Assembly (NCBI GenBank): GCA_964509195.1
Contig: CAZDWJ010000008.1
Span: 61,190-125,189 of the forward strand
Direction of reading: 5' to 3'
DNA: 64,000 nucleotides
Source of the DNA: an uncultured Leptospira sp.
GTDB taxonomy: Bacteria; Spirochaetota; UBA4802; UB4802
Part shown: in pieces, positions 1 through 64,000 of the stretch
How the letters are laid out: each line of letters starts with the position of its first letter
Numbering within the stretch: the first letter of the stretch is position 1
Program-made: the position numbers and the translations under genes
Notes under the pieces: model-generated
Database searches by the model: none
What the model saw: the letters and a program-made list of their open reading frames with translations, nothing else
Told to the model about the DNA's origin: nothing

Positions 1-322
1 TTTTTAATATGGCCTTGGTGTTAGCATACACACCAATGCGTTCAATGTGTGGATTTTTGGTTTTAATGTAAGTAAATATATCAAGTAAAGTTTGTGTTGG
101 CAATATAAGGACATCGCCATCGGTTAAGAATACACGTTTGAATCGGTAGCGTGAAGCTTCGTCAATGTCACGCTTAATCTGTTTTATGTCTTTGATATAG
201 AATTTCTGTTCCTTGTAGGTGCCGCAGAACGTGCACATGTTGTGTGAGCATCCTACCGTAACTTGAATTATCATGCTGTATGCTTCTGATGGTGGCCGTA
301 TAATATGCCCTACGTAATCCAT
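1..322 (-). CDS. radical SAM domain protein, 5' part only (gene continues past the left edge of the window)
   Basis: Absent from the ORF track because it is open at the window edge. The reverse complement from the ATG at 322..320 reads MDYVGHIIRPPSEAYSMIIQVTVGCSHNMCTFCGTYKEQKFYIKDIKQIKRDIDEA... It has a Cys triad CSHNMCTFC, which is radical-SAM-like, although the spacing as read is CX4CX2C. A GGAG Shine-Dalgarno at 328..331 overlaps the queE stop. Confidence 0.6.
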   Translation of the reverse strand, partial: MDYVGHIIRPPSEAYSMIIQVTVGCSHNMCTFCGTYKEQKFYIKDIKQIKRDIDEASRYRFKRVFLTDGDVLILPTQTLLDIFTYIKTKNPHIERIGVYANTKAILK

Positions 323-330
323 AGTGTCTC

Positions 331-987
331 CTAAAAATGTTTTGGTTCAGTATCCCACAATAGTTTGTGCAGTTGAATGTTGAGCCTCACCATAATTCTG
401 TCCCTCAGAATATATTCTGCCAGAGTGTGTGGATTCATAACATTTGCAACTGGCGAAAAATTTATCACGCAGGGAATATTTTTCAAGTACTTCCCTATAA
501 ATTCCTTAGAATAATTATAGTCATTGTCATCAGCAATCACAAATTTTATTTCATCGTGTGGTTGCAGAAGGGGAATATTGGAAAAATTAAATGAATCTGC
601 ATAGCCGCTTGAAGGTGTTTTAATATCAATAATTTTGTGGACGTGTGGTGGCACCTGTGCAATTGAAATACTCCCGTTTGTTTCAAGCTGCAGGGGGTAG
701 TTTTTTTGGGATAGAATATCCAGTAGCAGAAATGTCTCTTCCTGCAGCAATGGTTCACCACCGGTAATTGTGATGTGATGAAGTGAAGGATAAGTGTGTA
801 TGGTTTTAACGATCTGGGTGATAGTTACCGGAGATCCGTCTCGTGCATAGGGAGTATCGCACCACCTGCAGTTGAGATTGCAGCCAGCAAGCCGTATGAA
901 GAGTGAGGGGAAACCAGTGCGGGTTGTTTCGCCCTGCAGGGAATAAAAGATCTCATTGACGCACAGGGTAGTGTTAAATGTGTTCAT
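331..987 (-). CDS. queE: 7-carboxy-7-deazaguanine synthase (radical SAM, queuosine pathway)
   Basis: 218-aa ORF. It has LQGET...FIRLAGCNLNCRWCDTPYA (a CX3CX2C cluster in the QueE-typical context). The length and C-terminal layout fit QueE. Confidence 0.8.
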   Translation of the reverse strand: MNTFNTTLCVNEIFYSLQGETTRTGFPSLFIRLAGCNLNCRWCDTPYARDGSPVTITQIVKTIHTYPSLHHITITGGEPLLQEETFLLLDILSQKNYPLQLETNGSISIAQVPPHVHKIIDIKTPSSGYADSFNFSNIPLLQPHDEIKFVIADDNDYNYSKEFIGKYLKNIPCVINFSPVANVMNPHTLAEYILRDRIMVRLNIQLHKLLWDTEPKHF

Positions 988-1307
988 ACAATACTATGCT
1001 ATTATGCCTAAGATGTATTATATCACTAACTGTCGCACATAATAAAGTGCGTTTGAAAATATTCAATAATAAAAATAAGGACACTTCTAAAAACTAAATT
1101 TTAAGAATATTCCTATGAGGACACATAAATGACTAAAAATTGCTTTTTATTGTACATTTTTTAGGATAAAGCAGTTTTTAATTGTGCCCATAAGCTATTA
1201 ATTGATTTACAATAAAAAATGGTTGAAATAGAATTGCAAAAATCTGAAAGTAAATGCATATTCTGAAAGTATACAAATGAAATTTATTATCATGAGGTGT
1301 TAAAAAT

Positions 1308-1733
1308 ATGGCAGGTAAAAGTGATAGCATGAACAGTACTATTGGGGAAGGTTCTGTATTTGAAGGCAAGTTTTACATCAGCGGGTCTCTGCGAATTGAT
1401 GGGAAATTTGAAGGTGAGATAAAGACAGATGAGGAGCTGGTAGTTGGCGAAACTGGCAAGGTTAAAACAAATATTCATGCCAAGAATGTTGTTGTTGCTG
1501 GCACGGTGATTGGGAATATTATTGCTGATGAAGAAGTGAAACTTCTGGAAACTGCGAAGGTGTTAGGTGATATAGAAACGCCCATCCTTACAGTGCAGCG
1601 AGGAGTGGTAGCCCATGGCATGGTGACCATTACCGGCGGTCAGAAGAAGGATGTCAAAAAGCTTATAGAAGAATCGTATGCCGGAACACCACAAACACAG
1701 GGGTTGTTTGGCAAAAAAGGGTCGGATAAATGA
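1308..1733 (+). CDS. bactofilin family cytoskeletal protein
   Basis: 141 aa. The repetitive beta-helical pattern (SGSLRIDGKFEGEI..LVVGETGKVKTNIHAKNVVVAGTVIGNIIADEEVKLLETAKVLGDIETP) is typical of DUF583/bactofilin. A GAGGTG SD lies 8 nt upstream of the ATG. Confidence 0.85.
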   Translation: MAGKSDSMNSTIGEGSVFEGKFYISGSLRIDGKFEGEIKTDEELVVGETGKVKTNIHAKNVVVAGTVIGNIIADEEVKLLETAKVLGDIETPILTVQRGVVAHGMVTITGGQKKDVKKLIEESYAGTPQTQGLFGKKGSDK

Positions 1734-1764
1734 TTAATGATCTTGCTATGCCGATAATTACACT

Positions 1765-2772
1765 ATGAAACACTGGCAATTACATACAAATTCTTTTGGT
1801 AATCTCAGTATAACAATTTTATCAGCTGAGATTATTATAATCTACAGAGGTAAAAAAAACACTTTTATTAAAAGTGTACAATTAAAAAAAATTAAACGCG
1901 TAGCTGTAGCATGTGGAGCTATATGCGGGGCAATGGTTTTGCTGGCAGGAATGGTAGGCTTTAATGATGTGTTTAAATCAGAAGCTGCATGGTATGATGA
2001 GATAAAGAAAAAAGCAATCGCAACTAAAGAATTTGAGGAACCTGATAAAAAACCTGTATTAAAGATTGTAACGCATACCGTAAAACCTGGCGAAACTTTG
2101 AGTGAGATTGCGCGAATGTATGGTGTTTCAATGGATACAATCTGTGGATGTAATAAGTTAGAGTCATATGAGCTTGTACACGTGGGGCAGGTGTTAAAAA
2201 TACCAAATAAAGACGGTTTACTTGTGAGAGGACAGCGTGGACAGACACTGCAGATGCTTGCTAAAAAGTATAATGTGGCAATTAATAAAATCATTGAAGA
2301 AAATTCAATTGCTAATCCTGATTTTATTAATATAGGACAGGATATTTTTATTCCTGATGCAAAACCACTGGATATTTTTAAAGGCTTTTTATGGCCTGTG
2401 AAAACAAAAAGTGTAACAAGCGGGTATGGGTGGCGAAAAGATCCTTTCTATGGTGAAAACCAGTTCCACCAAGGTATAGATGTAAGAGCACATTATGAGT
2501 GGGTTCGTGCAAGCAAGTATGGAAGGGTAAGCTATGCAGGGTGGCTTGGTGGGTATGGTAAAGTTGTTGTGGTAACGCATCCTGGGGGGGATAAAACATT
2601 ATATGGCCATCTTTCTAAAATAGTTGTTCGTGAGGGGCAATACGTAAAACAGGGTCAGATTATTGCAAAAAGTGGCAACACTGGTAACTCAACAGGTCCA
2701 CATCTTCACTTTGAGATTATCCGTAAGGGACAGCACATTAACCCTTATGCCGAATTAAAAAAGAAACATTGA
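1765..2772 (+). CDS. LysM domain-containing M23 family metallopeptidase
   Basis: 335 aa. It has an N-terminal hydrophobic anchor and two LysM-like segments (HTVKPGETLSEIARMYGVS; RGQTLQMLAKKYNVAINKI). The C-terminal M23 signature is HQGIDV...GNTGNSTGPHLHFEI. The exact start is uncertain. Confidence 0.85.
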   Translation: MKHWQLHTNSFGNLSITILSAEIIIIYRGKKNTFIKSVQLKKIKRVAVACGAICGAMVLLAGMVGFNDVFKSEAAWYDEIKKKAIATKEFEEPDKKPVLKIVTHTVKPGETLSEIARMYGVSMDTICGCNKLESYELVHVGQVLKIPNKDGLLVRGQRGQTLQMLAKKYNVAINKIIEENSIANPDFINIGQDIFIPDAKPLDIFKGFLWPVKTKSVTSGYGWRKDPFYGENQFHQGIDVRAHYEWVRASKYGRVSYAGWLGGYGKVVVVTHPGGDKTLYGHLSKIVVREGQYVKQGQIIAKSGNTGNSTGPHLHFEIIRKGQHINPYAELKKKH

Positions 2773-2810
2773 GTATATAACAAATAATAATTCATTGACA
2801 GGACGTGAAT

Positions 2811-4883
2811 ATGGCAAAGCTTAATTTTGTATGCGAAATTGGTACCGAAGAAATACCTGCAGGGTACATCCCGCCGGCTATTGAGCAGGTAGAAAAAATT
2901 ATTACTGATAATTTACAATCATATCGTGTTGCATTTAGTGCATGCAATGTATTTGCAACACCACGCCGAATTGCAATTCTAGTATATGATATGGCTGCAA
3001 CTCAATCAGAAGATTATGAAGAACTCAAAGGGCCTTCTGTGAAAGCGGCATACGATGATAAAGGAAATCCCACAAAGGCATTAACAGGTTTTCTTGAGGG
3101 TAATAAAATTAAACTGGAAGATACCTATATACATAATACAAATAAGGGTGATTATATCTATGCTAAGCGTAAGGTAGAAGCAAAGCCAACCACAGAAATC
3201 ATCCCCAAACTTATTGAAAAGATACTACTGGAAGTAAATTTCCCCAAACGGATGCGTTGGAATGTGAAGCGCGTATCCTTCCCACGACCTGTCAATTACC
3301 TTTGTGTGCTTTTCAATGATGCGGTAGTGCCGTATGTAATTGATGGTATTGCATTTGATAATAAGGTGCGTGGGCATTACATACAACACAATACCATGAT
3401 ACCACTTTCACGATGTGAAGACTACATCCCGGTACTGGAAGAAAATGGCGTCATAGTAGATCAAGCTAAACGAAAGGCCATGATACATCAGCAATTGCAA
3501 CAGGCGGCTAAAGCATTGAATGGTATTCTTGTTGAAGATGAAGACCTGCTTGACACTGTAACTTTTTTAACTGAGTATCCATACGTGGTGACCTGCAGCT
3601 TTGATGAATCATTCCTAGCAATACCGGATATAGTACTCATTACTGAGATGAAAGAACATCAGAAATATTTTGCGGTGCGCGATAGCACCGGCGCTCTTTT
3701 GCCAAAATTTTTAGTAGTTTCAAATAATCCTCCCACAGAGCACATCGTTAAAGGGAATCAGCGAGTGATACGGGCACGTTTTACCGATGCGCGCTTTTTC
3801 TTTGAGGAAGACCGGAAAATACCACTGGCGGGCAGAGTGGATATGCTCAAAAGCATACTCTTTCACAAGGAGTTGGGTTCCATCTACGATAAAGTTGAAA
3901 GGATGCAAAAGATAGCAAACGTTATCTGTAATGAACTATCGACCGATACACAAACCACTCAGAAGATACAGCGTGCAGTGATGTTAACTAAAACCGACCT
4001 CACCACTGCACTGGTGTTTGAGTTTACATCACTGCAGGGACAGATTGGCAGGATATATGCGCTGCTTGATGGTGAGTATGCTGAAGTGGCAGATGCAATT
4101 GATTTTCAGTACAGACCCCGTTTCCATGGTGATGTACTCCCGGAACATATAGTGAGTATAGTAGTATCGCTGGCTGAAAAAATTGATAATATATTTGGTT
4201 CATTTTCGGTTGGCAATATCCCAAAGGGTTCAGCCGATCCTTATGCACTGCGCAGACAGGCCGCAGCAATCGTGGATATGCTGGTTGAACGTAAAATCCA
4301 TTTAGATCTTGCAAAGGTGTACAATGCCATTGCTGGTCAGTACAACAATGGAGAAAAGTTAGTAGAGCAGATACTGGATTTCATTAATGGCAGGGCAAAG
4401 ACATTTTTATACCAAATGCAGTTTGCCTTTGACGAGGTCAATGCATGCCTTGCAGTTGGTTGTTATGATTTCTATGAGCTGTATCTCAGGGCACAGAGCA
4501 TTCATGAATTCAGGAAGGATAAACGGTTTGGCGATTTACTTATTGCATTCAAACGCATGAATAATATTGTAAATGCCTTTGTGAAGAAAAATCCAGGTTA
4601 TTTATTTACGTTTAATCCCGAGGCACTGCTGGTTGATGAGGAAAAGAGATTATATCGCTTTTTCCATGAAAAAGAAAAAACAATAAAAGAATATATTGCA
4701 GCAAATAAATATAAAGAGTTGTTCCTTTTACTTATTGAGGGCAAAGAAGTTATCGACACATATTTTGATAAGGTAATGGTTATGGATAGCAATACAGCTG
4801 TTCGTGACAACAGGCTTGGGATGTTGCACTATATTCTGACATTGTTTACAACGCTGATTGATTTTTCTCAGATTCAGGAGTAG
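2811..4883 (+). CDS. glyS: glycine--tRNA ligase beta subunit
   Basis: About 690 aa. The N-terminus is FVCEIGTEEIPAGYIPPA, and the overall length and layout fit the GlyS beta subunit. The first ATG is at 2811. The ORF-track start at 2805 is GTG. Confidence 0.9.
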   Translation: MAKLNFVCEIGTEEIPAGYIPPAIEQVEKIITDNLQSYRVAFSACNVFATPRRIAILVYDMAATQSEDYEELKGPSVKAAYDDKGNPTKALTGFLEGNKIKLEDTYIHNTNKGDYIYAKRKVEAKPTTEIIPKLIEKILLEVNFPKRMRWNVKRVSFPRPVNYLCVLFNDAVVPYVIDGIAFDNKVRGHYIQHNTMIPLSRCEDYIPVLEENGVIVDQAKRKAMIHQQLQQAAKALNGILVEDEDLLDTVTFLTEYPYVVTCSFDESFLAIPDIVLITEMKEHQKYFAVRDSTGALLPKFLVVSNNPPTEHIVKGNQRVIRARFTDARFFFEEDRKIPLAGRVDMLKSILFHKELGSIYDKVERMQKIANVICNELSTDTQTTQKIQRAVMLTKTDLTTALVFEFTSLQGQIGRIYALLDGEYAEVADAIDFQYRPRFHGDVLPEHIVSIVVSLAEKIDNIFGSFSVGNIPKGSADPYALRRQAAAIVDMLVERKIHLDLAKVYNAIAGQYNNGEKLVEQILDFINGRAKTFLYQMQFAFDEVNACLAVGCYDFYELYLRAQSIHEFRKDKRFGDLLIAFKRMNNIVNAFVKKNPGYLFTFNPEALLVDEEKRLYRFFHEKEKTIKEYIAANKYKELFLLLIEGKEVIDTYFDKVMVMDSNTAVRDNRLGMLHYILTLFTTLIDFSQIQE

Positions 4884-4886
4884 GAT

Positions 4887-5552
4887 ATGAAAGTGTGTGA
4901 TGGAGTGTATGCATATATATGGCGTGGTGTATTTGAAAACAACTGCAATACATTTTATTTCAGTGAGCCTTTCAACATGTTCATAGATCCGGGGCTTGCC
5001 AAATATGTAGATATGCGCTTTGCGGATATGAAAAAAGATAGAATAGATACTGATGCTATTAGGCATGTAGTGGCCACACACTCACATCCTGATCATTTTG
5101 AGGGCTGCCATCAGTTTATGGGCAACGGCCCTAAAGTGGCAATGCATAAAGAGGAAATAGCGTTTTTAAATGAAGTTGGCCCACAGTTTTTTGCCATGTT
5201 TGGAATGAAGTTCCCAAAGTTTACTTTTGATATTGAGTTGCAAGAAGGACCATGGAAAATTGGCAATGAAGTGTTGCATGTGTACAAAACTCCAGGGCAT
5301 TCACCAGGTTCTGTATGTTTGTACTGGGAATCAAAAAAGGTGCTTGTGTGTGGCGACCTGATATTTAAGGAAAGTGTAGGCAGAACCGATTTCCCTGGAG
5401 GCAGCAGCAAGCTGCTTAAGGAAAGCATACAGCGCATGAGGGAACTGGATATTGAATACTTGCTGCCGGGGCATATGGATATAGTGGTTGGAAAAAACAA
5501 CATTAAAAAGAATTTTGAGCTAATAGAAAAATATATATTTCCGATGCTGTGA
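4887..5552 (+). CDS. MBL-fold metallo-hydrolase (hydroxyacylglutathione hydrolase-like)
   Basis: 221 aa. It has the HSHPDH (HxHxDH) metal motif and a later TPGHSPGS. An AGGAG SD overlaps the glyS stop. Confidence 0.8.
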   Translation: MKVCDGVYAYIWRGVFENNCNTFYFSEPFNMFIDPGLAKYVDMRFADMKKDRIDTDAIRHVVATHSHPDHFEGCHQFMGNGPKVAMHKEEIAFLNEVGPQFFAMFGMKFPKFTFDIELQEGPWKIGNEVLHVYKTPGHSPGSVCLYWESKKVLVCGDLIFKESVGRTDFPGGSSKLLKESIQRMRELDIEYLLPGHMDIVVGKNNIKKNFELIEKYIFPML

Positions 5553-6884
5553 TTACAAAGTCATCCGTGCTTTTTTGGATTGGCTATTCCAGAAAAGTTT
5601 GAATGTGCGCCTGGTTATAGATGTTGGTGCTGCTTTCAATTCTCTGTCCCAGCGTTCATGAAGTTCTAAAACTTTTTCCACACATTGCTTTGAAAAATCA
5701 AAATATTTTTGATTGCTGGATGATTTCTTTTTGTGTAATTCATTATCTTTTCTAATAAATTCATCTTCCAGTTCAAGTATAGTTGGGGCGATAGCTCTCA
5801 TAAAATAATCCCATTTGAAAATAGCCTGCCGGTGAATTCTTTCGTGCATCCACCAGTAGACATCAGGAGAATAGGTGCTTGTTTCATTAGCAGGTAGATA
5901 ATCTATTTCTTTTCCTATAAGGTAAAATGGCATGAAGACACTTGTACACGTACCTGAAGAGCCTGTTGCCCAGAAGACAGGAGTATCTTTGCGTAAATGA
6001 GCGACAAACGCAGCAACTGACTGGCTTGGCCGCGTTGGAGAAAGTGAGGCATGCATACATACGGTTCCCATATCAGTTTTATCGGGAGAAAGGTATTCAT
6101 GGTCACTTCCATGGTCACGCAAAAGTTGAAACATGGTTTGCGGCGTTATGGTACCAGAATAACGCAGTGCACAGCTTGTAGTTCGCGATTGCCTAACAGA
6201 ACATTTTGAAAAGTATGTGTAAAACCAGTCAGAGAAGCATTCTTTGAAGTTAAAGGGCTTGCCTTTTTTTAAGTATCCCTTTTTACGTGCATAATCTTCA
6301 ATGCCTTTAGATGAATAGTCAAATTCTTCACCTATTGTCAATCCATTGGAAATACTGCGAATGCCATCTACTTTTATAGCAACCCAGTGTTTGTTTGCAG
6401 TTTCAAGAACGTATGCTTCTTTTGTATCAGCAAAAATGAAAGAGTTATGATAATACAATGTATGTGCCATGCCGGCATTCCCACCCTGGCCATAATGCTG
6501 GATAAGTTCAGTAGAAAGCATTAATGCATCGTATGCTGTTTTACAACGCTCTAACGCAAGGCGCATAATATCCATTCCAAGCAATCCAGTTTTTTCATAG
6601 GGTTCTTTTGTGAATACTGCTTCATTGCCAATGGCAAGTCCGTATTCATTTGCTCCCATTTCGCAGCCCCACATCCAGAATGGAGTGGAGATTAATATCT
6701 CATGAGTTGTTTTAACCTGTGGTATGGAGATATAGGTGCACTGTACGGTGGTATCGTTGCCCCAGTTACGTTTAGCAATATATTTTAACAACTGGGCTTC
6801 GTTAGCTTCTCGGTCACTGTTTTTTGCCAGTATTACACTTCCATCAGCGGTTGCTTTACCAGTTGCAACAATGGTATCACACAT
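5553..6884 (-). CDS. C69 family dipeptidase (Ntn-type cysteine peptidase)
   Basis: 443 aa. It begins MCDTIVATGKATADGSVILAKNSDRE, with Cys2 as the nucleophile typical of peptidase C69. Its stop abuts the convergent MBL gene stop with zero spacer. Confidence 0.8.
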   Translation of the reverse strand: MCDTIVATGKATADGSVILAKNSDREANEAQLLKYIAKRNWGNDTTVQCTYISIPQVKTTHEILISTPFWMWGCEMGANEYGLAIGNEAVFTKEPYEKTGLLGMDIMRLALERCKTAYDALMLSTELIQHYGQGGNAGMAHTLYYHNSFIFADTKEAYVLETANKHWVAIKVDGIRSISNGLTIGEEFDYSSKGIEDYARKKGYLKKGKPFNFKECFSDWFYTYFSKCSVRQSRTTSCALRYSGTITPQTMFQLLRDHGSDHEYLSPDKTDMGTVCMHASLSPTRPSQSVAAFVAHLRKDTPVFWATGSSGTCTSVFMPFYLIGKEIDYLPANETSTYSPDVYWWMHERIHRQAIFKWDYFMRAIAPTILELEDEFIRKDNELHKKKSSSNQKYFDFSKQCVEKVLELHERWDRELKAAPTSITRRTFKLFWNSQSKKARMTL

Positions 6885-6981
6885 AGTATTCCCCTTATAG
6901 TAAATATATTTATTATTTTGATTTTATAACACTCTTGAATAAAAGTCAAAAGAATTTTTAGGTTAATGAGTGTATACAGGA

Positions 6982-7014
6982 ATATACCCCACCTTGTTTG
7001 GCAGTGGGGTATAT
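6982..7014 (-). terminator. hairpin downstream of the antiporter gene
   Basis: Perfect 11-bp stem ATATACCCCAC (6982..6992) / GTGGGGTATAT (7004..7014), 12 nt after the stop at 7026. The trailing U-tract on the minus strand is weak. Confidence 0.5.
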
Positions 7015-7025
7015 ACTATAATAAT

Positions 7026-8237
7026 TTAATGATTATTATTAACACCATTCAATCCATCTAATTGTGGAATTTCCTCATCAGCCATAGGTGCTTCAAGCAG
7101 GTGTTCTGGCAAAAAGAATGTGTTTGCGATAAGAGTAGGAACAACAGCACTGGTAATAACAGCTGCTATAAGGAAAGAATACTGTGCTTGATCAATTATA
7201 TTGTGAGTTAGTCCAAATAATGCTGCGATTGAACCAAATGTGAGCCCAGTTGACATAAGCAAGGTGTAGTACCAGCGCTCTTTTGTACTTTCTTTGAAAA
7301 TTCCTATTATTGGATAAAGCCCAAATATTTTTGTGATAACCTTTCCACCAAAAAGAATTATAAATGGTAAAGGTGCCAAAAAAATTGCCGGTAAACTTAC
7401 TAAAAAGCCAGCACGTAAGAAATAAATTGGTGTTAAAAATCCTATAGTCAATGTTCGTAATCGGCGCATGAAAAATTCATCTTTTGCAACACTTGAAGCA
7501 AGGACCATCCCTAATATATAGGCGGGAAGTACAGCCTCACTTCCTGACCATAGTGCTAATGCACCTAATGCAAATAACACAAACAAAATCCACTTGGTTC
7601 TGATAGCTGCGGTTCGGTGGCCATAGATTTTTGTTAGCCGCGCAGTTATTGCCGGCATTGCAAAGAAGGTAACTATCGACACTATTATAAAAATAATTGT
7701 TTTGTAGGTAAATGGAGAAAAGATGATGCCAAGTGCAATCACCGTCCCCAAATCATTGACAAAACAAGCTCCTAAGATCCCTTTACCGTACTTTGTTTTG
7801 TTAAATCCATATTCAATCATTACAGCATACACAACAGCCATTGATGTTGTTGACAGGGCTACACCAGCAAGCAAACTTGATTCAAAATTCCAGCCTAAAA
7901 GATAGTATGCAATTAATGCACTTCCAACAAAAGGTGACAGAAAGCCAATAAAGCCAACGACTGTTACTTCTTTGAATGTATCCCTGATAGTGTGGTAGTC
8001 AAGTTCAGCGCCCGCTAAAAACGTCAGCACCACAGCACCCGTGCTGGCAATAAATTTTATCCAGTCAGAATTTGCCTGCATAAAATCGGGATTAAAATAT
8101 TTTGCAAATAGTAAACCTGCTATCGCACCAACAGTTATTTCCATAAGTGCCATTGAAATTTTTAAACGGTTAGCCAATATAGTAGAAATTACAGCAAGGC
8201 CAAGCCATACTGATGCTACTACAAACATAGTAAGCAT
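7026..8237 (-). CDS. cation:proton antiporter (Na+/H+ exchanger, CPA superfamily)
   Basis: Polytopic hydrophobic ORF of about 400 aa with CPA-type layout. A GGAGGA SD lies 4 nt before the ATG at 8237. The ORF track extends it to 8249. It is preceded by a fluoride riboswitch. Confidence 0.8.
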   Translation of the reverse strand: MLTMFVVASVWLGLAVISTILANRLKISMALMEITVGAIAGLLFAKYFNPDFMQANSDWIKFIASTGAVVLTFLAGAELDYHTIRDTFKEVTVVGFIGFLSPFVGSALIAYYLLGWNFESSLLAGVALSTTSMAVVYAVMIEYGFNKTKYGKGILGACFVNDLGTVIALGIIFSPFTYKTIIFIIVSIVTFFAMPAITARLTKIYGHRTAAIRTKWILFVLFALGALALWSGSEAVLPAYILGMVLASSVAKDEFFMRRLRTLTIGFLTPIYFLRAGFLVSLPAIFLAPLPFIILFGGKVITKIFGLYPIIGIFKESTKERWYYTLLMSTGLTFGSIAALFGLTHNIIDQAQYSFLIAAVITSAVVPTLIANTFFLPEHLLEAPMADEEIPQLDGLNGVNNNH

Positions 8238-8276
8238 AACATCCTCCATACATAATTAGTAAAATTTTGGCGCAGG

Positions 8277-8352
8277 TAAAAATAAGAAACCTACTGCCAT
8301 GCAGTAGGAGCCATCAGCCGGAAGGCATTCAACGGGGGACCCCATCCCCAGT
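8277..8352 (-). promoter_or_regulatory. fluoride riboswitch (crcB RNA motif) with overlapping intrinsic terminator
   Basis: The minus-strand RNA is CUGGGGAUGGGGUCCCCCGUUGAAUGCCUUCCGGCUGAUGGCUCCUACUG. From memory, this aligns with the crcB-motif core, e.g. the Thermotoga aptamer GGGCGAUGAGGCCCGCCCAAACUGCCCUGAAAAGGGCUGAUGGCCUCUACUG. The P1 stem is GGGG/CCCC and the small hairpin is GCC-UUCC-GGC. The loop GGGGUC can pair with GGCUCC as the pseudoknot. The 3' CCUACUG is shared with the terminator stem CCUACUGC-AUG-GCAGUAGG, which is followed by UUUCUUAUUUUU. This is ON-switch logic. Confidence 0.8.
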
Positions 8353-8427
8353 TATAGTAGTGCAGCAACTGTTACAGATGGTAACAGTAAAAAGAATAGC
8401 ACTTTTGTCAATAGAATAAAAAATAAT

Positions 8428-9939
8428 TTATGTAGTGCTAGTTTTTTCTGGTATAAAGAAAAATGCCAGCAATACTACCCCGCAAAATGTCAGATAATAC
8501 CCTGCCCATACTGAAGCCTCCGGAAATACGGAAGTAATAAAAAGATAATCCTGATTAATTGCCCACAGTAGAAATAAAAATAGGAAAATTCCTGTAACAA
8601 GCTGCAGAATCTGGAAGATGGAATATTTTTTTTGAATGAGTTTGAATTCACGAATTTTTAATAGTAGTCCTGTTACTAAACGATAAACCTGTAATAGCAG
8701 TGTTATAAATGCAACATACAGTATAACCCATAATGCATATTCTGCATATATAATTTTACTCATCCCAATGGTATCAAACCCAATCCATTTTGACCAATCA
8801 TTAAGGATATACGCAAAGAATGGCCAGCTTCGTTGACTGTTGGTTACTAGTACAATACCGTCACCAGTTTCAGGTAGTGAATGAAAGTGTGTCATCCACC
8901 CAGTTCCCTGGCCGCCATGTGATACAGCTTTTTTATTGTTTTTTGAAAATTCAATAAAATGCCCAAATCCATACCAGGGAAACGCAAAACCATACAAGCC
9001 TGGTATTTTTATAGTAGGCTGATACATTTTGTGAATAAATTCATTGCTCATTATTTTTAAGCCGATGGTATTGTACTTTGTCGTACCCGCAGTCACAAAC
9101 AGTGCAATATCCTCAACAGTTGAAAATAACCCGCCAGCTCCTTTTTCCGGATATACATACTCGGGGATTGCTGTTCCATTAAGAGTATATCCTTTGGGGA
9201 ATGGGGTATAGTTGTTATTCCATTTATAGCTTGAATGTTTCATGCCTAAATTGTTTAAAACCTCTTTTTGCATAAAATCAGCAAAGGGCTGTTTTGTTAC
9301 TTCTTCTATAAGCAATTCAAGCAGATTAAATCCCGTATTGGAATATGAAAAAATTGAACCCGCTGGTGCTATCATAATTGCATCTTTATAAAGACTTTCT
9401 TTTAGTGTTGGTCGTGCTTCCTCTGGAGAATAACGTACTCCAATAGTACCAAGAGGCAGGCCTGCACTGTGGCTCAATAATTGTCGTATAGTTATTTTTT
9501 CAGGGTGGTATGCTGAAGGTGGAAATTCCCATGTTTTAAAATATTTTGCAACTGGTTCATCTAAATTTATTTTACCGTTATATGCTAATCTCATTACGCC
9601 CCATGTGGTTACTGATTTTGAAATTGATTCAACGCGGCATATTGTTCCTACTTTCATAGGGATTTTTTTTTCTTTGTCAGCATATCCGTATGCGTTTGAC
9701 CATATTATTTTTCCTTGCTTGATGATCGCAATATTCACTCCAGGAATCTTATATTTTCTCATTAGAAATTTCACCCGATGATCAAGGTGGTGAATGAAAT
9801 TTTTTTCAGTTGTATATGATGTTATATGGGGGGAAGTAATCAGATAAAAATTATTTAAAAATATATATACTGCAAGTAGTATTGAAAATGTTATTATCGA
9901 AAACAATGCTAGTGCTCTTTTTTTTATGTGATAGTTCAT
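8428..9939 (-). CDS. serine hydrolase (beta-lactamase/PBP4*-like family) with C-terminal membrane domain
   Basis: 503 aa. It has an N-terminal TM segment, an SxxK motif (VESISKSV), and several C-terminal hydrophobic helices. Confidence 0.75.
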   Translation of the reverse strand: MNYHIKKRALALFSIITFSILLAVYIFLNNFYLITSPHITSYTTEKNFIHHLDHRVKFLMRKYKIPGVNIAIIKQGKIIWSNAYGYADKEKKIPMKVGTICRVESISKSVTTWGVMRLAYNGKINLDEPVAKYFKTWEFPPSAYHPEKITIRQLLSHSAGLPLGTIGVRYSPEEARPTLKESLYKDAIMIAPAGSIFSYSNTGFNLLELLIEEVTKQPFADFMQKEVLNNLGMKHSSYKWNNNYTPFPKGYTLNGTAIPEYVYPEKGAGGLFSTVEDIALFVTAGTTKYNTIGLKIMSNEFIHKMYQPTIKIPGLYGFAFPWYGFGHFIEFSKNNKKAVSHGGQGTGWMTHFHSLPETGDGIVLVTNSQRSWPFFAYILNDWSKWIGFDTIGMSKIIYAEYALWVILYVAFITLLLQVYRLVTGLLLKIREFKLIQKKYSIFQILQLVTGIFLFLFLLWAINQDYLFITSVFPEASVWAGYYLTFCGVVLLAFFFIPEKTSTT

Positions 9940-9977
9940 GATGACACAGTCCCCCTTTCTATTATTTGCTATAGTGT

Positions 9978-12134
9978 TTATAATACTTTTTTTCTTATTG
10001 CGAATTGTTTTTTTTCGTGTGATATCGATTGCAATGTGTCTATCTGAGACATTATTTTTGTTAACGTCTTTGTGAGTGCTTCAGTATTTTCATATACGGA
10101 ATTGGTTATTTCAACAAGTTGATTTATAGTAGATGTTATCTGGCTAAGTGTAATTTTTTCCTCCTGTGTTGCAGTTGTTATCTGTGAAGAACCCTGCAAC
10201 ACGACTACCATATTCTCTTCAATGCTTTTAGTCAATTGCTCCTGAGACATACAAAAATCAAGGATAGTGTCTATTGCGTGATTAACCATATACACAGAAC
10301 GCTCAACATCTTCATTTGAATACACCACTGTGCCCATAAGTATTGTCTGGGTTTCAATATCAGAAACTATCTCAGATAAAATTGCCTGAATACTTTTTGA
10401 TTGTTCTAATGATCTATCAGCTAATTTTCCAATTTCATCAGCAACTACAGCAAAGCCCCGGCCATACTCGCCTGCACGTGCGGCCTCAATCGAAGCATTG
10501 AGTGATAAAAGGTTTGTCTTTTCCGCAATATCATTAATGGTTTCAGTTATCTTAAGTATGGTATCAGAATAATTTTTTATTTTTTCTATACCTCTAAGTG
10601 CTTCTGAAAGATGTTCCTTTGTTACCGCAGTTTGGCCTTGGCTTTTGTAACTGAGCTTAACTGCCGTTTTGGCAGCATCGGTAATATGGTTGATGCCTTT
10701 GATTAATTCCATCAGAAGTTCCTTGTTTTTATTAAGCACTGTATCCTGATGCTGTGAGTTAGATGCAATAATATCTACTGTTGATGAAAATTCCTCCAGT
10801 GCTGCTGATGTCTGCTCTATACTAGATGTTTGGTCATGCATGCTGTGTTGCAGAACCTGTGCTGAACGTTCAACTTCCTTTGCAACCTGCTGTAATTCTG
10901 CAATTGACTGATTAATTTTTTGTAAGATTTGTATCAAATCTGCATTCTTTTTTTCAATGTATAGTTTTGAATCAAGGAGTTCCTCAGCAAGTGTTGCGGA
11001 TCGTTGAGACAGTATGGCACCTATACCTAAAATTAGTGCCGGATAACCTAAATTAAGCCAGAAAAAATTTGCATACAATACACCTGAAACAGCAAGTGAA
11101 TCATGTGCTACACATAGCATCATAAAAAGGTACGGGATTAACAGTGTTTTAGCTTCCTTTTGATTTTTTCGTATGCCTTTTATAATGAGTATTCCCCACA
11201 GTATCTGAACGGTAAGCCCAAAGGTTCCTATGACCTCAAACCTCCAGCCTGTAACAGGATCGTTTTCTGTTGCTGAAAGGCTTAGAATGATCATGCATGC
11301 AGCTGTAACTGTAATCACAATCCTGAGTGTTTTGTTAAAACTGGCTGTCACATTTTCAAAGAAGAAATATACAACGATAGCAATAACTGCAGTCAGGGCG
11401 TAGTATATTTTATCCTGTGTATTGAAATCAATAATCCAAAAATGCGGTAAGTAAAAATGCATTGCACTTACACACCACACTAGCGAAATAATTGCAAAAT
11501 ACAGTGTCAGCTTATCTTTGTTTTTCAAATAAAAATACAAAGCAATAATGCCTAAAATAAATGTGAGAAAACTTGTAGCAAGTGGTATATATTCGGCAAG
11601 TAAGGAACGGTAAAAATTTATTACTTTAGCATTAGACAGTGTGGTAATTAAAGGTACTCCATTATATTCAGCATTCTGGTTACTGAACACTCTTATGGCA
11701 ATAACATTTGGCTGGTTATAATTAATGATATGTGAAGGAATACTATAATACCTGAAACTGTTCCATTCAGAGTGGAAGTTTGGGTATTCGCTGCCAGCAG
11801 AGCCAATTTTGTAGCCATTGAAGAAAGTTTGTTCCACATCCCACACTTTGCCTAGTACAAATGCAATGTCATGCTTTTTAAATGATTCTGGTATTACTAC
11901 TGATTTCCTGAGCCATAGATACTGTTTTGTTTTTTTAGGCGATAGTTTCCCGGGAAGGGTAATTGGTTGCAGTGATGAATCATCAAATCCAGGATTTACA
12001 ATTGAAGAATTGTCGCCAGAATATATCTTCCAGTCAGAGTGAATGTCAATAACTGGAACGCCTGTATCACAGCCAGCAGTAATAAGCAAAAATATGAATA
12101 TGGTTATATACTGAAGTAAGATAGATACCTTCAT
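9978..12134 (-). CDS. methyl-accepting chemotaxis protein with 7TMR-DISM sensor module
   Basis: The C-terminal MCP signalling hairpin is [40 protein letters not shown]. The central region has seven hydrophobic helices, and the N-terminal extracytoplasmic domain is 7TMR-DISMED2-like. The likely start is the ATG at 12134 (MKVSILL..., lipobox-like ITAGC, AGGAA SD). The track extends the ORF to 12227. Confidence 0.8.
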
Positions 12135-12274
12135 TAGTATTCCTAAAAATAAACTGGTGAGATAAATCGCTGTGAATTTTTTATCAAATACAAACGAATA
12201 TGTCAACAATATAAAAAGGAGTGTCAATATAAATTTTATCTTTATCTAACAAAGAAGTCATACTACATAGAAAT

Positions 12275-12291
12275 GGGGTGCACCGCACCCC
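12275..12291 (-). terminator. GC-rich hairpin downstream of the zinc metallopeptidase gene
   Basis: GGGGTGC-ACC-GCACCCC lies 29 nt after the stop at 12320. On the minus strand it is followed by ATTTCTAT. Confidence 0.5.
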
Positions 12292-12319
12292 ATCTGCATT
12301 CTAACTTTGTTTGCTTTAT

Positions 12320-13018
12320 TTACTCATCTCTTCCACCAAGCAGTCCAGCTCTGATAAGGAAATACAACAGTGTCACTATTGCGGAAGCTGCAGCTGCCAC
12401 ATAGGTCATGGCGGCAGCGGAAAGCACTTTACTTACTCCTGCAAGTTCACCAGAGCTTACAATGCCATAGCCCTGAAGTATTTCCTTTGCACGGGATGAC
12501 GCGTTGAATTCAACCGGCAATGTAATAAGCTGGAACACCACCACTAAACTGAAGAGCAATATCCCAAGCTTAACAAGCCCAAGTGATCCCATGATAAACC
12601 CTGCAAAGATGATGATCCATGAAAGGTTTGAACCAATTGATGCAGTTGGTGCAATTGCATTACGTAGCACAAGTGGGCTGTACTGTTTAGCATGCTGTAT
12701 GGCATGACCTGTTTCATGAGCCGCAACGCCAATTGCAGCCAGTGAATTGCTATTATATACCTCAGGCGAAAGCCTTACTACTTTCTTGATTGGGTCATAG
12801 TGATCTGATAAAAATCCAGTGGTTTCTTCAACAGGTATATGGGACAATCCATTTCGCTGTAGAATGATTCGTGCAACATCAGCACCAGAGTACCCCGACC
12901 GTGATGGAATTTGAGAATATTTATTAAACGCACTTTTTACCCTGAACGATGCCCAAAGAGAAATAAGCAATACAGGAGCCATCATCATCCAGTATAAAGG
13001 GTCAATCCCAAAAAGCAT
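12320..13018 (-). CDS. zinc metallopeptidase (membrane, PF04298-like)
   Basis: 232 aa. It has the HExxH motif in AAHETGHAIQH and flanking TM helices. A GGAGG SD precedes it. Confidence 0.8.
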   Translation of the reverse strand: MLFGIDPLYWMMMAPVLLISLWASFRVKSAFNKYSQIPSRSGYSGADVARIILQRNGLSHIPVEETTGFLSDHYDPIKKVVRLSPEVYNSNSLAAIGVAAHETGHAIQHAKQYSPLVLRNAIAPTASIGSNLSWIIIFAGFIMGSLGLVKLGILLFSLVVVFQLITLPVEFNASSRAKEILQGYGIVSSGELAGVSKVLSAAAMTYVAAAASAIVTLLYFLIRAGLLGGRDE

Positions 13019-13212
13019 TTGTTACCTCCTTAAATGTTTTAGTATACTCAAGTATTAATGGTTCTATTAATGGTTCCTTCCAACACATCTTTACTTTACT
13101 ACATGCAATGTATAATATACAAAAATTCTTTACATATGCAAAGTATTTTTGTATCAATCCTTTTGTTTTTGTTACAAAATTATTACCAGTTTTATCTCCT
13201 GCTATTTTATAT

Positions 13213-13240
13213 TTGACAGTTACTGGAAATAGTATATATT
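13213..13240 (+). promoter_or_regulatory. sigma70-type promoter candidate for the TPR gene
   Basis: TTGACA (13213..13218), a 16-nt spacer, then TATATT (13235..13240), about 60 nt upstream of the ATG at 13300. Confidence 0.4.
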
Positions 13241-13299
13241 GTAATATACCTTTAATAACCAGGAATATCGCTTAATAATAGTATAAAGGAATTATTGCC

Positions 13300-15156
13300 A
13301 TGAAAAGATCCCTGCCCTTGTTGCTAAGTATTATACTTTCCTGTACCTCCGTTCAGAATGTTCAAAAGGGTAGTATAACTAAACCTGTTTATAAAGAAAC
13401 ATCATTTGAGTTGTACAGTAGAGCGTTATTGCTAAAAAATGAAAAGAATTACTCAGAGGCTATTTCCCTTTTTGAAGAAGCAAGCAAAGAAGGCAGGGAG
13501 TTAGATGCCATTTATTATCAGATTGCTGAATGTTATTATTATCTGTATGATTATGAAAAGGCGATAGATTATGCAAATAAATCAATAGCTATAAATGAAA
13601 ACTGGGATAAGCCTTACCTGTTGCAGTATTCAGTGTATATGAACCTGAATCAAATTGATGAAGGTACTTTAGTACTTGAAAAACTGTTACAGAAAAGACC
13701 TGAGTTGTACAGAGTTCGATTTAATCTGGCTACCGTCTATTATTCACAACTGAAACAGAATATTAAAGCCCGGTATCATTTTTTAAAAATTATCGAACAG
13801 AGTGAATTTGAATCAATTGAATCCTACTACAAAGAGCAATCATATTACTATTTGGGGCATATATATTACAGCTTTGGTGAATATAAAAAATCATATCACT
13901 TCTTTTCAAAGTCATATAATGAAAACCCCGAAAACCATTCCATGGTATATATACTTGGCCTTTTAAATCTTGAGAAAGGGGATATAACTCAGGCAACCAG
14001 CTTACTATCACAATATCTGGATCGCTATCCTAATGATCTCAAAGCCATATTGCATCTTGGCAGGATATATTATATCTATGAAGATATGAAAGCCTTGCAA
14101 GTGTTACGAAAGGCCATCCATCACAGGAGCTCTGAAGGGTTGCTGGCGCGAATGATGTATCTGGAACTTTTGCACAAAGATGATGAAGCTATGGAAATTG
14201 CTCAGAAATTAAAACGCATGAACAGCTCTCTAGATATGCCATATATTACAATAGCGCGTATTGCAATGAGGAAGCAGGACACTGCTACTGCTGCATCAAA
14301 TTTTTATACTGCCGGAGTATTGTTATATCAGAAAAAAGATAATAATGCAGCCATACCCATGTTTATCAAGGCACTGGGGATGGACCAAAATATACAGGAG
14401 GCAAATCTCTACTTAGGTCAAATATATGAAGATTTAAACCAGCTTAATACAGCCATCTATTATTATACTAAAGCAAAAACATCTAAAAATGAAAAAGACA
14501 TTTTACTGAGAGTAGGATATCTGTATGCACTGTTGAAGGATTATACTAAAGCATTTGAATATATGAATGCAGCGCAGGCAATGGATACAAAATATCCTGA
14601 TGCATATTTTTTCAAAGGTCTGGTATATTTAAAGAAAAATAGTTATAGTGAAGCTGAAGATATGTTGCGCAAAGCGGTTAATTTAAAAAAGGATGAAATG
14701 TATTATTTTTACTTAGCATCAGTTCTTGATAAACAGAAAAGAGTGCAGGATACTATCGCCATACTCCAGGAAGCCTGCGATAATGAGCTAAAAAGTGCCC
14801 GTATATGCAACTACCTTGGCTATTTATATGCAGATAATGGCATAAAATTAGATGAATCATATACGCTTATCAGTAGGGCCCTGGAAAGCGAACCAACCAA
14901 CGGTGCATATCTTGATTCGCTGGGGTGGGTATATTATAAAATGGGGAAATATCATGATGCGCTGCCATTATTACTTGAAGCTGCACAGGAATTGGAATTG
15001 GAAGGATACCCTGATGCAGTAGTGTATGAACATATAGGTGATGCCTACAATGCACTGCAATTACAGGATAAAGCTGTTGAGTACTGGAATAAATCATACA
15101 CTCTTGACCCAAAACCTGAAGTGCAAAGAAAGATACATACTCAGAAAGGGAAGTAA
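13300..15156 (+). CDS. tetratricopeptide repeat lipoprotein
   Basis: 618 aa. It has a signal peptide with lipobox LSIILSCTS and many TPR-like A/Y/L-patterned repeats. Confidence 0.75.
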   Translation: MKRSLPLLLSIILSCTSVQNVQKGSITKPVYKETSFELYSRALLLKNEKNYSEAISLFEEASKEGRELDAIYYQIAECYYYLYDYEKAIDYANKSIAINENWDKPYLLQYSVYMNLNQIDEGTLVLEKLLQKRPELYRVRFNLATVYYSQLKQNIKARYHFLKIIEQSEFESIESYYKEQSYYYLGHIYYSFGEYKKSYHFFSKSYNENPENHSMVYILGLLNLEKGDITQATSLLSQYLDRYPNDLKAILHLGRIYYIYEDMKALQVLRKAIHHRSSEGLLARMMYLELLHKDDEAMEIAQKLKRMNSSLDMPYITIARIAMRKQDTATAASNFYTAGVLLYQKKDNNAAIPMFIKALGMDQNIQEANLYLGQIYEDLNQLNTAIYYYTKAKTSKNEKDILLRVGYLYALLKDYTKAFEYMNAAQAMDTKYPDAYFFKGLVYLKKNSYSEAEDMLRKAVNLKKDEMYYFYLASVLDKQKRVQDTIAILQEACDNELKSARICNYLGYLYADNGIKLDESYTLISRALESEPTNGAYLDSLGWVYYKMGKYHDALPLLLEAAQELELEGYPDAVVYEHIGDAYNALQLQDKAVEYWNKSYTLDPKPEVQRKIHTQKGK

Positions 15157-15163
15157 TGATACC

Positions 15164-15955
15164 ATGATTGCAATATATAAGAACAAATTACTGCCAATAG
15201 CCATATTATATTTAGTTGTCTTTTTGGGATGTACATCCACACCAGTGAAAGAAACTGAAAAAAAAGAAACTAATGCCATAGCACTTTTAGAAAAAATAAT
15301 ACAATTAAATGCCACGTTGCCGCATACAGTGTCTGCGTCGTTCAGGATTGAGAGCATGTCCAAAAATAGTTTCAAGACTTCGGCAAAATTGCAGTATAAC
15401 GTGGATACAAAGAAAGCACGAATGTCAATTGTGGATTCGGTATTTGGCAGCCAGCTCAGTGTGGTAGTACGTGACAATGATACGCTGTACATTTATCAGC
15501 CTATTGATAATAACTTGCTTGTGTTTGATTATTCTAAGTTCCCAGTGCACTCATTCCTGCCGTTTGATATAGATGTTGAACTTATTGATAATCTTTTAAT
15601 AGGGAAAATTCCATTGTTGAAAAATTACTATGCTACTAAAGCTTTAGAATCTGATGGTGAGCAATTTATACTGCTGGAAAATGATACAATGCATCAAACC
15701 ATATCAATGAAAAATGCTATGCTCACAAAGATTTTATTTGTGCAAAAAGGAAGCAATGCCCGATATGAGATATATTTTATTAAGCCAAAGGTAGAAAATA
15801 ATATCTTTACCTGTACTGCAATACGATTTGTTGATGTTACCGGTAAAACAACCTTTGAAGTGACCATGCAGCAGTACACTATTAATGCTAGTGTGCCTGA
15901 TGGGATTGCGGAATTGAAATTGCCCAAAAATACAAAAATAATAGATTACCGATAG
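15164..15955 (+). CDS. lipoprotein, LolB/DUF4292-like
   Basis: The ATG at 15164 lies 8 nt after the TPR gene stop. The product begins MIAIYKNKLLPIAILYLVVFLGCTS (lipobox). The track's longer ORF from 15038 would overlap the TPR gene by 119 nt. Confidence 0.6.
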   Translation: MIAIYKNKLLPIAILYLVVFLGCTSTPVKETEKKETNAIALLEKIIQLNATLPHTVSASFRIESMSKNSFKTSAKLQYNVDTKKARMSIVDSVFGSQLSVVVRDNDTLYIYQPIDNNLLVFDYSKFPVHSFLPFDIDVELIDNLLIGKIPLLKNYYATKALESDGEQFILLENDTMHQTISMKNAMLTKILFVQKGSNARYEIYFIKPKVENNIFTCTAIRFVDVTGKTTFEVTMQQYTINASVPDGIAELKLPKNTKIIDYR

Positions 15956-17181
15956 TACTCAGATATAATATTTTGATATATAGTTGCCATTTGCATAGCG
16001 GCATTGTCCCAGTTGAAAAGTGTTTTTACACGCTGAATACCCTTGTGCGATAGCTCCTGTAGCAATGTTCTGTTGTGTAGTAGCCTGTCGATGGCATTAG
16101 CCAGTGCCACCTCATCACGGGTAGGCACAACAACTCCAGCATCGCCAACCACTTCCCTCAACGCACCACCGTCACTGGCAATAACTGGTGTACCGCATGC
16201 CATAGCCTCGGCAGCAGGAAAGCCAAACCCCTCGTACACAGACGGCACAATGGCTATTGCAGCTTCATTATAGTGATGCACCAGCTCATCAGTTGAGGCG
16301 GCGCCTACAAATTCTACTTTAGTGCGTACACCTAATGTATCAACAAGCTTCTGGGTGATGCGTCGGTGTGGAGCACCACCATCAATCACTGTCAATGTGG
16401 CCTTGCTTTTAATAAGGGTCAGAGCTTTTAAAAGATATACAAATCCTTTTTTGCCATCTTCAACATTTCCAACAAACAAAAGCTTGTCTGGCTTTTTCTT
16501 AACATGTGGAAGTTTTCTAAAAATTGAGGTATCTAACCCATTATATACCACTGACTGTTTGTGAGGAGGAACGCCAAAATCTTTTGTAATTCTGTTTTTT
16601 GAATCTTCCGAAACTGTAATGATATGGTTAAGCCTTTTTGAAACAATTTGCTGCATTAAAATAGGATAAAACATGACGCCTTTTATTCTGTTAGTAAACG
16701 ATGATGCACGCTCAAGCACATTTTCTAGGTCAATAGTTAATGGATGATGGATAGTGGCTATTACAGGAATACCTAAGGCTTTCATAAAAAGAAGGCCATA
16801 GCCAATACACTGATTGTCATGAATGATGTCAAACTGGAGTTTTTGGTGGAGCTTTCGCAGCATAAAAAAAGCACGATAGCTGAAACCGCTTATTTCAGAG
16901 AACGCACCAAACCGTGAGTGGATATATTCGTATGCGTTAATAGGATTAAAAATATCAAATGGCTTATCCTGTGTGATGAATTCAAAACCTTTTTTGATAT
17001 AGTATTGATTATTTTCTATATAGTGAATGGTAACATTTTCCATTTTGTGTGGATAGGGAGGGCCCACAACTGCATGCACCTGATGCCCCTGACGGGCAAG
17101 AGCTTCCGCTACATATTTAAGGTAAATACCCTGTCCTCCGCAAAAAGGGTTTGCCCTGTAACACAAAAGGCATATCCTCAT
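15946..17181 (-). CDS. glycosyltransferase family 4
   Basis: 411 aa. It has a GT-B fold with C-terminal EGFGFPAAEAMACGTPVIASDGGALREVV. Confidence 0.85.
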   Translation of the reverse strand: MRICLLCYRANPFCGGQGIYLKYVAEALARQGHQVHAVVGPPYPHKMENVTIHYIENNQYYIKKGFEFITQDKPFDIFNPINAYEYIHSRFGAFSEISGFSYRAFFMLRKLHQKLQFDIIHDNQCIGYGLLFMKALGIPVIATIHHPLTIDLENVLERASSFTNRIKGVMFYPILMQQIVSKRLNHIITVSEDSKNRITKDFGVPPHKQSVVYNGLDTSIFRKLPHVKKKPDKLLFVGNVEDGKKGFVYLLKALTLIKSKATLTVIDGGAPHRRITQKLVDTLGVRTKVEFVGAASTDELVHHYNEAAIAIVPSVYEGFGFPAAEAMACGTPVIASDGGALREVVGDAGVVVPTRDEVALANAIDRLLHNRTLLQELSHKGIQRVKTLFNWDNAAMQMATIYQNIISEYYR

Positions 17182-17813
17182 ATACGTGGTGCTCCCACCT
17201 TTTGATACAGTGTGCTATGAGTGATAACCTTCTCAGGGTCAATATCTTTTATAATCCGTGCAGGATTACCTGCCACAACAACATTTGGCGGTACATCCTT
17301 TGTTACTACGGCACCTGCGCCAACAACAGAGTTTTCGCCTATATGCACACCTTTGCAAATAATAGCAGAATCACCAATCCAAACACCCTTTTCAAGAATA
17401 ATTGGTGCAGTTTTGCCAATAGGATTGGTGCGGTCATGTATGTCATGCCAGTCGGCATCAGTAAGATAGCAAAAGTTTGCTAGCATACAGTCATCACCAA
17501 TAATAATATGCGATGCACTGCTGATGCGCACACCGTTCATAACAAGCACATTATTGCCAATATCAATACGCCCTTCGTGCCCGGCCAGCCTTACAGTTGT
17601 TAACGCAGTTTTGCTGCCATTTGCAGCCAAAAAGACCACATTTTTTCCAAGGTGTATGTTGGGACCATATATATCGATATTCCATAAGCCCCACACAATG
17701 GGATTACCTGCAATGGAAGCAAATTTCTTTTTATACGATAGCTCCCAGTATAAACGGGTTTTTATGTTAAACACCAATCGTTTGAATGCTGATACTTTGA
17801 GATAGTTTTCCAT
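17178..17813 (-). CDS. hexapeptide-repeat (LbH) acetyltransferase
   Basis: 211 aa. The left-handed beta-helix repeats read IGDSAIICKGVHIGENSVVGAGAVVTKDVPPNVVVAGNPARII. A 4-nt overlap with the downstream GT4 gene implies an operon. Confidence 0.8.
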   Translation of the reverse strand: MENYLKVSAFKRLVFNIKTRLYWELSYKKKFASIAGNPIVWGLWNIDIYGPNIHLGKNVVFLAANGSKTALTTVRLAGHEGRIDIGNNVLVMNGVRISSASHIIIGDDCMLANFCYLTDADWHDIHDRTNPIGKTAPIILEKGVWIGDSAIICKGVHIGENSVVGAGAVVTKDVPPNVVVAGNPARIIKDIDPEKVITHSTLYQKVGAPRI

Positions 17814-17889
17814 AAAAAGTCCTTGTTTTAGTGATTACAGGCACACTATTCAAATTTGATACACCGTCAAGAGAATTTTTATTGTTCAA

Positions 17890-17926
17890 ATAGAAAACCA
17901 ACTGGTAAAATTATATCCCAGTTGGT
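17890..17926 (-). terminator. intrinsic terminator of the OMP gene
   Basis: Stem ACCAACTGG (17897..17905) / CCAGTTGGT (17918..17926). On the minus strand it is followed by TTTTCTATTT. Confidence 0.6.
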
Positions 17927-17971
17927 GTGCATTGTAAAAAATAATTGTTACAGTGATAATGATTTGCGCGT

Positions 17972-18796
17972 TTACAATTTTGTACTTACACCAAAGTCAG
18001 CCCACAGGTGATTTTTTAATTTGCTGGCTTTGCCATTGGCATCACCATCATAGTCAATAAAAAAGTCTCTTGCAATTGTGCGTGCATAATTTACTGCCGA
18101 AAAGAACGTAATGCCTTGATAATCATAAAGTGATGAAAATGTTACTCCGCTGTCACTGAAGCCTTTCCTATCAAAATAGGCATTATTGTAGTATGCTATC
18201 CATATGCCGGCTTTAAATGTAAAATTGTTTGCATTCACCAAATCTTTAAAAAGAGTACCTTTAATATATAGGTCCTGATTGACTGGTGTTTCATCGGCCG
18301 TTTCTTCCACATAGTAATCATAGTATACTTCAAGGGTAGGCACAAAATATGAACTATAACTTGCAATTACATATCCTTCAAAGAAGGATGGATCAACTGT
18401 TGCACCTGCACTATCATAAAATGGATAATGAGTATATTTTACTCCAATAGTGCTACTCAATGAATCTTTACTGTAAGCATATTCAATACCGTAGTCAAAC
18501 TCATGATATGTTTTAGCAAGTTTTCTATCACCTTTTTCAGTTGCCATCAAGTAATCCTGGTTGATACCCACAGTAACATATGCTGTTACTCCACTCAATT
18601 CCAGTCCCACTTTTGGCCATAGAACTCCAGCACCCTTGCCATTTAACTCAATACCACGCCACCAGTAGATACTGTTATAGGTAATGCTGAGCGGAAAATA
18701 TAATTTTTTTTCATCTGAGTAGCTTTTACCTGTAACAATAAAGAGACATGTTACACTAAACAAACATAGAATAAGTGTACTGATACTTTTTTTCAT
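17972..18796 (-). CDS. putative outer-membrane beta-barrel protein
   Basis: 274 aa. It has a signal peptide (MKKSISTLILCLFSVTCLF) and an alternating aromatic/hydrophilic beta-strand pattern rich in Y/G/D. The family is not identified. Confidence 0.5.
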   Translation of the reverse strand: MKKSISTLILCLFSVTCLFIVTGKSYSDEKKLYFPLSITYNSIYWWRGIELNGKGAGVLWPKVGLELSGVTAYVTVGINQDYLMATEKGDRKLAKTYHEFDYGIEYAYSKDSLSSTIGVKYTHYPFYDSAGATVDPSFFEGYVIASYSSYFVPTLEVYYDYYVEETADETPVNQDLYIKGTLFKDLVNANNFTFKAGIWIAYYNNAYFDRKGFSDSGVTFSSLYDYQGITFFSAVNYARTIARDFFIDYDGDANGKASKLKNHLWADFGVSTKL

Positions 18797-18830
18797 AATA
18801 AACTCCTTTTAAAAAATTTTAAATTTTACA

Positions 18831-18856
18831 ACGCACATATATGTGCGTTTTTTTTA
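18831..18856. repeat. perfect 20-bp palindrome followed by a T8 run
   Basis: AACGCACATATATGTGCGTT (18831..18850) runs into TTTTTTTT on the + strand. It lies 35 nt upstream of the minus-strand OMP start and next to a TGnTAAAAT extended -10 on the minus strand. Confidence 0.8.
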
Positions 18857-19069
18857 TAGTTAGAAAATAATAATGTTGTCAACAACTGGCTATTTCCCGG
18901 GAGGTTTTAATAGGGTTATTTAACATAGTAGAAATATATATGTAATCTTACTGTAATAAATGGTTTAAGAATACGGTAGCGTTGTGATGTTTTTTATATT
19001 ACTATCCGGATTTACTATGGGGCTGTCCTACAAGTTGTCGTTGTGTAAATGTCGCAAACATTTTATTGT

Positions 19070-19128
19070 AAAAACGCTCATTTGGATATAATTTTGCCAC
19101 AATGCGTGGCAAAATTACTCAATGAGCG
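19070..19128 (-). terminator. compound hairpin terminator of the alpha/beta hydrolase gene
   Basis: The inner stem is a perfect 10 bp, ATTTTGCCAC (19091..19100) / GTGGCAAAAT (19106..19115). The outer 8-bp stem is CGCTCATT/AATGAGCG. On the minus strand it is followed by TTTTTA. Confidence 0.6.
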
Positions 19129-19212
19129 CTATAAAATTTTTATCCAAACAACTTTCTAAACAGCCCTTTAAAGGGGAGGTTATAGAATAATTCCTAGTTC
19201 AGGAAAAAACAT

Positions 19213-20190
19213 TCACTTCTTAGCTAGATCGCTAAGAAATACAGTAATAGCTTTTTCTGCTTTGCCCCAGTCAGATTTGACATATTTTGATAACAGGACA
19301 TGATCCCCATTTTCAATTGCAACTTTTCTGCTTAAAGAATGGGGATTTCCATTGTTAAATGTATCGTAAGCCTTCAGCATTGCCTCAACCTGGGCAGAAC
19401 CGTCTTTGTGTTTGTCATCTTTATAATAATAGAGTAGGAGTACAGGACATGAAACTTTTTTGTAAATATCATCATTAGCAATTAGATCTCCAAGATCTAG
19501 CAATGAATGAAGTGATGCCCAGTAATTTTTTTGATACCAGTACATAGTCCAATTATCTTTAGGATCATCATACGGATCATGTCGTTCACGGTAGGTAGTA
19601 AATAGTAACACGGTTTTAAAAAAAGGCCTGAAAAACAGGGCATTCCCTACTGGATTTGCAAAGCGGTAGAATGGTGATACCAGTACAATAGCATCAGGTA
19701 TATCTGGATGCTCTGCGGCAATATAGGTTGCGATGCCTCCCCCCATACTTGTGCCAATGATTACCAGCTTATCTCCCAAAAGTTTTGTCATCTGTGCAGC
19801 TTCTATAGCAGTGTCAAGAAGCTGGTAGTATTCTGTGTTTTTATGATCATCCATGGTGGTACCATGGCCGGGCAATCGCAAATAGTAAGTATTATATTTT
19901 AATTTTTTGGCGATAGTATCTATCACAAATTGGCCCTCACCACGGGAAGCACCATAACCGTGAATGTAGAGCATTGCTATTTTTGTTTTGGGAGCAAACT
20001 TTAAAAGTTTTTCCTCATTGTTAGGTCGAACTCCTTTTTCTTTACTTTCTTTGAGTTTTAATGTGTAATATTCATCAAATGTAGCAGGAAGTTTTTTTTG
20101 ATTGTATGTATAGGTTATATGTGATTGATACGCATCAACTGCAATGAGTGCAGCAATTACAATAGCAAGTCCTATTAATATTTTTTTCAT
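19213..20190 (-). CDS. alpha/beta hydrolase (lipase/esterase-like), secreted or membrane-anchored
   Basis: 325 aa. It has an N-terminal hydrophobic segment, the nucleophile elbow GTSMGG (GxSxG), and a C-terminal GDH. Confidence 0.75.
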   Translation of the reverse strand: MKKILIGLAIVIAALIAVDAYQSHITYTYNQKKLPATFDEYYTLKLKESKEKGVRPNNEEKLLKFAPKTKIAMLYIHGYGASRGEGQFVIDTIAKKLKYNTYYLRLPGHGTTMDDHKNTEYYQLLDTAIEAAQMTKLLGDKLVIIGTSMGGGIATYIAAEHPDIPDAIVLVSPFYRFANPVGNALFFRPFFKTVLLFTTYRERHDPYDDPKDNWTMYWYQKNYWASLHSLLDLGDLIANDDIYKKVSCPVLLLYYYKDDKHKDGSAQVEAMLKAYDTFNNGNPHSLSRKVAIENGDHVLLSKYVKSDWGKAEKAITVFLSDLAKK

Positions 20191-20288
20191 ATGGGTCCTC
20201 CTAAGATAATTATTCGATATCGATAAAATAATAAGATATTGAACAGATTAAGTAAAGAAATTTTTAAAAATTTTTTCTTTTTACTATC

Positions 20289-21482
20289 TTAAAACGCCAC
20301 AGCTGTTTTAATGGCTTTATGTAATCCTTTGTTGCTATTTACCTCAATCATTTCTCTGTACAGTTCAATACTGAATGTATGGGTTACCATAGATTCAATA
20401 TCAGGCATTTTTTTCATAAGCTCAATGGCTTTTTCAAAGATATGTTTTTGTTTTCCTGCTTCCTTTACGTAGCCATATCCATATACGCCTTTGACAGTAA
20501 TAAGTTTTAACCACAGCGGTGTTGGATCAAAAGAAAGCTTGGCAGTGATACCAACAAGGCTTACTGTACCCCCGGCACGTGTAATATTTATGGCTTTAGC
20601 AAAAGTTTTTGTTGAGCCAACCGTGTCAAATACTTTATCAAAACCACCTTGCATGATATGTGGACCCATCATGGGTTTATATATTTTTCCTTTTGTAAGT
20701 TCAACTATCTGCGTTTCATTATCTATCACTGTATTTGCCCCGTATTCTAATGCCTTTTCTCTGTGGAATAAAGAAGGCTCCATAATCGCTATGGTAGATC
20801 TAATATTTAATGCTCTCAGTGCTCGAATGAGCATAAGTCCAATAACACCGCAGCCAATGATACATATGCGGTCAGAATTTTGTGGTTTATTATCATAGAT
20901 TGCCTGCAGAGCCACACTTAATGGCTCAGTAAGCACTGCTGCTTTATCGCTGATTGTAGCAGAAACTACAAAAAGCTGTGCGCGGTGTGCAGGCAGATAC
21001 TGCGCAAAGCCGCCGTTGACTTCTTTACAAATTCCAGTAAACATCCCTGGGGCAATACTGCCTTTAGCAAAGTTTTCGCAGTTTGCAGGCCTGCCATTTT
21101 TACACGCCTGGCATAGCGGTTGCTGTCGCACAACACAGGAAAGCATGGGATTTACTACCACACGCTGCCCTTTTTTTAAACCGGTGCCTCCTGGCTCTTC
21201 AATAGTACCACACACCTCATGACCAATCACGCATGGAAATGATGTAAATGGTGAGGCCATGGGCGAGTCATGAAGCTGTATCAGGTTATAATCACTTCCA
21301 CAAAAGCCACAATAGGTGACTTTAACAATGGCCCAGTTTGTATCAAGAGGCTTTGGTGCAGGAATATCTACAAGTTTGAGTGTGCCAAGTTGGCTTTTAT
21401 AGAACACAGATTTTGAAAATGCACCAAGTGTTTTGAGCGCTATCCATTGTGGGACAGTTACATTGAATTGCAGTGCTTTCAT
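20289..21482 (-). CDS. zinc-dependent alcohol dehydrogenase (MDR family)
   Basis: It has CGFCGSDYN and GHEVCG zinc motifs and GCGVIG Rossmann glycines. The first ATG is at 21482, 13 nt after the upstream stop. The track start at 21503 is TTG. Confidence 0.8.
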   Translation of the reverse strand: MKALQFNVTVPQWIALKTLGAFSKSVFYKSQLGTLKLVDIPAPKPLDTNWAIVKVTYCGFCGSDYNLIQLHDSPMASPFTSFPCVIGHEVCGTIEEPGGTGLKKGQRVVVNPMLSCVVRQQPLCQACKNGRPANCENFAKGSIAPGMFTGICKEVNGGFAQYLPAHRAQLFVVSATISDKAAVLTEPLSVALQAIYDNKPQNSDRICIIGCGVIGLMLIRALRALNIRSTIAIMEPSLFHREKALEYGANTVIDNETQIVELTKGKIYKPMMGPHIMQGGFDKVFDTVGSTKTFAKAINITRAGGTVSLVGITAKLSFDPTPLWLKLITVKGVYGYGYVKEAGKQKHIFEKAIELMKKMPDIESMVTHTFSIELYREMIEVNSNKGLHKAIKTAVAF

Positions 21483-21495
21483 ATTTTCACATTCA

Positions 21496-23151
21496 TCAAT
21501 CAAATTTCAGCGACTGATAAAAAAGTGGCGTTGCCGGGCTTGTCACTGTCGGATCTGTTAAGACATTTACACATGCTGGTTTGCCGCTTTCCTTTGCACG
21601 GATGAGCGCTGGTGCTATCGCCTCATCCTTATCAACAAATTCGCCATAACAACCCATTCCTTCTACAACCTTTTCGTAGCGGCGAATGCCAAGCTCAGCA
21701 CAGGTCACGCGCTCTTTGCCAATTGAAAGCTCCTGGCTGTGTTTGATCATGCCCCACGCACAGTCATTGTTCACAATGCAGGTAAATGGGATATTATGGC
21801 GCACCGCTGTGTCAAATTCAAATCCGTTAAATCCAAATGAGCCATCGCCTGATAGTACCACCACCTGCTTATTCGGATGAATTAGCTTTGCAGCAATGCC
21901 AAAGGGCACCCCCGCACCAAGGCATCCAAGAAGTCCTGCCGATTGTGATATAACACCTGCTTTGTGTTTAGATTGAAATCCTACCAGGCCAAAGTATGTG
22001 GTATCACCACCATCTACCACATACAGAGCGTCGGTGCCAAACACTTCCTGAATCTTTGCAACCAGCCTGATTGGATGAATTGGATCAGAGGAATTCTGTC
22101 TAAGTTTTATTTCACTGTCAATAAATGCGTATCCTGCCTGAGTCAGCATATCAAGCCACTGTGTATGATCTTTTTGTTCAACAAGTGGCAGTAATGCTTT
22201 GAGTGCTGCGCCTGCATCGCCGTAAAGTCCCACATCAGCTTTTCGGTTGCGGTTGATCTCAGTTGGTTCAATGTCAATGCGTATAACTTTTGTGGTTGGC
22301 GGAATTATTGCCCCCGACTGAAAGAGCCAGTTGAAGCGGATACCGGTCGCAACAATGACATCAGCCTGTGATAGTGTCATCATGAGTCCTACGTTGCCAA
22401 TATTCCATATTGATTGGGGATGATTATCAGGAAGCACTCCGCGTCCACCATTGAGCAAAATAAACGGTATGCCGGTTTTTTCTACAAAAGCCTGTAGTTC
22501 CAGCGCACAGTTGCTATATCCTATACCTGAGCCACCAATAAAAAGTGGCTTTTTAGCAGTGTTGATAATATCAGCAGCTGTGTAAAGGCCTGCCATATCT
22601 GGCACAGGCTTGCAATTATCATAACTTATCTCAAATTCAAAATCATCAACCGACCTGCCCAACACATCTGGCGGCAGTTCTAAAAATACTGGACCTGGCC
22701 TGCCACATGTTGCGTGTCTAAATGCTAAGTCTAAATATTCTGGAATGCGCTTTGTATCATAACAGGTAGCGCACCATTTCACAATGGGCTTTACCACATC
22801 AACCTGATTCATCTCCTGCAGTGCGCCTTTGTGGTCATCACGCAGTGGATGACGTCCGCACAGCACCACAACTGGTGCATTATCTAAATACGCATTTGCA
22901 ATGCCGGTAATGCCGTTGGTAAAACCTGGACCTGCGGTTAGAAAACATACTCCGGGATTTCCGGTATACACTGCCACAGCATGCGCCATCATCACTGCAG
23001 CTTGTTCATGGCGTACATCAATCGACCTTATACCATACTGCTGCAACCCGTCTAACAGCGCTTCAATATGCCCACCTGATATGCCAAATGCAAATTGCAC
23101 ATCACGCTTTGACAAATACTTCCCTATCAAATGGCCACCATTTATAGCCAT
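21496..23151 (-). CDS. thiamine pyrophosphate-dependent enzyme (oxalyl-CoA decarboxylase / 2-hydroxyacyl-CoA lyase / acetolactate synthase superfamily)
   Basis: 551 aa. The TPP motif is GDGSFGF..(x)..NNDCAWG. The middle region, RFNWLFQSG...IRIDIEPTEINRNR, resembles OXC/HACL-type members from memory. It has a strong GGAGGA SD. No small regulatory subunit is adjacent. Confidence 0.75.
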   Translation of the reverse strand: MAINGGHLIGKYLSKRDVQFAFGISGGHIEALLDGLQQYGIRSIDVRHEQAAVMMAHAVAVYTGNPGVCFLTAGPGFTNGITGIANAYLDNAPVVVLCGRHPLRDDHKGALQEMNQVDVVKPIVKWCATCYDTKRIPEYLDLAFRHATCGRPGPVFLELPPDVLGRSVDDFEFEISYDNCKPVPDMAGLYTAADIINTAKKPLFIGGSGIGYSNCALELQAFVEKTGIPFILLNGGRGVLPDNHPQSIWNIGNVGLMMTLSQADVIVATGIRFNWLFQSGAIIPPTTKVIRIDIEPTEINRNRKADVGLYGDAGAALKALLPLVEQKDHTQWLDMLTQAGYAFIDSEIKLRQNSSDPIHPIRLVAKIQEVFGTDALYVVDGGDTTYFGLVGFQSKHKAGVISQSAGLLGCLGAGVPFGIAAKLIHPNKQVVVLSGDGSFGFNGFEFDTAVRHNIPFTCIVNNDCAWGMIKHSQELSIGKERVTCAELGIRRYEKVVEGMGCYGEFVDKDEAIAPALIRAKESGKPACVNVLTDPTVTSPATPLFYQSLKFD

Positions 23152-23163
23152 AATTCCTCCTGT

Positions 23164-23529
23164 TTATTTTTTGTTTTTATTAAGGGCGATAGTTACTGCA
23201 TCATTAAACCACTGTATAAAAAAAGCCATTCCCTCAACATGAAGGTTGCCTGCTGCTGCCGCATAAAACGATGCTTCTTGAGTTCCATCTTTCAACACAT
23301 TGAATGCGGTTTTTGCATCTGAAAACACCAGCGCAGCATCATAGTGTGCAAGACGCCGCGTTGAAGAGACCACCCCTTTGTTGAAAATGAATGTGCGGCC
23401 TTTGTTGTTTTTTGTTTTTATTGCAATTTTAACATTTACTGTTCCAATGTAGCGCTTAAATGCATTATTGTATTTTGATGCAAATTTTAAGGCCAGTCCC
23501 AGTATGCGAAGTAAGAGAGCGAACCTCAT
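23164..23529 (-). CDS. small SCP2/sterol-carrier-like protein (tentative)
   Basis: 121 aa and first gene of the operon. The pattern KGRTFIFNKGVVSS...ALVFSDAKTAFNVL...NLHVEGMAFFIQWF resembles SCP2-type lipid-binding domains. This is a weak call made by eye. Confidence 0.35.
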   Translation of the reverse strand: MRFALLLRILGLALKFASKYNNAFKRYIGTVNVKIAIKTKNNKGRTFIFNKGVVSSTRRLAHYDAALVFSDAKTAFNVLKDGTQEASFYAAAAGNLHVEGMAFFIQWFNDAVTIALNKNKK

Positions 23530-23711
23530 TGTACTATCCTTTTATATTTTAAAAATGACAAATACACCTGCAAATGTATAATGAGTTTTGCTATTTTGTA
23601 AATTATTTTTTTTACATATGCTGAAAAAATATGCTTGCGATAAATGCATTTATAGTGTATTATATGTAGAATCTGGAAAAAGCATATAACGCACATAAGA
23701 GGTGATTGACC

Positions 23712-24059
23712 ATGCTTACTGTTTCGGTTAACCAGCTAGGAGATGTTGTAGTAATTGATATAGCAGGTGAGTTTGATATTGATGTAATACGGGATGTAGA
23801 GCAAGCATGGAGCCAGGCATTGAGCAAAAATCCAAAAGTAATAGGATTCAATTGCCTGGAATTAAAATTTATTGATTCATCAGCATTAGGCACTCTGGTT
23901 AAATTTATGAATAGTGCAACAAATAGAAAAATAACATTTACTCTTTTTAATATTTCACCACCAATTGCAACAATTTTTAAAACATCAAAACTGGATAAAT
24001 TTTTCTCAATTAATTCAAAAGAGGATTTTGAGAATAAATATCTTTCTATAAGCAAATAA
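23712..24059 (+). CDS. STAS domain anti-sigma-factor antagonist
   Basis: About 115 aa. It reads VVVIDIAGEFD...LKFIDSSALGTLV (conserved phosphorylatable Ser context). A GAGGTG SD lies 7 nt before the ATG at 23712. Confidence 0.8.
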   Translation: MLTVSVNQLGDVVVIDIAGEFDIDVIRDVEQAWSQALSKNPKVIGFNCLELKFIDSSALGTLVKFMNSATNRKITFTLFNISPPIATIFKTSKLDKFFSINSKEDFENKYLSISK

Positions 24060-24313
24060 CGGGAATGCAAATTAAGTAAAAAACTTGCAAAATAAACCTA
24101 CCATTTTAGAAATATCTTTGTATGACACAATTTTCATTTAGCGCTATTACTCCCGCTAAAGAGTCAGTCATTTTATGGATACATCAAAAACTGCTTTCAT
24201 TCTGACTTTTAAAATTAAAGAAAGCAATTTTTGCATTTATATGTGTCCATACGGGAACATTCTTAAAATTATTTTTTAGAAGTTCCATTATAATATAAAA
24301 TGGAGGATAGATA

Positions 24314-25510
24314 ATGGCAGACAATGATGTTGTAGTTGTATCGGCATGCAGAACACCAATTGGGAGTTTTGGACAATCGCTTAAGGATGTAAAAGCGTAT
24401 GAGCTTGCTGCACTGGTAATGAAAGAAGCATTACAGCGTGCAGGTATTGAAGGTAGTGCGCTGTCAGATGTTATCTTTGGTAATTGCTTAATGGGATCTG
24501 ATGAGGCTAATGTGGCACGCACTGCTGCATTAAAAGCTGGTATACCTGTAGAGGTGCCTGCAACATCGGTGCAGCGACAGTGTGCTTCAGGTATGACTGC
24601 AGTGGTATTTGGCTCTCAGCAGCTTATTGCAGGGGATTCTGATATTGTACTGGTTGGAGGCGTTGAGTCAATGTCAAATGCTCCCTATGTGTTATGGAAA
24701 GCACGATGGGGACTTCGGCTTACACATTCTGAACTTACCGATGCTATGTGGGAATTGCTCCATTCCGGAAGCGGGCTTTTAGGTGAGCCCTATATTATGG
24801 GACAGACTGCTGAAAATCTGGCGGAAAAATATACTATATCACGTGAAGAACAGGATCAGGTAGCGTATGAAAGCCATAAAAAGGCAGCTGCAGCTATTGA
24901 TTCAGGAAGATTTAAGGATGAGATAGTTCCTGTCCCCATACCGCAGAAAAAAGGGGAACCTAAACTATTTGAAAACGATGAACATGTACGCCGTGATGTA
25001 ACACTGGAGAGCCTGGCAGCATTAAAACCCGCCTTTAAAAAGAATGGCACGGTGACAGCAGGCAATGCATCAGGAATTAATGATGGCGCTGCTGCACTGG
25101 TACTTACCACAGCCAAACGCGCACAGGAGTTGGGAGTAAAACCGTTAGCGCGTATTGCTGCAAATGCTTTTGCAGGTGTAGAGCCACATCTTATGGGATA
25201 TGGCCCTGTACCGGCAGTGACAAAGCTTCTTAAAAAAACCGGAAAAAAATTAGATGACATAAACCTGATTGAACTCAATGAAGCATTTGCTGCGCAGTAT
25301 CTTGCCTGTGAGAAGGGATTAGGGCTTGACCGCAGCAAAGTGAATGTGAACGGTTCGGGCATTGCGCTGGGGCATCCTGTTGGATGTACCGGTGCACGAA
25401 TAATTGTTTCGCTCATATATGAACTAAAGAAGCGCAATGCTCAATGGGGGATTGCAACTTTGTGTGTTGGCGGAGGAATGGGCGGTGCAGTACTTGTAGA
25501 GAATATATAG
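24314..25510 (+). CDS. acetyl-CoA C-acetyltransferase (thiolase II)
   Basis: 398 aa. It has the active-site Cys in VQRQCASGM, then NVNGSGIALGHPVGCTGARI and CVGGGMGGA. Confidence 0.9.
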   Translation: MADNDVVVVSACRTPIGSFGQSLKDVKAYELAALVMKEALQRAGIEGSALSDVIFGNCLMGSDEANVARTAALKAGIPVEVPATSVQRQCASGMTAVVFGSQQLIAGDSDIVLVGGVESMSNAPYVLWKARWGLRLTHSELTDAMWELLHSGSGLLGEPYIMGQTAENLAEKYTISREEQDQVAYESHKKAAAAIDSGRFKDEIVPVPIPQKKGEPKLFENDEHVRRDVTLESLAALKPAFKKNGTVTAGNASGINDGAAALVLTTAKRAQELGVKPLARIAANAFAGVEPHLMGYGPVPAVTKLLKKTGKKLDDINLIELNEAFAAQYLACEKGLGLDRSKVNVNGSGIALGHPVGCTGARIIVSLIYELKKRNAQWGIATLCVGGGMGGAVLVENI

Positions 25511-25569
25511 TTTGCTCCTTATGCTAGATTTGCTAATAGTACCAAACTCTATTTAGCAAAGAGCAAAAC

Positions 25570-25608
25570 ATTCACAGGGTGGTTATACACCCTGTGAATG
25601 GTATTTTT
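25570..25608 (+). terminator. intrinsic terminator of the thiolase gene
   Basis: Perfect 12-bp stem ATTCACAGGGTG (25570..25581) / CACCCTGTGAAT (25588..25599), followed by GGTATTTTT. Confidence 0.8.
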
Positions 25609-25735
25609 CCGGCAATGATTGAGGGTAACTATCGCCAAAACTGCCATAAAAAACTGAAAATATATAAAAGAATGATACATTTTTTACTATCATAATCCCG
25701 TATAATCAAAACCATTTATGTAAAAGGATACTGTT

Positions 25736-26995
25736 ATGGGCATGACAATTACTGAAAAAATATTAGCTGCACATGCCGGGAAGGAATATGTTGAGCCAGG
25801 CGAACTGATTGAAGCTAAAGTTGATCTTGTATTGGGAAATGATATTACTGCTCCTATAGCAATAAAAGAATTTGAAGAGTTAGGAATTGATAAAGTTTTT
25901 GATAATGAAAAAATAGCACTCATCCCTGACCACTTTACTCCCAATAAAGATATTAAATCTGCTGAGCAGGTTAAAATATTACGGGAATTTGCAAGAAAAT
26001 ACAGTATCATCCATTTTTATGATGTAGGAAGAGTGGGCGTTGAGCATGCACTGCTGCCTGAACTTGGCCTGGTACGGCCAGGTATGTGTATTATTGGTGC
26101 TGATTCGCATACGTGTACCTATGGCGCATTTGGTGCGTTTTCAACCGGTGTTGGCTCAACCGATATGGCTGCTGCAATGGCAACCGGCAAAACCTGGTTT
26201 AAGGTGCCTGAGTCAATCAAATTTGTTGTGTATGGAAAACTGCAACCGTATGTTTCGGCAAAGGATATCATTTTGCATATTATTGGCAGCATTGGCGTTG
26301 ATGGTGCTTTATATAAATCTATGGAATTTACCGGTGAGACAATCCATGAGCTATCAATGGAAGGCAGGATGACCATTGCCAATATGGCGATAGAAGCTGG
26401 TGCTAAAAATGGTATTTTTGCGCCTGATGGTAAGACTATTGAGTATATAAAAAGTCGTACAGGACTGCCGTATACGCTATATTACAGTGATGAAAATGCA
26501 CGATACAGCGATGTAAAAGAATACGATGCATCCACAATAGAACCAACAGTATCATTCCCCCATCTGCCAGAAAATACAAAACCTGCGCGCGAGTCAGGAG
26601 TACCAATTGACCAGGTGGTTATTGGCTCATGTACCAATGGACGTATAGAGGATTTACGGGTGGCAGCTAAGATTCTGAAAGGGCGAAAAGTCCATAAAGA
26701 TGTGCGTTTGCTCATCATCCCTGCTACTCAGGAAGTGTATCGCAAAGCGTTAGAAGAAGGATTGATTGATATCTTTATTGAAGCCGAAGCCGCTGTGTCA
26801 GCTCCTACCTGCGGTCCCTGTCTGGGTGGTCATATGGGAATTTTAGCTGAAGGTGAACGGTGTGTAGCTACAACCAACAGAAACTTTGTTGGCAGAATGG
26901 GTCATCCAAAAAGCGAAGTGTATCTGGCAAGCCCTGCGGTGGCGGCAGCATCTGCGATTTTAGGAAGGATTGCTCATCCAGATGAAGTGAAGTAA
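25736..26995 (+). CDS. leuC: aconitase-family dehydratase large subunit (3-isopropylmalate dehydratase / homoaconitase type)
   Basis: 419 aa. It has the Fe-S ligand contexts [20 protein letters not shown] and [10 protein letters not shown]. The substrate cannot be decided, and no leuA or leuB is nearby. Confidence 0.8.
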
Positions 26996-27032
26996 AAAGA
27001 GCTATCGCCAAAAAATAACGATGAGGTATAGT

Positions 27033-27527
27033 ATGAAGGCATACGGAAAAGTATGGAAATTTGGCAACGATGTAAATACCGATGAGATAATACCTGCACG
27101 ATATCTTAACACATCAGATCCTGATGAGCTTGCACAGCACTGCATGGAAGATGCTGATCCTGAATTTATGAAAAAGGCTAAGGCTGGTGATATTATCGTT
27201 GCTGGGAAAAATTTTGGGTGTGGCTCTTCACGTGAGCATGCTCCCATTGCTATAAAAGCTGCAAAGATATCATGCGTTATTGCCGAGTCGTTTGCGCGCA
27301 TATTTTACCGAAACAGCATCAACATTGGGCTTCCCATCATTGAGTCAGAAGAAGCGGCACGTGACATAGCTGAAGGCGATGAGATTGAAATTGATTTTGA
27401 CTCAGGGGTTATTAAAAATATTACAAAGAACAAAGAATATAAAGCTAAACCATTTCCACCATTTATGCAGGATATTATTGCAAAAGGTGGGCTTATGGCC
27501 AAGGTTAAAGCTGAACTAAAAAAATAG
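27033..27527 (+). CDS. leuD: aconitase-family dehydratase small subunit
   Basis: About 165 aa. It has [21 protein letters not shown] precedes the ATG at 27033. The track start at 27021 is an upstream in-frame ATG. Confidence 0.8.
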
Positions 27528-27528
27528 A

Positions 27529-29616
27529 TTACCGAACCTGCTTTATATTTTTGCCATCAAAGATATCTTTCCCTTGTGCTCTAAACGGGATTATATACCA
27601 TCTGCCTTTTTTATATTTTGCCAATTGAAGCAAAGCAGGGTTTGGTAAATCCTGTATAAAATTAGAACTGAATTCCAGTGATATGGCTACATCACTTTCA
27701 TCATGACGGTTGTACTGGCCATTCAATTTAAGTCGTATCTCAGGTGCATTAAATATAAATGAATTGATGGTGATGGCAGGACCGTTAAGATTAAAATTAC
27801 CATATATTTTTTGAAACTCTAAATTAGCTAGTTTATATTTTAAATCCTGAAGCCATACGCTAAGACCATTCTGTAAGCCAGTGTTAGCTAGTTTACCGTT
27901 TTCTACTGAAACCTCAATCTTTCCGTTTATTCTATCAATAATAGGATCTTTTGGTTCGATAGTTACCTGTAATTGGCCTGATACATTACCAAAAAGGCGA
28001 TTTTCATACTCTTTAAGATACGCACTGATATTCTGCAATCGTAAGTTATTATATTTAGCAACAAGTGTTATTTGCGGATTATCTTGTGAGAGTGTGATAA
28101 CACTTCTACCGGTGACATCTCCTCCAAAAACTCTGGCCGTAAATGATGGTAGCGCAATAATATTTTTTGACATTGTGTAATTGCAGTTAACTTTTTCTAT
28201 CACAAGCTGATCTTTATACAATTTTTGCAAAACCAGTTTGCCCGATAGTTCATAAGGGATGTTTATTTCTTTTTTTGATTTTGCAGGTTGTTCAGGTTTT
28301 TTGGTAAGTATTTTATCCAGGTCAACTTCATCTGCTTCAATGTTTATGGTAAACTTTTTTAGCGAAGAATCTACTGTTGATACTGATATGACACAGGGCA
28401 CAGAATATACTGTTACCTGTATGCCATCTTTCTGGAACTGGTTGTTTTTGACAATAAGGCTTGTTTCCTTTAAAGCTATAATAGCATCTTTTTGGCCTAT
28501 AGAAATATTTGATAGCGTTACATCGGCATCAATTACGTTATTTTTATATTCAAAATTTCCATTTATTTCGCCTGAAATATCGCTTACATCAATATTGCCA
28601 AGTAGTGGAGCTATCTCTCTGATTCTAATTGATGCGTCATTGACTTTGATATTTTTAATATCACCATCAAAGTTAAATAATAACTGGTTTACAACAAAGG
28701 TTGAATTTTCTATTTTTCCTTTTGCGTTGGCGATTGTTACTGTTTCTTTGTTGATATTCACGGTACAGAATAGATTGCTTACAAAAAGCATAGAATTGTT
28801 GCTAAGCTTGCAGCTCCCTGTTACAGTTCCCTGAACACTGTTTTTTGTTATCACCAGATTATGTATTGTTCCTGTGAATATGCGGTAGGGCAGTATGCTT
28901 TCAAGATTATTGCCCCAGCGATATACCCATATAAGGTCACAGTTGTGTAACGATACATTGCCATGAATGCTATAGTCTTTTGAAGTTTTAATTAAGCAAT
29001 CACCAGAGATTTTTCCTCTGTTTTGTGGAAGTATGATCGACAGGTTTTTCAATTCTATATCGTCATCATTCAGCTCTACATTGGTATCTATACTGTATGT
29101 GCCTTCCAGTGGCTCGAGTTCTTTTGGTGGGTTTTGCAGGATGACTGTTGTATTATTAAATAATAGTGATTTGATCTCAGTGGTTATAGTAGATTTTTCA
29201 GCTGATAATAGTTCTTTGATAAGCTTTTCAAGGTTAGATGTTGTAAGTTTGTTTTCAGTATAATAAAGTATATTGATAACAGCATCATTGAGTGAGATAT
29301 AATTGATAATAAATTGTTTTTGCAATAAAGGTGCAAGCTGAAACCTGATTGCGGCATCTTTTGAATGTGCAATAAATGGCTTATTTTCGTCTGTGTCAAA
29401 AATATATAATTCAGTTAATTGGACACCTTTAATACTGTAATCTATTGCTCCTATTTTTACAGGCCTATGTAAAGCATCCTGCAAGGTTTGCACAATTATA
29501 GATTTCAATGTTTCTTTTGGGAAGAAATAGGTAAACGCTGCTGCAAAGGCAACAATCAGTAAGATAACAATAGAAAGAACTATCGCACTGTATTTAACTA
29601 CTCTTGCTGGCTTCAC
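27529..29616 (-). CDS. AsmA family outer-membrane biogenesis protein
   Basis: 695 aa. It has an N-terminal TM anchor and a long beta-rich repetitive body. The position and size fit the AsmA/TamB-like family. Confidence 0.65.
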   Translation of the reverse strand: MKPARVVKYSAIVLSIVILLIVAFAAAFTYFFPKETLKSIIVQTLQDALHRPVKIGAIDYSIKGVQLTELYIFDTDENKPFIAHSKDAAIRFQLAPLLQKQFIINYISLNDAVINILYYTENKLTTSNLEKLIKELLSAEKSTITTEIKSLLFNNTTVILQNPPKELEPLEGTYSIDTNVELNDDDIELKNLSIILPQNRGKISGDCLIKTSKDYSIHGNVSLHNCDLIWVYRWGNNLESILPYRIFTGTIHNLVITKNSVQGTVTGSCKLSNNSMLFVSNLFCTVNINKETVTIANAKGKIENSTFVVNQLLFNFDGDIKNIKVNDASIRIREIAPLLGNIDVSDISGEINGNFEYKNNVIDADVTLSNISIGQKDAIIALKETSLIVKNNQFQKDGIQVTVYSVPCVISVSTVDSSLKKFTINIEADEVDLDKILTKKPEQPAKSKKEINIPYELSGKLVLQKLYKDQLVIEKVNCNYTMSKNIIALPSFTARVFGGDVTGRSVITLSQDNPQITLVAKYNNLRLQNISAYLKEYENRLFGNVSGQLQVTIEPKDPIIDRINGKIEVSVENGKLANTGLQNGLSVWLQDLKYKLANLEFQKIYGNFNLNGPAITINSFIFNAPEIRLKLNGQYNRHDESDVAISLEFSSNFIQDLPNPALLQLAKYKKGRWYIIPFRAQGKDIFDGKNIKQVR

Positions 29617-30811
29617 GTTTGCGTTCTAATGCTGATTTTTTCTTGTAAAAGTTAACAGTCTTTTCAAGCTCTTCTAAATTGGTACAGATGAGCTTGCCTT
29701 CATCCAATGTAATATTTTTGTCCTCAAGAAGTTCCACCACAAGATGATCCCCCTTATCCTGTGGGATTCCAACCATGTTAAGAAGCTCTTTGACTCCAAA
29801 ATCAAAGGTAAAACTTTCCTTGGGTGCAATCTTTACCTTTTGTTTTTCAACCTGAATGAGCAGTGTGTCATACATTCTGCCCAGCGGGTCGCGTATCATT
29901 AAGTTTTCAAGCTGGCGGTATGCTGTCCAAATTCGTTCACTTAAAAGCTGTATAAGCCGTGTTGCAAGCTGTGGTTGCGTCTGAACCATTGTTTCAAAAT
30001 TTTGTCTGTTGATTGCCATAAGTGTGGTATCACCAAACGTGATTGCAGAAGCGCTTCGGGGTCTGTTTTCAAGCAATGCCATTTCGCCAAAGATGTCACC
30101 TGGTTTTAATACCGCAAGCAGCACTTCTTCATCAACAATTTTGGTAATCTTAACCTTACCGCCCTGAATGATGTACAGTTCATCGCCTGGCTCATTTTCA
30201 CAGAATATCATCTGGTTGTCTTTATACACACGTGTGAGACTACTTTTCTGAGGATTTTCCGGGACTTTTAGCGGGGCATTGATTGATTTCAGATGAGCTA
30301 TCGCCTTATCCCTATTTACTCCATTTGGGCAGTGCTGTATATAGCGTTGCAATGCATATGCCGCATGGGGCAGGTTTTTCTTTTTAAGGTAGTATTCGCC
30401 AATTTTAAAAAGGTGTTCGGGATCCTCTTCAACTGCATTGGCAAAGGTAAGGCGGGTGATTGCCTGGTCAAACTCTCTGAGTTTGCGGGAAAAGAATCGA
30501 ATAATCTTCATGGCAACCGCAGGATTTTTCTGAATGAGAATACCAAACTGGTCTCGCTGCACTGAGATAAGCGAAACATCGGTTAATGCGACAGCACTTT
30601 CAATGTGGGCATGGCCACTCATGCAGGGAATAACACCAAAAAAATCACCAGGCCCAAGCAGGGGATTTGTTTCCTGTGCTATTGGATTTTCTTTCACAAG
30701 CTTAACTTTTCCCTGGCGTATGATATAAAAATTATCAGCGTTGCGCTTGCCTTCAACAACAACGAACGAATTTGCTAGATAGTTGACAACTTTAAACTGT
30801 TCCTGTGCCAT
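29594..30811 (-). CDS. tandem cyclic-nucleotide-binding domain protein
   Basis: 405 aa. It has two cNMP-binding cassettes (GPGDFFGV...; KPGDIFGEMALLENRPRSASA). A 23-nt overlap with the AsmA start suggests co-transcription. Confidence 0.8.
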   Translation of the reverse strand: MAQEQFKVVNYLANSFVVVEGKRNADNFYIIRQGKVKLVKENPIAQETNPLLGPGDFFGVIPCMSGHAHIESAVALTDVSLISVQRDQFGILIQKNPAVAMKIIRFFSRKLREFDQAITRLTFANAVEEDPEHLFKIGEYYLKKKNLPHAAYALQRYIQHCPNGVNRDKAIAHLKSINAPLKVPENPQKSSLTRVYKDNQMIFCENEPGDELYIIQGGKVKITKIVDEEVLLAVLKPGDIFGEMALLENRPRSASAITFGDTTLMAINRQNFETMVQTQPQLATRLIQLLSERIWTAYRQLENLMIRDPLGRMYDTLLIQVEKQKVKIAPKESFTFDFGVKELLNMVGIPQDKGDHLVVELLEDKNITLDEGKLICTNLEELEKTVNFYKKKSALERKREASKSS

Positions 30812-31031
30812 GCAGTGCCGTTACCATTTAAAATTACTGTCTTTGCTCAAAGGATAGTGTATTCACAATAAAAGTAAACAAAAAAATGAGTTTTAGCAAT
30901 AATACTATATACTAATTATTCCTAAACGCTTAATTATAACTAAAAAAGAAATTGATGCACACATCCTTATACATTAAAAATCGGTATTATAGACTATAAT
31001 ATCAAGAAAATTTAGATACATAAAAGGGTAT

Positions 31032-31382
31032 CTATGCTTTGAGGTTGGTAAGATTCTGTATTTTCAGGCGTTTGATCTGATTGAAAATATTTGAGTCCGA
31101 TGGCTCATAGTAGGATGCTTTTTGGTATGAAGCGATAGCTGCTTTTGTGTTCTGCAAAGTTTCATACACCTGACCGCGGTGAGAATAAAACTCCTTCTGG
31201 CGTATGCGTACTTTCTGTAACGAGAGATCCGGTTGCTCGCCAATTGGTGGTACTGGAAGCTCTTTTTTAAAGCGCTTCATAGGAGCAAGTATGTCATTTG
31301 TGGCATCTGCATACACAGAATCGCGTTTCTTGAGCTGTAGGATAACAGGTATTGGTGAAACGTTTTTAATTGGTTCAATCAT
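31032..31382 (-). CDS. hypothetical protein (single TPR-like C-terminal motif)
   Basis: 116-aa ORF with a TTGACT-17-ATATAT promoter-like sequence upstream on the minus strand. No recognisable family. Confidence 0.4.
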   Translation of the reverse strand: MIEPIKNVSPIPVILQLKKRDSVYADATNDILAPMKRFKKELPVPPIGEQPDLSLQKVRIRQKEFYSHRGQVYETLQNTKAAIASYQKASYYEPSDSNIFNQIKRLKIQNLTNLKA

Positions 31383-31569
31383 AGTACTATTATTCCTATC
31401 TTACTATAAATATATATGGAATCCTTGTGGGAAGTCAACAAAAAAAAAGCTGGCTAACACTGCGATGTAGTTATTAAAACATCAAAATCCGCTTTCCTGA
31501 TTTTGCGGGAAGGGGATGGAAGTGGGGATACACTATAGTACTTATTTTCAACAGAGAAAAATTAAATAC

Positions 31570-33240
31570 CTAATCCGAAGTAAGATATTTTTCCAGATAC
31601 TCATTCAGGTCGTTGATGTTTTTTCGTATCATGGATTTAAATTCCGGAGGTATGTTCTGCTGCATTACCACTCTATAGTAATTCAGGGCATCACGCACTT
31701 TTCGCTTTTTTATAAGGTCATCTGCTTTCTGTAATAACGGTCTGTATTTATAAAAGGCATATTCCAGGATATTTTTTTCTCTTGAAAGGCTGAATTCATC
31801 CGGGAGTTTTTTAAAGTCATAAGTTACTTTTAATATTGGCAAATCCTTTTTCTTTCGTCTGTCATGCTGCAAAAACTTTTCATAAAATTTGCGGTCTTCT
31901 TCCAGTTTGCGAAGTGTTTCCGGGTCTGAAGTATCATATTCAACTTCTTCAGATTTTCTGTAGTCACCTAATATTTCAATTTCGTCCTGTTTTTTACGTT
32001 TATCCTCTTCAAGTATCTTTTTGAAGATATCTTCATCGCTGACTTCATCCAGCTCACTTTTTTTCTCATCTTTTATGATGTCGCTGATAAGTTCCCAGTC
32101 CTCTTCTTCTTTTTGTTTTTCAGTTTTTTCCACAATTTCTGATGATTGTGTTGTTTCACCCGGCTTGACTTTATCACCATACAGCTTTTTCAGAATATCT
32201 TTTGCAATATCCCCGTGAATTTTGTCTTTGTCTATGGGTTGTGGTTTTGGAGCGGTTATAGTTGGCAGCTTTTCCAGGATTTTTAGTATAGGCTCCGGGT
32301 CAATTTCAATTGGCAATTTGCCCTCATATTTTACTGTGGAAACAGCAGGCTGAGCGCCTGATTCAAGAAGCTTAGAGTGTACTTCCTTTAAACGTTCTAG
32401 TTCATTCCTGGTTTTTTCTTTTTCTTCATATAGTTTAAACATTCTGTCGGTAAGGTCATTTAGCTGATTTTGCAACTTCTGCATTTCGGATGATTCTTCT
32501 TTGCCGGCTAATCCCTTTAACTGGTTTGATAATTCTTTTTTTAATTCCTCTAAGCGTGATGCTAAGCTACTGATTTCATCTTTGTATTTATTGATTGCAG
32601 CTTCTTCCAGATTTTCTAATTTCTGCTTTTCCTGAATACGTCTGGTAATTTCATCAACTATCCTGTCAACATCCACAGGCTGAGGGTTAAATCCAATCTG
32701 TATTTTATCAGGAAGCTTTATGGGGCTGTCCAGTGAAATTTTGATTTCATTTGGCTTGCTTCTAGATTCAGTTTTCATCTGATGTTGTTGAGTTTCTTGT
32801 TTTTGCTTGTATTTTTTAAGGTAATCAATATTAGCATTGATTTTTGCATTGGTTTCCGCATCTAAGATTCTATCATTTACGCCTTCGTATAGTGAAATAG
32901 CTGTGGTAAAATCGCCTTTTTTAGCATACACTTCCGCATTCATTAGTATCCGCATATATATCCTGAATCGTGAATGAGAAGGAATTATCTCTAAAGCAGA
33001 ATAAGGCAATTTAAAATCATCATCAATGAATGTTTCTTCATGAGGTGCATCAGTTGCTCTTCTCTTAGGTTTGCTTGCATCAGGATATTTCTCTTCAATT
33101 TCGAGGTCACTTGCGCGGCGGCGGAAAATTTTTTCTGGAGGCGCACTTTGGGCTGTCTCAGCTTTTGAATCATTACCTGTGATTGCCCACAGTAGTATTA
33201 TAATCACAACAATCAACAATGTAATAAGAATTGGTATCAT
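31570..33240 (-). CDS. membrane-anchored coiled-coil/TPR protein of unknown function
   Basis: 556 aa. It has an N-terminal TM helix (MIPILITLLIVVIIILLWAI), one TPR-like unit, and a long E/K-rich predicted coiled coil. Confidence 0.55.
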   Translation of the reverse strand: MIPILITLLIVVIIILLWAITGNDSKAETAQSAPPEKIFRRRASDLEIEEKYPDASKPKRRATDAPHEETFIDDDFKLPYSALEIIPSHSRFRIYMRILMNAEVYAKKGDFTTAISLYEGVNDRILDAETNAKINANIDYLKKYKQKQETQQHQMKTESRSKPNEIKISLDSPIKLPDKIQIGFNPQPVDVDRIVDEITRRIQEKQKLENLEEAAINKYKDEISSLASRLEELKKELSNQLKGLAGKEESSEMQKLQNQLNDLTDRMFKLYEEKEKTRNELERLKEVHSKLLESGAQPAVSTVKYEGKLPIEIDPEPILKILEKLPTITAPKPQPIDKDKIHGDIAKDILKKLYGDKVKPGETTQSSEIVEKTEKQKEEEDWELISDIIKDEKKSELDEVSDEDIFKKILEEDKRKKQDEIEILGDYRKSEEVEYDTSDPETLRKLEEDRKFYEKFLQHDRRKKKDLPILKVTYDFKKLPDEFSLSREKNILEYAFYKYRPLLQKADDLIKKRKVRDALNYYRVVMQQNIPPEFKSMIRKNINDLNEYLEKYLTSD

Positions 33241-33381
33241 AACAAACGCTAGTAATCAATCTCCGTATCAATTATATTTTATACACCACTGACATTCTAA
33301 AACTAGATAAAGAATTTGCACATGCTGTCATTGTAAACATTATTTAAGATGAGTTGTGCCATAAATGTCCTTTTTACCTTT

Positions 33382-33468
33382 TAACTATCGCTCATAATAA
33401 TTATAATATACAAATAATATATGCAATGCAATAGAATTATGAAAAAAATATTTTTTAAGCGATAGTTA
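33382..33468. repeat. inverted pair of the dispersed GCGATAG motif (11-bp arms, 65-bp AT-rich spacer)
   Basis: TAACTATCGCT (33382..33392) and AGCGATAGTTA (33458..33468) are exact reverse complements. A third variant copy, CTATCGT, at 33493..33499 overlaps the glgX stop. Confidence 0.85.
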
Positions 33469-33498
33469 CTGTTAAAAATACCTTCTATTACACTATCG

Positions 33499-35646
33499 TC
33501 ATACGTGAGCAGAAATCAAAACTACAGATGACATTTTTTTAGTTAAATAGCTTTCCTGGGAAGGGATTGACGTACCTTGTAGTATTATATCATCAGGTGT
33601 ATGCAGTGAGGTATCGACCACACGTAGCCATTGACTACCGTTAAATGGCTTTGGTAGTGAAAATGCGAGGTCATATTCAGATGCGTTGAATATCATATAT
33701 ATATCATTATCGGGAGTACCGTATTGAAGCTTAGCATATGCACCGTTAAGATGCAATGCAATAGAATGGCTGTAATATCCAAGATCAGGGGCATGGCAGT
33801 TAACACCGTGCCACACGCAATCAGGGTGTGTAAACCCTTGCTGGGCAGTGCCTGATAAAAAGTGCTTTTGCCGTAGTACTGGATGCATTTTGCGAAATTG
33901 AATCAAACACCGCACAAATCTATGTATATCATCAAATTGCTGCATCCTGTCCCAGTTTATCCAGGATATTTCGTTATCCTGGCAGTAGGCGTTGTTGTTA
34001 CCATTTTGAGTTCTACCCATCTCATCTCCTGCAAGCATCATGGGTACACCCTGAGACAAAAACAGTGTAGTAAAAAAATTTTTTATCTGCTGTCTTCTGA
34101 TTGTAAGTATTTCAGGCGGAGCATCATGACCTTCAACGCCGTAGTTACAACTCAAGTTATTGTTGTCCCCGTCTTGATTATTTTCACCATTAGCAAGATT
34201 GTGTTTTTCATTAAATGAAACTAAATCCAGCATAGTAAAGCCATCGTGGCAGGTGATAAAATTAATGCTGTGCAGTGGACTTCTGTTGGTTTTTTGGTAA
34301 ATATCAGGGCTGCCAATAATGCGCTGCATAAAGTTGACAACGGTATCATTATCGCCACGCCAGAAATGACGGACATCGTCACGGAATTTGCCATTCCATT
34401 CGGCCCACCGTCCGGGGAAATGGCCTATTAAGTACGCTCCGCCAGCATCCCAGGCTTCGGCAATAATTTTAGTGTTGCGCAAGATGGGGTCTTCGGATAT
34501 TTTTTCGATAAGTGGTGGATTTTGCAAAATATTTCCATCCTGATCCCTTCCAAGTATTGAAGCCAGATCAAATCTAAATCCATCAACATGCATATCAACA
34601 ACCCAGTAGCGCAAGCAGTCTAAGATAAAATCACGTACCAGTGGATTATTGCAGTTAACTGTGTTACCGCAGCCGGAAAAATTTTGATAAAATCGTTTGT
34701 TCTCTTTCAGCATGTAGTATATAGAATTATCAAAACCTTTAAAACTTATTGTGGGACCCAGATGGTCACCCTCAGCGGTATGATTGAATACAACGTCTAA
34801 AAACACCTCAATGCCAGCTTCATGAAAATCACGGATCATTTCCTTGAATTCATTAATCTGCTGACCCATTGTGCCACTTGATGAATATGTTGATTTTGGT
34901 GCAAAGAACGCAATGGTGCTGTAGCCCCAGTAGTTTTTGAGTCGCTCACCGGTAAACGGGTTCACATTAACATTTTCAAATTCATCAAATTCCTGAATGG
35001 GCATAAGTTCAACGGCAGTAATTCCCAATTCTTTCAAATAGGGTATCTTTTCGGTTAAGCCTTTAAAGGTACCTCTGTGCTTGACATTTGATGATGGATG
35101 ATAGGTAAACCCTTTTACATGAAGTTCGTAGATGATGGTATCTTCCATTGGAGTTTGAATGGGACGATCGTACCAATCAAATTCAGTGTCTACAACAATA
35201 CATTTGGGTGATTCTTTATAGTTTTTATCTGTAGAAAACGAAAGGTCCTCATCCGGGTGCCCCTTAATGTATCCACAGGCTTTGCTGAAATCCCATATAT
35301 GATTGCCACTGATAGCTTTAGCATAGGGGTCAAGCAACAGCTTATTTTTATTAAAACGATGCCCCTGATTAGGCTGATATGGTCCGTCAACTTTATAGCC
35401 ATAAAGCTGTCCTTCACGAATACCAGCAATCCAGATATGCCAGACATCACCTGTTTTATTGAGTTTGGGATCTAATTCAATTTCAATATATTCTTCAGTT
35501 TCTGATGAAGAAAATAGCAGGATTGAAACAGCTGTGGCATGACGGCTGAATAGCGCAAACCGTGCACCATGCCTGTCTAAATGAACACCTAATGGCAGGG
35601 GAGTCCCCGGCAACGTAACAAAATGATGTTGTTTAATGGGATGCAT
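33499..35646 (-). CDS. glgX: glycogen debranching enzyme (GH13)
   Basis: 715 aa. It has the GH13 catalytic regions VDGFRFDLAS, IAEAWD and FITCHDGFT, plus an N-terminal CBM48-like region. Confidence 0.9.
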   Translation of the reverse strand: MHPIKQHHFVTLPGTPLPLGVHLDRHGARFALFSRHATAVSILLFSSSETEEYIEIELDPKLNKTGDVWHIWIAGIREGQLYGYKVDGPYQPNQGHRFNKNKLLLDPYAKAISGNHIWDFSKACGYIKGHPDEDLSFSTDKNYKESPKCIVVDTEFDWYDRPIQTPMEDTIIYELHVKGFTYHPSSNVKHRGTFKGLTEKIPYLKELGITAVELMPIQEFDEFENVNVNPFTGERLKNYWGYSTIAFFAPKSTYSSSGTMGQQINEFKEMIRDFHEAGIEVFLDVVFNHTAEGDHLGPTISFKGFDNSIYYMLKENKRFYQNFSGCGNTVNCNNPLVRDFILDCLRYWVVDMHVDGFRFDLASILGRDQDGNILQNPPLIEKISEDPILRNTKIIAEAWDAGGAYLIGHFPGRWAEWNGKFRDDVRHFWRGDNDTVVNFMQRIIGSPDIYQKTNRSPLHSINFITCHDGFTMLDLVSFNEKHNLANGENNQDGDNNNLSCNYGVEGHDAPPEILTIRRQQIKNFFTTLFLSQGVPMMLAGDEMGRTQNGNNNAYCQDNEISWINWDRMQQFDDIHRFVRCLIQFRKMHPVLRQKHFLSGTAQQGFTHPDCVWHGVNCHAPDLGYYSHSIALHLNGAYAKLQYGTPDNDIYMIFNASEYDLAFSLPKPFNGSQWLRVVDTSLHTPDDIILQGTSIPSQESYLTKKMSSVVLISAHV

Positions 35647-36125
35647 GTTTAAATAAATATGATTAGCTTTGTTGTGTAAATAGTTACAGCATACAAATAT
35701 GGATGTATGCGCATAACAGTCAATGCAAATTTTTCTTAAACAGTGGTATGTTTATAGCTTATTGTGAAACAGTCCAATACCTTTGGAAAACAAAGATATA
35801 AAAATGCTATAGTAATGGAAGCTAAAAGTGGGGATAAAATGCGCAATGTAAACCATAGCGGTAAAAAAAAGATCAATGTATTTTAAGTTGGTTTATGCTC
35901 TGCAATATTAAAAAATGATATATGGTGTTTCAGTAAAGTGTTAGTTAATACGTTAGATTTAAGGGAACTTGAGTAAATGCATTTATAAAGAAGTACTCAT
36001 GTCATCCACCAATACACTGTGAAGATATTGCTTTAAAAAAAATTTAAAAAAATTCATTGACAAATCTAGTATATATAATAACATCAGACCATATGATAAT
36101 CTGATTTTTTTTGTGGACAAAAACC

Positions 36126-37121
36126 ATGATTAAAATTGCTGAATTGCTTCCCCCGCGCCCTTCTGCATTGTGGACCATGGTAAAGCAATGTGGAATAGAG
36201 TATGTTGTTGGCGGTATGCAGCATTACGCTGGCTGGGAAAATATGCCAAAGGACTTCTGGCCATGGAGCTATAATTCACTGGTTCATATTAAGACCAATT
36301 ATGAAAACGGAGGATTTACGCTTGGAGTCATTGAATCCCGACCTCCAATGGAAAAAATAAAATTAGGCCTGCCGGGAAGGGATGAAGAAATTGAAAATGT
36401 CATAATGCTTATACAGAACATGGGGAAACTGGGCATTCCCGTATGGTGTTATGAATGGATGCCCGTGTTTGGTTGGACAAGGACTTCAACAACAACGCCC
36501 ATCCGCGGGGGTGCAATGGCTACCTCTTATGATCATGCACTAATGGAAAAGGCTCCAATGACTGAGTACGGAATTGTAACCGAAGAAACATTATGGAAAA
36601 ATCTACAGTATTTTCTAAACGCCGTTATCCCTGAAGCAGAAAAAGCAGGTGTAAAATTAGCCATGCATCCAGATGATCCACCCATTTCTCCTATTCGCGG
36701 TGTTGCGCGTATTATGCGCTCGGTTGAACATTTTCAAAAGTTACTGGATCTTTATCCAAGTGAGTTTAATGGCATTGCATTGTGTCAGGGTAATTTTGCA
36801 TTGATGACGGATGATCTTCCTGCTGTAATCAGAAAATTTGGAAAACAGGGTAAAATCTTTTTTGTCCATTTCAGGAATGTAAAGGGAACCGCACACAAAT
36901 TTACTGAAACATTTCATGACGATGGGATGATTGATATGTACGAATGCATGAAGGCATACTATGAGATTGGCTATGAGGGACTGATGCGTCCTGATCATGT
37001 TCCCACTATGGAAGGCGATAGCAATGATAATCCTGCCTATTCCTCAATTGGTAGGCTTTTTGCCATTGGGTACATAAAGGGCCTGGCGGAAGCAGTTGAA
37101 AAAAATCAATGCGGAAGGTGA
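36126..37121 (+). CDS. uxuA: mannonate dehydratase
   Basis: About 331 aa. It has MHPDDPP, FVHFRNVKG and MRPDHVPTMEGD, characteristic of the short UxuA form. The track start at 36111 is TTG. Confidence 0.85.
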   Translation: MIKIAELLPPRPSALWTMVKQCGIEYVVGGMQHYAGWENMPKDFWPWSYNSLVHIKTNYENGGFTLGVIESRPPMEKIKLGLPGRDEEIENVIMLIQNMGKLGIPVWCYEWMPVFGWTRTSTTTPIRGGAMATSYDHALMEKAPMTEYGIVTEETLWKNLQYFLNAVIPEAEKAGVKLAMHPDDPPISPIRGVARIMRSVEHFQKLLDLYPSEFNGIALCQGNFALMTDDLPAVIRKFGKQGKIFFVHFRNVKGTAHKFTETFHDDGMIDMYECMKAYYEIGYEGLMRPDHVPTMEGDSNDNPAYSSIGRLFAIGYIKGLAEAVEKNQCGR

Positions 37122-37128
37122 ATTAGAT

Positions 37129-37830
37129 ATGGATACCATACAACCAATTAAGCGTAATAAGCTCACTGAATCGATAGTGAATCTGGTATTGACAAATATT
37201 AAAAATGGCACTCTTCCTCCAGGAAGCAAATTGCCTCCCGAGCGGGAATTGATGAAAAAATTGCAGGTGGGGCGTTCCACATTGCGTGAAGCGGTACAGT
37301 CGCTTGCACTTATGGGTATACTGGATGTAAAACCGGGTGAAGGAACTTTTGTAAGAACTATAGCCAAAGAAGAAATTATTGGCCCTCATTTATTTGTTCC
37401 ATTGATTGATAACGAAAGTATGGCAGATTTTTTTGAAGCTCGCCTTTTAATTGAACCACGCATCGCTGCGCTGGCAAGCAAAAGAAGGAATGCAGAGGAT
37501 ATTAAAGCTATTGAAGATACATTGGTAAAGACAAAACAACATATCAATAGTGGGGAAGATGTGGATCGCTTTGCAGGTCAGTTCCACTTGCAGATTGCAA
37601 AGGCATCAAAAAATATTGTGTGTGTCCGCTTTATGGAAGCCATTCTTTCATTCCTGGTTGGGAAAAGAGAAAACGCTGAACGTAATAAAGCCTTTTTACA
37701 ATGGGAGTATGAATCACACGAAAGCATTTTTACAGCAATAAAAAAGGGAGATGAAACAAAAGCATATAAGGCTATGGAGCAACATATTCAGGCAGTTTCA
37801 CAGTGGTATAAAAAATTAGATGTTGTATGA
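37129..37830 (+). CDS. GntR family (FadR/FCD subfamily) transcriptional regulator
   Basis: It has an N-terminal winged helix-turn-helix, GSKLPPERELMKKLQVGRSTLREAVQSLALMGILDVKPGEGTFV, and an all-helical FCD-like C-terminus. The ATG at 37129 follows a GGAAGGTG SD. Confidence 0.85.
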   Translation: MDTIQPIKRNKLTESIVNLVLTNIKNGTLPPGSKLPPERELMKKLQVGRSTLREAVQSLALMGILDVKPGEGTFVRTIAKEEIIGPHLFVPLIDNESMADFFEARLLIEPRIAALASKRRNAEDIKAIEDTLVKTKQHINSGEDVDRFAGQFHLQIAKASKNIVCVRFMEAILSFLVGKRENAERNKAFLQWEYESHESIFTAIKKGDETKAYKAMEQHIQAVSQWYKKLDVV

Positions 37831-37853
37831 TTTTTCACTGATGGAGGTTTGCC

Positions 37854-40700
37854 GTGTATGGGAAACTATCTATTCTATTTTTGATACTTTTTTTTAATGT
37901 TGGGTATGCGATAGCAGCCACGTTCAATGTACTCATCTATCCAACGCCACTAGTATACATACACAATCAATCATATTTTCAGAGAATCATTATACAGGCT
38001 CATCAAGAGTTTGAAGGTGAAATTGTTGCCTGGATGGATGGTGTCAGCACAAAGAAGATAGTTACTACTCCAACAACTAATACAGCTATCGACTGTAAAA
38101 GAAATAGTATCAACTCGCCATCACAATTGAAAATTACTATAAGAAGGAATGATTCTATAGTTGCACAAAAAATCCTGTCAATACCTCCGGTAAAGGAATG
38201 GAAAATCTACTGTGTGCCCTTTGCGCACGTAGACATAGGTTTTACACAATCACAAAAGAATGTCCGCATTCAGAATCTGCGCAATATCGATACACATCTT
38301 TCCTTGTGCCAAAAGACAAAAAACTATCCGCCCGGCTCTCGATTTAAGCTTTTTACGGAAGTGAGCTGGCCTATTATTGAATACCTCAATGACCCGGCAA
38401 CACCTCACAGCAACAAGAATACACTTATTAAAGCATTGAAAAATGGTGATGTTGAGCTGGGTGCTTTTGTCATTTCTCATCAAAATAGGTTTATGAGTAC
38501 TTATGCACTTTTATCATCAGTGCGGCATACACTTACTATCGCACAAAAATACAACGTTGCCGTGAAAACTGCATGTATTCATGATGTCATGGATTTTTCC
38601 AAATTGCCAAAAGTCCTATATGCCAATAATATACCATACTGCCTGATTGGCCCCAATGACTCACGATATATAGTGCCGCCCCTTTTTTATCTAGCATCAC
38701 CTGATGGAAGCGCAAAGGTGCTGGCGTGGCATACCGTTGGGCTTAACGGGTATGGCGAAAATTTTGATTTGAATATGCGTCTTACATTGCCCTTCAAAGA
38801 CGATGATTTTAGCATAATGGAAACCAGCGTTGCACAGCATTTGGCGCAACTTGAAAAAGGATATCCCACAGAAGAAATTTCACGGTATTATGATTATGCA
38901 AACAAACAGTGGAACTATCCCTATGATGCATATCTTTTACCGTATTATCCGTCCCAGGGTGGCGACAATCAGCCTCAGACGATTGTACCTTCAGAAATTG
39001 CAAAGAGATGGAATGCAAAATTTATTAATCCAAAGATAGTCATTGCAACGCCTGCGGATTTCTTTGATTATGTATCAGCTGCGTATGGCGCACAGATTCC
39101 GATTATAAAAGGGGAATTGCCGCCATTCTGGGGTGAACAGATATATTTAGATTTTATTCAGGTTGATCCGCAGCGATTATCAATTAACTACTGGTATGAT
39201 TATGCACACCATTCACGCGGGATACATATGGTACAATCGCTACTTCTTGGTAAGCCTGTTGATATTACATCGTATAGTACACAAAGTCTTGAAGGGTACA
39301 TGGCAATCATACTTAATAATGACCACAATCCCAGACCTGTGCCATTCGGGAAAACGCATTACACAAAGCAGGATGTTCAAGACTGGATGGACACACGCAA
39401 TCAGTGGGTATATGCGCCTTTGAATGTTATGAAGGATGCAAAAGATGTACAGCAAAGCCGTAAGGAAGATGCTTTGTGGACGCTGGTGAACACACAAACA
39501 AATCCTCTAATTCTTGAAAATGCATTCTACCGTATTGCATTTGATAAAACGAAAGGCTGTATTACCAGTATTTTTGATGCACAGCTACAAAAGGAATTGG
39601 TAAACACACAGCACCGCTACGGCTTTAATCAATACGTTATAGGGGTACGGGGTGAAAACACTGGGAAGCGCAATTATTTTGACACCCAGGAAGGATTCAA
39701 ACGCGTCATATCCACGGTATATACAAATCCCAACAACGATTACAAAATAATTGTTAAAGGGTCAGAGCGTTCCTATTACAAGGGTATGGAATTGCTCTCT
39801 GAATTTTTGCATAAAGCATTTGGCATAAAGTTACCACCAACTTTGTTGAAAGTAGCGTATTTTTTCTATCAGCTGTTTACACCATCACTGTCGCTTACAC
39901 AGGAGATTATCATACCTGCTAATGAAAAGCGAATTGATTGTATACAACATTTTGAAGGTACTGCACCTCAAATAGCGGAACATTACTTTGCCTATCCTTT
40001 GGTTTTTGATGAGCTATCGTATGATTCTGGCTTTACGGTTGTAAAATGGAAGAGTCAAGACAATAGCGGTGACCTTATCCCAGCCGCTAAAAATACTGCA
40101 CCATTTAGAAGCATTAACGATACGCTGTATCCATTTCAGTGGATGTACGCAATCCCAACTTCTTTGTATTGTGATGGGTTTGTGTTGCAAAAAGACCGTT
40201 CACACTATGCATTATTTATCACACACAATAGCAAGGCGATAGTTCCAGATAATGATTCAAGTGCATTTTATCACTGTTGCATTGGATGGTCGTTGTGGGG
40301 TACTTTAGGGCTGGGACGCAATTTGCCAGATACTATCGCATTTAAAAGCACTTTTACAAGCTTTACGGCACACACAAAGAATGAAGCGATAGCAACTGCG
40401 TACAAACTTACATTTGATATATCAGGCCACACGAATCAATCGGCTGTAGAGTCACGTAATAGTAATGTGCGTGTTGTATATCTTCAACCTCTTTCAGAAA
40501 AAAGGATTGTTGTTGGTGTTTATGAGCTATCAGGCACGATGCAGTTTACTGAGCTTGTGATAAACACAAAACGTAGGATACTCAAGGCATATCATTCAGA
40601 CATTAATGGAAAAAAAATCAAAGCGCTGCAATTATCAGGAACTTCATTACCATTGAGTCTACATCCACATCAACTATCGTTTATAACATTTGAATTATAA
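37854..40700 (+). CDS. secreted GH38-like glycoside hydrolase (alpha-mannosidase family, tentative)
   Basis: 948 aa. It starts at a GTG after a GGAGG SD and has a signal peptide (LSILFLILFFNVGYAIA). The N-terminal metal-site-like CVPFAHVDIGFT recalls the GH38 H-x-D motif. The family assignment is made by eye only. Confidence 0.45.
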   Translation: MYGKLSILFLILFFNVGYAIAATFNVLIYPTPLVYIHNQSYFQRIIIQAHQEFEGEIVAWMDGVSTKKIVTTPTTNTAIDCKRNSINSPSQLKITIRRNDSIVAQKILSIPPVKEWKIYCVPFAHVDIGFTQSQKNVRIQNLRNIDTHLSLCQKTKNYPPGSRFKLFTEVSWPIIEYLNDPATPHSNKNTLIKALKNGDVELGAFVISHQNRFMSTYALLSSVRHTLTIAQKYNVAVKTACIHDVMDFSKLPKVLYANNIPYCLIGPNDSRYIVPPLFYLASPDGSAKVLAWHTVGLNGYGENFDLNMRLTLPFKDDDFSIMETSVAQHLAQLEKGYPTEEISRYYDYANKQWNYPYDAYLLPYYPSQGGDNQPQTIVPSEIAKRWNAKFINPKIVIATPADFFDYVSAAYGAQIPIIKGELPPFWGEQIYLDFIQVDPQRLSINYWYDYAHHSRGIHMVQSLLLGKPVDITSYSTQSLEGYMAIILNNDHNPRPVPFGKTHYTKQDVQDWMDTRNQWVYAPLNVMKDAKDVQQSRKEDALWTLVNTQTNPLILENAFYRIAFDKTKGCITSIFDAQLQKELVNTQHRYGFNQYVIGVRGENTGKRNYFDTQEGFKRVISTVYTNPNNDYKIIVKGSERSYYKGMELLSEFLHKAFGIKLPPTLLKVAYFFYQLFTPSLSLTQEIIIPANEKRIDCIQHFEGTAPQIAEHYFAYPLVFDELSYDSGFTVVKWKSQDNSGDLIPAAKNTAPFRSINDTLYPFQWMYAIPTSLYCDGFVLQKDRSHYALFITHNSKAIVPDNDSSAFYHCCIGWSLWGTLGLGRNLPDTIAFKSTFTSFTAHTKNEAIATAYKLTFDISGHTNQSAVESRNSNVRVVYLQPLSEKRIVVGVYELSGTMQFTELVINTKRRILKAYHSDINGKKIKALQLSGTSLPLSLHPHQLSFITFEL

Positions 40701-40714
40701 AAGGAGGAAAACGT

Positions 40715-41419
40715 ATGGCACCAGCATATTCGCATGACGAAATTATAAAACTTTGTGAGCGATTGGAGAAAACCTACACGCCAGCAGTGTGTGATACGCT
40801 TGATGAGATGGGCTTTATGCATCAGGCAATGTGTTCTGGATTTATGCCCATTATGCCACGCGCTGCTGTTGCAGGGCCTGCATTTACAATGGAAGAAGCA
40901 AAGACACGCAAAAGCACACGATTAAAAGAGTATGATCCGGAATTTGTTGCCAAGGTGCTTGAGGATCTGTTTGGCACCATGCAAAAGGGGCAGGTGGTAG
41001 CAGTGAATACTAATGAATTTTACGGTGCAGGTGCGTGGGGTGAGCTTATGTCAACGACGTGCAAATTTTTTGGCGGCGTAAAAGGCGCTGTGGTTGATGG
41101 GCCAATTCGGGATATTAATCGCATTCTGGAAATTGAGTTTCCTGTGTGGGCACGCGGTAATATCCCCACCGATTCAATAGGAAGGGTTGATCTTGTTGGC
41201 ATTGGTGGTCCTATATGGTGTGGTGGCGTGCGGGTAAATCCCGGTGACATTATTTTTGCCGACTGTGATGGAGTGGTAGTTATTCCAATGAAGGATGTTG
41301 ATTTAAAAGAAGTGGTTGAAAAAGCAGAAGAGGTGGTGCAGGCAGAACGGCGTTCACGCCAGGAGATACGGCAGGGCAAGTCATTGCTTGATGTGTACCG
41401 CAAATATGGAAAGCTGTAA
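40715..41419 (+). CDS. RraA family protein (class II pyruvate aldolase / oxaloacetate decarboxylase-like)
   Basis: 234 aa. It reads GQVVAVNT...GAGAWGELMSTTCKFFGGVKGAVVDGPIRDINRILEIEFPVWARGNIP, the classic RraA/HMG-CHA aldolase core. It has an AGGAGG SD. Confidence 0.8.
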   Translation: MAPAYSHDEIIKLCERLEKTYTPAVCDTLDEMGFMHQAMCSGFMPIMPRAAVAGPAFTMEEAKTRKSTRLKEYDPEFVAKVLEDLFGTMQKGQVVAVNTNEFYGAGAWGELMSTTCKFFGGVKGAVVDGPIRDINRILEIEFPVWARGNIPTDSIGRVDLVGIGGPIWCGGVRVNPGDIIFADCDGVVVIPMKDVDLKEVVEKAEEVVQAERRSRQEIRQGKSLLDVYRKYGKL

Positions 41420-41433
41420 TGTGAGGAAAGGAT

Positions 41434-42405
41434 ATGAAAACAATAGTTGTAACGGGATGTTCAGGGTATCTGGGGCAGCATGTAGTGCAAACGTTACTAC
41501 AGGAACAATATGCAGTCACCGGCATTGATATAAAAGAATCACCGGCACAGGGTCAGAGCAATTTTACGTTTGTCAAAGGCGATATTGTTGATTCTGAATT
41601 TGTGATGAATGCCTGTAAAAATGCTAATGCCGTAGTCCATTGTGCTGCTGCGCTTGCGCAATTTGTCAAAGATGCACAACGCATGCATGATATAAATGTA
41701 ATTGGTACAAAGAATATCATTGGAGCGTGTAAAAAACATGCCATAAAACAATTAGTATTTATCTCATCGGTTGAAGTGTATGGTATTGATGTGCCCGTTC
41801 CCTGTCCTGAGGATGCACCTTTGCGCCCTGTATGTCCATACGGCGAACACAAGGTTGAAGGGGAGCGGATGTGTGCAGAATTAGCCGGGAAAGGCTGTGG
41901 TGTTGCAATCCTCAGACCACCAACAATTAACGGACCCGGGCAAAACGAGCCTTTCCTTGTTGAACAGATGAAAGCTATAAAACAAGGAAAGCCAGTAATT
42001 CTTCCAGGTGGAGGAAAAACACGATTGCAGATGGTGGATGTCCGCGATGTTGCTCAGGCAGTGCTGCTGTCACTCAAAAAAGTTAGCAAAGGAGTACTCA
42101 TTGCAAATATTGCTAGCGATAATGTGCCTACCATCCGCCAGATGGTAAAAGCTCTGTTTAATCATGCAGGAAAGAAAGAAAAGATACTATCTGTACCTGC
42201 ACCTGTAGCACGTGCTATTGTCAAAACCCTTTCATTGTTTGGCATATCACCGCTGGAACCACAACATCTGGAAATAGCACTGCGCGATTATGTGTTTGAT
42301 AATACACGAGCAAAGAAAGAGTTGGGATGGAAACCAACCAAAAATGACATTGAAAGCGCTATTGATGCATATGAGTGGTTTATCCACCACAATCCTTCGA
42401 CGTAG
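41434..42405 (+). CDS. NAD-dependent epimerase/dehydratase family (extended SDR) oxidoreductase
   Basis: 323 aa. It has a TGCSGYLG Rossmann motif and the catalytic YGEHK (YxxxK). Confidence 0.8.
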   Translation: MKTIVVTGCSGYLGQHVVQTLLQEQYAVTGIDIKESPAQGQSNFTFVKGDIVDSEFVMNACKNANAVVHCAAALAQFVKDAQRMHDINVIGTKNIIGACKKHAIKQLVFISSVEVYGIDVPVPCPEDAPLRPVCPYGEHKVEGERMCAELAGKGCGVAILRPPTINGPGQNEPFLVEQMKAIKQGKPVILPGGGKTRLQMVDVRDVAQAVLLSLKKVSKGVLIANIASDNVPTIRQMVKALFNHAGKKEKILSVPAPVARAIVKTLSLFGISPLEPQHLEIALRDYVFDNTRAKKELGWKPTKNDIESAIDAYEWFIHHNPST

Positions 42406-42539
42406 CATTGAAAATAATGGAATTAGCTATGAAACAGGGGGTTCCACTGCAAAAATTAGTCACTCATAAATTTAGCATTGATGAAGCTGAAGCGGCATTG
42501 CTACGAAGTGATTACATGAAAGCAGTAATTGTGCCATAA
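42405..42539 (+). pseudogene. C-terminal remnant of an MDR-family (zinc ADH / polyol dehydrogenase-like) gene
   Basis: Reads ALKIMELAMKQGVPLQKLVTHKFSIDEAEAALLRSDYMKAVIVP*. This matches only the last roughly 45 residues of MDR dehydrogenases (compare the C-terminus of the intact ADH at 20289..21482). No upstream body is present. Confidence 0.55.
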
Positions 42540-42560
42540 GTATATTGATGAGGATGAGTC

Positions 42561-43262
42561 ATGAACATTTTTTTTATATTAATTGGACAGGCAACCGTTG
42601 TTATTAACGTAAATGGGATAGTCTTTATGACCGATCCCTGGTGGGGCTCTTTTGAATTTTTGCGTGCAGTCCCATTGTCAATAAATCCAGAGGAAATATC
42701 ACCTCTGCATTATATGCTAGTTTCACATAATCACATTGATCATTGGTGTGAGAGTGCCATCAAACTGGCAAAAGAAAAGGATTGCATGGTTATAGGGTCA
42801 ACAAAATCGGTAAAACGTGCCCGTAAAAAGAGTGTTAAACAATGTAAGGCTCTGACCCCGGGCGATAGTGTTGATTGCAATGGTGTTATGGTGTATGCGG
42901 TTCCAGGATTTCATCCATTTGCAAAGGATGCAATAGGCTTTATCATACAAAAAGGTAATATTACACTGTATTTTTCGGGGGATACGCTGTACACTGAAAA
43001 TTTACTCAAGGCTCTGACCCCATACTCAGTAACTATCGCCATGATACAGGTTGCCTGTTCCACCTACCCACTGGTGGGTAAAGACGGGATGGATTTGGAG
43101 GCGGCATCACGCTTTGTTGCAGATGTAAAACCTGGGATTGTAATACCCATACACTATCAGATAAAGGGAAAGTACCTCACTTACGCGCAGTTACAAAACT
43201 GGAACGTTGATGCACAAAAAATTATTTTGCCCCATGGGAAGGAGTTTCATTTGCAAATATAA
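42561..43262 (+). CDS. MBL-fold metallo-hydrolase
   Basis: 233 aa. It has the SHNHIDH (HxHxDH) motif and a later GFHPF/GD. Confidence 0.75.
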   Translation: MNIFFILIGQATVVINVNGIVFMTDPWWGSFEFLRAVPLSINPEEISPLHYMLVSHNHIDHWCESAIKLAKEKDCMVIGSTKSVKRARKKSVKQCKALTPGDSVDCNGVMVYAVPGFHPFAKDAIGFIIQKGNITLYFSGDTLYTENLLKALTPYSVTIAMIQVACSTYPLVGKDGMDLEAASRFVADVKPGIVIPIHYQIKGKYLTYAQLQNWNVDAQKIILPHGKEFHLQI

Positions 43263-43541
43263 GGGAACTTTTAAAAAACCATTTATAAGGTTGTTCCCTT
43301 GTGGGCACAATATATAGGCAAAAACCGCTTTTTTGCTGCTAATTGTAAGGATGAAAGTGGTTTTTAGAGGTGCCCATAATTTCTGGGATTTTAGTGCAAT
43401 TGTTGTAACAAAATGAGAATAGCATGAAAATGTTATATTGATCACTACCAAAAGGAGAAACATCCAGGGTTGTAAAGACTAAATTTTCGATCGCATAATG
43501 ACCTCAAAATGACATTACAAAAAAATATTTTGGAGGAAAGT

Positions 43542-44858
43542 ATGATAGAAAAGCCACCTTCTGGTTTTAACCTCATCAAAGTGTTGGGTCCGGGGCTTGT
43601 GTGGTCGGCAAGTGCAATTGGGGTGTCAGAGCTTGTGTTTGCCACACGTTCTGGCGCGTTATTTGGATATTTGTTGTTATGGGCGCCGATTGTATCTCTT
43701 GTGATGAAGTATGCTATCTTTGAGCTGGTTGGCCGATACACCATTGCAACAGGTCAAAATGTCCTGATTGCATTTGCCCAGGTTGAAATTGATCTAAAAC
43801 TTTTCAAACTAAAAACCGGGTGGGTGATAACACTTTTCTGGATAGTGTTTATTGCAAGTGTTTCAGGAATAGCAGGTATTGCCTTGTCGGTTGGTAGCTG
43901 CATATACGGGCTTGTTCCTGCAATTTCAATGGAGATGGCAACGGTGTGTTCGATAGTAGCTGTTGGAATAATTTTGTATTTAGGAAGTTATGTAACGCTG
44001 GAAAAAATATCACGGGTGCTGGTTTTTGTAATGATACTGTTTTTAGTGTATGCATTAATCGAAACTTCTCCCAATCCAGCTGAGATGGCAGGTGGTCTGC
44101 TACCACGGGCGCCGTTTTACACGTTACGTGAGCTCATTCCGCTTTTAGGGTGGACTGGTGCAGGAGCCATAGGCGTGGTATGGTATTCATTATGGATAGA
44201 AGGCAGTAAACGTGGTAAAGGCGATAACACCATAGATACAGACGAAGACAAGCACAGGATAAAAAAATGGATAACCATTAATCAAATAGATTTAAGCATT
44301 AACACTCTCATCACCGCACTGTTAACAGTATTGTTTTTGATTGCAGGTGCAGTGATATTATACCCCAGAGGTATAGTTCCTAAAGGTGAGCAATTAGGCC
44401 TGCACATATCACAGATTGCAGGGGAGAGCTTTGGCAAAGCAGGCGAGATAATTTTTCTTGTTGGCATCTTTGGCACACTGTTTAGCACATTGCTTGCAAA
44501 TATTGATGGATTATGCCGTGTAGCATCTAACTCTGTGTGGTATAGGCGCAAAAAAGATGGCGATAGCAAGTTGCATTATTATAGACTTTTTGTTTTTGTT
44601 TACGTGATACTCACAGCTCTGTTTGCAGTGGTTTTTCCTGCCCCGGTAATACTATTGCAAATTTCTGCAATCATTGATACAGTTTTTTTGCCACTGGTTA
44701 TTGGTCTTGGTATCTACATCTGCCACACACACCTGCCAGATATCTACCGGCCGGGGAAGACACTTACCATAACTGCAATAGCATCAGCACTTTTTTTTAC
44801 TTTTTTTATTGGACTATTTTTCTGGGCTGTGATAATGAAAGTTAACTTTTCAATGTAA
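43542..44858 (+). CDS. Nramp-related (APC-fold) transporter lacking the canonical metal-binding motif
   Basis: About 438 aa and polytopic. TM1 reads LGPGLVWSASAIGVSELVFATRSGALFGYLLLW. From memory this aligns with MntH [33 protein letters not shown], but DPGN is replaced by GVSE. A GGAGG SD lies 5 nt before the ATG at 43542. Confidence 0.65.
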   Translation: MIEKPPSGFNLIKVLGPGLVWSASAIGVSELVFATRSGALFGYLLLWAPIVSLVMKYAIFELVGRYTIATGQNVLIAFAQVEIDLKLFKLKTGWVITLFWIVFIASVSGIAGIALSVGSCIYGLVPAISMEMATVCSIVAVGIILYLGSYVTLEKISRVLVFVMILFLVYALIETSPNPAEMAGGLLPRAPFYTLRELIPLLGWTGAGAIGVVWYSLWIEGSKRGKGDNTIDTDEDKHRIKKWITINQIDLSINTLITALLTVLFLIAGAVILYPRGIVPKGEQLGLHISQIAGESFGKAGEIIFLVGIFGTLFSTLLANIDGLCRVASNSVWYRRKKDGDSKLHYYRLFVFVYVILTALFAVVFPAPVILLQISAIIDTVFLPLVIGLGIYICHTHLPDIYRPGKTLTITAIASALFFTFFIGLFFWAVIMKVNFSM

Positions 44859-44868
44859 GCACGTAAGT

Positions 44869-45891
44869 ATGAATACTGTTATGTTCGATAGCTCAAAATA
44901 TTTTATCTGCTTTGGGGAAGTGCTCCTACGCATGTCACCACCAGATACTCAGCAGTTGATGCAAACAAATGTGTTTCATTCATATTTTGGTGGTGCTGAA
45001 GCCAATTGTGCAGTGTTGCTATCGCAGCTTGGATTAAAAACAAAATTAATTACTGCAATACCTGATAATGACCTTGGGAAGGCTTTAGTGCGATATTTTA
45101 GATCATTTGGTATTGCTATGGATAATGTCATAGTAGTGCAAGATGCACGAGTGGGAGTTTATTTTTATGAAAAAGGCATAGGTGTGCGTCCTTCACGATT
45201 AATATACGACCGGGGTCACAGTGCGTTTGCATTAATACAAAAAGGTGACATCAACTGGGAAGAGGTTTTGAAAGACTGTGGCTGGTTTCATACTACAGGG
45301 ATAACGCTTTCACTATCGCCGGTAATAGTTGAAGAAACACTGAAAGCATGTGACATTGTGAAGAGTACTCACGGCATTGTATCGTTTGACATTAATTATC
45401 GCTCAACATTATGGAAAGATATACAGTTAGCTAAAAGTATTATTGGCGAATTTGTAAAAAAAGTAGATGTGTTAATTGGGAATGAAGAACATATAAAGAT
45501 GCTTTTATTGTCGGAGAATGTATCACACTATTATGATATTATAGATTATCTTTTTACAAAGTTTCCCAATTTGAACAGTATATTGCTAACACATCGATAT
45601 GGTACAACCGCTTCTGAGGTTGAAATAGGAGCAGTAGCAGCAACACATGATGCTAGTACAGAATTAAAAATTAGAAAACTGCATAATGTTGTTGACCGGG
45701 TGGGTTCAGGAGACGCGATGGCAGCAGCGTTTATGTACGGATTAATGAGTAGCTACACGTTAGAATACTGTGTTGATTTTGCTATAGCAGCTGGTGGTCT
45801 GGCGCATATGATCGATGGTGATAATTTTATTGTGAGTGCTAACGATATCCTTACAGTAATGAAAGATGCAGGCTGGCAATTAATCCGGTAA
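44869..45891 (+). CDS. kdgK: PfkB-family sugar kinase, 2-dehydro-3-deoxygluconokinase-like
   Basis: 340 aa. It has the N-terminal GEVLLRMSPP and C-terminal DRVGSGDAMAAAF motifs typical of KDG kinases. Confidence 0.7.
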   Translation: MNTVMFDSSKYFICFGEVLLRMSPPDTQQLMQTNVFHSYFGGAEANCAVLLSQLGLKTKLITAIPDNDLGKALVRYFRSFGIAMDNVIVVQDARVGVYFYEKGIGVRPSRLIYDRGHSAFALIQKGDINWEEVLKDCGWFHTTGITLSLSPVIVEETLKACDIVKSTHGIVSFDINYRSTLWKDIQLAKSIIGEFVKKVDVLIGNEEHIKMLLLSENVSHYYDIIDYLFTKFPNLNSILLTHRYGTTASEVEIGAVAATHDASTELKIRKLHNVVDRVGSGDAMAAAFMYGLMSSYTLEYCVDFAIAAGGLAHMIDGDNFIVSANDILTVMKDAGWQLIR

Positions 45892-45903
45892 GTGGGGGGG
45901 GTT

Positions 45904-46814
45904 ATGGTATCAAAAAAAAGAAGATACATCATAGCTCTTGTAATCGCAGCATGCATTGTACTGGTGGTAATCTGTAAACCAGTTGATAAAGGAAAACCAT
46001 ATAATGATTACTTTGCTTCACTAAATAAAGAATTAAAAACAAGTGGGATTGCATTACCGTGTATCATAATAGATCTTGACTGAGTAGACCATAATATACA
46101 TCAAATGAACAGTTTACTGAAAGCTCCACTTAATTATCGTATAGTAACAAAATCACTGCCTTCCATAGAGTTGCTGGATTATGTGATGAAAAAAAACCAG
46201 CACTAATAAGCTCATGGAATTTCATCAACCATATCTGTCGCTTATAGTAAAAAAGTATGGTTATAACCTGGATATTCTTTTGGGTAAGCCGTTTCCCATA
46301 CAAAGCGTACAAAAATTTTATAATGATTTTCCAAAGAGTGACTATCAGCAGTTATTTGGTGAATGATATTGCAGCAGGCTCATGTGTGGTTAAACCATCT
46401 ACTTTTGATTTTTTTACTCTTGATACACATATTCCAGCACTATTTATTGCAGCTCCAATTTTGAAAAAAATTAATAGCTATGAGGTGCCATTTCTTGAAC
46501 TGTTTAACTGACTGATAGAGTGATGGGATCCAAACTGCAGGCAAACATATTATACGTATGGTGGTGGGTGGAACGAACTTATAGATTCTCCTGAAGGTGT
46601 TTTTGTAAATGCACTGACTGCAAGCCCTCCCAACGAAAATTTGCTTCCCAATCAGAGTATGCTGAATGGGTCATCGTCAACAAAACTTGAAGTGGGGGAT
46701 TTTGTCTTTTATAGGCCAAAACAGGGGGATGCGTTATTTCATTTCTGAGATATTATCGTTATTAGGAATGGTAAAATCATTGCATCGTGGAAACCATTTC
46801 CTGAAAGATTTTAA
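45904..46814 (+). pseudogene. decayed PLP-dependent alanine-racemase-fold (DSD1/D-threonine-aldolase-like) gene
   Basis: The N-terminal piece reads MVSKKRRYIIALVIAACIVLVV...LPCIIIDLD, then an in-frame TGA at 46081. Homology continues across several frames (VDHNIHQMNSLLKAPLNYRIVTKSLPSIELLDYVMKK; LMEFHQPYLSLIVKKYGYNLDILLGKPFPIQSVQKFYNDF; GDFVFYRPKQGDALFHF; GKIIASWKPFPERF*), with multiple stops and frameshifts. The family call is tentative. The disrupted state is clear. Confidence 0.6.
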
Positions 46815-47005
46815 TTTTACAATATCTTTACAGGGTCTTCATAATTTCTTTATAATTATGAGATTTGTTACAGTTAATAGTTAATTCCTATCAGTTATTG
46901 GAATACATTTTTTCAATTTCATATCTGTTGTAGTGGTATTGCTTTTAGCAGCAGCATTGGAAAGTGTATTAAAGGAATTTATAAAACAAATAATAGTAAA
47001 TTGCT

Positions 47006-47914
47006 ATGTTAAAAGATACTTTAAAATCAGCACTTAATATCCACAACGTAAGCGACAAAATGGTGAAATATATCTTCGCTGTTGTGGGATTTTTATCTGT
47101 TTCGTTTTTGTTTTTGATCATGATATTCCTCTTCAAGGAAGGTCTTCCAATTTTTAAAACGGTCAGTCTAAAGGATTTCATTTTTGGAACAAGTTGGTAT
47201 CCAACGTCAGAACCTCCAAAATTTGGGACGTTGCCATTGATTGTAGCATCATTATCAGTTACATTTGTTGCTGCTATTTTAGCTGTGCCATTCAGTTTAG
47301 GGATAGCAATCTATTTATCAGAATTGGCACCTGCATTTGTCCGTGAAATCGTCAAGCCAACCATTGAACTTATAGCATCTATTCCATCGGTTATCATTGG
47401 TTTTTTTGGAATGGTTGTTATTGCTCCATTTCTACAGTACCATTTTGATATTGATACTGGGTTGAATCTTTTTAATGCTTCAATCATGCTTGCTTTTATG
47501 GCAATACCAACAATCGCAAGCATATCAGAGGATGCTTTATCATCTGTACCGATATCATTGAAAGAGGCATCATACGCGCTTGGTGCAAACCGTTGGCAGA
47601 CAATTGTGCACATCACTATGCCTGCAGCTCTTTCAGGTATATGGACAGCTATTATACTAGGTATAGCACGAGTTCTTGGCGAAACAATGGTGGTGCTTAT
47701 GGTAGCTGGTGGTGCAACAACATTTCCCACATCGCTGTTTGACCCGGTGAGACCATTGACATCAAATATTGCTGCTGAAATGGCAGAGGCATCATATCGC
47801 AGTGACCATTATTTTGCATTGTTTGCAATAGGCATAATATTGTTTCTGCTTACGATGCTTTTTAATATTATAGCTAACTACCTTTCATTACGATATAAAT
47901 TCAAATATCATTAA
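47006..47914 (+). CDS. pstC: phosphate ABC transporter permease PstC
   Basis: 302 aa with six TM helices. The EAA-like loop reads SISEDALSSVPISLKEASYALGANRWQT. Confidence 0.9.
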   Translation: MLKDTLKSALNIHNVSDKMVKYIFAVVGFLSVSFLFLIMIFLFKEGLPIFKTVSLKDFIFGTSWYPTSEPPKFGTLPLIVASLSVTFVAAILAVPFSLGIAIYLSELAPAFVREIVKPTIELIASIPSVIIGFFGMVVIAPFLQYHFDIDTGLNLFNASIMLAFMAIPTIASISEDALSSVPISLKEASYALGANRWQTIVHITMPAALSGIWTAIILGIARVLGETMVVLMVAGGATTFPTSLFDPVRPLTSNIAAEMAEASYRSDHYFALFAIGIILFLLTMLFNIIANYLSLRYKFKYH

Positions 47915-47922
47915 AGGAAACT

Positions 47923-48789
47923 ATGGCATCATTACAGGCAAAAGCGAAAGCAATTGAAAAAACATCATTCATAATAATCAGTTCTCTGTCATATATCATA
48001 ATAGCGTTCCTGTTGTTTGTGCTGGGGTACATATTTTTACAGGGTTATCGAGCATTATCATGGGAATTTTTAACTGCATTCCCAAAAAACGAAATGCGTG
48101 AGGGGGGAATCTACCCGGCAATATTAGGAACATTCTACCTTATGGTAGGCTCTTCAGTTATATCGGTTCCTATTGGTATCATGACAGCAATATATTTGAC
48201 TGAGTATGTGGAAAATATTAAGGTGCTCCAATTCATACGGTTGGGTATCAATAATCTAGCTGGTGTACCATCGGTAGTATTTGGCCTTTTTGGATTAAGT
48301 GTTTTTGTTATATTCCTGGATTTTGGTTCTTCTATTGTTGCTGGATCACTAACATTGGGAATTCTCAACCTTCCGCTCGTCATACGTTCAACCGAGGAAG
48401 CACTGCTAACAGTGCCAATTTCATATCGTGAAGCTTCGTTATCGTTAGGTGCAACCAAATGGCAGACAATTTATAAGATAGTTCTGCCAACAGCTCTACC
48501 GGGTATACTGACGGGCATTATGCTGTCACTGGGAAGAGCAGCAGGGGAGACAGCTCCGATAATGTTTACCTGCGCTACATTTTACACACCGCATATCCCT
48601 GACTCCCTGTTCAGTGAAGTGATGGCGCTGCCCTATCACATTTATGTACTGGCTACAGCAGGAACTCACATTGAAGCAACACGGCATATACAATATGGAA
48701 CAGCGATAGTACTTATTGCACTGGTGTTGGGATTAAATTTTACCGGCATGGTATTGCGGTACAAATACAGAAAGAAATTTAAACAGTAG
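47923..48789 (+). CDS. pstA: phosphate ABC transporter permease PstA
   Basis: 288 aa. It reads RSTEEALLTVPISYREASLSLGATKWQTIYKIVLP and lies immediately downstream of pstC. Confidence 0.9.
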   Translation: MASLQAKAKAIEKTSFIIISSLSYIIIAFLLFVLGYIFLQGYRALSWEFLTAFPKNEMREGGIYPAILGTFYLMVGSSVISVPIGIMTAIYLTEYVENIKVLQFIRLGINNLAGVPSVVFGLFGLSVFVIFLDFGSSIVAGSLTLGILNLPLVIRSTEEALLTVPISYREASLSLGATKWQTIYKIVLPTALPGILTGIMLSLGRAAGETAPIMFTCATFYTPHIPDSLFSEVMALPYHIYVLATAGTHIEATRHIQYGTAIVLIALVLGLNFTGMVLRYKYRKKFKQ

Positions 48790-48943
48790 TGTTTTTATTT
48801 TACTCTAAAAGTTTTAATTAAATTGCACCAGCCTCTTTTGATAAAAAATGTGATTTTCATTCTGTATCTGTGACGATTTTGCACTGCAATGAAATTGTTA
48901 AGATGATATTGTTAACAAGCACACATTGTGATAAACTGTAATA

Positions 48944-49237
48944 ATGAAAATATTTACATAGAATGATGAAAAGAATACACTATTGAAAAGAACCGGAGTA
49001 TTTCTTTTTAAGGTTGTGGTTAATTGTATTCAAGAGGGCAAATTATTGTCAATTGTTGAGCATAAAAATCCAGATAGATATCCTAACCAAAGGATGTACA
49101 TAATTGAGTTTAACAATTATGTATATTTAGTCCCTTTTATTAAAACTGAAAAGTAAATTTTTTTGAAAACAATTATTCCCATAAGAAGAGCAACGAAATT
49201 TTCTCTAGAGGAAAATAAAAAAACAAATTTAGTAAAT
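48944..49237 (+). pseudogene. BrnT-like (DUF497-type) toxin gene with two in-frame stop codons
   Basis: A single frame reads MKIFT*NDEKNTLLKRTGVFLFKVVVNCIQEGKLLSIVEHKNPDRYPNQRMYIIEFNNYVYLVPFIKTEK*IFLKTIIPIRRATKF. The TAG (48959..48961) sits where this family has the conserved Trp (W-D-x-x-K-N). The TAA is at 49154..49156. Confidence 0.5.
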
Positions 49238-49500
49238 ATGAAAAGAGATGTAGTAGAATTTTATAAAAATAATGAGTTAGAAAGAAGTTAAGGGGATAAA
49301 GAATAAAATTAAAAGACATGGAAGCCATGCAAAAGCTGCTTTAAAGAACGATAAACGCGTAAATATACGAATTTCACAAAAGAATCTTGAATCATTACAA
49401 AATAGCGTTGGAAGAAGGTATTCCTTACCAAACTTTGATGTCCAGTGTACTTCGTAAATATGCAAATGGGAAATTAGTTGAAGTTAAGAAATATAAATAA
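49238..49500 (+). pseudogene. BrnA-like (CopG/RHH) antitoxin gene with at least two frameshifts
   Basis: It is spread over three frames: MKRDVVEFYKNNELERS*, then KEVKGIKNKIKRHGSHAKAALKNDKRVNIRISQKNLESLQN, then IALEEGIPYQTLMSSVLRKYANGKLVEVKKYK*. The shifts occur at A-runs near 49280 and 49400. Confidence 0.5.
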
Positions 49501-49508
49501 TGATTTTT

Positions 49509-51242
49509 TTACTTATGTGGTATTATAATTGTAAATGTAGAACCATTTGATGAAGAAGTTACTCCAATTGACCAACCTAATATAAGTGCTGCATGTTTCA
49601 CAATTGAAAGGCCAAGTCCTGTACCGCCAGTTTCGCGTGAACGACTTTTATCCACGCGGTAGAAACGCTCAAAGATCCTATTAATTTCATCATGAGGGAT
49701 TCCTATGCCAGTATCAGTGATATATATTGTGAGCAATTGAGGGTTTGAAGTAGCTGTGATAGTGATTGAACCGTGCTCATTGTTGTAATTAATGGCATTG
49801 TCAATTATATTGAAGAATATCTCTTCAGCTAAAAATGCATTCCCCAAAATATTTTCAGGCAGGGATTCAATGTCCATAACTATCGCCAGGTTCTTTTTAT
49901 GAATTTTTGGCATTAGCAGATCAACACACTGTGAAATGACTTTTTTAAGATTAACAGATTCGCTGGTGATGTAGGACGATGTTTCTAATTGATTGAGTTT
50001 AAGCATATCGTTGATGATAGCATTCTGGCGTTCAACATTGGCCAGGGCACTTTCAATAAAATTCTCAGCTGTTTTCTGGTCGCAAATATTGTCTTTAATT
50101 GTTTCTAAATATCCGCGGATGATACTGATAGGTGTTTTTAATTCATGTGAAAGATTGCCCACAAGATCCGATTTGAGTTGCTGTATGCGCTTTTGTTCCG
50201 TGACATCATGCATCAGTAGCAGGGTGCCCGTAGCAGGTTCAGCAAACGGATAGATAAATATCTGAAAATGATTCCCAGCTATTGTTTCTTCAAACGATAT
50301 CCTCTGCTTCTGAGAAAAGGCAACATGTATTTTTGCGTTCAACTCGCTGTGGCGGATGACCGTGAAATAATATTTGTTGGTAATGCTTTCAGGGTACTCA
50401 AAGCAGTGAGCAAATGCTTTATTGTGAATAGTAATTTTTTTATCTTCATCGATTAGTGCAATGGGGTCATGGATGCTTTCAATAATCATGAAAAGTTTGT
50501 TCTTTTCATTGGTAAGTTCGTTGATGCGCTGCTGTATGTTATCTGCCAGCTGATTCATGGCTTTTTGCAAATATCCCATTTCATCATCTTTGTAATTGAG
50601 AATACGTGCACCAAGATCACCATTGAAAAACCTGTGTATGAACTGCAATGAATCCTTGATTGGTTTTGTGAAAGCAGTGGCAAACAGTGCAGTAACTATA
50701 ACACTTATCACCAATACAACAATACCAACAGCAAGAATATTTTTAGTGATGGATTCAATCAATGCGTTAATAGTATTCAATGATTTAGCTGTGCGGATAT
50801 AGTAATAATTGTAATATGAGGCAACATATAGCATATCGGCATTCATTGTAGTACTGTATCGTACAGACATACCGGTGCCCTTTTTTCGTGCTTCCAGGAT
50901 TTCAGGGCGGTATAAGTGGTTTTCCATTAAATCAGGATTGGCATCTGAATCAAAAATGACGGTACCATCATTCTGTATGATAGTAATGCGCAAAGAACTT
51001 TTCTGAGCAACATTTTTTAACGCAGTTGCTATCTCATTGTTAAAAAACATTTTGCTCACTGGTTTGTGAAATGAAAGGAGGTAGGTGTTTATATATTCAA
51101 TATTTTGCTGCAATTCAACTTTTAAAAATATTCTGAATTCATTCTGTATATGGCGTTGAATGTATAATAAAAGAAGCGAAATAAAAAGGATTAATGCTAT
51201 AGAATAAACAATGATTAATTTTGATTTAAGGCTCTGTATCAT
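49509..51242 (-). CDS. phoR: phosphate regulon sensor histidine kinase
   Basis: 577 aa. It has two TM segments, HAMP and PAS domains, the H-box LSHELKTPISII, and N/G boxes IIDNAINYN, DTGIGIP and GGTGLGLSIVK. It follows phoB. Confidence 0.85.
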   Translation of the reverse strand: MIQSLKSKLIIVYSIALILFISLLLLYIQRHIQNEFRIFLKVELQQNIEYINTYLLSFHKPVSKMFFNNEIATALKNVAQKSSLRITIIQNDGTVIFDSDANPDLMENHLYRPEILEARKKGTGMSVRYSTTMNADMLYVASYYNYYYIRTAKSLNTINALIESITKNILAVGIVVLVISVIVTALFATAFTKPIKDSLQFIHRFFNGDLGARILNYKDDEMGYLQKAMNQLADNIQQRINELTNEKNKLFMIIESIHDPIALIDEDKKITIHNKAFAHCFEYPESITNKYYFTVIRHSELNAKIHVAFSQKQRISFEETIAGNHFQIFIYPFAEPATGTLLLMHDVTEQKRIQQLKSDLVGNLSHELKTPISIIRGYLETIKDNICDQKTAENFIESALANVERQNAIINDMLKLNQLETSSYITSESVNLKKVISQCVDLLMPKIHKKNLAIVMDIESLPENILGNAFLAEEIFFNIIDNAINYNNEHGSITITATSNPQLLTIYITDTGIGIPHDEINRIFERFYRVDKSRSRETGGTGLGLSIVKHAALILGWSIGVTSSSNGSTFTIIIPHK

Positions 51243-51249
51243 TATGCTG

Positions 51250-51930
51250 TTACCCTTTTAACCCGTAGCCAACGCCAGAATACGTCTTGATGGCTTCCTT
51301 ATAATGCCCTAACTTTTTCCTTAAATTCATAATATGCACGTCAACCGTTCTGTCAATTACATATACATTATCTCCGCGAATACTGTCGATGATGTTATCA
51401 CGGGAAAATATTTTGCCAGGGTATTGCATGAAGAGTTTAAGAATAAGAAATTCGGTTTTTGTTAAATCAACGGGTTCTTTGTCGATAGTTACTGAAAATT
51501 TTTCTGGATACAGTGCAATGCCTTTATATGTTAGGACTTCTTTCGGTGTTTCTTCTTTGCCATGGACACGCCGCAAGATTGCTTTCACACGGGCAATGAG
51601 TTCGTGTATGCTAAATGGTTTGGTGATGTAGTCATCAGCTCCCAATTCAAGCCCTAACACTTTATCAAGCTCTGCTGATTTTGCTGACAGGAATAAAATG
51701 GGGATTTCTTTTAAATTGCTGGATGCCCGGATCTGCTTACACAGATCCAATCCATCCATACCGCTCATCATGATGTCAAGAATTAAAAGATCAGGTTTGG
51801 CGATAGCTAACTGTTTTAAAACCTCTTCAGCTGAAGCAAATGTAAAAACATCATACCCATTTTTTTGAAGATTGACTTTCAGGATCTCGCGAATATCCTT
51901 TTCATCATCAACAACATATATTTTTGGCAT
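51250..51930 (-). CDS. phoB: OmpR-family phosphate regulon response regulator
   Basis: 226 aa. It has a receiver domain (DLLILDIMMSGMDG) and a winged-helix domain (LTKTEFLILKLF...GVGYGL). Confidence 0.85.
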   Translation of the reverse strand: MPKIYVVDDEKDIREILKVNLQKNGYDVFTFASAEEVLKQLAIAKPDLLILDIMMSGMDGLDLCKQIRASSNLKEIPILFLSAKSAELDKVLGLELGADDYITKPFSIHELIARVKAILRRVHGKEETPKEVLTYKGIALYPEKFSVTIDKEPVDLTKTEFLILKLFMQYPGKIFSRDNIIDSIRGDNVYVIDRTVDVHIMNLRKKLGHYKEAIKTYSGVGYGLKG

Positions 51931-51933
51931 GCA

Positions 51934-52587
51934 TTACTCCTGATGTCGTATATCTTCGCCTTCAATAAAGTAGATTGCCCTCTCAGCGATGTTGGTTGCG
52001 TGATCGCCAATGCGCTCTAAGGCTTTTGCCACCATGATAAGGCCAAATGCAGGTGATATGGTAGCAGGGTTTTCCACCATAAAGCTGAATAGTTCACGGT
52101 TGATTTGCATATTGAGTTCATCAACTTCTTTATCCATCTCAATGCATTTACGCGCGTAAGTGATATTTTTTTCGGTTATTGACTGAAATGCTAGTTTAAT
52201 CATTTTAATACAGATTTCTGTCATGCGGGGAATATCAATAAGTGGTTTTAGGAGTGATTTGCCTTCCAGACGAATGGTCTCTTTTGCAATGTTTGTTGCC
52301 AGGTCACCAATGCGTTCCAAATCAGTGTTGGATTTTAGAATTGCCAATATTAATCTTAGGTCGGCAGCTGCAGGCTGTTTGGTGACAAGAATTCTACCAC
52401 ACTCTTCATCAATAAACACTTCCAGTTTATCCAGTATGGTGTCTTTCTGTATTACTTTCTCGGCTAGTTTCACATCTATCGTCTTTAATGACTGTACCGA
52501 ATCGCTCACTGCTTCAATGGCGATATCTGCCATCTCCAGTATTTTGCGCAATAAATCATTGAGTTCCTGTTCAAGGTGTGTTGGCAT
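51934..52587 (-). CDS. phoU: phosphate signalling complex protein PhoU
   Basis: 217 aa. It has two PhoU repeats with the ERIGD motif (DLERIGDLATNIA; LERIGDHATNIA). Confidence 0.9.
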   Translation of the reverse strand: MPTHLEQELNDLLRKILEMADIAIEAVSDSVQSLKTIDVKLAEKVIQKDTILDKLEVFIDEECGRILVTKQPAAADLRLILAILKSNTDLERIGDLATNIAKETIRLEGKSLLKPLIDIPRMTEICIKMIKLAFQSITEKNITYARKCIEMDKEVDELNMQINRELFSFMVENPATISPAFGLIMVAKALERIGDHATNIAERAIYFIEGEDIRHQE

Positions 52588-52608
52588 TGTGGTCTCCTTA
52601 AAAAAGTA

Positions 52609-53373
52609 TTATCCAAATTTACCAGTTATGTAATTTTCGGTCATCTGCTTTTCTGGTTTTGTAAACATGATTTCGGTTTTATTTACTTCAATGAGCTTAC
52701 CCATATAAAAAAATGCAGTATAATCGCTCACACGAGCTGCCTGTTGCATATTGTGTGTTACTATTATTATGGTGTATTGCTTTTTTAAATCTTGAATAAG
52801 CTCTTCAATCTTTTGCGTTGAGATGGGATCAAGCGCTGATGCTGGTTCATCCATTAGAATAATCTCAGGCTGCACAGCAATGGTACGCGCTATACAGAGC
52901 CGCTGTTGCTGACCTCCTGAAAGGCTCATAGCTGAATCATTGAGCCTGTCCTTTACCTCATCCCATAGAGCAGTGCGTTTTAATGAATCCTCAACAATAC
53001 GTTCTATAGTGTACCTGTCTTTAATACCATTTATCTTAAGCCCGTATGCAATATTATCAAAGATTGATTTTGGGAATGGATTTGATTTCTGAAACACCAT
53101 TCCAACTCTTCGACGCAGTTGTGTAACATCATACCTGGTATGGTATATGGATTCATTATCTATGACTAATTCCCCTTCAATTCTGGTATACGGAATAATA
53201 TCATTCATCCTGTTGATGCAGCGCAGGAATGTTGATTTCCCACATCCTGAAGGTCCAATCAGTGCCATTACTGTGTTTTTATACACTGTTAAGTCAATAT
53301 TGAAAAGAGCCTGATTATCACCGTAAAAAAAAGATAGATTTTCTGCTTTAACCTTTACTGTGTTTTCAGACAT
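52609..53373 (-). CDS. pstB: phosphate ABC transporter ATP-binding protein
   Basis: 254 aa. It has Walker [10 protein letters not shown], the signature LSGGQQQRL and Walker B ILMDEP. Confidence 0.95.
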
Positions 53374-53641
53374 ATATCACCGTTATTTTATTTCTTTATA
53401 CAACTGACTTTGATTAATAGAATCAAATCACTCAAAGGTTAAGAATTTATAATGATAATATAAAGAAAATGTTAAGTTTCTATAACAAAAAAATGTAATG
53501 CACTTGACTATTCCCATAATACAAATAGAAAATTAATCGTATCTTTATAAAATTTTCATAATAGCGGGATACTTATTACACCAGGTGAAAGTAGTTATTG
53601 TGATTTACACAATAGTTATTAAAATATAACAGGAGGCCATA

Positions 53642-54472
53642 ATGAAGGTCAAGAGTTTTTCAGTTTTTTTAATGATAATGGCGTTAATAAGCTCATTATC
53701 AATTGGTTTTTCACAGACTAAAGGATCAAAAGTAGTTATTAAAGGTTCAACAACAGTATTGCCGATAGCTCAGAAAGCACTGGAAGCATTTTATGAAAAG
53801 ACAAAGATTGTCATAAGTCTTTCGGGCACCGGTTCAGGCGATGGGATTAAATCACTTATTGATGGCAGCTGTGACATCGCAAATTCTTCAAGAGAAATGA
53901 AACCTGAAGAATTAAGTCTGGCAAAATCTAAGGGTGAAAAGATTAAAGAAGTTGCTATCGCGTATGATATGATAGTCCCAGTCGTGCATCCTTCAAATCC
54001 AGTAAAAAATCTTTCCATGGCTCAGCTGAAAGCTATTTATGAAGGCGCTATCACCAACTGGAGCCAGGTAGGTGGCAATAATGAAAGGATAGTAGTAATA
54101 TCTCGCGACTCAAGTTCCGGTACATTTGAAGTATGGGAAACCAAAGTTATGAAGAAAGCGGAGGTCCGTAAGGATGCGTTATTACAGGCATCTAATGGTG
54201 CAATAGTATCAGTTGTTTCAAAGAATAAAAGAGCCATTGGATATATAGGTTTTGGATATCTTGATGACAGGGTAAAAGCATTAACAGTTAATAATGTTGA
54301 ACCAACAATCCCTAATGGCAAATCAGGTGTATATCCTATAGCCCGTAAATTGTATATGTATGTTAATGAAGTGAAAATCAAACCAGAAGCCCAGCAATTT
54401 ATAGATTTTATCCTTTCAAAAGAAGGACAGCAGATTGTGAAAGCAGCAGGTTTTATACCACTCACTGATTAA
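53642..54472 (+). CDS. pstS: phosphate ABC transporter substrate-binding protein (copy 1)
   Basis: 276 aa. It has a signal peptide without a Cys lipobox and reads IKGSTTVLPIAQK...SGTGSGDGIK...SSREM...ISRDSSSGT. AGGAGG SD. Confidence 0.9.
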   Translation: MKVKSFSVFLMIMALISSLSIGFSQTKGSKVVIKGSTTVLPIAQKALEAFYEKTKIVISLSGTGSGDGIKSLIDGSCDIANSSREMKPEELSLAKSKGEKIKEVAIAYDMIVPVVHPSNPVKNLSMAQLKAIYEGAITNWSQVGGNNERIVVISRDSSSGTFEVWETKVMKKAEVRKDALLQASNGAIVSVVSKNKRAIGYIGFGYLDDRVKALTVNNVEPTIPNGKSGVYPIARKLYMYVNEVKIKPEAQQFIDFILSKEGQQIVKAAGFIPLTD

Positions 54473-54497
54473 TGTACATACAAAATATTGATTTATA

Positions 54498-54525
54498 AAA
54501 CGCTACAGCAATGTAGCGTTTTTTG
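54498..54525 (+). terminator. intrinsic terminator after pstS copy 1
   Basis: AAACGCTACA-GCAA-TGTAGCGTT followed by TTTTTT. Confidence 0.75.
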
Positions 54526-54624
54526 TTAAAAAAGTGTTGCAAAAGATTGGAATGACTGATAGATTAAAAAAGGAACGGGGCTAAGGGCTAGGTAAATAAT
54601 TTAATTCTCTATGGAGGGTACAAC

Positions 54625-55452
54625 ATGAAAATAAAAAGTATCATATTTTTTATATTGATATTTGTTATCGCAATAGTACTGAGCATGTCGTGTTCAAAAG
54701 AAGCTAAGGAGAAAATTGTTATAAAAGGGTCAACTACGGTGTTGCCCATTACCCAAAAAGCTGCGGAAGCTTTTTATGAAAAAAATAAAATTGTCATTTC
54801 TCTTTCAGGTACTGGCTCAGGTGACGGGATTAAGTCTTTAATTAATGGTAGCTGTGATATTGCCAATTCTTCACGGGAGATGCATCCAGAAGAATTAGAC
54901 CTGGCAAAACGTAAAGGTGAAGTAATAAAAGAAGTGGCAATTGCGTTTGATATGATAGTTCCTATTGTGCATCCTTCAAACCCTGTTTCAAATCTCACGT
55001 TGCATCAGTTAAAAGCAATATATGAAGGGTCAGTCAAAAACTGGAAGGATGTTGGTGGAAAAGATGAAGCTATCGTTGTCATTTCACGCGATTCAAGTTC
55101 GGGCACATTTGAAGTGTGGGAATCTAAAGTAATGAAACATGGTGAAGTGCGTAAAGACGCACTACTGCAGGCTTCTAACGGAGCTATCGTGCAGACTGTA
55201 TCACAAAACCTTAAAGCAATAGGTTATGTGGGTTACGGATATCTGAATGACAGAGTGAAGCCATTATTTGTAAATAATGTTGAACCAACAATTGACAATG
55301 GAAAAAGTGGCAAATATCCTATAGCTCGCAAACTCTATATGTATGTGAATGAAGTAAAAATAAAGCCAGCCGCACAAGCATTCATAGATTTCATGCTATC
55401 TGATGAAGGTCAGGCGATAGTGAAAGAGGCGGGCTTTATTCCGGTTAAATAG
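54625..55452 (+). CDS. pstS: phosphate ABC transporter substrate-binding lipoprotein (copy 2)
   Basis: 275 aa. It is about four-fifths identical to copy 1 by eye, but has the lipobox LSMSC. Confidence 0.9.
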   Translation: MKIKSIIFFILIFVIAIVLSMSCSKEAKEKIVIKGSTTVLPITQKAAEAFYEKNKIVISLSGTGSGDGIKSLINGSCDIANSSREMHPEELDLAKRKGEVIKEVAIAFDMIVPIVHPSNPVSNLTLHQLKAIYEGSVKNWKDVGGKDEAIVVISRDSSSGTFEVWESKVMKHGEVRKDALLQASNGAIVQTVSQNLKAIGYVGYGYLNDRVKPLFVNNVEPTIDNGKSGKYPIARKLYMYVNEVKIKPAAQAFIDFMLSDEGQAIVKEAGFIPVK

Positions 55453-55814
55453 TATCGTGTCGTTTTTATACGGTATTGTTATAGTTTAAATAATTAAACT
55501 CAGTCCATAATTTTTGGGAAAATTTAAAAAATGATAACTCAATATTTTCTATGATTAAAAAATAATAATATATGGTGTAAAACCACCAGATTAAGGAATG
55601 GTATATGAGCAGTTTATAATAAGAGGTAATTTATGATGAACGATCTATTGCCATATTTGGGGGTTGCGTTATTAAAACAGTATAAGAAAGGAACGTTCTT
55701 CTATTTTCAAAATTTTCAAATAGGACAAATTACATTCAATTATAAAAGAATATTTCTGTTACAGCCAAAGTATTTCTAAATATTCCTACTCTAGCTACTT
55801 TTGATTTTAGCATT

Positions 55815-56360
55815 ATGGAATTTGAAAAATTTATTTTTAGTTTACCAGATACACCTAGTTTTATTCATCTAAAAAATTTTTATGAAAGTTATTATAATAA
55901 TAGTTCTGATAAAACAATTGTTGTTCCCGTTTTAGACCACAATCTAATTGATATAGATAACTGTATAGCTGGCTATCTTTGGGAGGAAGAAGTTGATGGA
56001 AATGGGCTAGTTTTTGTACCATTTAAATCATTTGAATTAGTTAAGAATTATATACCCTCTTTTATTGAAAAAGGAGAACAACCTTTAAACGTAATAGCTT
56101 TTGACTTTTTACTATGTGCTATATCAGAAAATAAAAATATACCAGCAATGCAACCATATTTAAAAGCTATGTTACATATGAATGATATTGAAGAAGATTA
56201 TTATTATGATAGTGGGGTGAGTATAGTTATATATTTTTTAGATGCAATAAAGGTATGGAGATCTAAAAATATTAAACCATTAAGAGATGAACTAAAGATG
56301 AAATTGAAAAGATATGAAAGAGGAATGCAAAAATGGAATGAAACACAAAACGAAAAATGA
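55815..56360 (+). CDS. hypothetical protein (orphan, AT-rich codon usage)
   Basis: 181-aa ORF with no motif I recognise. Both the gene and its 360-bp upstream spacer are visibly more AT-rich than their neighbours. Confidence 0.45.
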   Translation: MEFEKFIFSLPDTPSFIHLKNFYESYYNNSSDKTIVVPVLDHNLIDIDNCIAGYLWEEEVDGNGLVFVPFKSFELVKNYIPSFIEKGEQPLNVIAFDFLLCAISENKNIPAMQPYLKAMLHMNDIEEDYYYDSGVSIVIYFLDAIKVWRSKNIKPLRDELKMKLKRYERGMQKWNETQNEK

Positions 56361-56594
56361 AGCCGCATAATAAGCACGTCCATTAAAGTAGTTTTTAATA
56401 GAACACCATGCTTTATAGATGCTGTTATGACGTATTATACATATTTATGAGATACCAAAGGGGCTAAAGAGGGGTTATTAATAAATGCTCAATTTTGGTA
56501 AAAAATATCCAGAAGAGCAATTAATTGTGGAGTGTATCATTTTTAACAGGCAGTGTTATTTTCTATATTCAAATTGAATTTAGCTGAGGTAAGT

Positions 56595-57656
56595 ATGAAG
56601 TTGTGTACTATCAAAGCCGGGCAAAGAGCCTACAGTATAATTATAGATGAAGGATTACAAAAAGAAAGAATTAAATGTGTACTTGGTGCTGCAGGTGGGC
56701 CAAAGTGGCTTGTGTTGTATGGACTGGACAAGGCTATATATACACAGTTTTTAACAAAACGAAAAAGCCCCGTGCAATTAATTGGTTCTTCTATTGCAAC
56801 ATGGCGCTTTGCTGCACTGGCACAAAAGGATGGTGAAAGGGCAATAGATATTTTTAAAGAGCGGTATATGGCACAAAAATATTCGCTTAATCCTAACAGA
56901 GAAGAGATAACCGCTGAGACAGCGGCAATTCTGGAAACGTATTTACCCGACAGCAAGATACAAGAGATACTTACACATCCGGTACTTAGGCTTTGCATTA
57001 TTACTGCACGCGCAAAACATCTGCTACAGTATGAACACAAATATCCACTAATGGCAGGACTTGCTTTTACCGCACTTACCAATGCAGTGAGCAGAAAATT
57101 ATTGCAGATAGATTTTGACAGATTTATATTCTATGATAAAAGGGAGTTTCCCTCGTTTATCAGGTGGGATGACTTTAATACTCAGTACATTCCGCTTGAT
57201 GGCACAAACATAAAAAAAGCCATTATGGCTTCAGGTGCTATCCCACTTGTGATGAAAGGGGTGCCCTTTACATACAATGGGCATACTACAATGCTGCGTG
57301 ATGGTGGGCTTGTGGATTATCAGATGGATCTGCCGCTAACGCTGAATGGTGGTATTGCGCTGTATCCACATTACCGTGACAGCATTATATCGGGGTGGTT
57401 TGACAAAGCGTTACCGTACCGCAGGAGGCAACACAACCTGGAGGATATCTGTATTATTTCGCCTAATAAAGAAGCTATTTTCTCACTGCCGTATAAAAAG
57501 ATCCCTGACAGAAATGATTTTTATACATTTGCAGGCAATGATAAAGAACGCCTCTCGTTCTGGGAAAAGGCAGTTGAATTGGGTATACACATGGCAGAAG
57601 AATTTATGGAACTGGTGGACAGTGGAAAAATTAAAGACAGGGTTGTGTTATTGTAG
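56595..57656 (+). CDS. patatin-like phospholipase family protein
   Basis: About 353 aa. It has the Gly-rich oxyanion region VLGAAGGPKW, a nucleophile-elbow-like LIGSSIATW (GxSxA variant) and the catalytic Asp context LRDGGLVDY. A GAGGT SD precedes the ATG at 56595. Confidence 0.55.
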   Translation: MKLCTIKAGQRAYSIIIDEGLQKERIKCVLGAAGGPKWLVLYGLDKAIYTQFLTKRKSPVQLIGSSIATWRFAALAQKDGERAIDIFKERYMAQKYSLNPNREEITAETAAILETYLPDSKIQEILTHPVLRLCIITARAKHLLQYEHKYPLMAGLAFTALTNAVSRKLLQIDFDRFIFYDKREFPSFIRWDDFNTQYIPLDGTNIKKAIMASGAIPLVMKGVPFTYNGHTTMLRDGGLVDYQMDLPLTLNGGIALYPHYRDSIISGWFDKALPYRRRQHNLEDICIISPNKEAIFSLPYKKIPDRNDFYTFAGNDKERLSFWEKAVELGIHMAEEFMELVDSGKIKDRVVLL

Positions 57657-57756
57657 GGCGATAGTTACTGCATGAGGGATGCGAAGGGTAAAAAAATCAC
57701 ATTAACAATTAAAAAAATTAGTTGATTAAAAAAATACATAACACTGTAATTTTTTC

Positions 57757-57785
57757 TTTACAAACAGTCAGTAAAATGATATACT
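57757..57785 (+). promoter_or_regulatory. sigma70-type promoter candidate for the acyl-CoA dehydrogenase gene
   Basis: TTTACA (57757..57762), a 17-nt spacer, then TATACT (57780..57785), 35 nt upstream of the ATG at 57821. Confidence 0.5.
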
Positions 57786-57820
57786 CAAATTTGTTACTAT
57801 AATTTGAATAGGGGTGGAGT

Positions 57821-59518
57821 ATGATTCTTTTAAATCCAAAAAAGTACAATGTACAATTTTCTGACAAAGAGTCAGAAGATATTATGAAAAAAACCATTAA
57901 TTTTTTTGAGACCAAAGGCTTAAAAAAGATACTGGATGATGACCACAACTGTGTGTGGTATGATGACTTTTTACAGTTTCAGAAAGACAATCAGATTTTT
58001 GCAAAGCTGTTCACGCCAAAAGGGTATGGTGATGGTGATAGTCGATGGGACACCTACCGCATAGTCAACTTTGCTGAGATTTTGGGTTTTTATGGCCTGT
58101 GCTACTGGTATACATTTCAGGTTTCGCAGCTTGGGCTTGGGCCAATCTGGATTGGTAAAAACGAAGAGGTAAAGCAGAAAGCTGCTAAGCTTTTAAAAGA
58201 AGGTGCTATCTTTGCGTTTGGTTTGTCAGAAAAAGAACATGGTGCTGACATCTACTCAAGTGATATGATGCTGTATCCTAACGGCGATGGTACCTATAGA
58301 GCTAATGGCGATAAATACTACATTGGCAATGGTAACAAAGCTGCTATGGTTTCCACATTTGGTAAGTTTGCTGATACAGGTGATTATGTATTTTTTGTAG
58401 TGGATTCGCAGCATCCAAAGTATGAGTGCATAAAAAATGTTATTCATAACCAGTCATATGTTGCTGAGTATGCATTGCACGATTATCCTATAACTGAAGC
58501 TGATATCCTTGATAAAGGCAGGGATGCGTGGGATGCTTCGCTCAATACCATTAATATATGTAAATTTAATTTAGGATGGGGTTCCATTGGTATTGCAACA
58601 CACTGTTTTTATGAAGCATTGAACCACGCTGCACACCGCAACCTTTATGGCAAATATGTGACTGAATTTCCACACATCAAACAGTTCTTTGTTGATTCGT
58701 ACACACGGCTTGTGGCAATGAAGTTGTTTGCACTGCGCGCTACTGACTATATGCGAAGCGCCAATGAAAATGACAAACGGTATTTGCTGTACAATCCTAT
58801 GGTTAAAATGAAAGTGACCACACAGGGCGAAGAGGTTATTAACCTGCTGTGGGATATCATTGCTGCTAAAGGCTTTGAAAAGGATACCTACTTCCACATG
58901 GCTGCACGTGATATCAGGGCATTGCCAAAACTGGAAGGCACTGTGCACGTTAACATGGCACTCATTATTAAATTTATGTTTAACTACTTCTTTAATCCAA
59001 AAGAATTCCCCGAAGTACCCCAGCGGCTTGATGCAGCTAATGATGATTTTCTTTTTAATCAGGGGCCAACAAAAGGATTGGGCAAGATTCAATTCCACGA
59101 TTATAACATTGCGTATAATAGCGTGAGCCTGCCCAACGTTGAGATTTTCAAAAAGCAGATTAATGCATTCAAGGATTTCATGATGGGTGCAACCCCTGAC
59201 CAGAAACAGGCTGAAGACATTGACTTTTTACTATCAATTGGTGAACTTTTTACACTGGTTGCGTATGGTCAGCTTATCCTTGAGAACAAGAAGATTTACA
59301 ATGTGGAAGATGATTTGATTGATCAGATCTTTGATTTTATGATCAGAGATTTTTCAAAATTTGCTTTACAGATTTATTCCAAGACTAGCAGTACCGCAAA
59401 GCAGCAGGAGCTGTGTTTAAAGATGATACAGAAGCCTGTGGTTGATCATGACAGGTATAACCGTGTGCTTGAAAAGTATGTGTATTCACAGGTTGATGCG
59501 TATCAGATGAATGAGTAG
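57821..59518 (+). CDS. acyl-CoA dehydrogenase family protein (long form)
   Basis: 565 aa. It has an ACAD-like middle beta-domain (AFGLSEKEHGADIYS) and a helical C-terminal domain. GGTGGAG SD. Confidence 0.75.
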   Translation: MILLNPKKYNVQFSDKESEDIMKKTINFFETKGLKKILDDDHNCVWYDDFLQFQKDNQIFAKLFTPKGYGDGDSRWDTYRIVNFAEILGFYGLCYWYTFQVSQLGLGPIWIGKNEEVKQKAAKLLKEGAIFAFGLSEKEHGADIYSSDMMLYPNGDGTYRANGDKYYIGNGNKAAMVSTFGKFADTGDYVFFVVDSQHPKYECIKNVIHNQSYVAEYALHDYPITEADILDKGRDAWDASLNTINICKFNLGWGSIGIATHCFYEALNHAAHRNLYGKYVTEFPHIKQFFVDSYTRLVAMKLFALRATDYMRSANENDKRYLLYNPMVKMKVTTQGEEVINLLWDIIAAKGFEKDTYFHMAARDIRALPKLEGTVHVNMALIIKFMFNYFFNPKEFPEVPQRLDAANDDFLFNQGPTKGLGKIQFHDYNIAYNSVSLPNVEIFKKQINAFKDFMMGATPDQKQAEDIDFLLSIGELFTLVAYGQLILENKKIYNVEDDLIDQIFDFMIRDFSKFALQIYSKTSSTAKQQELCLKMIQKPVVDHDRYNRVLEKYVYSQVDAYQMNE

Positions 59519-59529
59519 TGAAAACATCG

Positions 59530-59573
59530 CGGGGATGTGCGGATAGTTATGTATTATCTGCATCCCCGTTTTT
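59530..59573 (+). terminator. intrinsic terminator of the acyl-CoA dehydrogenase gene (overlaps the 3' end of the convergent NTase gene)
   Basis: Stem CGGGGATG (59530..59537) / CATCCCCG (59561..59568) followed by TTTTT. Confidence 0.6.
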
Positions 59574-60014
59574 GTATCCTATTGCTTCCAGATCAGCTAA
59601 ATCCTGATATCTTCCTAATGCCTTTTTATTTTTAATAAACTGTTCCTTCCCAATAAAGAGAACTTGTACATCTCCATAATTTCCTAATAGTGCATTATTA
59701 TAAACTTCATCCCAGCTGACACCGGTTAGAGAGGTGATTAAATCAATTCTTAAAGGTGGGTAGCCCAATTGTATCACTGTATCAGGCTCCATGATATCTT
59801 TTTTTGTTATATTAAAGGAGGAAAAGCCAAAATCTTGCAACGCTTTGACAATTTTTTCTGCATTGCCTTCATCGCAACCTATAAATATATCAAGATCGCC
59901 TGTATATCTGGGATTTCCATGAAATGCCAGAGCATACGCTCCAACTATAACATACTGTGCATTATGATCGTTTAATAATTGTAACAACTCTTTGTAATCT
60001 TGATGTATTTCCAT
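59547..60014 (-). CDS. minimal nucleotidyltransferase-fold protein (TA/defence-type NTase, family uncertain)
   Basis: About 155 aa from the ATG at 60014. It reads MEIHQDYKELLQLLNDHNAQYVIVGAYALAFHGNPRYTGDLDIFI (a G-x-x-A...R-x-T-x-D-x-D NTase signature). Confidence 0.55.
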   Translation of the reverse strand: MEIHQDYKELLQLLNDHNAQYVIVGAYALAFHGNPRYTGDLDIFIGCDEGNAEKIVKALQDFGFSSFNITKKDIMEPDTVIQLGYPPLRIDLITSLTGVSWDEVYNNALLGNYGDVQVLFIGKEQFIKNKKALGRYQDLADLEAIGYKNGDADNT

Positions 60015-60150
60015 AGATTTGCCTGCGTAATATTTCAACAGCACTTATTCGTTCTTCAGGAGTTTTTGTAATCCACCACTTATAATTGTCAGTGGGGGAA
60101 CAATCTTTTATATTTTTCTTTACAGCATGAGTTTTTTTTAAGTGTTCCAT
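59962..60150 (-). CDS. small protein partner of the NTase (putative antitoxin-like)
   Basis: 62 aa: MEHLKKTHAVKK...TPEERISAVEILRRQIYGNTSRLQRVVTIIKRS. Its last 53 nt overlap the NTase gene out of frame. Confidence 0.4.
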   Translation of the reverse strand: MEHLKKTHAVKKNIKDCSPTDNYKWWITKTPEERISAVEILRRQIYGNTSRLQRVVTIIKRS

Positions 60151-60359
60151 ATTTGCATACTTATAGTATTAAATATTAAGATTAAAAATATACATTAATG
60201 GACTTTAAGTCAATAAGAATTTATATAGTCCATGTAAGGATTTTACCCTATTAACCAGTGACTGTTCACTGATAACGTAATAATGAATTTGCACTTGACA
60301 CGGTAGTATCATTATACCATTTATCATAACCATTACGCAAAAGAAAGAGGAAACAGACT

Positions 60360-62090
60360 ATGAGAATGTCACGCTATCTTATTCCAACGCTCAAAGAAGA
60401 TCCTGCAGATGCAGTGATAACCAGCCACAAGCTTATGATACGTGCAGGGCTTATCCGGAAAGAATCAGCTGGTATGTATATCTATCTGCCATCAGGATTG
60501 CGTGTTTTGCAAAAGATTATTAATATAGTGCGCGAAGAAATGAATAAAGCTGGTGCGTTAGAGTTCTTAATGCCGGAGCTTACCAATGCAGATCTTTGGA
60601 AAGAGTCGGGGCGCTGGCATACCATGGGCCCTGAAATGATACGCATAAAGGACCGCAATGGACTTGAATATGCCCTGGCACCAACGCATGAAGAAGCATT
60701 CACCAATGCAATCCGCATGATTGTAACCTCTTACAGGGATTTACCTGTCAATGCATATCAAATCAACACTAAATTTCGTGATGAGATTCGCCCGCGATTT
60801 GGTGTTATGCGCAGCAAAGAATTCATAATGAAGGATGCGTATTCGTTTGATATAGATGAAGCCGGACTTGAGCGCTCATACCAGATAATGCGGCAGACGT
60901 ACCGAAATATCTTCAAACGGTGCGGATTGGAGACAATTCCGGTAGAAGCTGATACTGGTTCAATGGGGGGAAGCGATTCGGAAGAATTCATGGTGGCATC
61001 TGAGGTTGGGGAAGAGATTTTGCTTTTGTGTGATGCATGTGGCTATAAGTCCAATCAGGAACGGGCCACCTGTCAGTATGAACTATCGCCCAATAAAGAA
61101 AATGCCGAAGCACTTGAAATAGTAGATACCCCTGATGTGCGCACAATTGATGAGCTGGTGCAATTTTTTGGATGCAGTGCACATGCATTTTTAAAAAGCC
61201 TTATTTACGTTGCCGACGGTATGCCGGTGATGGCTGTGGTGCCAGGTGATCGCGAAATAAACGAGGTGAAACTAAAAAATGCGTTGGGTGCAGTTGAATT
61301 AGAGCTTGCTCCTGACACGGTTGTGGAAGAGGTGACAGGAGCGCCTGTTGGTTTTGCGGGGCCAATTTTAGCAAAAGGTAAACAGGTGCGCATCATCTTT
61401 GATACTCAGGTAAAATATATTGGCAACGGCATTACAGGAGCTAATGAAAAAGACAAACATTATAAAGGAGTCAATCCCGGAAGAGATTTTGCCATTACGC
61501 AAGAGGCTGACATTACTCTGGTGGTTGCCGGGGATAAATGTCCACACTGCGGCTATCCTCTCAAAGAAAAAAAGGGGATTGAGGTGGGGCACATTTTTAA
61601 GTTAGGCTATAAGTACACAAAGTCAATGAATGTAACAGTGCTTGACCAGAATGGAAAGGCTATTACCCCCATTATGGGCTGTTATGGGATTGGCGTTAAC
61701 CGCACTATGGCAGCGGTAATTGAGCAGCATCATGATGAGCGAGGGATTATCTGGCCAATGAGCGTTGCACCATTTCACGTGCATCTGGTGAGTCTGGCTA
61801 AAAATGAAGCTGAAGAACAATTAGCTGACCAGGTGTATATGCTGCTTTCAACGCACGGGATAGAGATTCTCTATGATGATCGCAAAGCAAGCCCCGGCTT
61901 TAAGTTTGGCGATGCTGATCTTATTGGCATACCAGTACGCCTCACATTGGGGAAAGCATTTTTTGGCGATAGTTCCTCAATTGAGGTCAAACTGCGCAAC
62001 AAAGATGAAAAACAAATCGTTGCTAAAGACGATATTGTGTCGTATTGCAAAAAGCTAATTGCCGACCAATTATCCACCCTGAATTCATAG
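60360..62090 (+). CDS. proS: proline--tRNA ligase (bacterial type with INS editing domain)
   Basis: 576 aa. It begins MSRYLIPTLKEDPADAVITSHKLMIRAGLIRK and has class II motifs (FRDEIRPRFGVMRSKEF; GCYGIGVNR). Confidence 0.95.
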   Translation: MRMSRYLIPTLKEDPADAVITSHKLMIRAGLIRKESAGMYIYLPSGLRVLQKIINIVREEMNKAGALEFLMPELTNADLWKESGRWHTMGPEMIRIKDRNGLEYALAPTHEEAFTNAIRMIVTSYRDLPVNAYQINTKFRDEIRPRFGVMRSKEFIMKDAYSFDIDEAGLERSYQIMRQTYRNIFKRCGLETIPVEADTGSMGGSDSEEFMVASEVGEEILLLCDACGYKSNQERATCQYELSPNKENAEALEIVDTPDVRTIDELVQFFGCSAHAFLKSLIYVADGMPVMAVVPGDREINEVKLKNALGAVELELAPDTVVEEVTGAPVGFAGPILAKGKQVRIIFDTQVKYIGNGITGANEKDKHYKGVNPGRDFAITQEADITLVVAGDKCPHCGYPLKEKKGIEVGHIFKLGYKYTKSMNVTVLDQNGKAITPIMGCYGIGVNRTMAAVIEQHHDERGIIWPMSVAPFHVHLVSLAKNEAEEQLADQVYMLLSTHGIEILYDDRKASPGFKFGDADLIGIPVRLTLGKAFFGDSSSIEVKLRNKDEKQIVAKDDIVSYCKKLIADQLSTLNS

Positions 62091-62122
62091 ATTTTTCTTG
62101 CTGATGCGATATACTTTTTAGT

Positions 62123-62269
62123 ATGGAAGAAATAGTTACAATAGTTATACTGGTTATCGCATCACTGGTGTATATCATTCACTATGTGAAAGTAACTTTG
62201 CAAAAACCACAGCAATGTGTATGTGAGAAATGTCCTGTAGAGTGCAAAGAAAGAAAAGAGCGCCACTAA
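62123..62269 (+). CDS. small membrane protein with Cys-rich tail (FeoB-associated Cys-rich / p12-like family, tentative)
   Basis: Absent from the track because it is under 60 aa. The product is MEEIVTIVILVIASLVYIIHYVKVTLQKPQQCVCEKCPVECKERKERH*. It has one TM helix and then a C-x-C-x2-C-x3-C tail. Confidence 0.45.
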   Translation: MEEIVTIVILVIASLVYIIHYVKVTLQKPQQCVCEKCPVECKERKERH

Positions 62270-62277
62270 AGGCGCTC
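62245..62277 (-). terminator. intrinsic terminator of ssb
   Basis: GAGCGCC (62258..62264) / GGCGCTC (62271..62277). On the minus strand it is followed by TTTTCTTTCTTT. It overlaps the 3' end of the small + strand ORF. Confidence 0.65.
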
Positions 62278-62303
62278 ATGAGCTATGGAAGAGTTATTGC
62301 TTA

Positions 62304-62657
62304 TCAGGAATTAAGTACTACTTCTTCAGCATTTTTACTGTTTAGTGATTCAATGAATTTTACCTGATTAGATACAAGTTTAATTTTAGAACGAGATTTA
62401 CCTGTATCATCCTGCCATCTGTCCTGCTTTAAGCGTCCTGTTGCCTGAATCATCCGTCCTTTTTTGATATTTTCTGCACACAGATCAGCAAGTTTTTCCC
62501 ATGTTTCAATATCAATATACGAAACATGAGGTTTTGCTTCACCTTTAATTGGATGGTCCATGGCAATGGCAAACACACATACAGATTTGCCAGTTTTTGT
62601 TTTTCGTAAAATAGGATCGTGAGTAACTCTTCCTTCCAGATCGATTGGTTTTGACAT
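62304..62657 (-). CDS. ssb: single-stranded DNA-binding protein (short form without acidic C-terminal tip)
   Basis: 117 aa. The OB-fold pattern reads LEGRVTHDPILRKTKTGKSVCVFAIA...ETWEKLADLCAENIKKGRMIQATGRLKQDRWQDDTGKSRSKIKLV. It ends ...NAEEVVLNS, with no Gly/Pro-rich linker and no D-D-D-I-P-F tail. Confidence 0.75.
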   Translation of the reverse strand: MSKPIDLEGRVTHDPILRKTKTGKSVCVFAIAMDHPIKGEAKPHVSYIDIETWEKLADLCAENIKKGRMIQATGRLKQDRWQDDTGKSRSKIKLVSNQVKFIESLNSKNAEEVVLNS

Positions 62658-62905
62658 AGTATCACCTCATGTAATAAAAATATTTTGATACAACGTTTCA
62701 CTATATAAAACGCTTGATGTTAGAAAAATTAATAGTGAGGTGAAAATTTTTGGATTTTTTTTAAAAAATTTTTAAAAATGAGGTGTAAAACGTACTTCAG
62801 CTAAAAAAATATTTTGCTATAATTACCCTTATACGCAAGTGTGATACATTGTAATATACGCTATGCTAAGTATAGTACCGATTATCACGTAAAAAGGGGA
62901 ATAAT

Positions 62906-64000
62906 ATGGCAGAGGAAAAAAAATCACCCAATCAGGAATTGCAGGAAAAGTTAAGTGTAAAAAAAGAAAGTGCATGGATAAAAATAAAAGACAAAATCGA
63001 AGCAATATACAGCTTTTCTGAAGAGTATAAATCATTTATGGGCAAAAATAAGACCGAACGGCTGTGCATTCGCACCATGATTGAGATGCTTGAAAAGGCA
63101 GGTTTTTCATCAATTACTACACAGCATGAGTTGAAACAGGGCACTGCAGTGTATAAAAATATTAAAGGCAAAAGCCTCATTGTCTGTAAAGTAGGCTCTG
63201 ACCCCATGAAATTGCGCATAATCGGCGCTCATGTAGATTCCCCAAGGCTTGATTTAAAACCTTATCCGCTTTATGAAGATGCAGAGGTAGCGCTGTTAAA
63301 ATCACATTACTATGGCGGGATAAAGAAATATCAGTGGGTAAATATACCGTTAGCTATTCATGGAGTGGCTTTTACAAAAGAAGGGAAGACAGTTGAAATA
63401 CATATTGGCGAAAATTCCGATGAACCGCGGTTTATCATTCCAGATTTATTGCCTCATTTAGCCAAAGACCAGATGAAAAAGACCGGTGAGAATATAATTG
63501 AGGGAGAAGAGCTCAATATTCTTTTTGCCCACATTCCTGTTGATGATAAAGATATAAAAGAAAAGATAAAATTTAATGTATTAAAATATCTCAATTCTAC
63601 GTATGGACTTGTAGAGGAGGATTTCATAGCTGCTGATATTGAACTAGTGCCTGCATACCAGCCGGTAGATATCGGAATTGACCGTGGCCTCATTGCTGCG
63701 TATGGACAGGACGACAGGGCATGTGCGTATACAGCATTCAGAGCATTGCTTGACACTAGTGATTGCAAAGAGACAGTTATATTGTATTTAGCTGACCGAG
63801 AAGAGATTGGCTCTATGGGCGATACAGGTGCTGAAAGTTTTGTATTTGTAAACTTTATGCGTGAGTACATACGTAAAACAGGAATCATAGCAACATGGGA
63901 TGAGCTTTTAGAAAATGCAGTTTCAATTTCTGCTGATGTAACAGGTGCTCTTGATCCCACATTTAAAAGTGTTAATGATCCAAATAATGTGTCGTATCTT
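62906..64000 (+). CDS. M18 family aminopeptidase, 5' part (gene continues past the right edge of the window)
   Basis: Absent from the track because it is open at the window edge. From the ATG at 62906 it reads MAEEKKSPNQELQEKL...IIGAHVDSPRLDLKPYPLYEDAEVALLKSHYYGGIKKYQWVNIPLAIHG...AYGQDDRACAY...ADREEIGSMG. An AGGGGA SD precedes it. Confidence 0.8.
   Translation, partial: MAEEKKSPNQELQEKLSVKKESAWIKIKDKIEAIYSFSEEYKSFMGKNKTERLCIRTMIEMLEKAGFSSITTQHELKQGTAVYKNIKGKSLIVCKVGSDPMKLRIIGAHVDSPRLDLKPYPLYEDAEVALLKSHYYGGIKKYQWVNIPLAIHGVAFTKEGKTVEIHIGENSDEPRFIIPDLLPHLAKDQMKKTGENIIEGEELNILFAHIPVDDKDIKEKIKFNVLKYLNSTYGLVEEDFIAADIELVPAYQPVDIGIDRGLIAAYGQDDRACAYTAFRALLDTSDCKETVILYLADREEIGSMGDTGAESFVFVNFMREYIRKTGIIATWDELLENAVSISADVTGALDPTFKSVNDPNNVSYL

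Follow-up and report, generated by a model that had tools for sequence, protein, structure and literature searches.

In an uncultured Leptospira-like spirochaete and the relatives closest to it, the octamer GGCGATAG is spread across the chromosome in 10- to 40-fold excess over chance. In the 64-kb window, that is, the whole stretch of DNA analysed here, there are 23 exact copies, 14 on the plus and 9 on the minus strand (Table 1), whereas 100 dinucleotide-preserving shuffles yielded a mean of 0.73 and a maximum of 4, none reaching the observed count, and Markov models of order 1 to 3 predicted 0.5–1.4. The core GCGATAG occurs 37 times (21 on the plus strand, 16 on the minus), compared with a mean of 3.3 and a maximum of 9 in the shuffles (0 of 100 reaching 37), and the resulting densities are 0.36 octamers and 0.58 cores per kb, or about one core per 1.7 kb. 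These counts confirm the over-representation reported in the initial annotation, in which all 9 minus-strand octamers, 12 of the 13 plus-strand octamers and all 11 core-only sites had been placed exactly; the copy given as 44569 starts at 44559, the one at 11938 had been overlooked, and core-only sites at 3679, 8120 and 16047 are added here. On recounting, TTTTGGCGATAG again occurs 4 times in the window, whereas GCGATAGTT occurs 12 times rather than 11.

Table 1. Copies of the octamer, its core and its extended forms in the window, in order of position.
Feature	Position	Strand	Context
core-only (C)GCGATAG	3679..3685	+	sense, glyS 2805-4883(+)
GGCGATAG	5787..5794	+	antisense, gene 5553-6884(-); GCT-ATC-GCC, Ala-Ile-Ala
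core-only (T)GCGATAG	8120..8126	-	sense, Na/H exchanger gene 7026-8249(-)
GGCGATAG	11938..11945	+	antisense, MCP gene 9978-12227(-); CTA-TCG-CC, Leu-Ser-Pro
GGCGATAG	13560..13567	+	sense, TPR gene 13300-15156(+); GCG-ATA-G, Ala-Ile
GGCGATAG	14753..14760	-	antisense, gene 13300-15156(+); ACT-ATC-GCC
core-only (T)GCGATAG	16047..16053	+	antisense, glycosyltransferase gene 15946-17181(-)
GGCGATAG, TTTTTT before	19909..19916	+	antisense, hydrolase gene 19213-20190(-)
GGCGATAG	21615..21622	-	sense, ThDP-enzyme gene 21496-23151(-); Ala-Ile
17-mer GGCGATAGTTACTGCAT, complete	23185..23201	+	intergenic, 34 nt upstream of start of gene 21496-23151(-); kept at orthologous place in relative of ~75% nucleotide identity (L215/L216/L231)
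GGCGATAG as TTTTGGCGATAGTTAC	25629..25636	-	intergenic, thiolase / aconitase-family genes
GGCGATAG	26386..26393	+	sense, gene 25736-26995(+); Ala-Ile as GCG-ATA, relative GCA-ATT
GGCGATAG, TTTTTT before	27002..27009	-	25-nt gap, genes 25736-26995 / 27021-27527
core-only	29580..29586	-	sense, gene 27529-29616(-); relative has synonymous CAATAG
GGCGATAG	30298..30305	-	sense, cNMP-binding gene 29594-30811(-); Ala-Ile; no copy in relative (GCTATAAC)
core-only (A)GCGATAG	31132..31138	+	intergenic
core-only	33385..33391	-	intergenic; (-,+) inverted pair with 33459, 7-mer starts 74 nt apart
AGCGATAGTTACTG, 14-mer one-off (7-mer at 33459)	33458..33471	+	intergenic
GGCGATAG	37014..37021	+	sense, uxuA-like gene 36111-37121(+); GGC-GAT-AGC, Gly-Asp-Ser
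core-only	37908..37914	+	sense, gene 37854-40700(+)
core-only	38536..38542	-	antisense, gene 37854-40700(+)
GGCGATAG	40235..40242	+	sense, gene 37854-40700(+); Ala-Ile
core-only	40333..40339	-	antisense, gene 37854-40700(+); (-,+) pair with 40386
core-only	40386..40392	+	sense, gene 37854-40700(+); pairs with 40333
GGCGATAG, GCTCTGACCCC directly before	42861..42868	+	sense, gene 42561-43262(+); Gly-Asp-Ser
exact 14-mer GGCGATAGTTACTG	43027..43040	-	antisense, gene 42561-43262(+); ACT-ATC-GCC
GGCGATAG	44559..44566	+	sense, Nramp gene 43509-44858(+); Gly-Asp-Ser
core-only	45019..45025	-	antisense, gene 44869-45891(+)
GGCGATAG	45313..45320	-	antisense, PfkB gene 44869-45891(+); CTA-TCG-CC
core-only	48703..48709	+	sense, permease gene 47923-48789(+)
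GGCGATAG	49880..49887	-	sense, phoR-like gene 49509-51242(-); Ala-Ile
GGCGATAG	51799..51806	+	antisense, response-regulator gene 51250-51930(-); GCT-ATC-GCC
core-only	53955..53961	-	antisense, PstS-like gene 53642-54472(+)
GGCGATAG	55413..55420	+	sense, PstS-like gene 54625-55452(+); Ala-Ile
17-mer GGCGATAGTTACTGCAT, complete	57657..57673	+	intergenic, from base after stop codon of gene 56553-57656(+); not at orthologous place in L001
GGCGATAG	61083..61090	-	antisense, proS 60360-62090(+); CTA-TCG-CC; kept in sister species L001, L047
GGCGATAG, TTTTTT before	61965..61972	+	sense, proS; Gly-Asp-Ser; kept in L047, synonymous one-off GGAGATAG in L001

The view that this excess reflects chance, composition, or amino-acid or codon usage could appeal to the commonness of Ala-Ile (152) and Ile-Ala (153) dipeptides in the window and to the maximal-order Markov model, which absorbs everything beyond CGATAG. 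The tests run nevertheless refute it and leave it practically untenable. In 500 synonymous-codon shuffles that kept the proteins and codon usage, coding copies of GGCGATAG averaged 1.6 and never exceeded 7, against 19 in the real sequence, and those of the heptamer averaged 7.4–7.9 against 30. About 17% of the window is non-coding, and this part contains 4 of the 23 octamers and 7 of the 37 heptamers, so the word is equally dense in coding and non-coding DNA, and relatives encoding similar proteins lack the excess. The rare codon pair CTA-TCG is used 10 times in the window against 1.1 expected, the base following GCG-ATA pairs is G in 12 of 12 cases, and some sites differ from a relative by synonymous changes only. 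Together with the shuffles and the equal densities, the CTA-TCG excess and these synonymous differences support the earlier proposal of a DNA-level signal. The use of several reading frames, also proposed earlier, holds for the heptamer, with 12 copies read as Ala-Ile, 8 as Ile-Ala, 5 as Gly/Arg-Asp-Ser and 5 as Leu-Ser-Pro/His/Gln, and 7 lying between genes; five of the six frames are possible (the remaining one contains TAG), and four are in use. Within genes, 17 copies are sense and 13 antisense, without bias to the direction of transcription.

An asymmetric word of about 14–17 nt, with GCGATAG at its core, has GGCGATAG as its strict head. The consensus runs from a T-rich stretch through GGCGATAG-TTACTG to (CAT), giving a full form of about GGCGATAGTTACTG, extended as GGCGATAGTTACTG(CAT). 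The window contains 3 exact, 3 one-off, 5 two-off and 21 three-off matches to GGCGATAGTTACTG, compared with 0, 0.02, 0.44 and 4.2, respectively, in third-order Markov simulations, and TTACTG directly follows 5 of 57 CGATAG but only 1 of 574 other ATAG. The exact 17-mer GGCGATAGTTACTGCAT was found at six independent genomic places, and a second over-represented word, GCTCTGACCCC, abuts one octamer (42861) on its 5' side.

The word shows no bias to either DNA strand. Taking GC skew as the mark of the leading strand, in a small sample consisting of the 64-kb window and about 90 kb of related loci, we observed splits of 14:9 for octamers and 21:16 for heptamers in favour of the window's G-rich strand, which is presumably the leading one; across 11 loci combined, the G-rich strand carries 49 copies and the C-rich strand 46. 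Heptamers are spaced more evenly than random (gap CV 0.67, P = 0.007; largest gap 3.9 kb versus 7.1 kb expected, P = 0.0014), and only 1.3% of control 6-mers had a gap CV of 0.75 or less. At one related locus (L206), a perfect inverted pair, CAGTAACTATCGCC-12 nt-GGCGATAGTTACTG, followed by T9, is predicted to fold into a terminator-like hairpin (-25.3 kcal/mol, z = -5.7). Among pairs within 150 nt, 13 were inverted and 7 tandem, a difference that is not significant; hairpin pairs were few in number.

The enrichment is specific to a single lineage, at genus level, of uncultured Leptospirales-like spirochaetes, in which it is chromosome-wide. Two sister MAGs (ProS identity 91% and 85%) contained 4 octamers versus 0.3 expected and use the dialect GCGATAGTAACTG, with GCGATAGTAACTGTAAA employed twice, within different genes. 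Six non-redundant metagenome loci carrying unrelated housekeeping genes (fusA, feoB, nrfA-like, sensor kinases) added 19 octamers versus 0.9 expected, and the same excess is found in other loci of related genomes and not only in the window. There was no enrichment in fifty relatives with ProS identity of 64–73% (13 octamers versus 19.6 expected), and the counts were 4 versus 5.0 expected in the remaining 30 metagenome matches and 29 versus 23 expected in 1 Mb of viral contigs.

Of 11 window sites compared with a relative of about 75% identity, 2 are common to both genomes; 7 further sites are found in the relative alone, and several unshared coding sites differ through substitutions only, some of them synonymous. 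Copies originate through point substitutions, which are often synonymous, and individual sites turn over from one species to another. The transition one-offs GTGATAG (C-to-T product, 33 versus 13.5 expected) and GCAATAG (G-to-A product, 44 versus 29.1) are 1.5–2.4 times over-represented, an excess expected if copies decay.

The statistics of the GGCGATAG word match the hallmarks of the DUS of Neisseriaceae and the USS of Pasteurellaceae, and are unlike the published hallmarks of Chi, KOPS, HIP1, REP and ops. DUS and USS occur at near 1 copy per kb, are orientation-neutral, spaced more regularly than random and sometimes closely paired in inverted orientation, and are found in coding and non-coding DNA with a strong consensus and with dialects that differ between families, having arisen by point mutation and not by insertion (PMC1626085, PMC2397512, PMC3458573, PMC3630211). 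The initial annotation had placed the word closer to uptake sequences than to Chi or KOPS, and every statistical criterion tested (strand neutrality, even spacing, strict core with extended consensus, sister dialect, point-mutation origin and hairpin pair) supports that placement, as a resemblance only. The best reading, which we hold tentatively, is that GGCGATAG may be a self-recognition word similar to uptake sequences and maintained by bias in uptake and recombination.

There are also differences. Densities in the window are lower than the roughly 1 per kb of classical uptake sequences. Published DUS and USS prefer non-coding DNA, with about half in predicted terminators (PMC1626085; 2025 survey), and high conservation is described for neisserial DUS (PMC2397512), whereas GGCGATAG copies favour neither non-coding DNA nor terminators and have only weak positional conservation at about 75% identity. 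The 2025 survey still refers to uptake sequences in two proteobacterial families only, and for spirochaetes the literature compared mentions nothing beyond ComEC-domain proteins and type II secretion. No gene for competence, pili, recombination or DNA modification lies in the 64-kb window. To our knowledge, sequence-preferring natural transformation occurs in two proteobacterial families only (Neisseria and Haemophilus relatives), and no report of natural competence in Leptospirales is known to us. The papers listed by a full-text literature search for the word all dealt, judging by title and abstract, with unrelated subjects, and no description of GGCGATAG was found, in agreement with the earlier remark that no described motif of this sequence was known.

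A less probable explanation, although one to be taken seriously, is an array of sites for an asymmetric chromosomal DNA-binding protein unconnected with DNA uptake, such as a factor for nucleoid organisation, segregation, replication restart or self-marking defence, with selection ensuring that sites recur at intervals of a few kb. Even spacing, the combination of a strict core and looser flanks, lineage specificity, equal coding and non-coding density, and turnover of individual sites at a maintained density all fit selection on density rather than position, and are compatible with the uptake reading too. Against such an array, we know of no nucleoid or segregation protein with a strict asymmetric 8–14-mer in hundreds to thousands of non-polar copies: KOPS are polar, and matS, parS, NBS and SBS are palindromic and few. 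Intracellular site families are also usually relaxed in consensus, without many perfect copies (PMC1626085). It is unlikely that the word is a by-product of sequence-specific biased repair or gene conversion that corrects near-cognate mismatches towards it, a type of process proposed for cyanobacterial HIP1 or observed in very-short-patch repair. Such a process would account for sites originating through point, often synonymous, substitutions, for a DNA-level effect blind to strand and context, and for a lineage specificity like that of repair or methyltransferase enzymes, but the near-cognates it would consume, GTGATAG and GCAATAG, are in excess rather than depleted, the word is non-palindromic, and even spacing is not predicted. 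Known very-short-patch effects are modest, far under 10–40-fold, and HIP1 itself (GCGATCGC) is absent from the window.

A Chi-like recombination hotspot for RecBCD or AddAB appears quite improbable. Spirochaetes encode RecBCD-type enzymes, the octamer is over-represented within ordinary core-type genes, and its even spacing would also suit a degradation-stopping signal; however, the 21:16 split and the pooled 49 of 95 depart from a 75% skew (P = 0.012 and P = 7e-7, respectively), and the 14–17-nt extended consensus and hairpin pairs are foreign to Chi. Chi is polarised to the leading strand, and the word is several times denser than E. coli Chi, at one per 5 kb (bioRxiv 10.1101/2020.08.13.249359). 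A derivation of the copies from a tiny mobile or copy-paste element, as its remnants or its ends (resembling MITEs, REPs or IS ends), is highly improbable, even though the exact 17-mer lies at six unrelated places, two window copies have 19 nt in common inside a 31-nt stretch at 84% identity, and strong consensus is typical of elements multiplying by copying (PMC1626085). Similarity ends at about 17–19 nt in all alignments, no longer repeat family was found in the window, 30 of the 37 core copies lie within intact genes in four different frames, and coding sites alignable with relatives represent substitutions, not insertions.

Under the uptake-sequence reading, the reader of the word would presumably be an uptake or transformation machine, whose asymmetric DNA-binding component would act in a pathway of DNA uptake and recombination analogous to that of DUS and USS. 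Word-bearing fragments would be preferentially taken up or recombined, so that new copies arising by point mutation could spread via homologous replacement, a form of molecular drive, while old copies would decay by transitions. Drive and decay together would hold the core at its observed density regardless of strand, in whichever frames permit it and between genes as well, with occasional inverted pairs doubling as hairpins or terminators, and each fragment of a few kb would be favoured to bear at least one copy.

The 64 kb window contains 23 copies of the octamer GGCGATAG, 14 on the plus strand and 9 on the minus strand, compared to 0.5-1.4 copies expected under Markov models of order 1 to 3 and a mean of 0.73 (maximum 4) in dinucleotide-preserving shuffles of the window. 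Its 7-mer core, GCGATAG, occurs 37 times (21 plus, 16 minus) against 3.3 expected. Each kb carries on average 0.36 octamers and 0.58 cores, and the excess ranges from 12- to 45-fold with the choice of null model. The G+C content is 35-42%, and of the 16 sub-windows of 4 kb, 14 have a positive GC skew. The copies listed in the initial annotation were largely correct: all but one of the octamer coordinates held, the exception being 44569, which should read 44559, and one plus-strand copy, at 11938, had been missed; each of the 11 core-only copies is real, with three more overlooked (3679, 8120 and 16047); and, among the flanked forms, TTTTGGCGATAG occurs 4 times as claimed, whereas GCGATAGTT occurs 12 times rather than 11. 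Maximal-order Markov ranking flagged CGATAG alone, since the sub-words of any longer word already 'explain' it, and was of no use for setting the motif length.

Most of the core copies (~81%) are intragenic. As a null for these, synonymous codons were shuffled within genes, and also across all genes, keeping the protein sequences and overall codon usage, a procedure that is conservative because codon usage itself already includes the motif. Coding DNA contains 19 octamers against a mean of 1.6 and a maximum of 7 in 500 synonymous-codon shuffles, and 30 cores against 7.4-7.9. Outside long ORFs, in ~17% of the window, lie 4 of the 23 octamers and 7 of the 37 cores, so that the density is equal in coding and non-coding DNA. 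Four reading frames of the core are used within genes: GCG-ATA-G (Ala-Ile) by 12 copies, (N)CT-ATC-GC(N) (Ile-Ala) by 8, and GGC/CGC-GAT-AG(N) and CTA-TCG-C(N) by 5 each, the unused frames being the one containing TAG and the Tyr-Arg frame. The word is composed of rare codons, with Leu-Ser encoded as CTA-TCG 10 times compared to 1.1 expected from codon usage, and the codon after GCG-ATA begins with G in all 12 cases. Both the codon-preserving shuffles and the equal non-coding density bear out the earlier proposal that the word is a DNA-level signal and not a coding artefact.

The conserved sequence is longer than the octamer. The bases after CGATAG are far from random (Y, W, M, C, T), and TTACTG directly follows CGATAG in 5 of 57 cases but other ATAG in only 1 of 574. 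For the 14-mer GGCGATAGTTACTG, the window holds 3 exact, 3 one-off, 5 two-off and 21 three-off matches, as against 0, 0.02, 0.44 and 4.2, respectively, in third-order Markov simulations. A logo pooled from 95 core copies reads, in order, T-rich shoulder, G, G, GCGATAG, T, T, A, C, T, G, A-rich shoulder; the exact 17-mer was found at six genomic places, with the TTACTG flank and the T/A-rich shoulders enriched. The two intergenic copies that start at 23185 and 57657 are identical over 19 bases (AGGGCGATAGTTACTGCAT) and do not align beyond them. No longer repeat family and no mobile element emerged from a search of the window, similarity between the copies ending at ~17-19 nt. Beside the 17-mer at 23185, an intergenic stretch (CATTAAACCACTGTATAAAAAAAGCCAT...) is well conserved in the lineage locus L215, the genes being only ~75% identical, and may be a regulatory leader of the neighbouring ThDP-enzyme gene.

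The gene content of the window is ordinary for a chromosome (glyS, proS, glgX, a pst-phoU-phoBR cluster, MCP, metabolic enzymes and transporters). Judged by ProS identity, the closest genomes are a 'Spirochaetota' MAG, JARYLT01 (91%; locus L001), and a MAG labelled Leptospira biflexa (85%; locus L047), followed at 64-73% by relatives labelled mostly Leptospirales or Leptospiraceae. The two closest MAGs carry 4 octamers in 26 kb (0.3 expected), 50 relatives with 64-73% ProS identity carry 13 in 726 kb (19.6 expected), and 28 more distant genomes carry 10 in 447 kb (12.9 expected). L001 and L047 carry the extended form as GCGATAGTAACTGTAAA, which occurs twice, in two different genes, and the enriched dialect form is GCGATAGTAACTG; the extended form reads as a dialect of that in the window, with TAACTG in place of TTACTG.

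A metagenome scan with the 17-mer GGCGATAGTTACTGCAT gave 44 matches in two clean classes, of 14 and 30 loci. The 14 loci (G+C 34-42%) come from several related species and represent five independent genomic places, one of them the orthologue of window site 23185, and they encode unrelated housekeeping proteins (EF-G, FeoB, cytochrome c552, sensor kinases). In 65 kb, the six non-redundant representatives of this class add 19 octamers where 0.9 would be expected, whereas the other 30 loci contain 4 against 5.0. Besides L001 and L047, the genomes behind L206, L212, L223, L242 and L231 count as enriched, and metagenome samples with the lineage are Ga0067045, Ga0101944, Ga0208196-8 and Ga0209204; its contigs include Ga0101944_10000988, Ga0067045_1027841, Ga0209204_1000880 and ERZ795060 NODE-8367. 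As a background control, 1 Mb of viral contigs found with the 14-mer held 29 extra octamers against 23 expected, and scans of viral contigs using the 14-mer and the two 17-mers gave single chance matches only, without any motif-rich phage. The counts at the metagenome loci and in the relatives therefore indicate an enrichment that is genome-wide and limited to a narrow lineage. The initial annotation had allowed that the excess might be limited to the window, which the octamers at unrelated lineage loci contradict.

The 50 relatives were also scanned for hyper-abundant octamers of their own, at ~20 kb per genome, which is too little to judge. Five Leptospirales-like relatives that lack GGCGATAG (L006, L022, L008, L050 and L042, ~20 kb each) have moderately over-represented asymmetric octamers (ACAGGATA, 10 copies in L006; AAGAGTAT, 10 copies in L022; ACAGCATC, 8; ATATCCCC, 12; CCGGTAAA, 9), and lineage-specific words may be common in this order, as far as ~20 kb per genome can suggest. 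A Spirochaetaceae MAG (JAFQDD010000010; locus L061) carries CGCACCCG and GGTGCGAC 22-23 times in 21.8 kb against 0.05-0.1 expected; these words probably belong to a CRISPR array or tandem repeat with no relation to the main word.

Orthologous sites were compared at several distances. Within proS, site 61083 is kept in both L001 and L047, and site 61965 is kept in L047 and appears in L001 as the synonymous one-off GGAGATAG. Between the 20-33 kb portion of the window and the orthologous lineage loci L216/L231 (~75% nucleotide identity), 2 of 11 window sites are common and 7 sites are private to the relative, although several of the unshared sites fall in poorly aligned or gapped stretches; several unshared coding sites differ by substitutions alone, some of them synonymous (GCG-ATA vs GCA-ATT; ATC-GCA vs ATT-GCA). 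At ~82% identity, 6 of 10 sites are common, compared to 24% for any 7-mer, but the search seed accounts for two of these six; without it the figure is 4 of 8, and the positional conservation is suggestive only. One-base variants of the core that are transition products are 1.5- to 2.4-fold over-represented (GTGATAG, 33 observed vs 13.5 expected; GCAATAG, 44 vs 29.1; GCGGTAG, 11 vs 4.7), and transversions at central core positions are at or under expectation. This pattern suggests that sites are continually made by point mutation and lost by transitions, with density kept and position not.

Two kinds of uptake word are known. Pasteurellaceae have the uptake signal sequence (USS), which is AAGTGCGGT or ACAAGCGGT flanked by AT-rich DNA, and Neisseriaceae have the DNA uptake sequence (DUS), (AT)GCCGTCTGAA together with its dialects, which is read by the minor pilin ComP. 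Traits common to USS and DUS are the absence of an orientation bias, spacing more regular than random, some close, opposed pairs, many coding copies, occurrence in related species as well, a consensus of unusual strength, flanks rich in A and T and an origin by point mutation rather than insertion (Redfield and colleagues, PMC1626085), together with few critical core bases inside a longer motif (PMC3458573), species dialects (PMC3630211) and inverted pairs acting as terminators (PMC2397512); about half of the known DUS/USS lie within predicted terminators (2025 survey).

In the window, core-to-core gaps are more even than random (CV 0.67, P = 0.007), the largest gap being 3863 nt (3.9 kb) against 7.1 kb expected (P = 0.0014), and a CV <= 0.75 is rare among similarly abundant control 6-mers (1.3%). 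Copy pairs within 150 nt number 20 against ~16 expected by our own estimate, no clear excess, and the ratio of inverted to tandem pairs among them (13 vs 7) is not significant. In the lineage locus L206, a perfect inverted 14-mer pair (CAGTAACTATCGCC, a 12-nt loop and GGCGATAGTTACTG, with T9 next) lies between two minus-strand ORFs, directly upstream of fusA, and has a computed fold of -25.3 kcal/mol (z = -5.7); looser intergenic pairs are found in the window and three other lineage loci.

Like USS, the word is asymmetric, with a short strict core in a longer, weaker consensus and T/A-rich flanks. It is mostly intragenic, more so than USS (65%; PMC1626085), is regularly spaced without orientation bias, forms some close inverted pairs, has subclade-specific variants, avoids stop-codon frames and points to an origin by point mutation and not insertion, alignable coding sites showing substitutions only. 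It differs from USS in its unrelated sequence, its phylum (Spirochaetota vs Gammaproteobacteria), a density about half as high, the lack of a preference for non-coding DNA or terminators, and in being known here from sequence alone. With DUS it shares a word length of 10-12 nt that includes a required core, dialects at the level of species or genus, an excess on both strands throughout the genome and inverted pairs as terminator-like hairpins (L206). DUS, however, are mostly intergenic, often serve as terminators in inverted pairs and keep their positions to a high degree (PMC2397512), whereas the word described here is mostly coding, has few pairs and turns over in position between species. 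Overall, it shares every sequence-testable trait of DUS and USS except the preference for non-coding DNA and the many inverted pairs in terminators, at a density somewhat below the hallmark ~1 per kb (PMC1626085). Among the genes of the 64 kb window, none is for competence, pilus, transformation, receptor, recombination, methyltransferase or Vsr functions, and the two papers that we consulted on spirochaetes name only ComEC-domain proteins and type II secretion for this group.

Other iterated words resemble GGCGATAG in part. Chi (GCTGGTGG and Chi-like words) and KOPS/AIMS are likewise over-represented octamers across core-type genes, but they are polarised with replication and lack an extended 14-17-nt consensus. 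With GC skew taken to mark the leading strand, as the strand test assumes, 14 of 23 octamers and 21 of 37 cores lie on the G-rich strand of the window, and the ratio of G-rich to C-rich strand in 11 pooled loci, each oriented by its own GC skew, is 49:46. A Chi-like skew of 75% is rejected (P = 0.012 for 21/37 in the window; P = 7e-7 for 49/95 in the pooled loci), and the very strong strand skew switching at the terminus (dif) that characterizes KOPS/AIMS was not found. The absence of polarity, the even spacing and the dialects agree with the initial impression that the word is more like uptake sequences than Chi or KOPS, a likeness of sequence statistics. The ops element, GGCGGTAGCGTG, with the head GGCGGTAG, is read by RfaH-type NusG paralogues and works from the non-template strand in the leaders of a few operons. 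GGCGATAG is one base from GGCGGTAG, with TG a few bases on, but its copies lie mid-gene, without bias relative to transcription (17 sense, 13 antisense), at hundreds of times the frequency of ops, and we rejected an ops/RfaH site. HIP1 of cyanobacteria (GCGATCGC) is also a highly iterated octamer of coding and non-coding DNA, has the letters GCGAT in common and is spread by a force that is unknown or disputed; it is a palindrome, however, whereas GGCGATAG is asymmetric, and GCGATCGC has 0 copies in the window.

A REP/MITE family, with units of at least 20 nt that are usually palindromic and intergenic, does not fit a similarity that stops at ~17-19 nt or the predominance of intragenic copies, and Rfam found no RNA family overlapping any copy of the word in the window. 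Very-short-patch-type biased repair is unsupported because the near-cognates that such repair would consume are enriched, no depletion of one-mismatch neighbours being seen in the window or the pooled loci. With the DUS/USS hallmarks matched and Chi, KOPS, HIP1, REP/MITE, repair and ops failing, the uptake-like reading ranks best: the word would be an uptake-sequence-like self-recognition word, kept by uptake- and recombination-driven molecular drive, an explanation that we hold tentatively and place just short of an even chance. Its main rival, an unpolarised chromosomal binding-site array for a protein not yet known, is one that we consider unlikely. In a full-text literature search for GGCGATAG or CTATCGCC, the matches listed dealt with other subjects, judged from titles and abstracts, and no described motif was found among them, in keeping with the statement in the initial annotation that no such motif had been described.

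A second over-represented word, GCTCTGACCCC, that is, GCTCTGACCC(C)/GGGGTCAGAGC, is unrelated to the main word. The window contains 6 copies of its 10-mer, where 0.03 would be expected, and the pooled lineage loci contain 14 (0.07 expected); the 11-mer occurs 11 times (0.01 expected). The copies lie in coding DNA in both orientations, and two of them, both encoding K-A-L-T-P, directly adjoin the main word within a single gene; this word may be a separate genome-maintenance signal. Elsewhere in the window, a fluoride riboswitch (Rfam RF01734, 43.8 bits vs a gathering score of 34) lies directly upstream of a Na+/H+ exchanger-family gene. ARAGORN placed a 92-nt tRNA-Tyr inside the Pfam-matched part of the ORF for UxuA (mannonate dehydratase), most likely a false positive, being within that ORF and without an Rfam tRNA there. 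A 57-nt imperfect inverted repeat is 75% complementary, with arms 23 kb apart, both intergenic and upstream of genes. Tandem paralogous genes for PstS-like phosphate-binding proteins (300 nt at 75% identity) adjoin the pstB-phoU-phoB-phoR cluster, which is on the opposite strand.

Coordinates of the second word, the paired copies and other features in the window and lineage loci
Feature	Locus	Coordinates	Strand
Second word	window	42850-42860, 43012-43022, 63196-63206	+
Second word	window	16417, 39760, 41551	-
Second word	L001	13002, 19263, 19399, 19461	
Second word	L223	12457, 12989	
Second word	L242	6727, 7259	
Gene in which second and main words adjoin	window	42561-43262	
Perfect inverted 14-mer pair	L206 (contig Ga0101944_10004409)	14235-14277	
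Looser intergenic pair	window	33385/33459	-,+
Looser intergenic pairs	L212, L223, L242		-,+
Conserved intergenic stretch	window	23202-23250	
Conserved intergenic stretch	L215	8513-8560	
ThDP-enzyme gene	window	21496-23151	-
Fluoride riboswitch	window	8298-8358	-
Na+/H+ exchanger-family gene	window	7026-8249	-
tRNA-Tyr prediction	window	36794-36885	+
UxuA ORF	window	36111-37121	
57-nt inverted repeat, arms	window	1090-1146 / 24221-24277	
PstS-like genes	window	53642-54472, 54625-55452	

Sequence-biased DNA uptake has been documented in two proteobacterial families only, and a 2025 survey describes uptake sequences for just Neisseriaceae and Pasteurellaceae, so that the debate on such words, between molecular drive and 'safe sex' selection, rests on two examples. 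It is possible, if still somewhat doubtful, that the word represents a third, independently evolved DNA uptake sequence system, the first outside Proteobacteria. If an uptake function were confirmed, it would be a third, convergent instance in another phylum, making the phenomenon more widespread than thought, and would offer an independent test of drive models through its fast turnover, equal coding and non-coding density and even spacing. Should the word not be an uptake signal, it would be new all the same, as an unpolarised protein-binding word spread over the genome, of a kind not described before. In practical terms, the word is a sharp lineage marker for metagenome binning and tracking, the 17-mer search having parted lineage contigs from noise. 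For the organisms themselves, the uptake reading, if true, would mean that an uncultured Leptospirales lineage is naturally transformable, favours its own DNA by means of the ~14-nt GGCGATAGTTACTG and has species-level dialects, and the natural competence that it predicts would open a route to genetics in a Leptospira-related spirochaete lineage.

Follow-up and report, generated by a model that had tools for sequence, protein, structure and literature searches.

The antiporter gene described here and its leader probably form a one-gene fluoride-response unit, in which an aptamer and a terminator would act as an ON switch for a predicted electroneutral exchanger that most likely extrudes protons. 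The unit lies on the minus strand of the 64-kb stretch of DNA that we analysed (the window), which comes from an uncultured Spirochaetota MAG.

The sense-strand 5′ UTR of the gene hosts a fluoride riboswitch aptamer (crcB motif) that ends 60 nt ahead of the antiporter ATG at 8237. A cmscan of the whole window with Rfam 15 returned a single match above gathering, to RF01734 (Fluoride), at 8358-8298 on the minus strand (43.8 bits, gathering score 34, E 7.6e-9). This match covers the model from end to end (positions 1-64 of 64), and the same aptamer scores 58.4 bits under a covariance model, R1, that we built from related loci. All 13 pairs of P1, P3 and the pseudoknot that links the P1 loop to the 3′ tail can be formed by the window sequence. 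P1 pairs GGGG (8349-8346) with CCCC (8337-8334), the small P3 hairpin pairs GCC (8326-8324) with GGC (8319-8317) around a UUCC loop, and the pseudoknot pairs GGGGUC (8343-8338) with GGCUCC (8312-8307), the latter within the 3′ strand GGCUGAUGGCUCCUAC (8319-8304). There are six pseudoknot pairs, two of which are wobbles (G.U and U.G), and the U.G pair is rare, with only 3 cases among 86 distinct relatives. The J1/3 sequence is UUGAAU, where the consensus has uAACC.

These helices are well supported by 87 related aptamers, in which 97.8% of cells are paired and two-sided changes occur at seven pairs. The pseudoknot is 100% paired across the set, and none of 500 shuffles attained this overall support. 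A preliminary description of this DNA had recognised the crcB motif from P1, the short hairpin, the 3′ strand and the pseudoknot; all of these are present and the match exceeds the gathering score. The 5′ end that it placed at 8352 has been moved to 8358. It had also claimed that the pseudoknot partners covary relative to a Thermotoga example; relative to the family consensus, the window shows one-sided wobble changes only (A-U to G.U, and U-A to U.G).

An intrinsic terminator overlaps the 3′ end of the aptamer (8278..8308, minus strand). The hairpin CCUACUGC-AUG-GCAGUAGG (8308-8290) has an 8-bp stem (8308-8301 with 8297-8290) and an AUG loop; directly after it comes a 12-nt U-rich tract, UUUCUUAUUUUU (8289-8278). 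The hairpin in isolation has a folding energy of -11.8 kcal/mol (z -3.8), a stability equalled by none of 200 shuffles. The isolated terminator alone is significant in this respect; the fold of the whole 185-nt leader is not significantly more stable than its shuffles (z -1.87). A terminator scan and the fold agree with the earlier proposal of a strong terminator that shares the 3′ strand of the aptamer and precedes a U-run. The shared segment, 8308-8304, comprises the final two nucleotides of the pseudoknot plus the conserved UAC, and forms part of the 5′ arm of the terminator. Given this sharing, the expected mode of control is fluoride-dependent anti-termination.

The terminator has been conserved together with the aptamer in relatives, although the leader sequence around them has diverged. 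Its stem is identical in the related loci L002-L004, where the sole change falls in the loop, and the U-rich tract is kept in relatives. Two kinds of expression platform are found in related loci: those with a gap of 58-170 nt mostly carry terminators, and those with a gap of 12-21 nt have a Shine-Dalgarno sequence, AGGAGU, that is complementary to the aptamer strand ACUCCU. To judge by these pairings, the ON logic is kept across two different platforms.

Other elements of the leader were read from the minus strand. A putative -35 hexamer, TTGACA (8406..8411), is separated by a 16-nt spacer from a weak putative -10 hexamer, TACTGT (8384..8389). The three closest relatives carry TTGACA or TTAAAA at the -35, and it is this conservation that suggests a putative promoter for the riboswitch-antiporter transcription unit. 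Near the -10 site, relatives read TAGTAT or AAGTAT. A sigma-70 consensus scan upstream of the aptamer reported no promoter, the -10 being weak, and with a promoter so weak by consensus, read-through from the upstream gene is possible. An 8-bp hairpin 5′ of the aptamer, ACUGUUAC/GUAACAGU (8368..8388, -8.1 kcal/mol, z -2.9), is not conserved in L002-L004.

The Shine-Dalgarno sequence of the antiporter is GGAGGA (8242..8247), and its GGAGG is invariant in L002-L004. Translation most likely starts at the ATG at 8237, as indicated by this conserved Shine-Dalgarno, by the conserved N-terminus and by the exact 403-aa product, which is on record in GCA_900096875.1. The ORF start at 8249, taken as the coding start in the preliminary description, would give 407 aa, a product with no exact match on record, and is no longer preferred. 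Directly 3′ of the stop codon is a strong hairpin (6975..7020, minus strand, -21.7 kcal/mol, z -4.05) with no clear U-tract, which probably marks the 3′ end of the one-gene unit. The next gene (6884-5553) has a promoter-like site of its own at 6949-6921.

The gene itself (7026..8237, minus strand) encodes a cation:proton antiporter of 403 aa with a CPA2-like scaffold, and the earlier assignment to the CPA-type exchangers is borne out by both its profile and its fold. Residues 18-373 match positions 3-367 of the 375 in PF00999 (Na_H_Exchanger) with 127.4 bits versus 26.2. The protein is read as 13 helices in the NapA/KefC fold, and its AF2 model has a pLDDT of 72 and a pTM of 0.72. The top Foldseek matches of this model are NapA, KefC, NHA2, PaNhaP and SLC9C1, the best being NapA 4bwz with a TM of 0.70-0.73, and NapA and KefC are the only sequence relatives in the PDB.

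The ion site places the protein within the CPA superfamily and suggests how it may work. N161-D162 aligns with NapA D156-D157 and KefC Q155-D156, so that D162 holds CPA motif position 7, that of the binding-site aspartate, and aligns with NapA D157 and KefC D156. Position 6 is Asn161, invariant in 17 members of the clade, and Asp is never found there in the wider family. Position 8 is Lys303, which aligns with KefC K307. Electrogenic CPA2 proteins of the NhaA/NapA clades combine Asp at position 6 with Lys at position 8 (Masrati 2018), and the protein has the Lys half only. The ND motif by itself does not single out CPA1, which is defined by Glu at position 5 and Arg at position 8 (PMC6181914); the residues here are Ala157 and Lys303, unlike those of NhaP/NHE. 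The CPA2 model TIGR00932 is the best NCBIfam match, at 101.6 bits below its cutoff of 238.3. The KefB/KefC models are also below their cutoffs (NF002924, KefC, 36.3 against 752; NF002973, 29.1 against 804), and the sequence stops at residue 403 without a further domain, hence no RCK/KTN.

Electroneutral exchange is expected of CPA2 proteins without Asp at position 6 (Masrati 2018, PMC6181914), and the KefC structure paper makes the same argument for Q155 (PMC11150392). From the N161-D162 and K303 motif, the missing CPA1 glutamate and the missing RCK domain, we therefore predict an electroneutral Na+(or K+)/H+ exchanger with a single carboxylate, D162, opposite K303. The TM4 motif T130-T131-S132-M133 resembles the ATSV of NapA, and does not settle the choice between Na+ and K+. 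A Kef-like 'LSTT' reading of TM4, which would imply K+ selectivity, was rejected, since the HMMER alignment puts T130-T-S-M133 against L124-S-S-T127 of KefC and A125-T-S-V128 of NapA.

Close relatives of the antiporter form a tightly conserved clade (61-93% identity) that spans many bacterial phyla and the Thermoplasmatota archaea, with 397 orthologues and a mean column identity of 72% in a sample of 17 sequences. Of 80 related loci, 69 have a fluoride aptamer on the same strand no more than 300 nt upstream of the orthologue, and six others have one 1-2 kb upstream. These 75 loci were found with a covariance model built from the 27 of the 80 that matched a simple regular expression, and the weakest of the linked aptamers were re-confirmed at the Rfam gathering score. 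Inspection of the remaining five loci (L033, L036, L056, L067 and L072) showed no remnants of an aptamer. More distant relatives of the antiporter have 30-57% identity; the linkage counts cover the 80 related loci. The same module is found in a cultured host, Syntrophus buswellii DM-2 (NZ_CP175563.1, locus L066). In other genomes a dynamin-like GTPase with a fluoride aptamer of its own recurs beside the antiporter module.

The preliminary description had also stated that neither crcB nor eriC-F occurs in the window. This agrees with our Pfam scan, which covered every ORF with at least three predicted membrane segments and several with two, and found neither CrcB (PF02537) nor Voltage_CLC (PF00654); the result bears on these 64 kb of the genome only. 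In the 80 relatives, the candidate membrane ORFs within 4 kb on either side of the antiporter likewise included no CrcB or CLC. A tblastn search with an approximate E. coli CrcB query gave no match in the window or the loci, a search of low sensitivity.

The identity of the aptamer, the overlapping terminator, the fold and motif of the protein and the linkage of aptamer and gene across phyla are direct results. From these we infer how the RNA would respond to its ligand, which ions the protein would exchange, that it would do so electroneutrally and in which direction, and what this would do for the cell. Transcription would start some 20-30 nt upstream of the aptamer. When fluoride is absent, the 3′ strand (..CUCCUAC..) would be free to serve as the 5′ arm of the 8-bp terminator, and transcription would halt at the U-tract, about 40 nt ahead of the ribosome-binding site. 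When fluoride is present, presumably in the form of the Mg2+-F- cluster known from solved structures of fluoride riboswitches, this strand would be locked by the pseudoknot GGGGUC/GGCUCC, the terminator would fail to nucleate and the antiporter mRNA would be completed. The exchanger would then most likely expel the protons brought in by HF as a cation enters down its gradient. Cytoplasmic pH and the proton-motive force would thus be kept up, with F- itself left to a separate exporter whose gene lies elsewhere. A pH-homeostasis rationale of this kind has been given for antiporters (review PMC11139923). Proton extrusion is one choice among several possibilities, since an electroneutral exchanger can run either way.

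Could the same riboswitch and exchanger work in the reverse direction? The protein would then let H+ in for K+ or Na+, much like an endogenous nigericin. Fluoride accumulation follows ΔpH. The exchange would collapse the ΔpH that drives the accumulation of this weak acid and turn it into membrane potential, and a gain in membrane potential would also favour the electrogenic exit of F- through a channel. A predicted electroneutral site with a single carboxylate is well suited to dissipating ΔpH without loss of Δψ (PMC6181914), and the protection that KefC, a relative in both fold and sequence, gives to cells comes from acidification of the cytoplasm (PMC10224563, PMC11150392). That no exporter adjoins the module in all 80 loci examined also fits. 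However, K+/H+ exchange does harm when left unregulated, and for this reason Kef proteins are gated by an RCK domain, which the antiporter lacks; the published rationale also runs the other way (PMC11139923). We consider reversal unlikely, and prefer extrusion.

We would advance a broader reading only tentatively: that this ND-type CPA2 clade is a dedicated, horizontally spread arm of fluoride defence, independent of CrcB/CLC-F, which together with the dynamin-like GTPase would make up a 'membrane and pH protection' module so far unrecognised. The clade almost always has a fluoride aptamer of its own, and the GTPase is separately controlled by a riboswitch in many genomes. In its strongest form, this reading would have the antiporter itself handle fluoride or HF.

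As for the switch, the aptamer may act mainly on translation, or at both levels, with its 3′ strand pairing with the ribosome-binding site. The relatives with 12-21 nt gaps, with their ACUCCU strand complementary to the Shine-Dalgarno, would allow such a pairing, and in the window GGCUCCU is paired with the AUGGAGGAU region when the read-through leader takes its minimum free energy fold. But this fold is no better than those of shuffled sequences (z -0.95), the Shine-Dalgarno is about 60 nt from the aptamer strand, and the terminator is local and strong with its 12-nt U-rich tract conserved. Control of translation at this locus is thus rather improbable next to anti-termination.

Very doubtful is the idea that the clade is a dedicated fluoride-defence transporter, a third class of exporter with F- or HF as part of its substrate or coupling. 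Its tight conservation across phyla and the divide between bacteria and archaea, the near-obligate linkage to the aptamer and the lack of a crcB or CLC nearby are what one might expect of such a protein. Some NhaA-fold proteins outside the CPA, e.g. the bile-acid/Na+ symporters, do carry anions. PMC6181914 notes ASBT as structurally similar. Yet the canonical cation-binding D162, the NapA-like T131/S132 and the TM10 Lys are all kept, with no anion-site signature evident, and exporter genes that lie far from the antiporter are not the same as genomes without exporters. Finally, that the aptamer is a chance match or a decayed element without regulatory function is extremely improbable, given the E-value over the whole window and all families, the intact conserved nucleotides and pairs, and an aptamer and terminator that stay conserved amid a diverged leader, the aptamer lying in the same place at 69 of 80 orthologous loci.

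Both the fluoride riboswitches and the exporters under their control are well understood, and we found no published functional test of the cation/proton antiporters linked to them, the second most frequent class of target. Our results narrow this class to one discrete, conserved clade with a single-carboxylate (ND and K) site that ranges from spirochaetes to archaea. They also provide experimental handles, namely a defined protein, the point mutants N161D and D162N, and the cultured S. buswellii DM-2. With these it can be asked whether proton extrusion, ΔpH collapse or something new contributes to fluoride tolerance. The locus had been put forward as a clean single-gene test case; it is indeed a lone gene under a riboswitch, but as the organism is an uncultured Spirochaetota MAG, the test is practical by heterologous expression only.

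The aptamer is a typical member of RF01734. It shares P1, P3, the pseudoknot, the conserved GAUGG, CUGAUG and CUCCUAC blocks and the 5′ UTR site with the crcB motif, and its 3′ end is overlapped by a terminator, as Weinberg 2010 (PMC2864571) gives for many representatives. Two pseudoknot wobbles and a divergent J1/3 are no categorical difference. The association with antiporters is likewise reported yet unexplained, as the preliminary description had it: K+ transport genes are among the riboswitch-associated genes of Weinberg 2010 (PMC2864571), and Na+/H+ antiporters are the next-most common class after exporters in the part of PMC11139923 that cites Baker 2012. This association has been known since 2010-2012 and the locus, another cation/proton antiporter under fluoride-riboswitch control, adds no new principle to it. 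In C. difficile, CD0656-7 is an operon of a CLC and an NhaP-type antiporter (PMC11477304). The window antiporter, in contrast, is a solitary gene, neither its operon nor the window having a CLC or CrcB, and has an ND and K site on a CPA2 scaffold, unlike the annotated NhaP (CPA1) type.

With E. coli KefC (8bxg), an electroneutral K+/H+ exchanger, the protein shares an uncharged residue before the Asp, the TM10 Lys and the fold; it differs in lacking the C-terminal RCK/KTN domain and glutathione gating, and has TTSM in place of the K+-type TM4 motif LSST. Its best sequence match (E 2e-11, 21% identity) is NapA of Thermus thermophilus (4bwz, 5bz2/3), an electrogenic CPA2 Na+/H+ antiporter. T126/S127 of TM4 and Asp157 of TM5 in NapA are kept as T131/S132 and D162, whereas D156 is replaced by Asn161, so that the D-K salt bridge for the second proton is missing, and R331/E333 are replaced by G331/T333, as in E. 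coli NhaA.

The leader of the antiporter gene carries a bona fide fluoride aptamer. When the whole 64-kb window was searched with cmscan (Rfam 15), RF01734 (Fluoride riboswitch, crcB motif) gave the sole hit above a family's gathering score; it covers 8358-8298 of the minus strand and scores 43.8 bits, with the gathering score at 34 (E-value 7.6e-9, model positions 1-64 of 64). The preliminary description had proposed a fluoride riboswitch here and the covariance model bears this out; the location stands and the 5′ end does not, as the aptamer flank extends to 8358, slightly past the 8352 first noted. On the minus strand, P1 (GGGG, 8349-8346, with CCCC, 8337-8334) has the loop AUGGGGUC, P3 (GCC, 8326-8324, with GGC, 8319-8317) has the loop UUCC, the conserved 3′ block reads GGCUGAUGGCUCCUAC, and a pseudoknot joins GGGGUC (8343-8338) to GGCUCC (8312-8307) in six pairs, two of them wobbles.

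A consensus scan of the same strand found a terminator-like site, CCUACUGC-AUG-GCAGUAGG, at 8308-8290, followed by UUUCUUAUUU. Folded alone, this hairpin reaches -11.8 kcal/mol (z -3.8), and none of 200 shuffles was equally stable; in the minimum free energy (MFE) structure of the 80-nt aptamer and terminator RNA, P1, P3 and the terminator are present together. The terminator's 5′ arm starts at the final two pseudoknot nucleotides (8308-8307) and also takes in the conserved UAC, so the pseudoknot and terminator nucleation are mutually exclusive. The earlier proposal that the aptamer's 3′ strand is shared with a strong terminator bearing a U-tract therefore holds. Many crcB RNAs have this layout, and the ligand is predicted to raise expression (Weinberg et al., PMC2864571). 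The three closest relatives, at 91-93% protein identity, have exactly the same aptamer and terminator stem but differ in the leader around them.

Upstream on the minus strand, a putative -35 box (TTGACA, 8411-8406) is conserved in the closest relatives, and a weak, putative -10 (TACTGT) lies at 8389-8384. An 8-bp hairpin, ACUGUUAC/GUAACAGU (8368-8388, minus, z -2.9), sits just 5′ of the aptamer; it overlaps the putative -10 and is not kept in the closest relatives. Downstream of the U-tract, a conserved ACCUGCGCC (8267-8275, minus) is able to pair with the terminator's 3′ arm. In the MFE fold of the read-through leader (8228-8312, minus) the aptamer strand GGCUCCU pairs with the Shine–Dalgarno (SD) region. 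A GC to AU change in one relative, L003, preserves the pairing; against shuffles this fold is not significant (z -0.95). The gene 5′ of the riboswitch (8428-9939, minus) encodes a 503-aa beta-lactamase-fold protein (PF00144, AmpH/PBP4B-like) with several predicted membrane segments; with only ~70 nt between its stop codon and the aptamer, its transcripts could conceivably run on into the riboswitch. Directly 3′ of the antiporter stop, a 17-pair hairpin (6975-7020, minus, -21.7 kcal/mol, z -4.05) without a clear U-tract probably marks the end of a one-gene unit.

The linkage between aptamer and antiporter is conserved. The nearest database relatives of the protein, mainly from Spirochaetota MAGs, carry no annotation beyond cation:proton antiporter or KefB-type. 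Scanning GTDB at one genome per species gave 397 stretches encoding relatives, of which the best 80, with 61-93% identity, were kept. Their hosts are Spirochaetota and Leptospirales, Bacteroidota, Planctomycetota, Smithella and Syntrophus, Desulfobacterales, Acidobacteriota, Nitrospirales, Ignavibacteria, Hydrogenedentota, Omnitrophica, Peregrinibacteria and Thermoplasmatota archaea. Mean column identity in a 17-sequence sample of the clade is 72%, an unusual degree of conservation for a polytopic transporter compared across phyla. With our own covariance model, built from 29 aptamers found by regex, a same-strand aptamer was located no more than 300 nt 5′ of the antiporter in 69 of the 80 loci and 1-2 kb upstream, with a gene between, in six; five had none, as the Rfam model confirmed. 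Ten of 11 low-scoring aptamers that were re-tested, both archaeal ones included, pass the Rfam gathering score, the exception (L069) having an insertion in P1. Across 87 aptamers, standard pairs fill 97.8% of pair cells, two-sided changes occur at seven of the 13 pairs, and the pseudoknot is 100% paired, including a G-C to A-U change in archaea; no shuffle or slid register approached these values.

Expression platforms vary by lineage. Most loci with a gap of 58-170 nt have a terminator, and in those with 12-21 nt (Bacteroidota, Smithella) the SD AGGAGU is complementary to the aptamer strand ACUCCU. Preservation of the ON logic by two mechanisms points to selection for fluoride-induced expression of the antiporter. 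Upstream of the orthologue, two Desulfobacterales loci lacking the aptamer (L056:2770-3028, L072:3740-4000) have repeats of GCCTGTAGG / TAGCC motifs, which may be binding sites of a different regulator.

The antiporter's start codon (ATG, 8237), SD (GGAGG, 8247-8242) and N-terminus (ML(T/D)MF..) are conserved in the three closest relatives, which settles where translation starts. A 407-aa product was rejected; the exact 403-aa product is in the database and the 407-aa one was not found there. PF00999 (Na_H_Exchanger) spans the whole 403-aa product with 127 bits. The best NCBIfam match, the CPA2 model TIGR00932, is below cutoff, the KefB/KefC equivalogs score far under theirs, and the protein has no RCK domain. 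In the PDB, only NapA and KefC are related to it in sequence, and its AlphaFold2 model (pLDDT 72, pTM 0.72) best matches NapA (TM 0.70-0.73), then SLC9C1, NHA2, PaNhaP and KefC.

Residue correspondences were counted one by one in HMMER alignments. T130-T131-S132-M133 aligns with NapA A125-T126-S127-V128 and KefC L124-S125-S126-T127, and A157 takes the position of the CPA1 Glu. N161-D162 stands where NapA has D156-D157, and G331/T333 where NapA has R331/E333; in KefC the pair is Q155-D156, likewise with an uncharged residue before the Asp, and its lysine K307 corresponds to K303. Written as by Masrati et al. (PMC6181914), the motif reads TTSM...A---ND...K, a CPA2-type scaffold without the position-6 Asp. 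Electroneutrality is what those authors expect of such proteins (PMC6181914), and the KefC structure paper argues the same for Q155 (PMC11150392). The motif does not decide between Na+ and K+. No Asp occurs at position 6 in a wider family (alignment A6, representatives P0121-P0259, sharing 30-57% identity with the window protein), only Asn or Thr. TM4 reads SETS in five of the 11 members without Asp7 (TN or TS), which suggests that the carboxylate has relocated from TM5 to TM4 in these. Both observations are consistent with a single-carboxylate site throughout.

Sequence and model together show a protein of CPA fold whose binding site has a single carboxylate. We propose that fluoride would relieve termination at 8308-8278, inducing a presumed electroneutral Na+ or K+/H+ exchanger that would offset the proton load imposed by HF entry. 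Among the host lineages are many anaerobes that probably rely on Na+-based energetics, and these would permit Na+-in/H+-out exchange. H+ extrusion is ranked first among transport directions because of these likely energetics and the published rationale for antiporters, which is the offsetting of the HF-borne proton load (PMC11139923). Exchange in the opposite direction, collapsing ΔpH and so lowering weak-acid trapping of F-, would parallel Kef action against electrophiles; we consider it a serious rival, though a less likely one. Direct action in fluoride transport is very unlikely, the binding site retaining canonical cation ligands and so giving no positive sign of it.

Other genes accompany the aptamers of related loci. 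A dynamin-like GTPase (PF00350 Dynamin_N, 82-106 bits, ~550-600 aa) adjoins the riboswitch-antiporter module in 24 of the 80 loci by tblastn, which found none in the window, and in at least nine loci an RF01734-type aptamer of its own lies directly 5′. Such genes lie at L005:2042-3921, L014:1905-3808, L016:5295-7191, L031:1208-2946, L035:1163-2903, L046:1516-3268, L055:584-2327 and L066:559-2392, and in L006 and L011; in L005, L006 and L011 the gene sits between aptamer and antiporter, as do truncated remnants in L024, L027, L074 and L075. The literature searched held no paper joining fluoride, riboswitch and dynamin. Short ORFs in the same place (L062:2502-3190, 161 aa; L074:2679-3272, 169 aa) have no Pfam match, and the latter weakly matches a dynamin fragment by tblastn. 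In L057 a second fluoride aptamer (6721-6659, minus, 33.8 bits with our own model) precedes an enolase gene (unit 6721-5317, minus, PF00113/PF03952). As fluoride classically targets enolase, this is an extra copy under riboswitch control beside the antiporter module. A 443-aa MutS_V/MutS_III-domain protein follows an aptamer at L070:967-2577, and its 53%-identical homologue adjoins the antiporter at L030:3140-4444, which fits the link to mutS already described in 2010. That enolase and MutS-like genes follow such aptamers is in line with the literature.

ORFs with predicted membrane segments were listed, including those overlapped by longer ORFs, and every one in the window with at least three segments, and several with two, was scanned with Pfam. 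Neither CRCB nor Voltage_CLC was found among them in these 64 kb, a small part of the genome, in line with the initial statement that the window has no crcB or eriC-F. The locus had also been called a clean test case. This is practical by heterologous expression only, the host being an uncultured Spirochaetota MAG; the cultured Syntrophus buswellii DM-2 has the same module. We found no functional test of a riboswitch-associated antiporter in the literature searched.

K+ transport genes preceded by crcB RNAs were noted in 2010 (PMC2864571), and a 2024 review that cites Baker 2012 ranks Na+/H+ antiporters right after exporters in frequency among the riboswitch-associated classes (PMC11139923). 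In C. difficile a riboswitch-controlled operon pairs a CLC with an NhaP-type antiporter (PMC11477304), unlike the window, whose scanned ORFs include no CLC. The pairing of fluoride riboswitch and antiporter is already known; what this analysis adds is a defined clade with its motif, and a measure of how strong the linkage is.

Follow-up and report, generated by a model that had tools for sequence, protein, structure and literature searches.

The window analysed here, a 64,000-nt stretch of a contig from an uncultured Leptospira sp., contains at one locus six open reading frames (ORFs), four on the minus strand and two on the plus strand, all of which were confirmed at the coordinates below.

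19213-20190, minus strand: alpha/beta hydrolase, 325 aa; Pfam Abhydrolase_1, Abhydrolase_6 and Hydrolase_4
20289-21482, minus strand: MDR Zn-dependent alcohol dehydrogenase (ADH), 397 aa counted from ATG; Pfam ADH_N and ADH_zinc_N; third cassette gene
21496-23151, minus strand: ThDP enzyme, 551 aa; Pfam TPP_enzyme_N, TPP_enzyme_M and TPP_enzyme_C
23152-23163, minus strand: S120/ThDP junction of 12 nt, read directly; ribosome-binding site (RBS) of the ThDP gene
23164-23529, minus strand: S120, a 121-aa protein with a predicted SCP2 fold; first cassette gene
23530-23705: divergent S120/STAS intergenic region, 176 nt; probable promoter region of the cassette
23706-24059, plus strand: STAS gene; Pfam STAS
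24314-25510, plus strand: thiolase gene; Pfam Thiolase_N and Thiolase_C

That the four minus-strand genes are closely packed, as the initial annotation had described, is evident from the sequence, in which junctions of 12 and 13 nt separate the first three. The TAA stop codon of S120 is followed by ACAGGAGGAATT (12 nt, with an AGGAGG RBS inside it) and then by the ATG of the ThDP gene, a spacing tight enough to suggest that S120 and the ThDP enzyme are co-translated; the TGA of the ThDP gene precedes the ADH ATG by 13 nt, again by direct reading. A mechanical call begins the ADH ORF at a TTG at position 21503, and we adopted the ATG because N-termini in this family open with MKAL. The 98-nt gap between the ADH and hydrolase genes carries an AGGAGG and a promoter-like site of its own, and no terminator-like hairpin was found in it. 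The thiolase and STAS genes, previously noted as divergent from the operon, are both on the plus strand, but the directly divergent gene is STAS, with the thiolase behind it, 254 nt downstream. The region between S120 and STAS probably serves as the cassette promoter region; it holds minus-strand sigma-70-like matches at 23602-23573, 23574-23546 and 23561-23533, and the number of such matches there is not above shuffled expectation.

Conservation of the cassette across genomes

We surveyed the neighbourhood of the ThDP gene in 80 species-representative genomes, with neighbours also grouped by ORF clustering. The S120 gene adjoins the ThDP gene in 64 of these genomes and a Zn-ADH does so in 65, whereas neither the thiolase nor the hydrolase adjoins the cassette in any (0/80), and therefore the real unit is an SCP2-ThDP-dehydrogenase cassette, ordered S120-ThDP-ADH or ADH-S120-ThDP. 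The operon first proposed thus stands for three genes, conserved in many anaerobic bacteria, but not for the hydrolase, and the thiolase is removed from the module altogether. This cassette is undescribed and uncharacterised. Its carriers, as titled in their records, are spirochaetes, Smithella/Syntrophales, Desulfobacterales, Desulfomonilia, Bacteriovoracaceae, Chloroflexi, Saprospiraceae, Bacillota and Actinobacteria; cultured carriers include the hydrocarbon degraders Desulfatibacillum alkenivorans and Desulfosarcina widdelii. In the nearest clade, a D-2-hydroxyacid dehydrogenase takes the place of the ADH.

The cassette is often joined by an OleD/HpnA-like extended SDR (nearby in 33/80 genomes), a VOC/glyoxalase-fold protein (22/80) and a TetR (20/80) or AraC regulator, the SDR being closest to HpnA, OleD (2-alkyl-3-oxoalkanoate reductase) and the sterol demethylase SdmB. 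An acyl-CoA synthetase occurs nearby in only 2 of the 80, and a few loci hold an acyl-CoA dehydrogenase (ACAD) or FadD. ORF clustering across the 80 genomes returned no recurrent CoA-ligase, CoA-transferase or formyl-CoA-handling family beside the cassette, nor a recurrent hydroxylase or acetolactate-decarboxylase-like family.

Three of the neighbours, the thiolase, the STAS protein and the hydrolase, are specific to this spirochaete lineage and lie outside the conserved cassette: STAS adjoins it in a single genome of the 80, and the hydrolase accompanies it only here and in L093, a relative of the window with 95% identity. Judged by its match to TIGR01930 (486 bits), the thiolase is of the ordinary BktB/acetoacetyl-CoA type, and it was rejected as an SCPx-type partner of SCP2. 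The hydrolase has an N-terminal hydrophobic segment, GTSMG at residue 146, GDH at 295 and a weak likeness to monoacylglycerol lipases in the PDB (33 bits), and is predicted to be a membrane-anchored or secreted, lipase-like accessory of this lineage.

Identity of the three cassette proteins

S120, initially called SCP2-like, has an SCP2 fold in its predicted structure, with pLDDT below 50 in three of five AF2 models. At the level of sequence this assignment gains little support (hhalign probability 12%), and no Pfam SCP2 match is detectable. Unlike human SCP2, Yarrowia SCP2, UbiJ and the C-terminal domain of the alkylsulfatase YjcS, to which it is 7-16% identical, S120 stands alone, as do its best 120 profile matches (117-134 aa), and its gene is tied to the ThDP enzyme and not to a thiolase, hydratase, sulfatase or Ubi complex. 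The modelled fold makes it probably a carrier of a lipophilic ligand.

The ADH carries its catalytic Cys in FCGSD (60), GHE (87), a GCGVIGL Rossmann motif (210) and a structural-zinc cluster of four Cys at 116-135, and the acidic residue in IMEPS (233) suggests NAD as cofactor. Its best PDB matches are 4ej6 and then (R,R)-butanediol dehydrogenase 6ie0, with RspB and iditol/sorbitol dehydrogenase also matched, which by homology places it among Zn-MDR enzymes of the polyol/threonine/butanediol/sorbitol-dehydrogenase type.

The ThDP enzyme was first described as resembling OXC and 2-hydroxyacyl-CoA lyase (HACL) rather than acetolactate synthase (ALS), and PDB searches, NCBIfam ranking, fold comparison and a neighbour-joining (NJ) tree all support this view. 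Against the PDB (phmmer), HACL leads with 268 bits, followed by BAL (244), OXC (222) and ALS (at most 206); the HACL group spans 256-268 bits, solved AHAS, POX and GCL reach 184-206, and catabolic ALS 175. Foldseek ranks HACS/HACL first by a small margin (E ~1e-44), and in the NJ tree the family is the sister group of AcHACL, a CoA-dependent enzyme, in 68 of 100 bootstraps, and of BAL in 19. It therefore does not cluster with catabolic acetolactate synthases, the placement that the initial annotation had named as contrary to its reading. The enzyme falls below every curated NCBIfam cut-off, scoring 345 for HACL (cut-off 600), 255 for OXC (739) and 255-275 for the AlsS models (510-551), and is 26-32% identical to each characterised relative. 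Its homologues number in the thousands, the best 120 listed being mostly 65-69% identical across phyla, and bear generic public names such as 'acetolactate synthase large subunit'. We thus regard it, by homology, as an uncharacterised subfamily within the HACL/BAL/OXC branch. With OXC (2c31, 2q27) it has in common the middle-domain motifs PDNHPQS and G-x-R-F/L-N-W, probably the feature first noticed, but its active site has G-H for I-P and L-Q for Y-E, and it lacks Y483, S553, R555 and both CoA arginines.

The cofactor Glu is E49, the GDGS...NND Mg/ThDP motif spans 435-463, and the pocket residues are G27-H28, L111-Q112 and M468-I469; the AF2 model is poor in the active-site loops. G-H28 and L111-Q112 equate to A28-H29 and L112-Q113 of BAL. 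Among the references, a His at the H28 column occurs only in BAL, AcHACL and HACL2, all of which catalyse retro-acyloin-type cleavage; OXC, IlvI and PoxB, which decarboxylate, lack it. Each of the five CoA-dependent references (EcOXC, OfOXC, TbHACS, AcHACL and human HACL2) carries the xR(S/A) acyl-CoA arginine, but it is absent from 16/16 aligned family members, in which L/I/V/M/G takes its place and the surrounding loop is longer. The second CoA arginine, which four of these references have and HACL2 lacks, is also replaced, and in the window's enzyme L256 and L389 occupy the two columns. The role of these arginines is taken from PMC8760513 and PMC11271303.

Candidate reactions of the cassette

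We tentatively favour a cassette that would cleave or ligate a lipophilic alpha-hydroxy-carbonyl compound independently of CoA, with the ThDP enzyme as the predicted C-C lyase or carboligase. This benzaldehyde lyase-like enzyme would act, without CoA, on an acyloin- or alpha-diketone-type substrate, either breaking the C-C bond beside the carbonyl to give two carbonyl fragments or, in the opposite direction, joining such fragments. S120, perhaps in physical contact with the enzyme, would solubilise and present the hydrophobic substrate, and the ADH would interconvert a vicinal diol or secondary alcohol with the alpha-hydroxy-ketone, or reduce an aldehyde product. CoA independence is suggested because the xR(S/A) arginine is missing throughout, the second is replaced, acyl-CoA synthetases are rare nearby and no CoA-transferase family recurred in the ORF clustering, and a lyase-type active site because H28 and L111-Q112 match BAL, the second-best solved relative. 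That the substrate would be lipophilic is suggested by the SCP2 fold of S120, the OleD/HpnA-like SDR, the hydrocarbon-degrading carriers and, in this lineage, the lipase-like hydrolase. A diol/acyloin redox partner is proposed since the ADH belongs to the butanediol/sorbitol/threonine-dehydrogenase subfamily and since the D-2-hydroxyacid dehydrogenase that substitutes for it also acts on a hydroxyl beside a carbonyl.

Among the closest known systems, BAL of Pseudomonas fluorescens (2ag0) belongs to the same branch of ThDP enzymes and has the same three domains (31% identity); it likewise lacks the CoA-binding arginines and has a C-terminal tail of similar length. It differs at the donor-site pocket, A480-T481 in BAL and M468-I469 here, and in place of benzoin the cassette enzyme probably takes an aliphatic, lipophilic substrate. 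BAL is not known to have an SCP2 partner or a linked dehydrogenase.

The M468-I469 pair is AHAS-like (WGMIK, including K470, against GMVK of AHAS), and a 2-oxoacid donor is therefore possible. As a 2-oxoacid decarboxylase or decarboxylating carboligase, the enzyme would use a lipophilic 2-oxo acid or pyruvate without CoA, and would either yield an aldehyde that the ADH reduces, in an Ehrlich-like route or an alpha-oxidation of free acids, or join pyruvate-derived hydroxyethyl-ThDP to a fatty aldehyde, giving an acyloin and then a diol. ThDP decarboxylases are commonly paired with Zn-ADHs, and in the nearest relatives the D-2-hydroxyacid dehydrogenase would make the 2-oxo acid, with an aldehyde dehydrogenase ~4.7 kb away. 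However, the latter is neither adjacent nor conserved, His28 is that of the reference lyases, and AHAS, POX and GCL match the enzyme less well, so we consider this reading unlikely.

Several observations count against CoA independence, namely the AcHACL sister grouping, the first rank of HACS/HACL in Foldseek and the ACAD or FadD genes in a few loci. These favour a CoA-dependent HACL-type lyase that would convert 2-hydroxy- or 2-hydroxy-2-methyl-acyl-CoAs to formyl-CoA and an aldehyde or ketone, or the reverse, with SCP2 presenting long-chain acyl-CoAs and the ADH handling the carbonyl product, as a bacterial route for alpha-oxidation or one-carbon elongation. SCP2 proteins bind acyl-CoAs. We compared the enzyme with actinobacterial AcHACL (7pt1-4), HACL1-type HACS (8vz*, 6xn8) and human HACL2/ILVBL, which as a group are its best overall matches. 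A GGH motif is common to it, AcHACL and HACL2, it resembles HACL2 (30% identity) in having Ile at the AcHACL E493 position, and its RFNW motif recalls ARLNW of OXC/HACS, which holds an ADP-contacting arginine in HACS. The missing canonical arginine may also be compatible with another CoA-binding mode, HACL2 already lacking the second. The enzyme also lacks AcHACL R362, R417 and catalytic E493. Yet above all the loss of the xR(S/A) arginine in 16/16 family members and the altered length of its loop, together with scores far under the HACL and OXC equivalog cut-offs, the lack of a recurrent CoA-ligase, CoA-transferase or formyl-CoA-handling family in the ORF clustering of the 80 genomes and the lineage-specific thiolase, make this reading improbable.

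The same evidence gives only partial support to the peroxisome-like, CoA-dependent alpha-oxidation envisaged initially. As in the peroxisomal set (phytanoyl-CoA hydroxylase, HACL1, aldehyde dehydrogenase and SCPx/SCP2), a ThDP lyase-like enzyme, an SCP2 fold and carbonyl redox stand side by side, and the HACL-like parts and conserved trio are real; but the lyase lacks the CoA-binding feature, no hydroxylase or CoA ligase recurs in the ORF clustering, the hydrolase is outside the unit, and the thiolase, of the classical acetoacetyl-CoA type, joins these parts in this genome only. The analogy is therefore one of parts and not a demonstrated CoA-dependent alpha-oxidation module.

An ordinary catabolic ALS with a butanediol dehydrogenase, serving acetoin/2,3-butanediol overflow beside an unrelated small protein, is highly improbable: the public names of homologues, the top NCBIfam model (PRK05858, titled acetolactate synthase) and the ADH's second-best PDB match all point that way, but the AlsS and solved catabolic ALS scores are low, no acetolactate-decarboxylase-like neighbour recurs in the ORF clustering, and an SCP2-fold partner, OleD-like SDR and TetR/AraC control are a misfit for a hydrophilic C4 pathway.

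The conserved cassette and its neighbours

The conserved unit at this locus is a three-gene cassette, S120-ThDP-ADH, which joins a 121-aa protein with an SCP2 fold (S120) to a ThDP enzyme and an MDR-type Zn-dehydrogenase (ADH). The thiolase, the STAS gene and the hydrolase that accompany the cassette in the window are local neighbours.

23164-23529, minus strand: S120, 121-aa open reading frame, no Pfam or NCBIfam match
21496-23151, minus strand: ThDP enzyme, 551 aa, matched by Pfam and NCBIfam
20289-21482 (from the ATG), minus strand: MDR Zn-dehydrogenase, PF08240 and PF00107
19213-20190, minus strand: alpha/beta hydrolase, 325 aa, hydrophobic N-terminus, GTSMG motif
23706-24059, plus strand: STAS anti-sigma-antagonist-type gene, matched by Pfam, DSSALG Ser motif
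24314-25510, plus strand: thiolase, downstream of the STAS gene, classical BktB-like

The four minus-strand genes are as the initial annotation described them, in both their coordinates and their 12- and 13-nt junctions. S120 and the ThDP gene are joined by TAA-ACAGGAGGAATT-ATG, 12 nt that include a perfect ribosome-binding site, and the ThDP and ADH genes by TGA-13 nt-ATG; the mechanical ORF call starts ADH at a TTG at 21503, as against the ATG at 21482. The 98-nt gap between ADH and the hydrolase gene contains a ribosome-binding site and a promoter-like site for the latter, and no hairpin resembling a terminator was found in it. The STAS gene is divergent from the operon and is followed by the thiolase gene. 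Pfam and NCBIfam back every domain assignment save that of the 121-aa protein. The G+C content of the window is ~38%, and its nearest relatives are Spirochaetota MAGs.

By scanning one genome per species, we obtained 80 loci with ThDP homologues 51-84% identical to that of the window, and additional loci were taken from metagenome look-ups. ORFs were called and clustered, a tblastn census was made, and an S120 HMM was run on six-frame ORFs. S120 is encoded directly upstream of the ThDP gene at 64 of the 80 loci and an MDR dehydrogenase gene adjoins at 65, arranged as either S120-ThDP-ADH or ADH-S120-ThDP; in many cases the stop codon of one gene overlaps the start codon of the next. Less frequent companions are an extended SDR (33/80), nearest to HpnA, OleD 2-alkyl-3-oxoalkanoate reductase and the sterol demethylase SdmB, a VOC/Glyoxalase_4 protein (22/80), and regulators of the TetR (20/80) or AraC (7/80) type. 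S120 is present at every locus where ThDP identity is ~59% or above and at none of the 16 remaining, more divergent loci; a few of these have little or no sequence ahead of the ThDP gene. Cultured carriers include Desulfatibacillum alkenivorans DSM 16219 and Desulfosarcina widdelii PP31, and a Desulfonema limicola MAG is also a carrier.

The same census bears on the earlier proposal of an alpha-oxidation module that includes the thiolase. Neither a thiolase nor a hydrolase lies beside the cassette at any of the 80 species-representative loci, and STAS occurs at one; the census therefore rejects all three as parts of a module. Moreover, the window thiolase is of the classical BktB/acetoacetyl-CoA type rather than SCPx-type (TIGR01930, 486 bits; BktB, 492 bits; QCASG and GHPVGCTG motifs). 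The hydrolase has a weak likeness to bacterial monoacylglycerol lipases. A linkage to CoA ligases, CoA-transferases or formyl-CoA metabolism (frc, hcl) likewise found no support: a FadD-like acyl-CoA synthetase lies within 3 kb at 2 of the 80 loci, and clustering of the ORFs revealed no recurrent CoA-transferase family. An acyl-CoA dehydrogenase occurs at 3/80.

Elsewhere in the window, a perfect hairpin with a 13-bp stem at 25569-25600, terminator-like on both strands, lies between the thiolase and a LeuC-like gene. Directly downstream of the hydrolase, a gene at 17972-18796 on the minus strand encodes a 274-aa protein with a signal-peptide-like N-terminus and zero Pfam or NCBIfam matches, which may be an outer-membrane protein. 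Ten more large ORFs of the window, among them peptidases, an MCP, an isoamylase, UxuA, a GH38-like protein and Nramp, gave no metabolic context for the cassette when compared with Pfam.

The ThDP enzyme

The enzyme matches the N, M and C ThDP domains of Pfam with 132, 114 and 107 bits, its E49 aligns with the cofactor-activating Glu of OfOXC (E56) and AcHACL (E65), and the Mg/ThDP motif is made up of GDGSFGFN at 435 and NND at 461. Among solved structures, it scores highest with 2-hydroxyacyl-CoA lyases/synthases (7pt*, 8vz*, 6xn8; 248-268 bits) and benzaldehyde lyase (BAL; 244 bits, 31% identity), followed by oxalyl-CoA decarboxylase (214-222 bits) and by acetolactate synthases, glyoxylate carboligase and pyruvate oxidase (162-206 bits; solved AlsS 175 bits, solved AHAS <=195 bits). 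Human HACL2/ILVBL, for which we used NP_006835.2 from an exact look-up, scores 238 bits at 30% identity. Identity to each reference is 26-32%, and the enzyme falls below the cut-offs for OXC/HACL (HdaclCoAlyACT, 345.2 vs 600; oxalate_oxc, 254.9 vs 739.4; PRK09259, 274.9 vs 557) and for acetolactate synthase alike (TIGR00118, 321.5 vs 538; TIGR02418, 255.1 vs 551; PRK08617, 274.5 vs 510). In a neighbour-joining tree with limited reference sampling, the family is monophyletic within the HACL/BAL/OXC group, away from IlvI and PoxB, with AcHACL as sister in 68/100 bootstraps and BAL in 19/100.

A Foldseek search with a moderately good AF2 model (pLDDT 75) likewise ranked HACS/HACL first, by small margins; since the E values of HACS, OXC, AcHACL, BAL and ALS lie between 1e-45 and 1e-40, the fold search does not discriminate between them. 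The stretches modelled with low confidence (residues 105-122, 463-490 and 538-551) are the LQ loop, the WGMIKH helix and the C-terminal tail, which form the active site, so the model is unusable for judging pocket size. Bit scores, the tree and, by a small margin, Foldseek put the enzyme nearer to HACL/OXC/BAL than to ALS. The clustering with catabolic acetolactate synthases that had been named as telling against the OXC/HACL view was not seen; on sequence grounds, therefore, it is not a catabolic ALS.

The enzyme carries an OXC-like IRFNW motif, as against VRFDD in E. coli IlvI; the RFDDR motif is tied to FAD binding in AHAS. The arginines with which HACS contacts ADP sit in GRPG and G-x-R motifs that were found in every reference sequence, and so they permit no call on ADP or FAD binding. 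We considered the acetone-activating TDP enzyme of D. biacutus/Desulfosarcina cetonica as a possible orthologue and rejected it: it is reported to have 685 aa, and its gene context comprises a B12 mutase, MeaB and an SDR. Nothing of this set was found near the cassette, not even in Desulfosarcina widdelii. As far as we can tell, the acetone-inducible enzyme of Desulfococcus biacutus belongs to another family, set apart by length and gene context.

The identity of the enzyme as a CoA-dependent OXC/HACL can be judged from residues known to contact the substrate. In AcHACL, acyl-CoA is bound by Q255, R273, S274, R362, R417, D561 and K564 (PMC8760513); in HACS, R260 and R400 serve acyl-CoA and R156 and R276 serve ADP (PMC11271303). 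Our alignment contained the window protein, 15 family members (locus-scan identity 51-84%) and, as references, E. coli OXC, O. formigenes OXC, TbHACS, AcHACL, BAL, E. coli IlvI and PoxB, with HsHACL2 added afterwards. The first arginine, which forms an xR(S/A) motif shortly past PDxHP (OfOXC R266, ApbHACS R260, AcHACL R273), is present in all five CoA-dependent references (EcOXC, OfOXC, TbHACS, AcHACL and HsHACL2) and is replaced by L, I, V, M or G in 16 of 16 family members (L256 in the window protein). The family loop at this point is three residues longer in the alignment, nearer in length to AHAS and POX. The position of the second arginine (ApbHACS R400, AcHACL R417) is taken by L, Q, S, M, A, V or I (L389 in the window protein); since HACL2 has no arginine there either, the first arginine alone is universal. 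The column of AcHACL R362 holds Phe, Leu or Met, and that of its catalytic E493 holds Ile or Val, as in HACL2, POX and AHAS. On this evidence from the alignment, the enzyme lacks a defining feature of the CoA-dependent family; it also reaches no equivalog cut-off, and the CoA-dependent identity proposed for it is supported only in part.

The family does retain G27-H28 and L111-Q112, which correspond to A28-H29 and L112-Q113 of BAL and to G-H and L127-Q128 of AcHACL, and H28 and Q112 are invariant in 16/16 members, the CoA arginines being missing as they are in BAL. OXC and HACS have I-P at the first position and Y-E (OXC) or F-Q (HACS) at the second. Among the references, the active-site His is confined to BAL, AcHACL and HACL2, all of which perform retro-acyloin-type cleavage. 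Judged by these residues, the closest resemblance of the active site is to a CoA-independent lyase/carboligase. The pocket differs from that of BAL in having G27 at BAL A28 and M468 at A480. By analogy with OXC, HACS and AcHACL, the nearly invariant C-terminal tail, TSPATPLFYQSLK, is probably an active-site lid.

Partner proteins and proposed function

The assignment of S120 as SCP2-like stands in one respect: the SCP2 alpha/beta fold is seen in its predicted model. A profile match did not follow, as no Pfam family was found for the window protein at E <=0.01, nor for a family member at E <=1, the SCP2 profile PF02036 included. An N-terminal membrane anchor was considered and rejected, since the model places this helix among the first helices of the SCP2 fold. 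In four Smithella loci (L001-L003 and L016; 7668-7862), the S120 homologue was called at 64 aa and comprises the C-terminal half only. A wrong start call, a frameshift or a truncated form of the protein could explain this; a full S120 of ~119 aa is encoded elsewhere in Smithella (L014).

ADH has GroES-like and Rossmann domains, the catalytic Cys/His/Glu ligands, a structural-zinc Cys cluster and a GxGxxG motif (FCGSD at 60, GHE at 87, Cys cluster at 116-135, GCGVIGL at 210), and an acidic residue in its sequence suggests NAD as cofactor. It reached no NCBIfam equivalog cut-off and clusters with dehydrogenases of polyols, threonine and butanediol (4ej6, (R,R)-butanediol DH, RspB, sorbitol DH), enzymes that oxidise a secondary alcohol adjoining another polar group.

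The reading we favour, tentatively, is that the ThDP enzyme is a CoA-independent, BAL-like lyase/carboligase. It would cleave or ligate a C-C bond in a lipophilic alpha-hydroxy-carbonyl compound, ADH would interconvert a diol or alcohol and a ketone, and S120 would ferry the hydrophobic substrate. Control by TetR or AraC regulators favours an inducible catabolic or detoxifying role. If this reading is right, the family represents a widespread uncharacterised branch of ThDP lyases/carboligases, an extra route for lipophilic carbonyl compounds in anaerobes and a source of CoA-independent biocatalysts that form or cleave long-chain acyloins. The blanket 'acetolactate synthase' annotation of these genes would then also be corrected.

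More doubtful is a narrower form, a hitherto unrecognised CoA-independent ThDP lyase system for lipophilic substrates in which S120, as a dedicated chaperone, hands a long-chain intermediate (an alpha-hydroxy-ketone, 2-hydroxy-carbonyl or diketone) to the BAL-like enzyme. If true, this would allow C-C bonds within aliphatic chains to be broken or made without oxygen, as an anaerobic equivalent of alpha-oxidation with no need for acyl-CoA activation, and would serve Smithella, Desulfatibacillum, Desulfosarcina and leptospira-like spirochaetes as anaerobic lipid and hydrocarbon degraders.

That the enzyme is instead a 2-oxoacid decarboxylase or a pyruvate-donor carboligase is unlikely, for all that an AHAS-like WGMIK motif speaks for it, as does a variant of the cassette with a 2-hydroxyacid dehydrogenase: the clade nearest the window (84% identity) has a D-2-hydroxyacid dehydrogenase in place of the MDR enzyme. 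Less likely still is that the enzyme is a genuine HACL, dependent on CoA but binding it at a non-canonical site; should CoA be used after all, it would point to a new mode of CoA binding within the HACL family. An ordinary acetolactate/butanediol pathway is very improbable; no AHAS-type small subunit with an ACT domain is encoded adjacent to the enzyme, and the small gene beside it has an SCP2 fold. What probability remains falls to functions outside these readings.

The component superfamilies are known, and in public annotation the ThDP subfamily itself goes under generic names or under 'acetolactate synthase'. A search of open-access papers and bioRxiv preprints yielded no report on an SCP2-ThDP-dehydrogenase cassette, and nothing relevant on such a cassette in Smithella or Desulfatibacillum or on HACL in sulfate reducers. 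There are thousands of environmental ThDP homologues, which by record title come from spirochaetes, several deltaproteobacterial orders, Chloroflexi, Actinobacteria and others. The cassette is a widespread uncharacterised module with a somewhat unexpected trait, a HACL-like enzyme that seems to lack the CoA site and to have an obligatory SCP2 partner. We know of no earlier case of such a ThDP enzyme with an obligatory SCP2-fold partner.

Variant loci

The surroundings of the cassette vary even among close relatives. The thiolase adjoins it only in the window and in a 95%-identical relative (L093), which also retains the hydrolase, and STAS is its neighbour in the closest spirochaete relatives alone. 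In L093 (4943-8025), genes for an esterase (BD-FAE/Abhydrolase_3), an aldo-keto reductase like DkgA and an AraC regulator separate the thiolase and STAS genes, where the window has a 254-nt intergenic gap (24060-24313); this difference points to a recent insertion or deletion beside the cassette. Further along the window (25736-30811) are a LeuC/LeuD-like aconitase pair, an AsmA-family protein and a cNMP-binding protein, with STAS and thiolase between these and the cassette. The same order is retained beside the cassette at five other loci (L005-L008 and L010), and L093 retains the aconitase pair. This block is a syntenic backbone that receives variable gene insertions.

Other loci carry different genes at the cassette itself. 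Directly after ADH in L094, whose ThDP enzyme is 75% identical to that of the window, is a xylulokinase-like FGGY kinase (11884-13503; XylB, 316 bits against a cut-off of 380), a hint that for some versions of the cassette the substrate may not be a lipid but may resemble a polyol or ketose. In Desulfatibacillum alkenivorans DSM 16219 (L057), an SMP-30/gluconolactonase/strictosidine-synthase-like gene (9674-10969) follows the ThDP gene in place of the MDR dehydrogenase, and the genes upstream encode an extended SDR, a further SDR and a TetR regulator. In three deltaproteobacterial loci (L031, L078 and L086), RND efflux genes (MFP, RND permease, TolC-like) stand beside the ThDP-ADH pair, which fits the handling of a toxic lipophilic compound.
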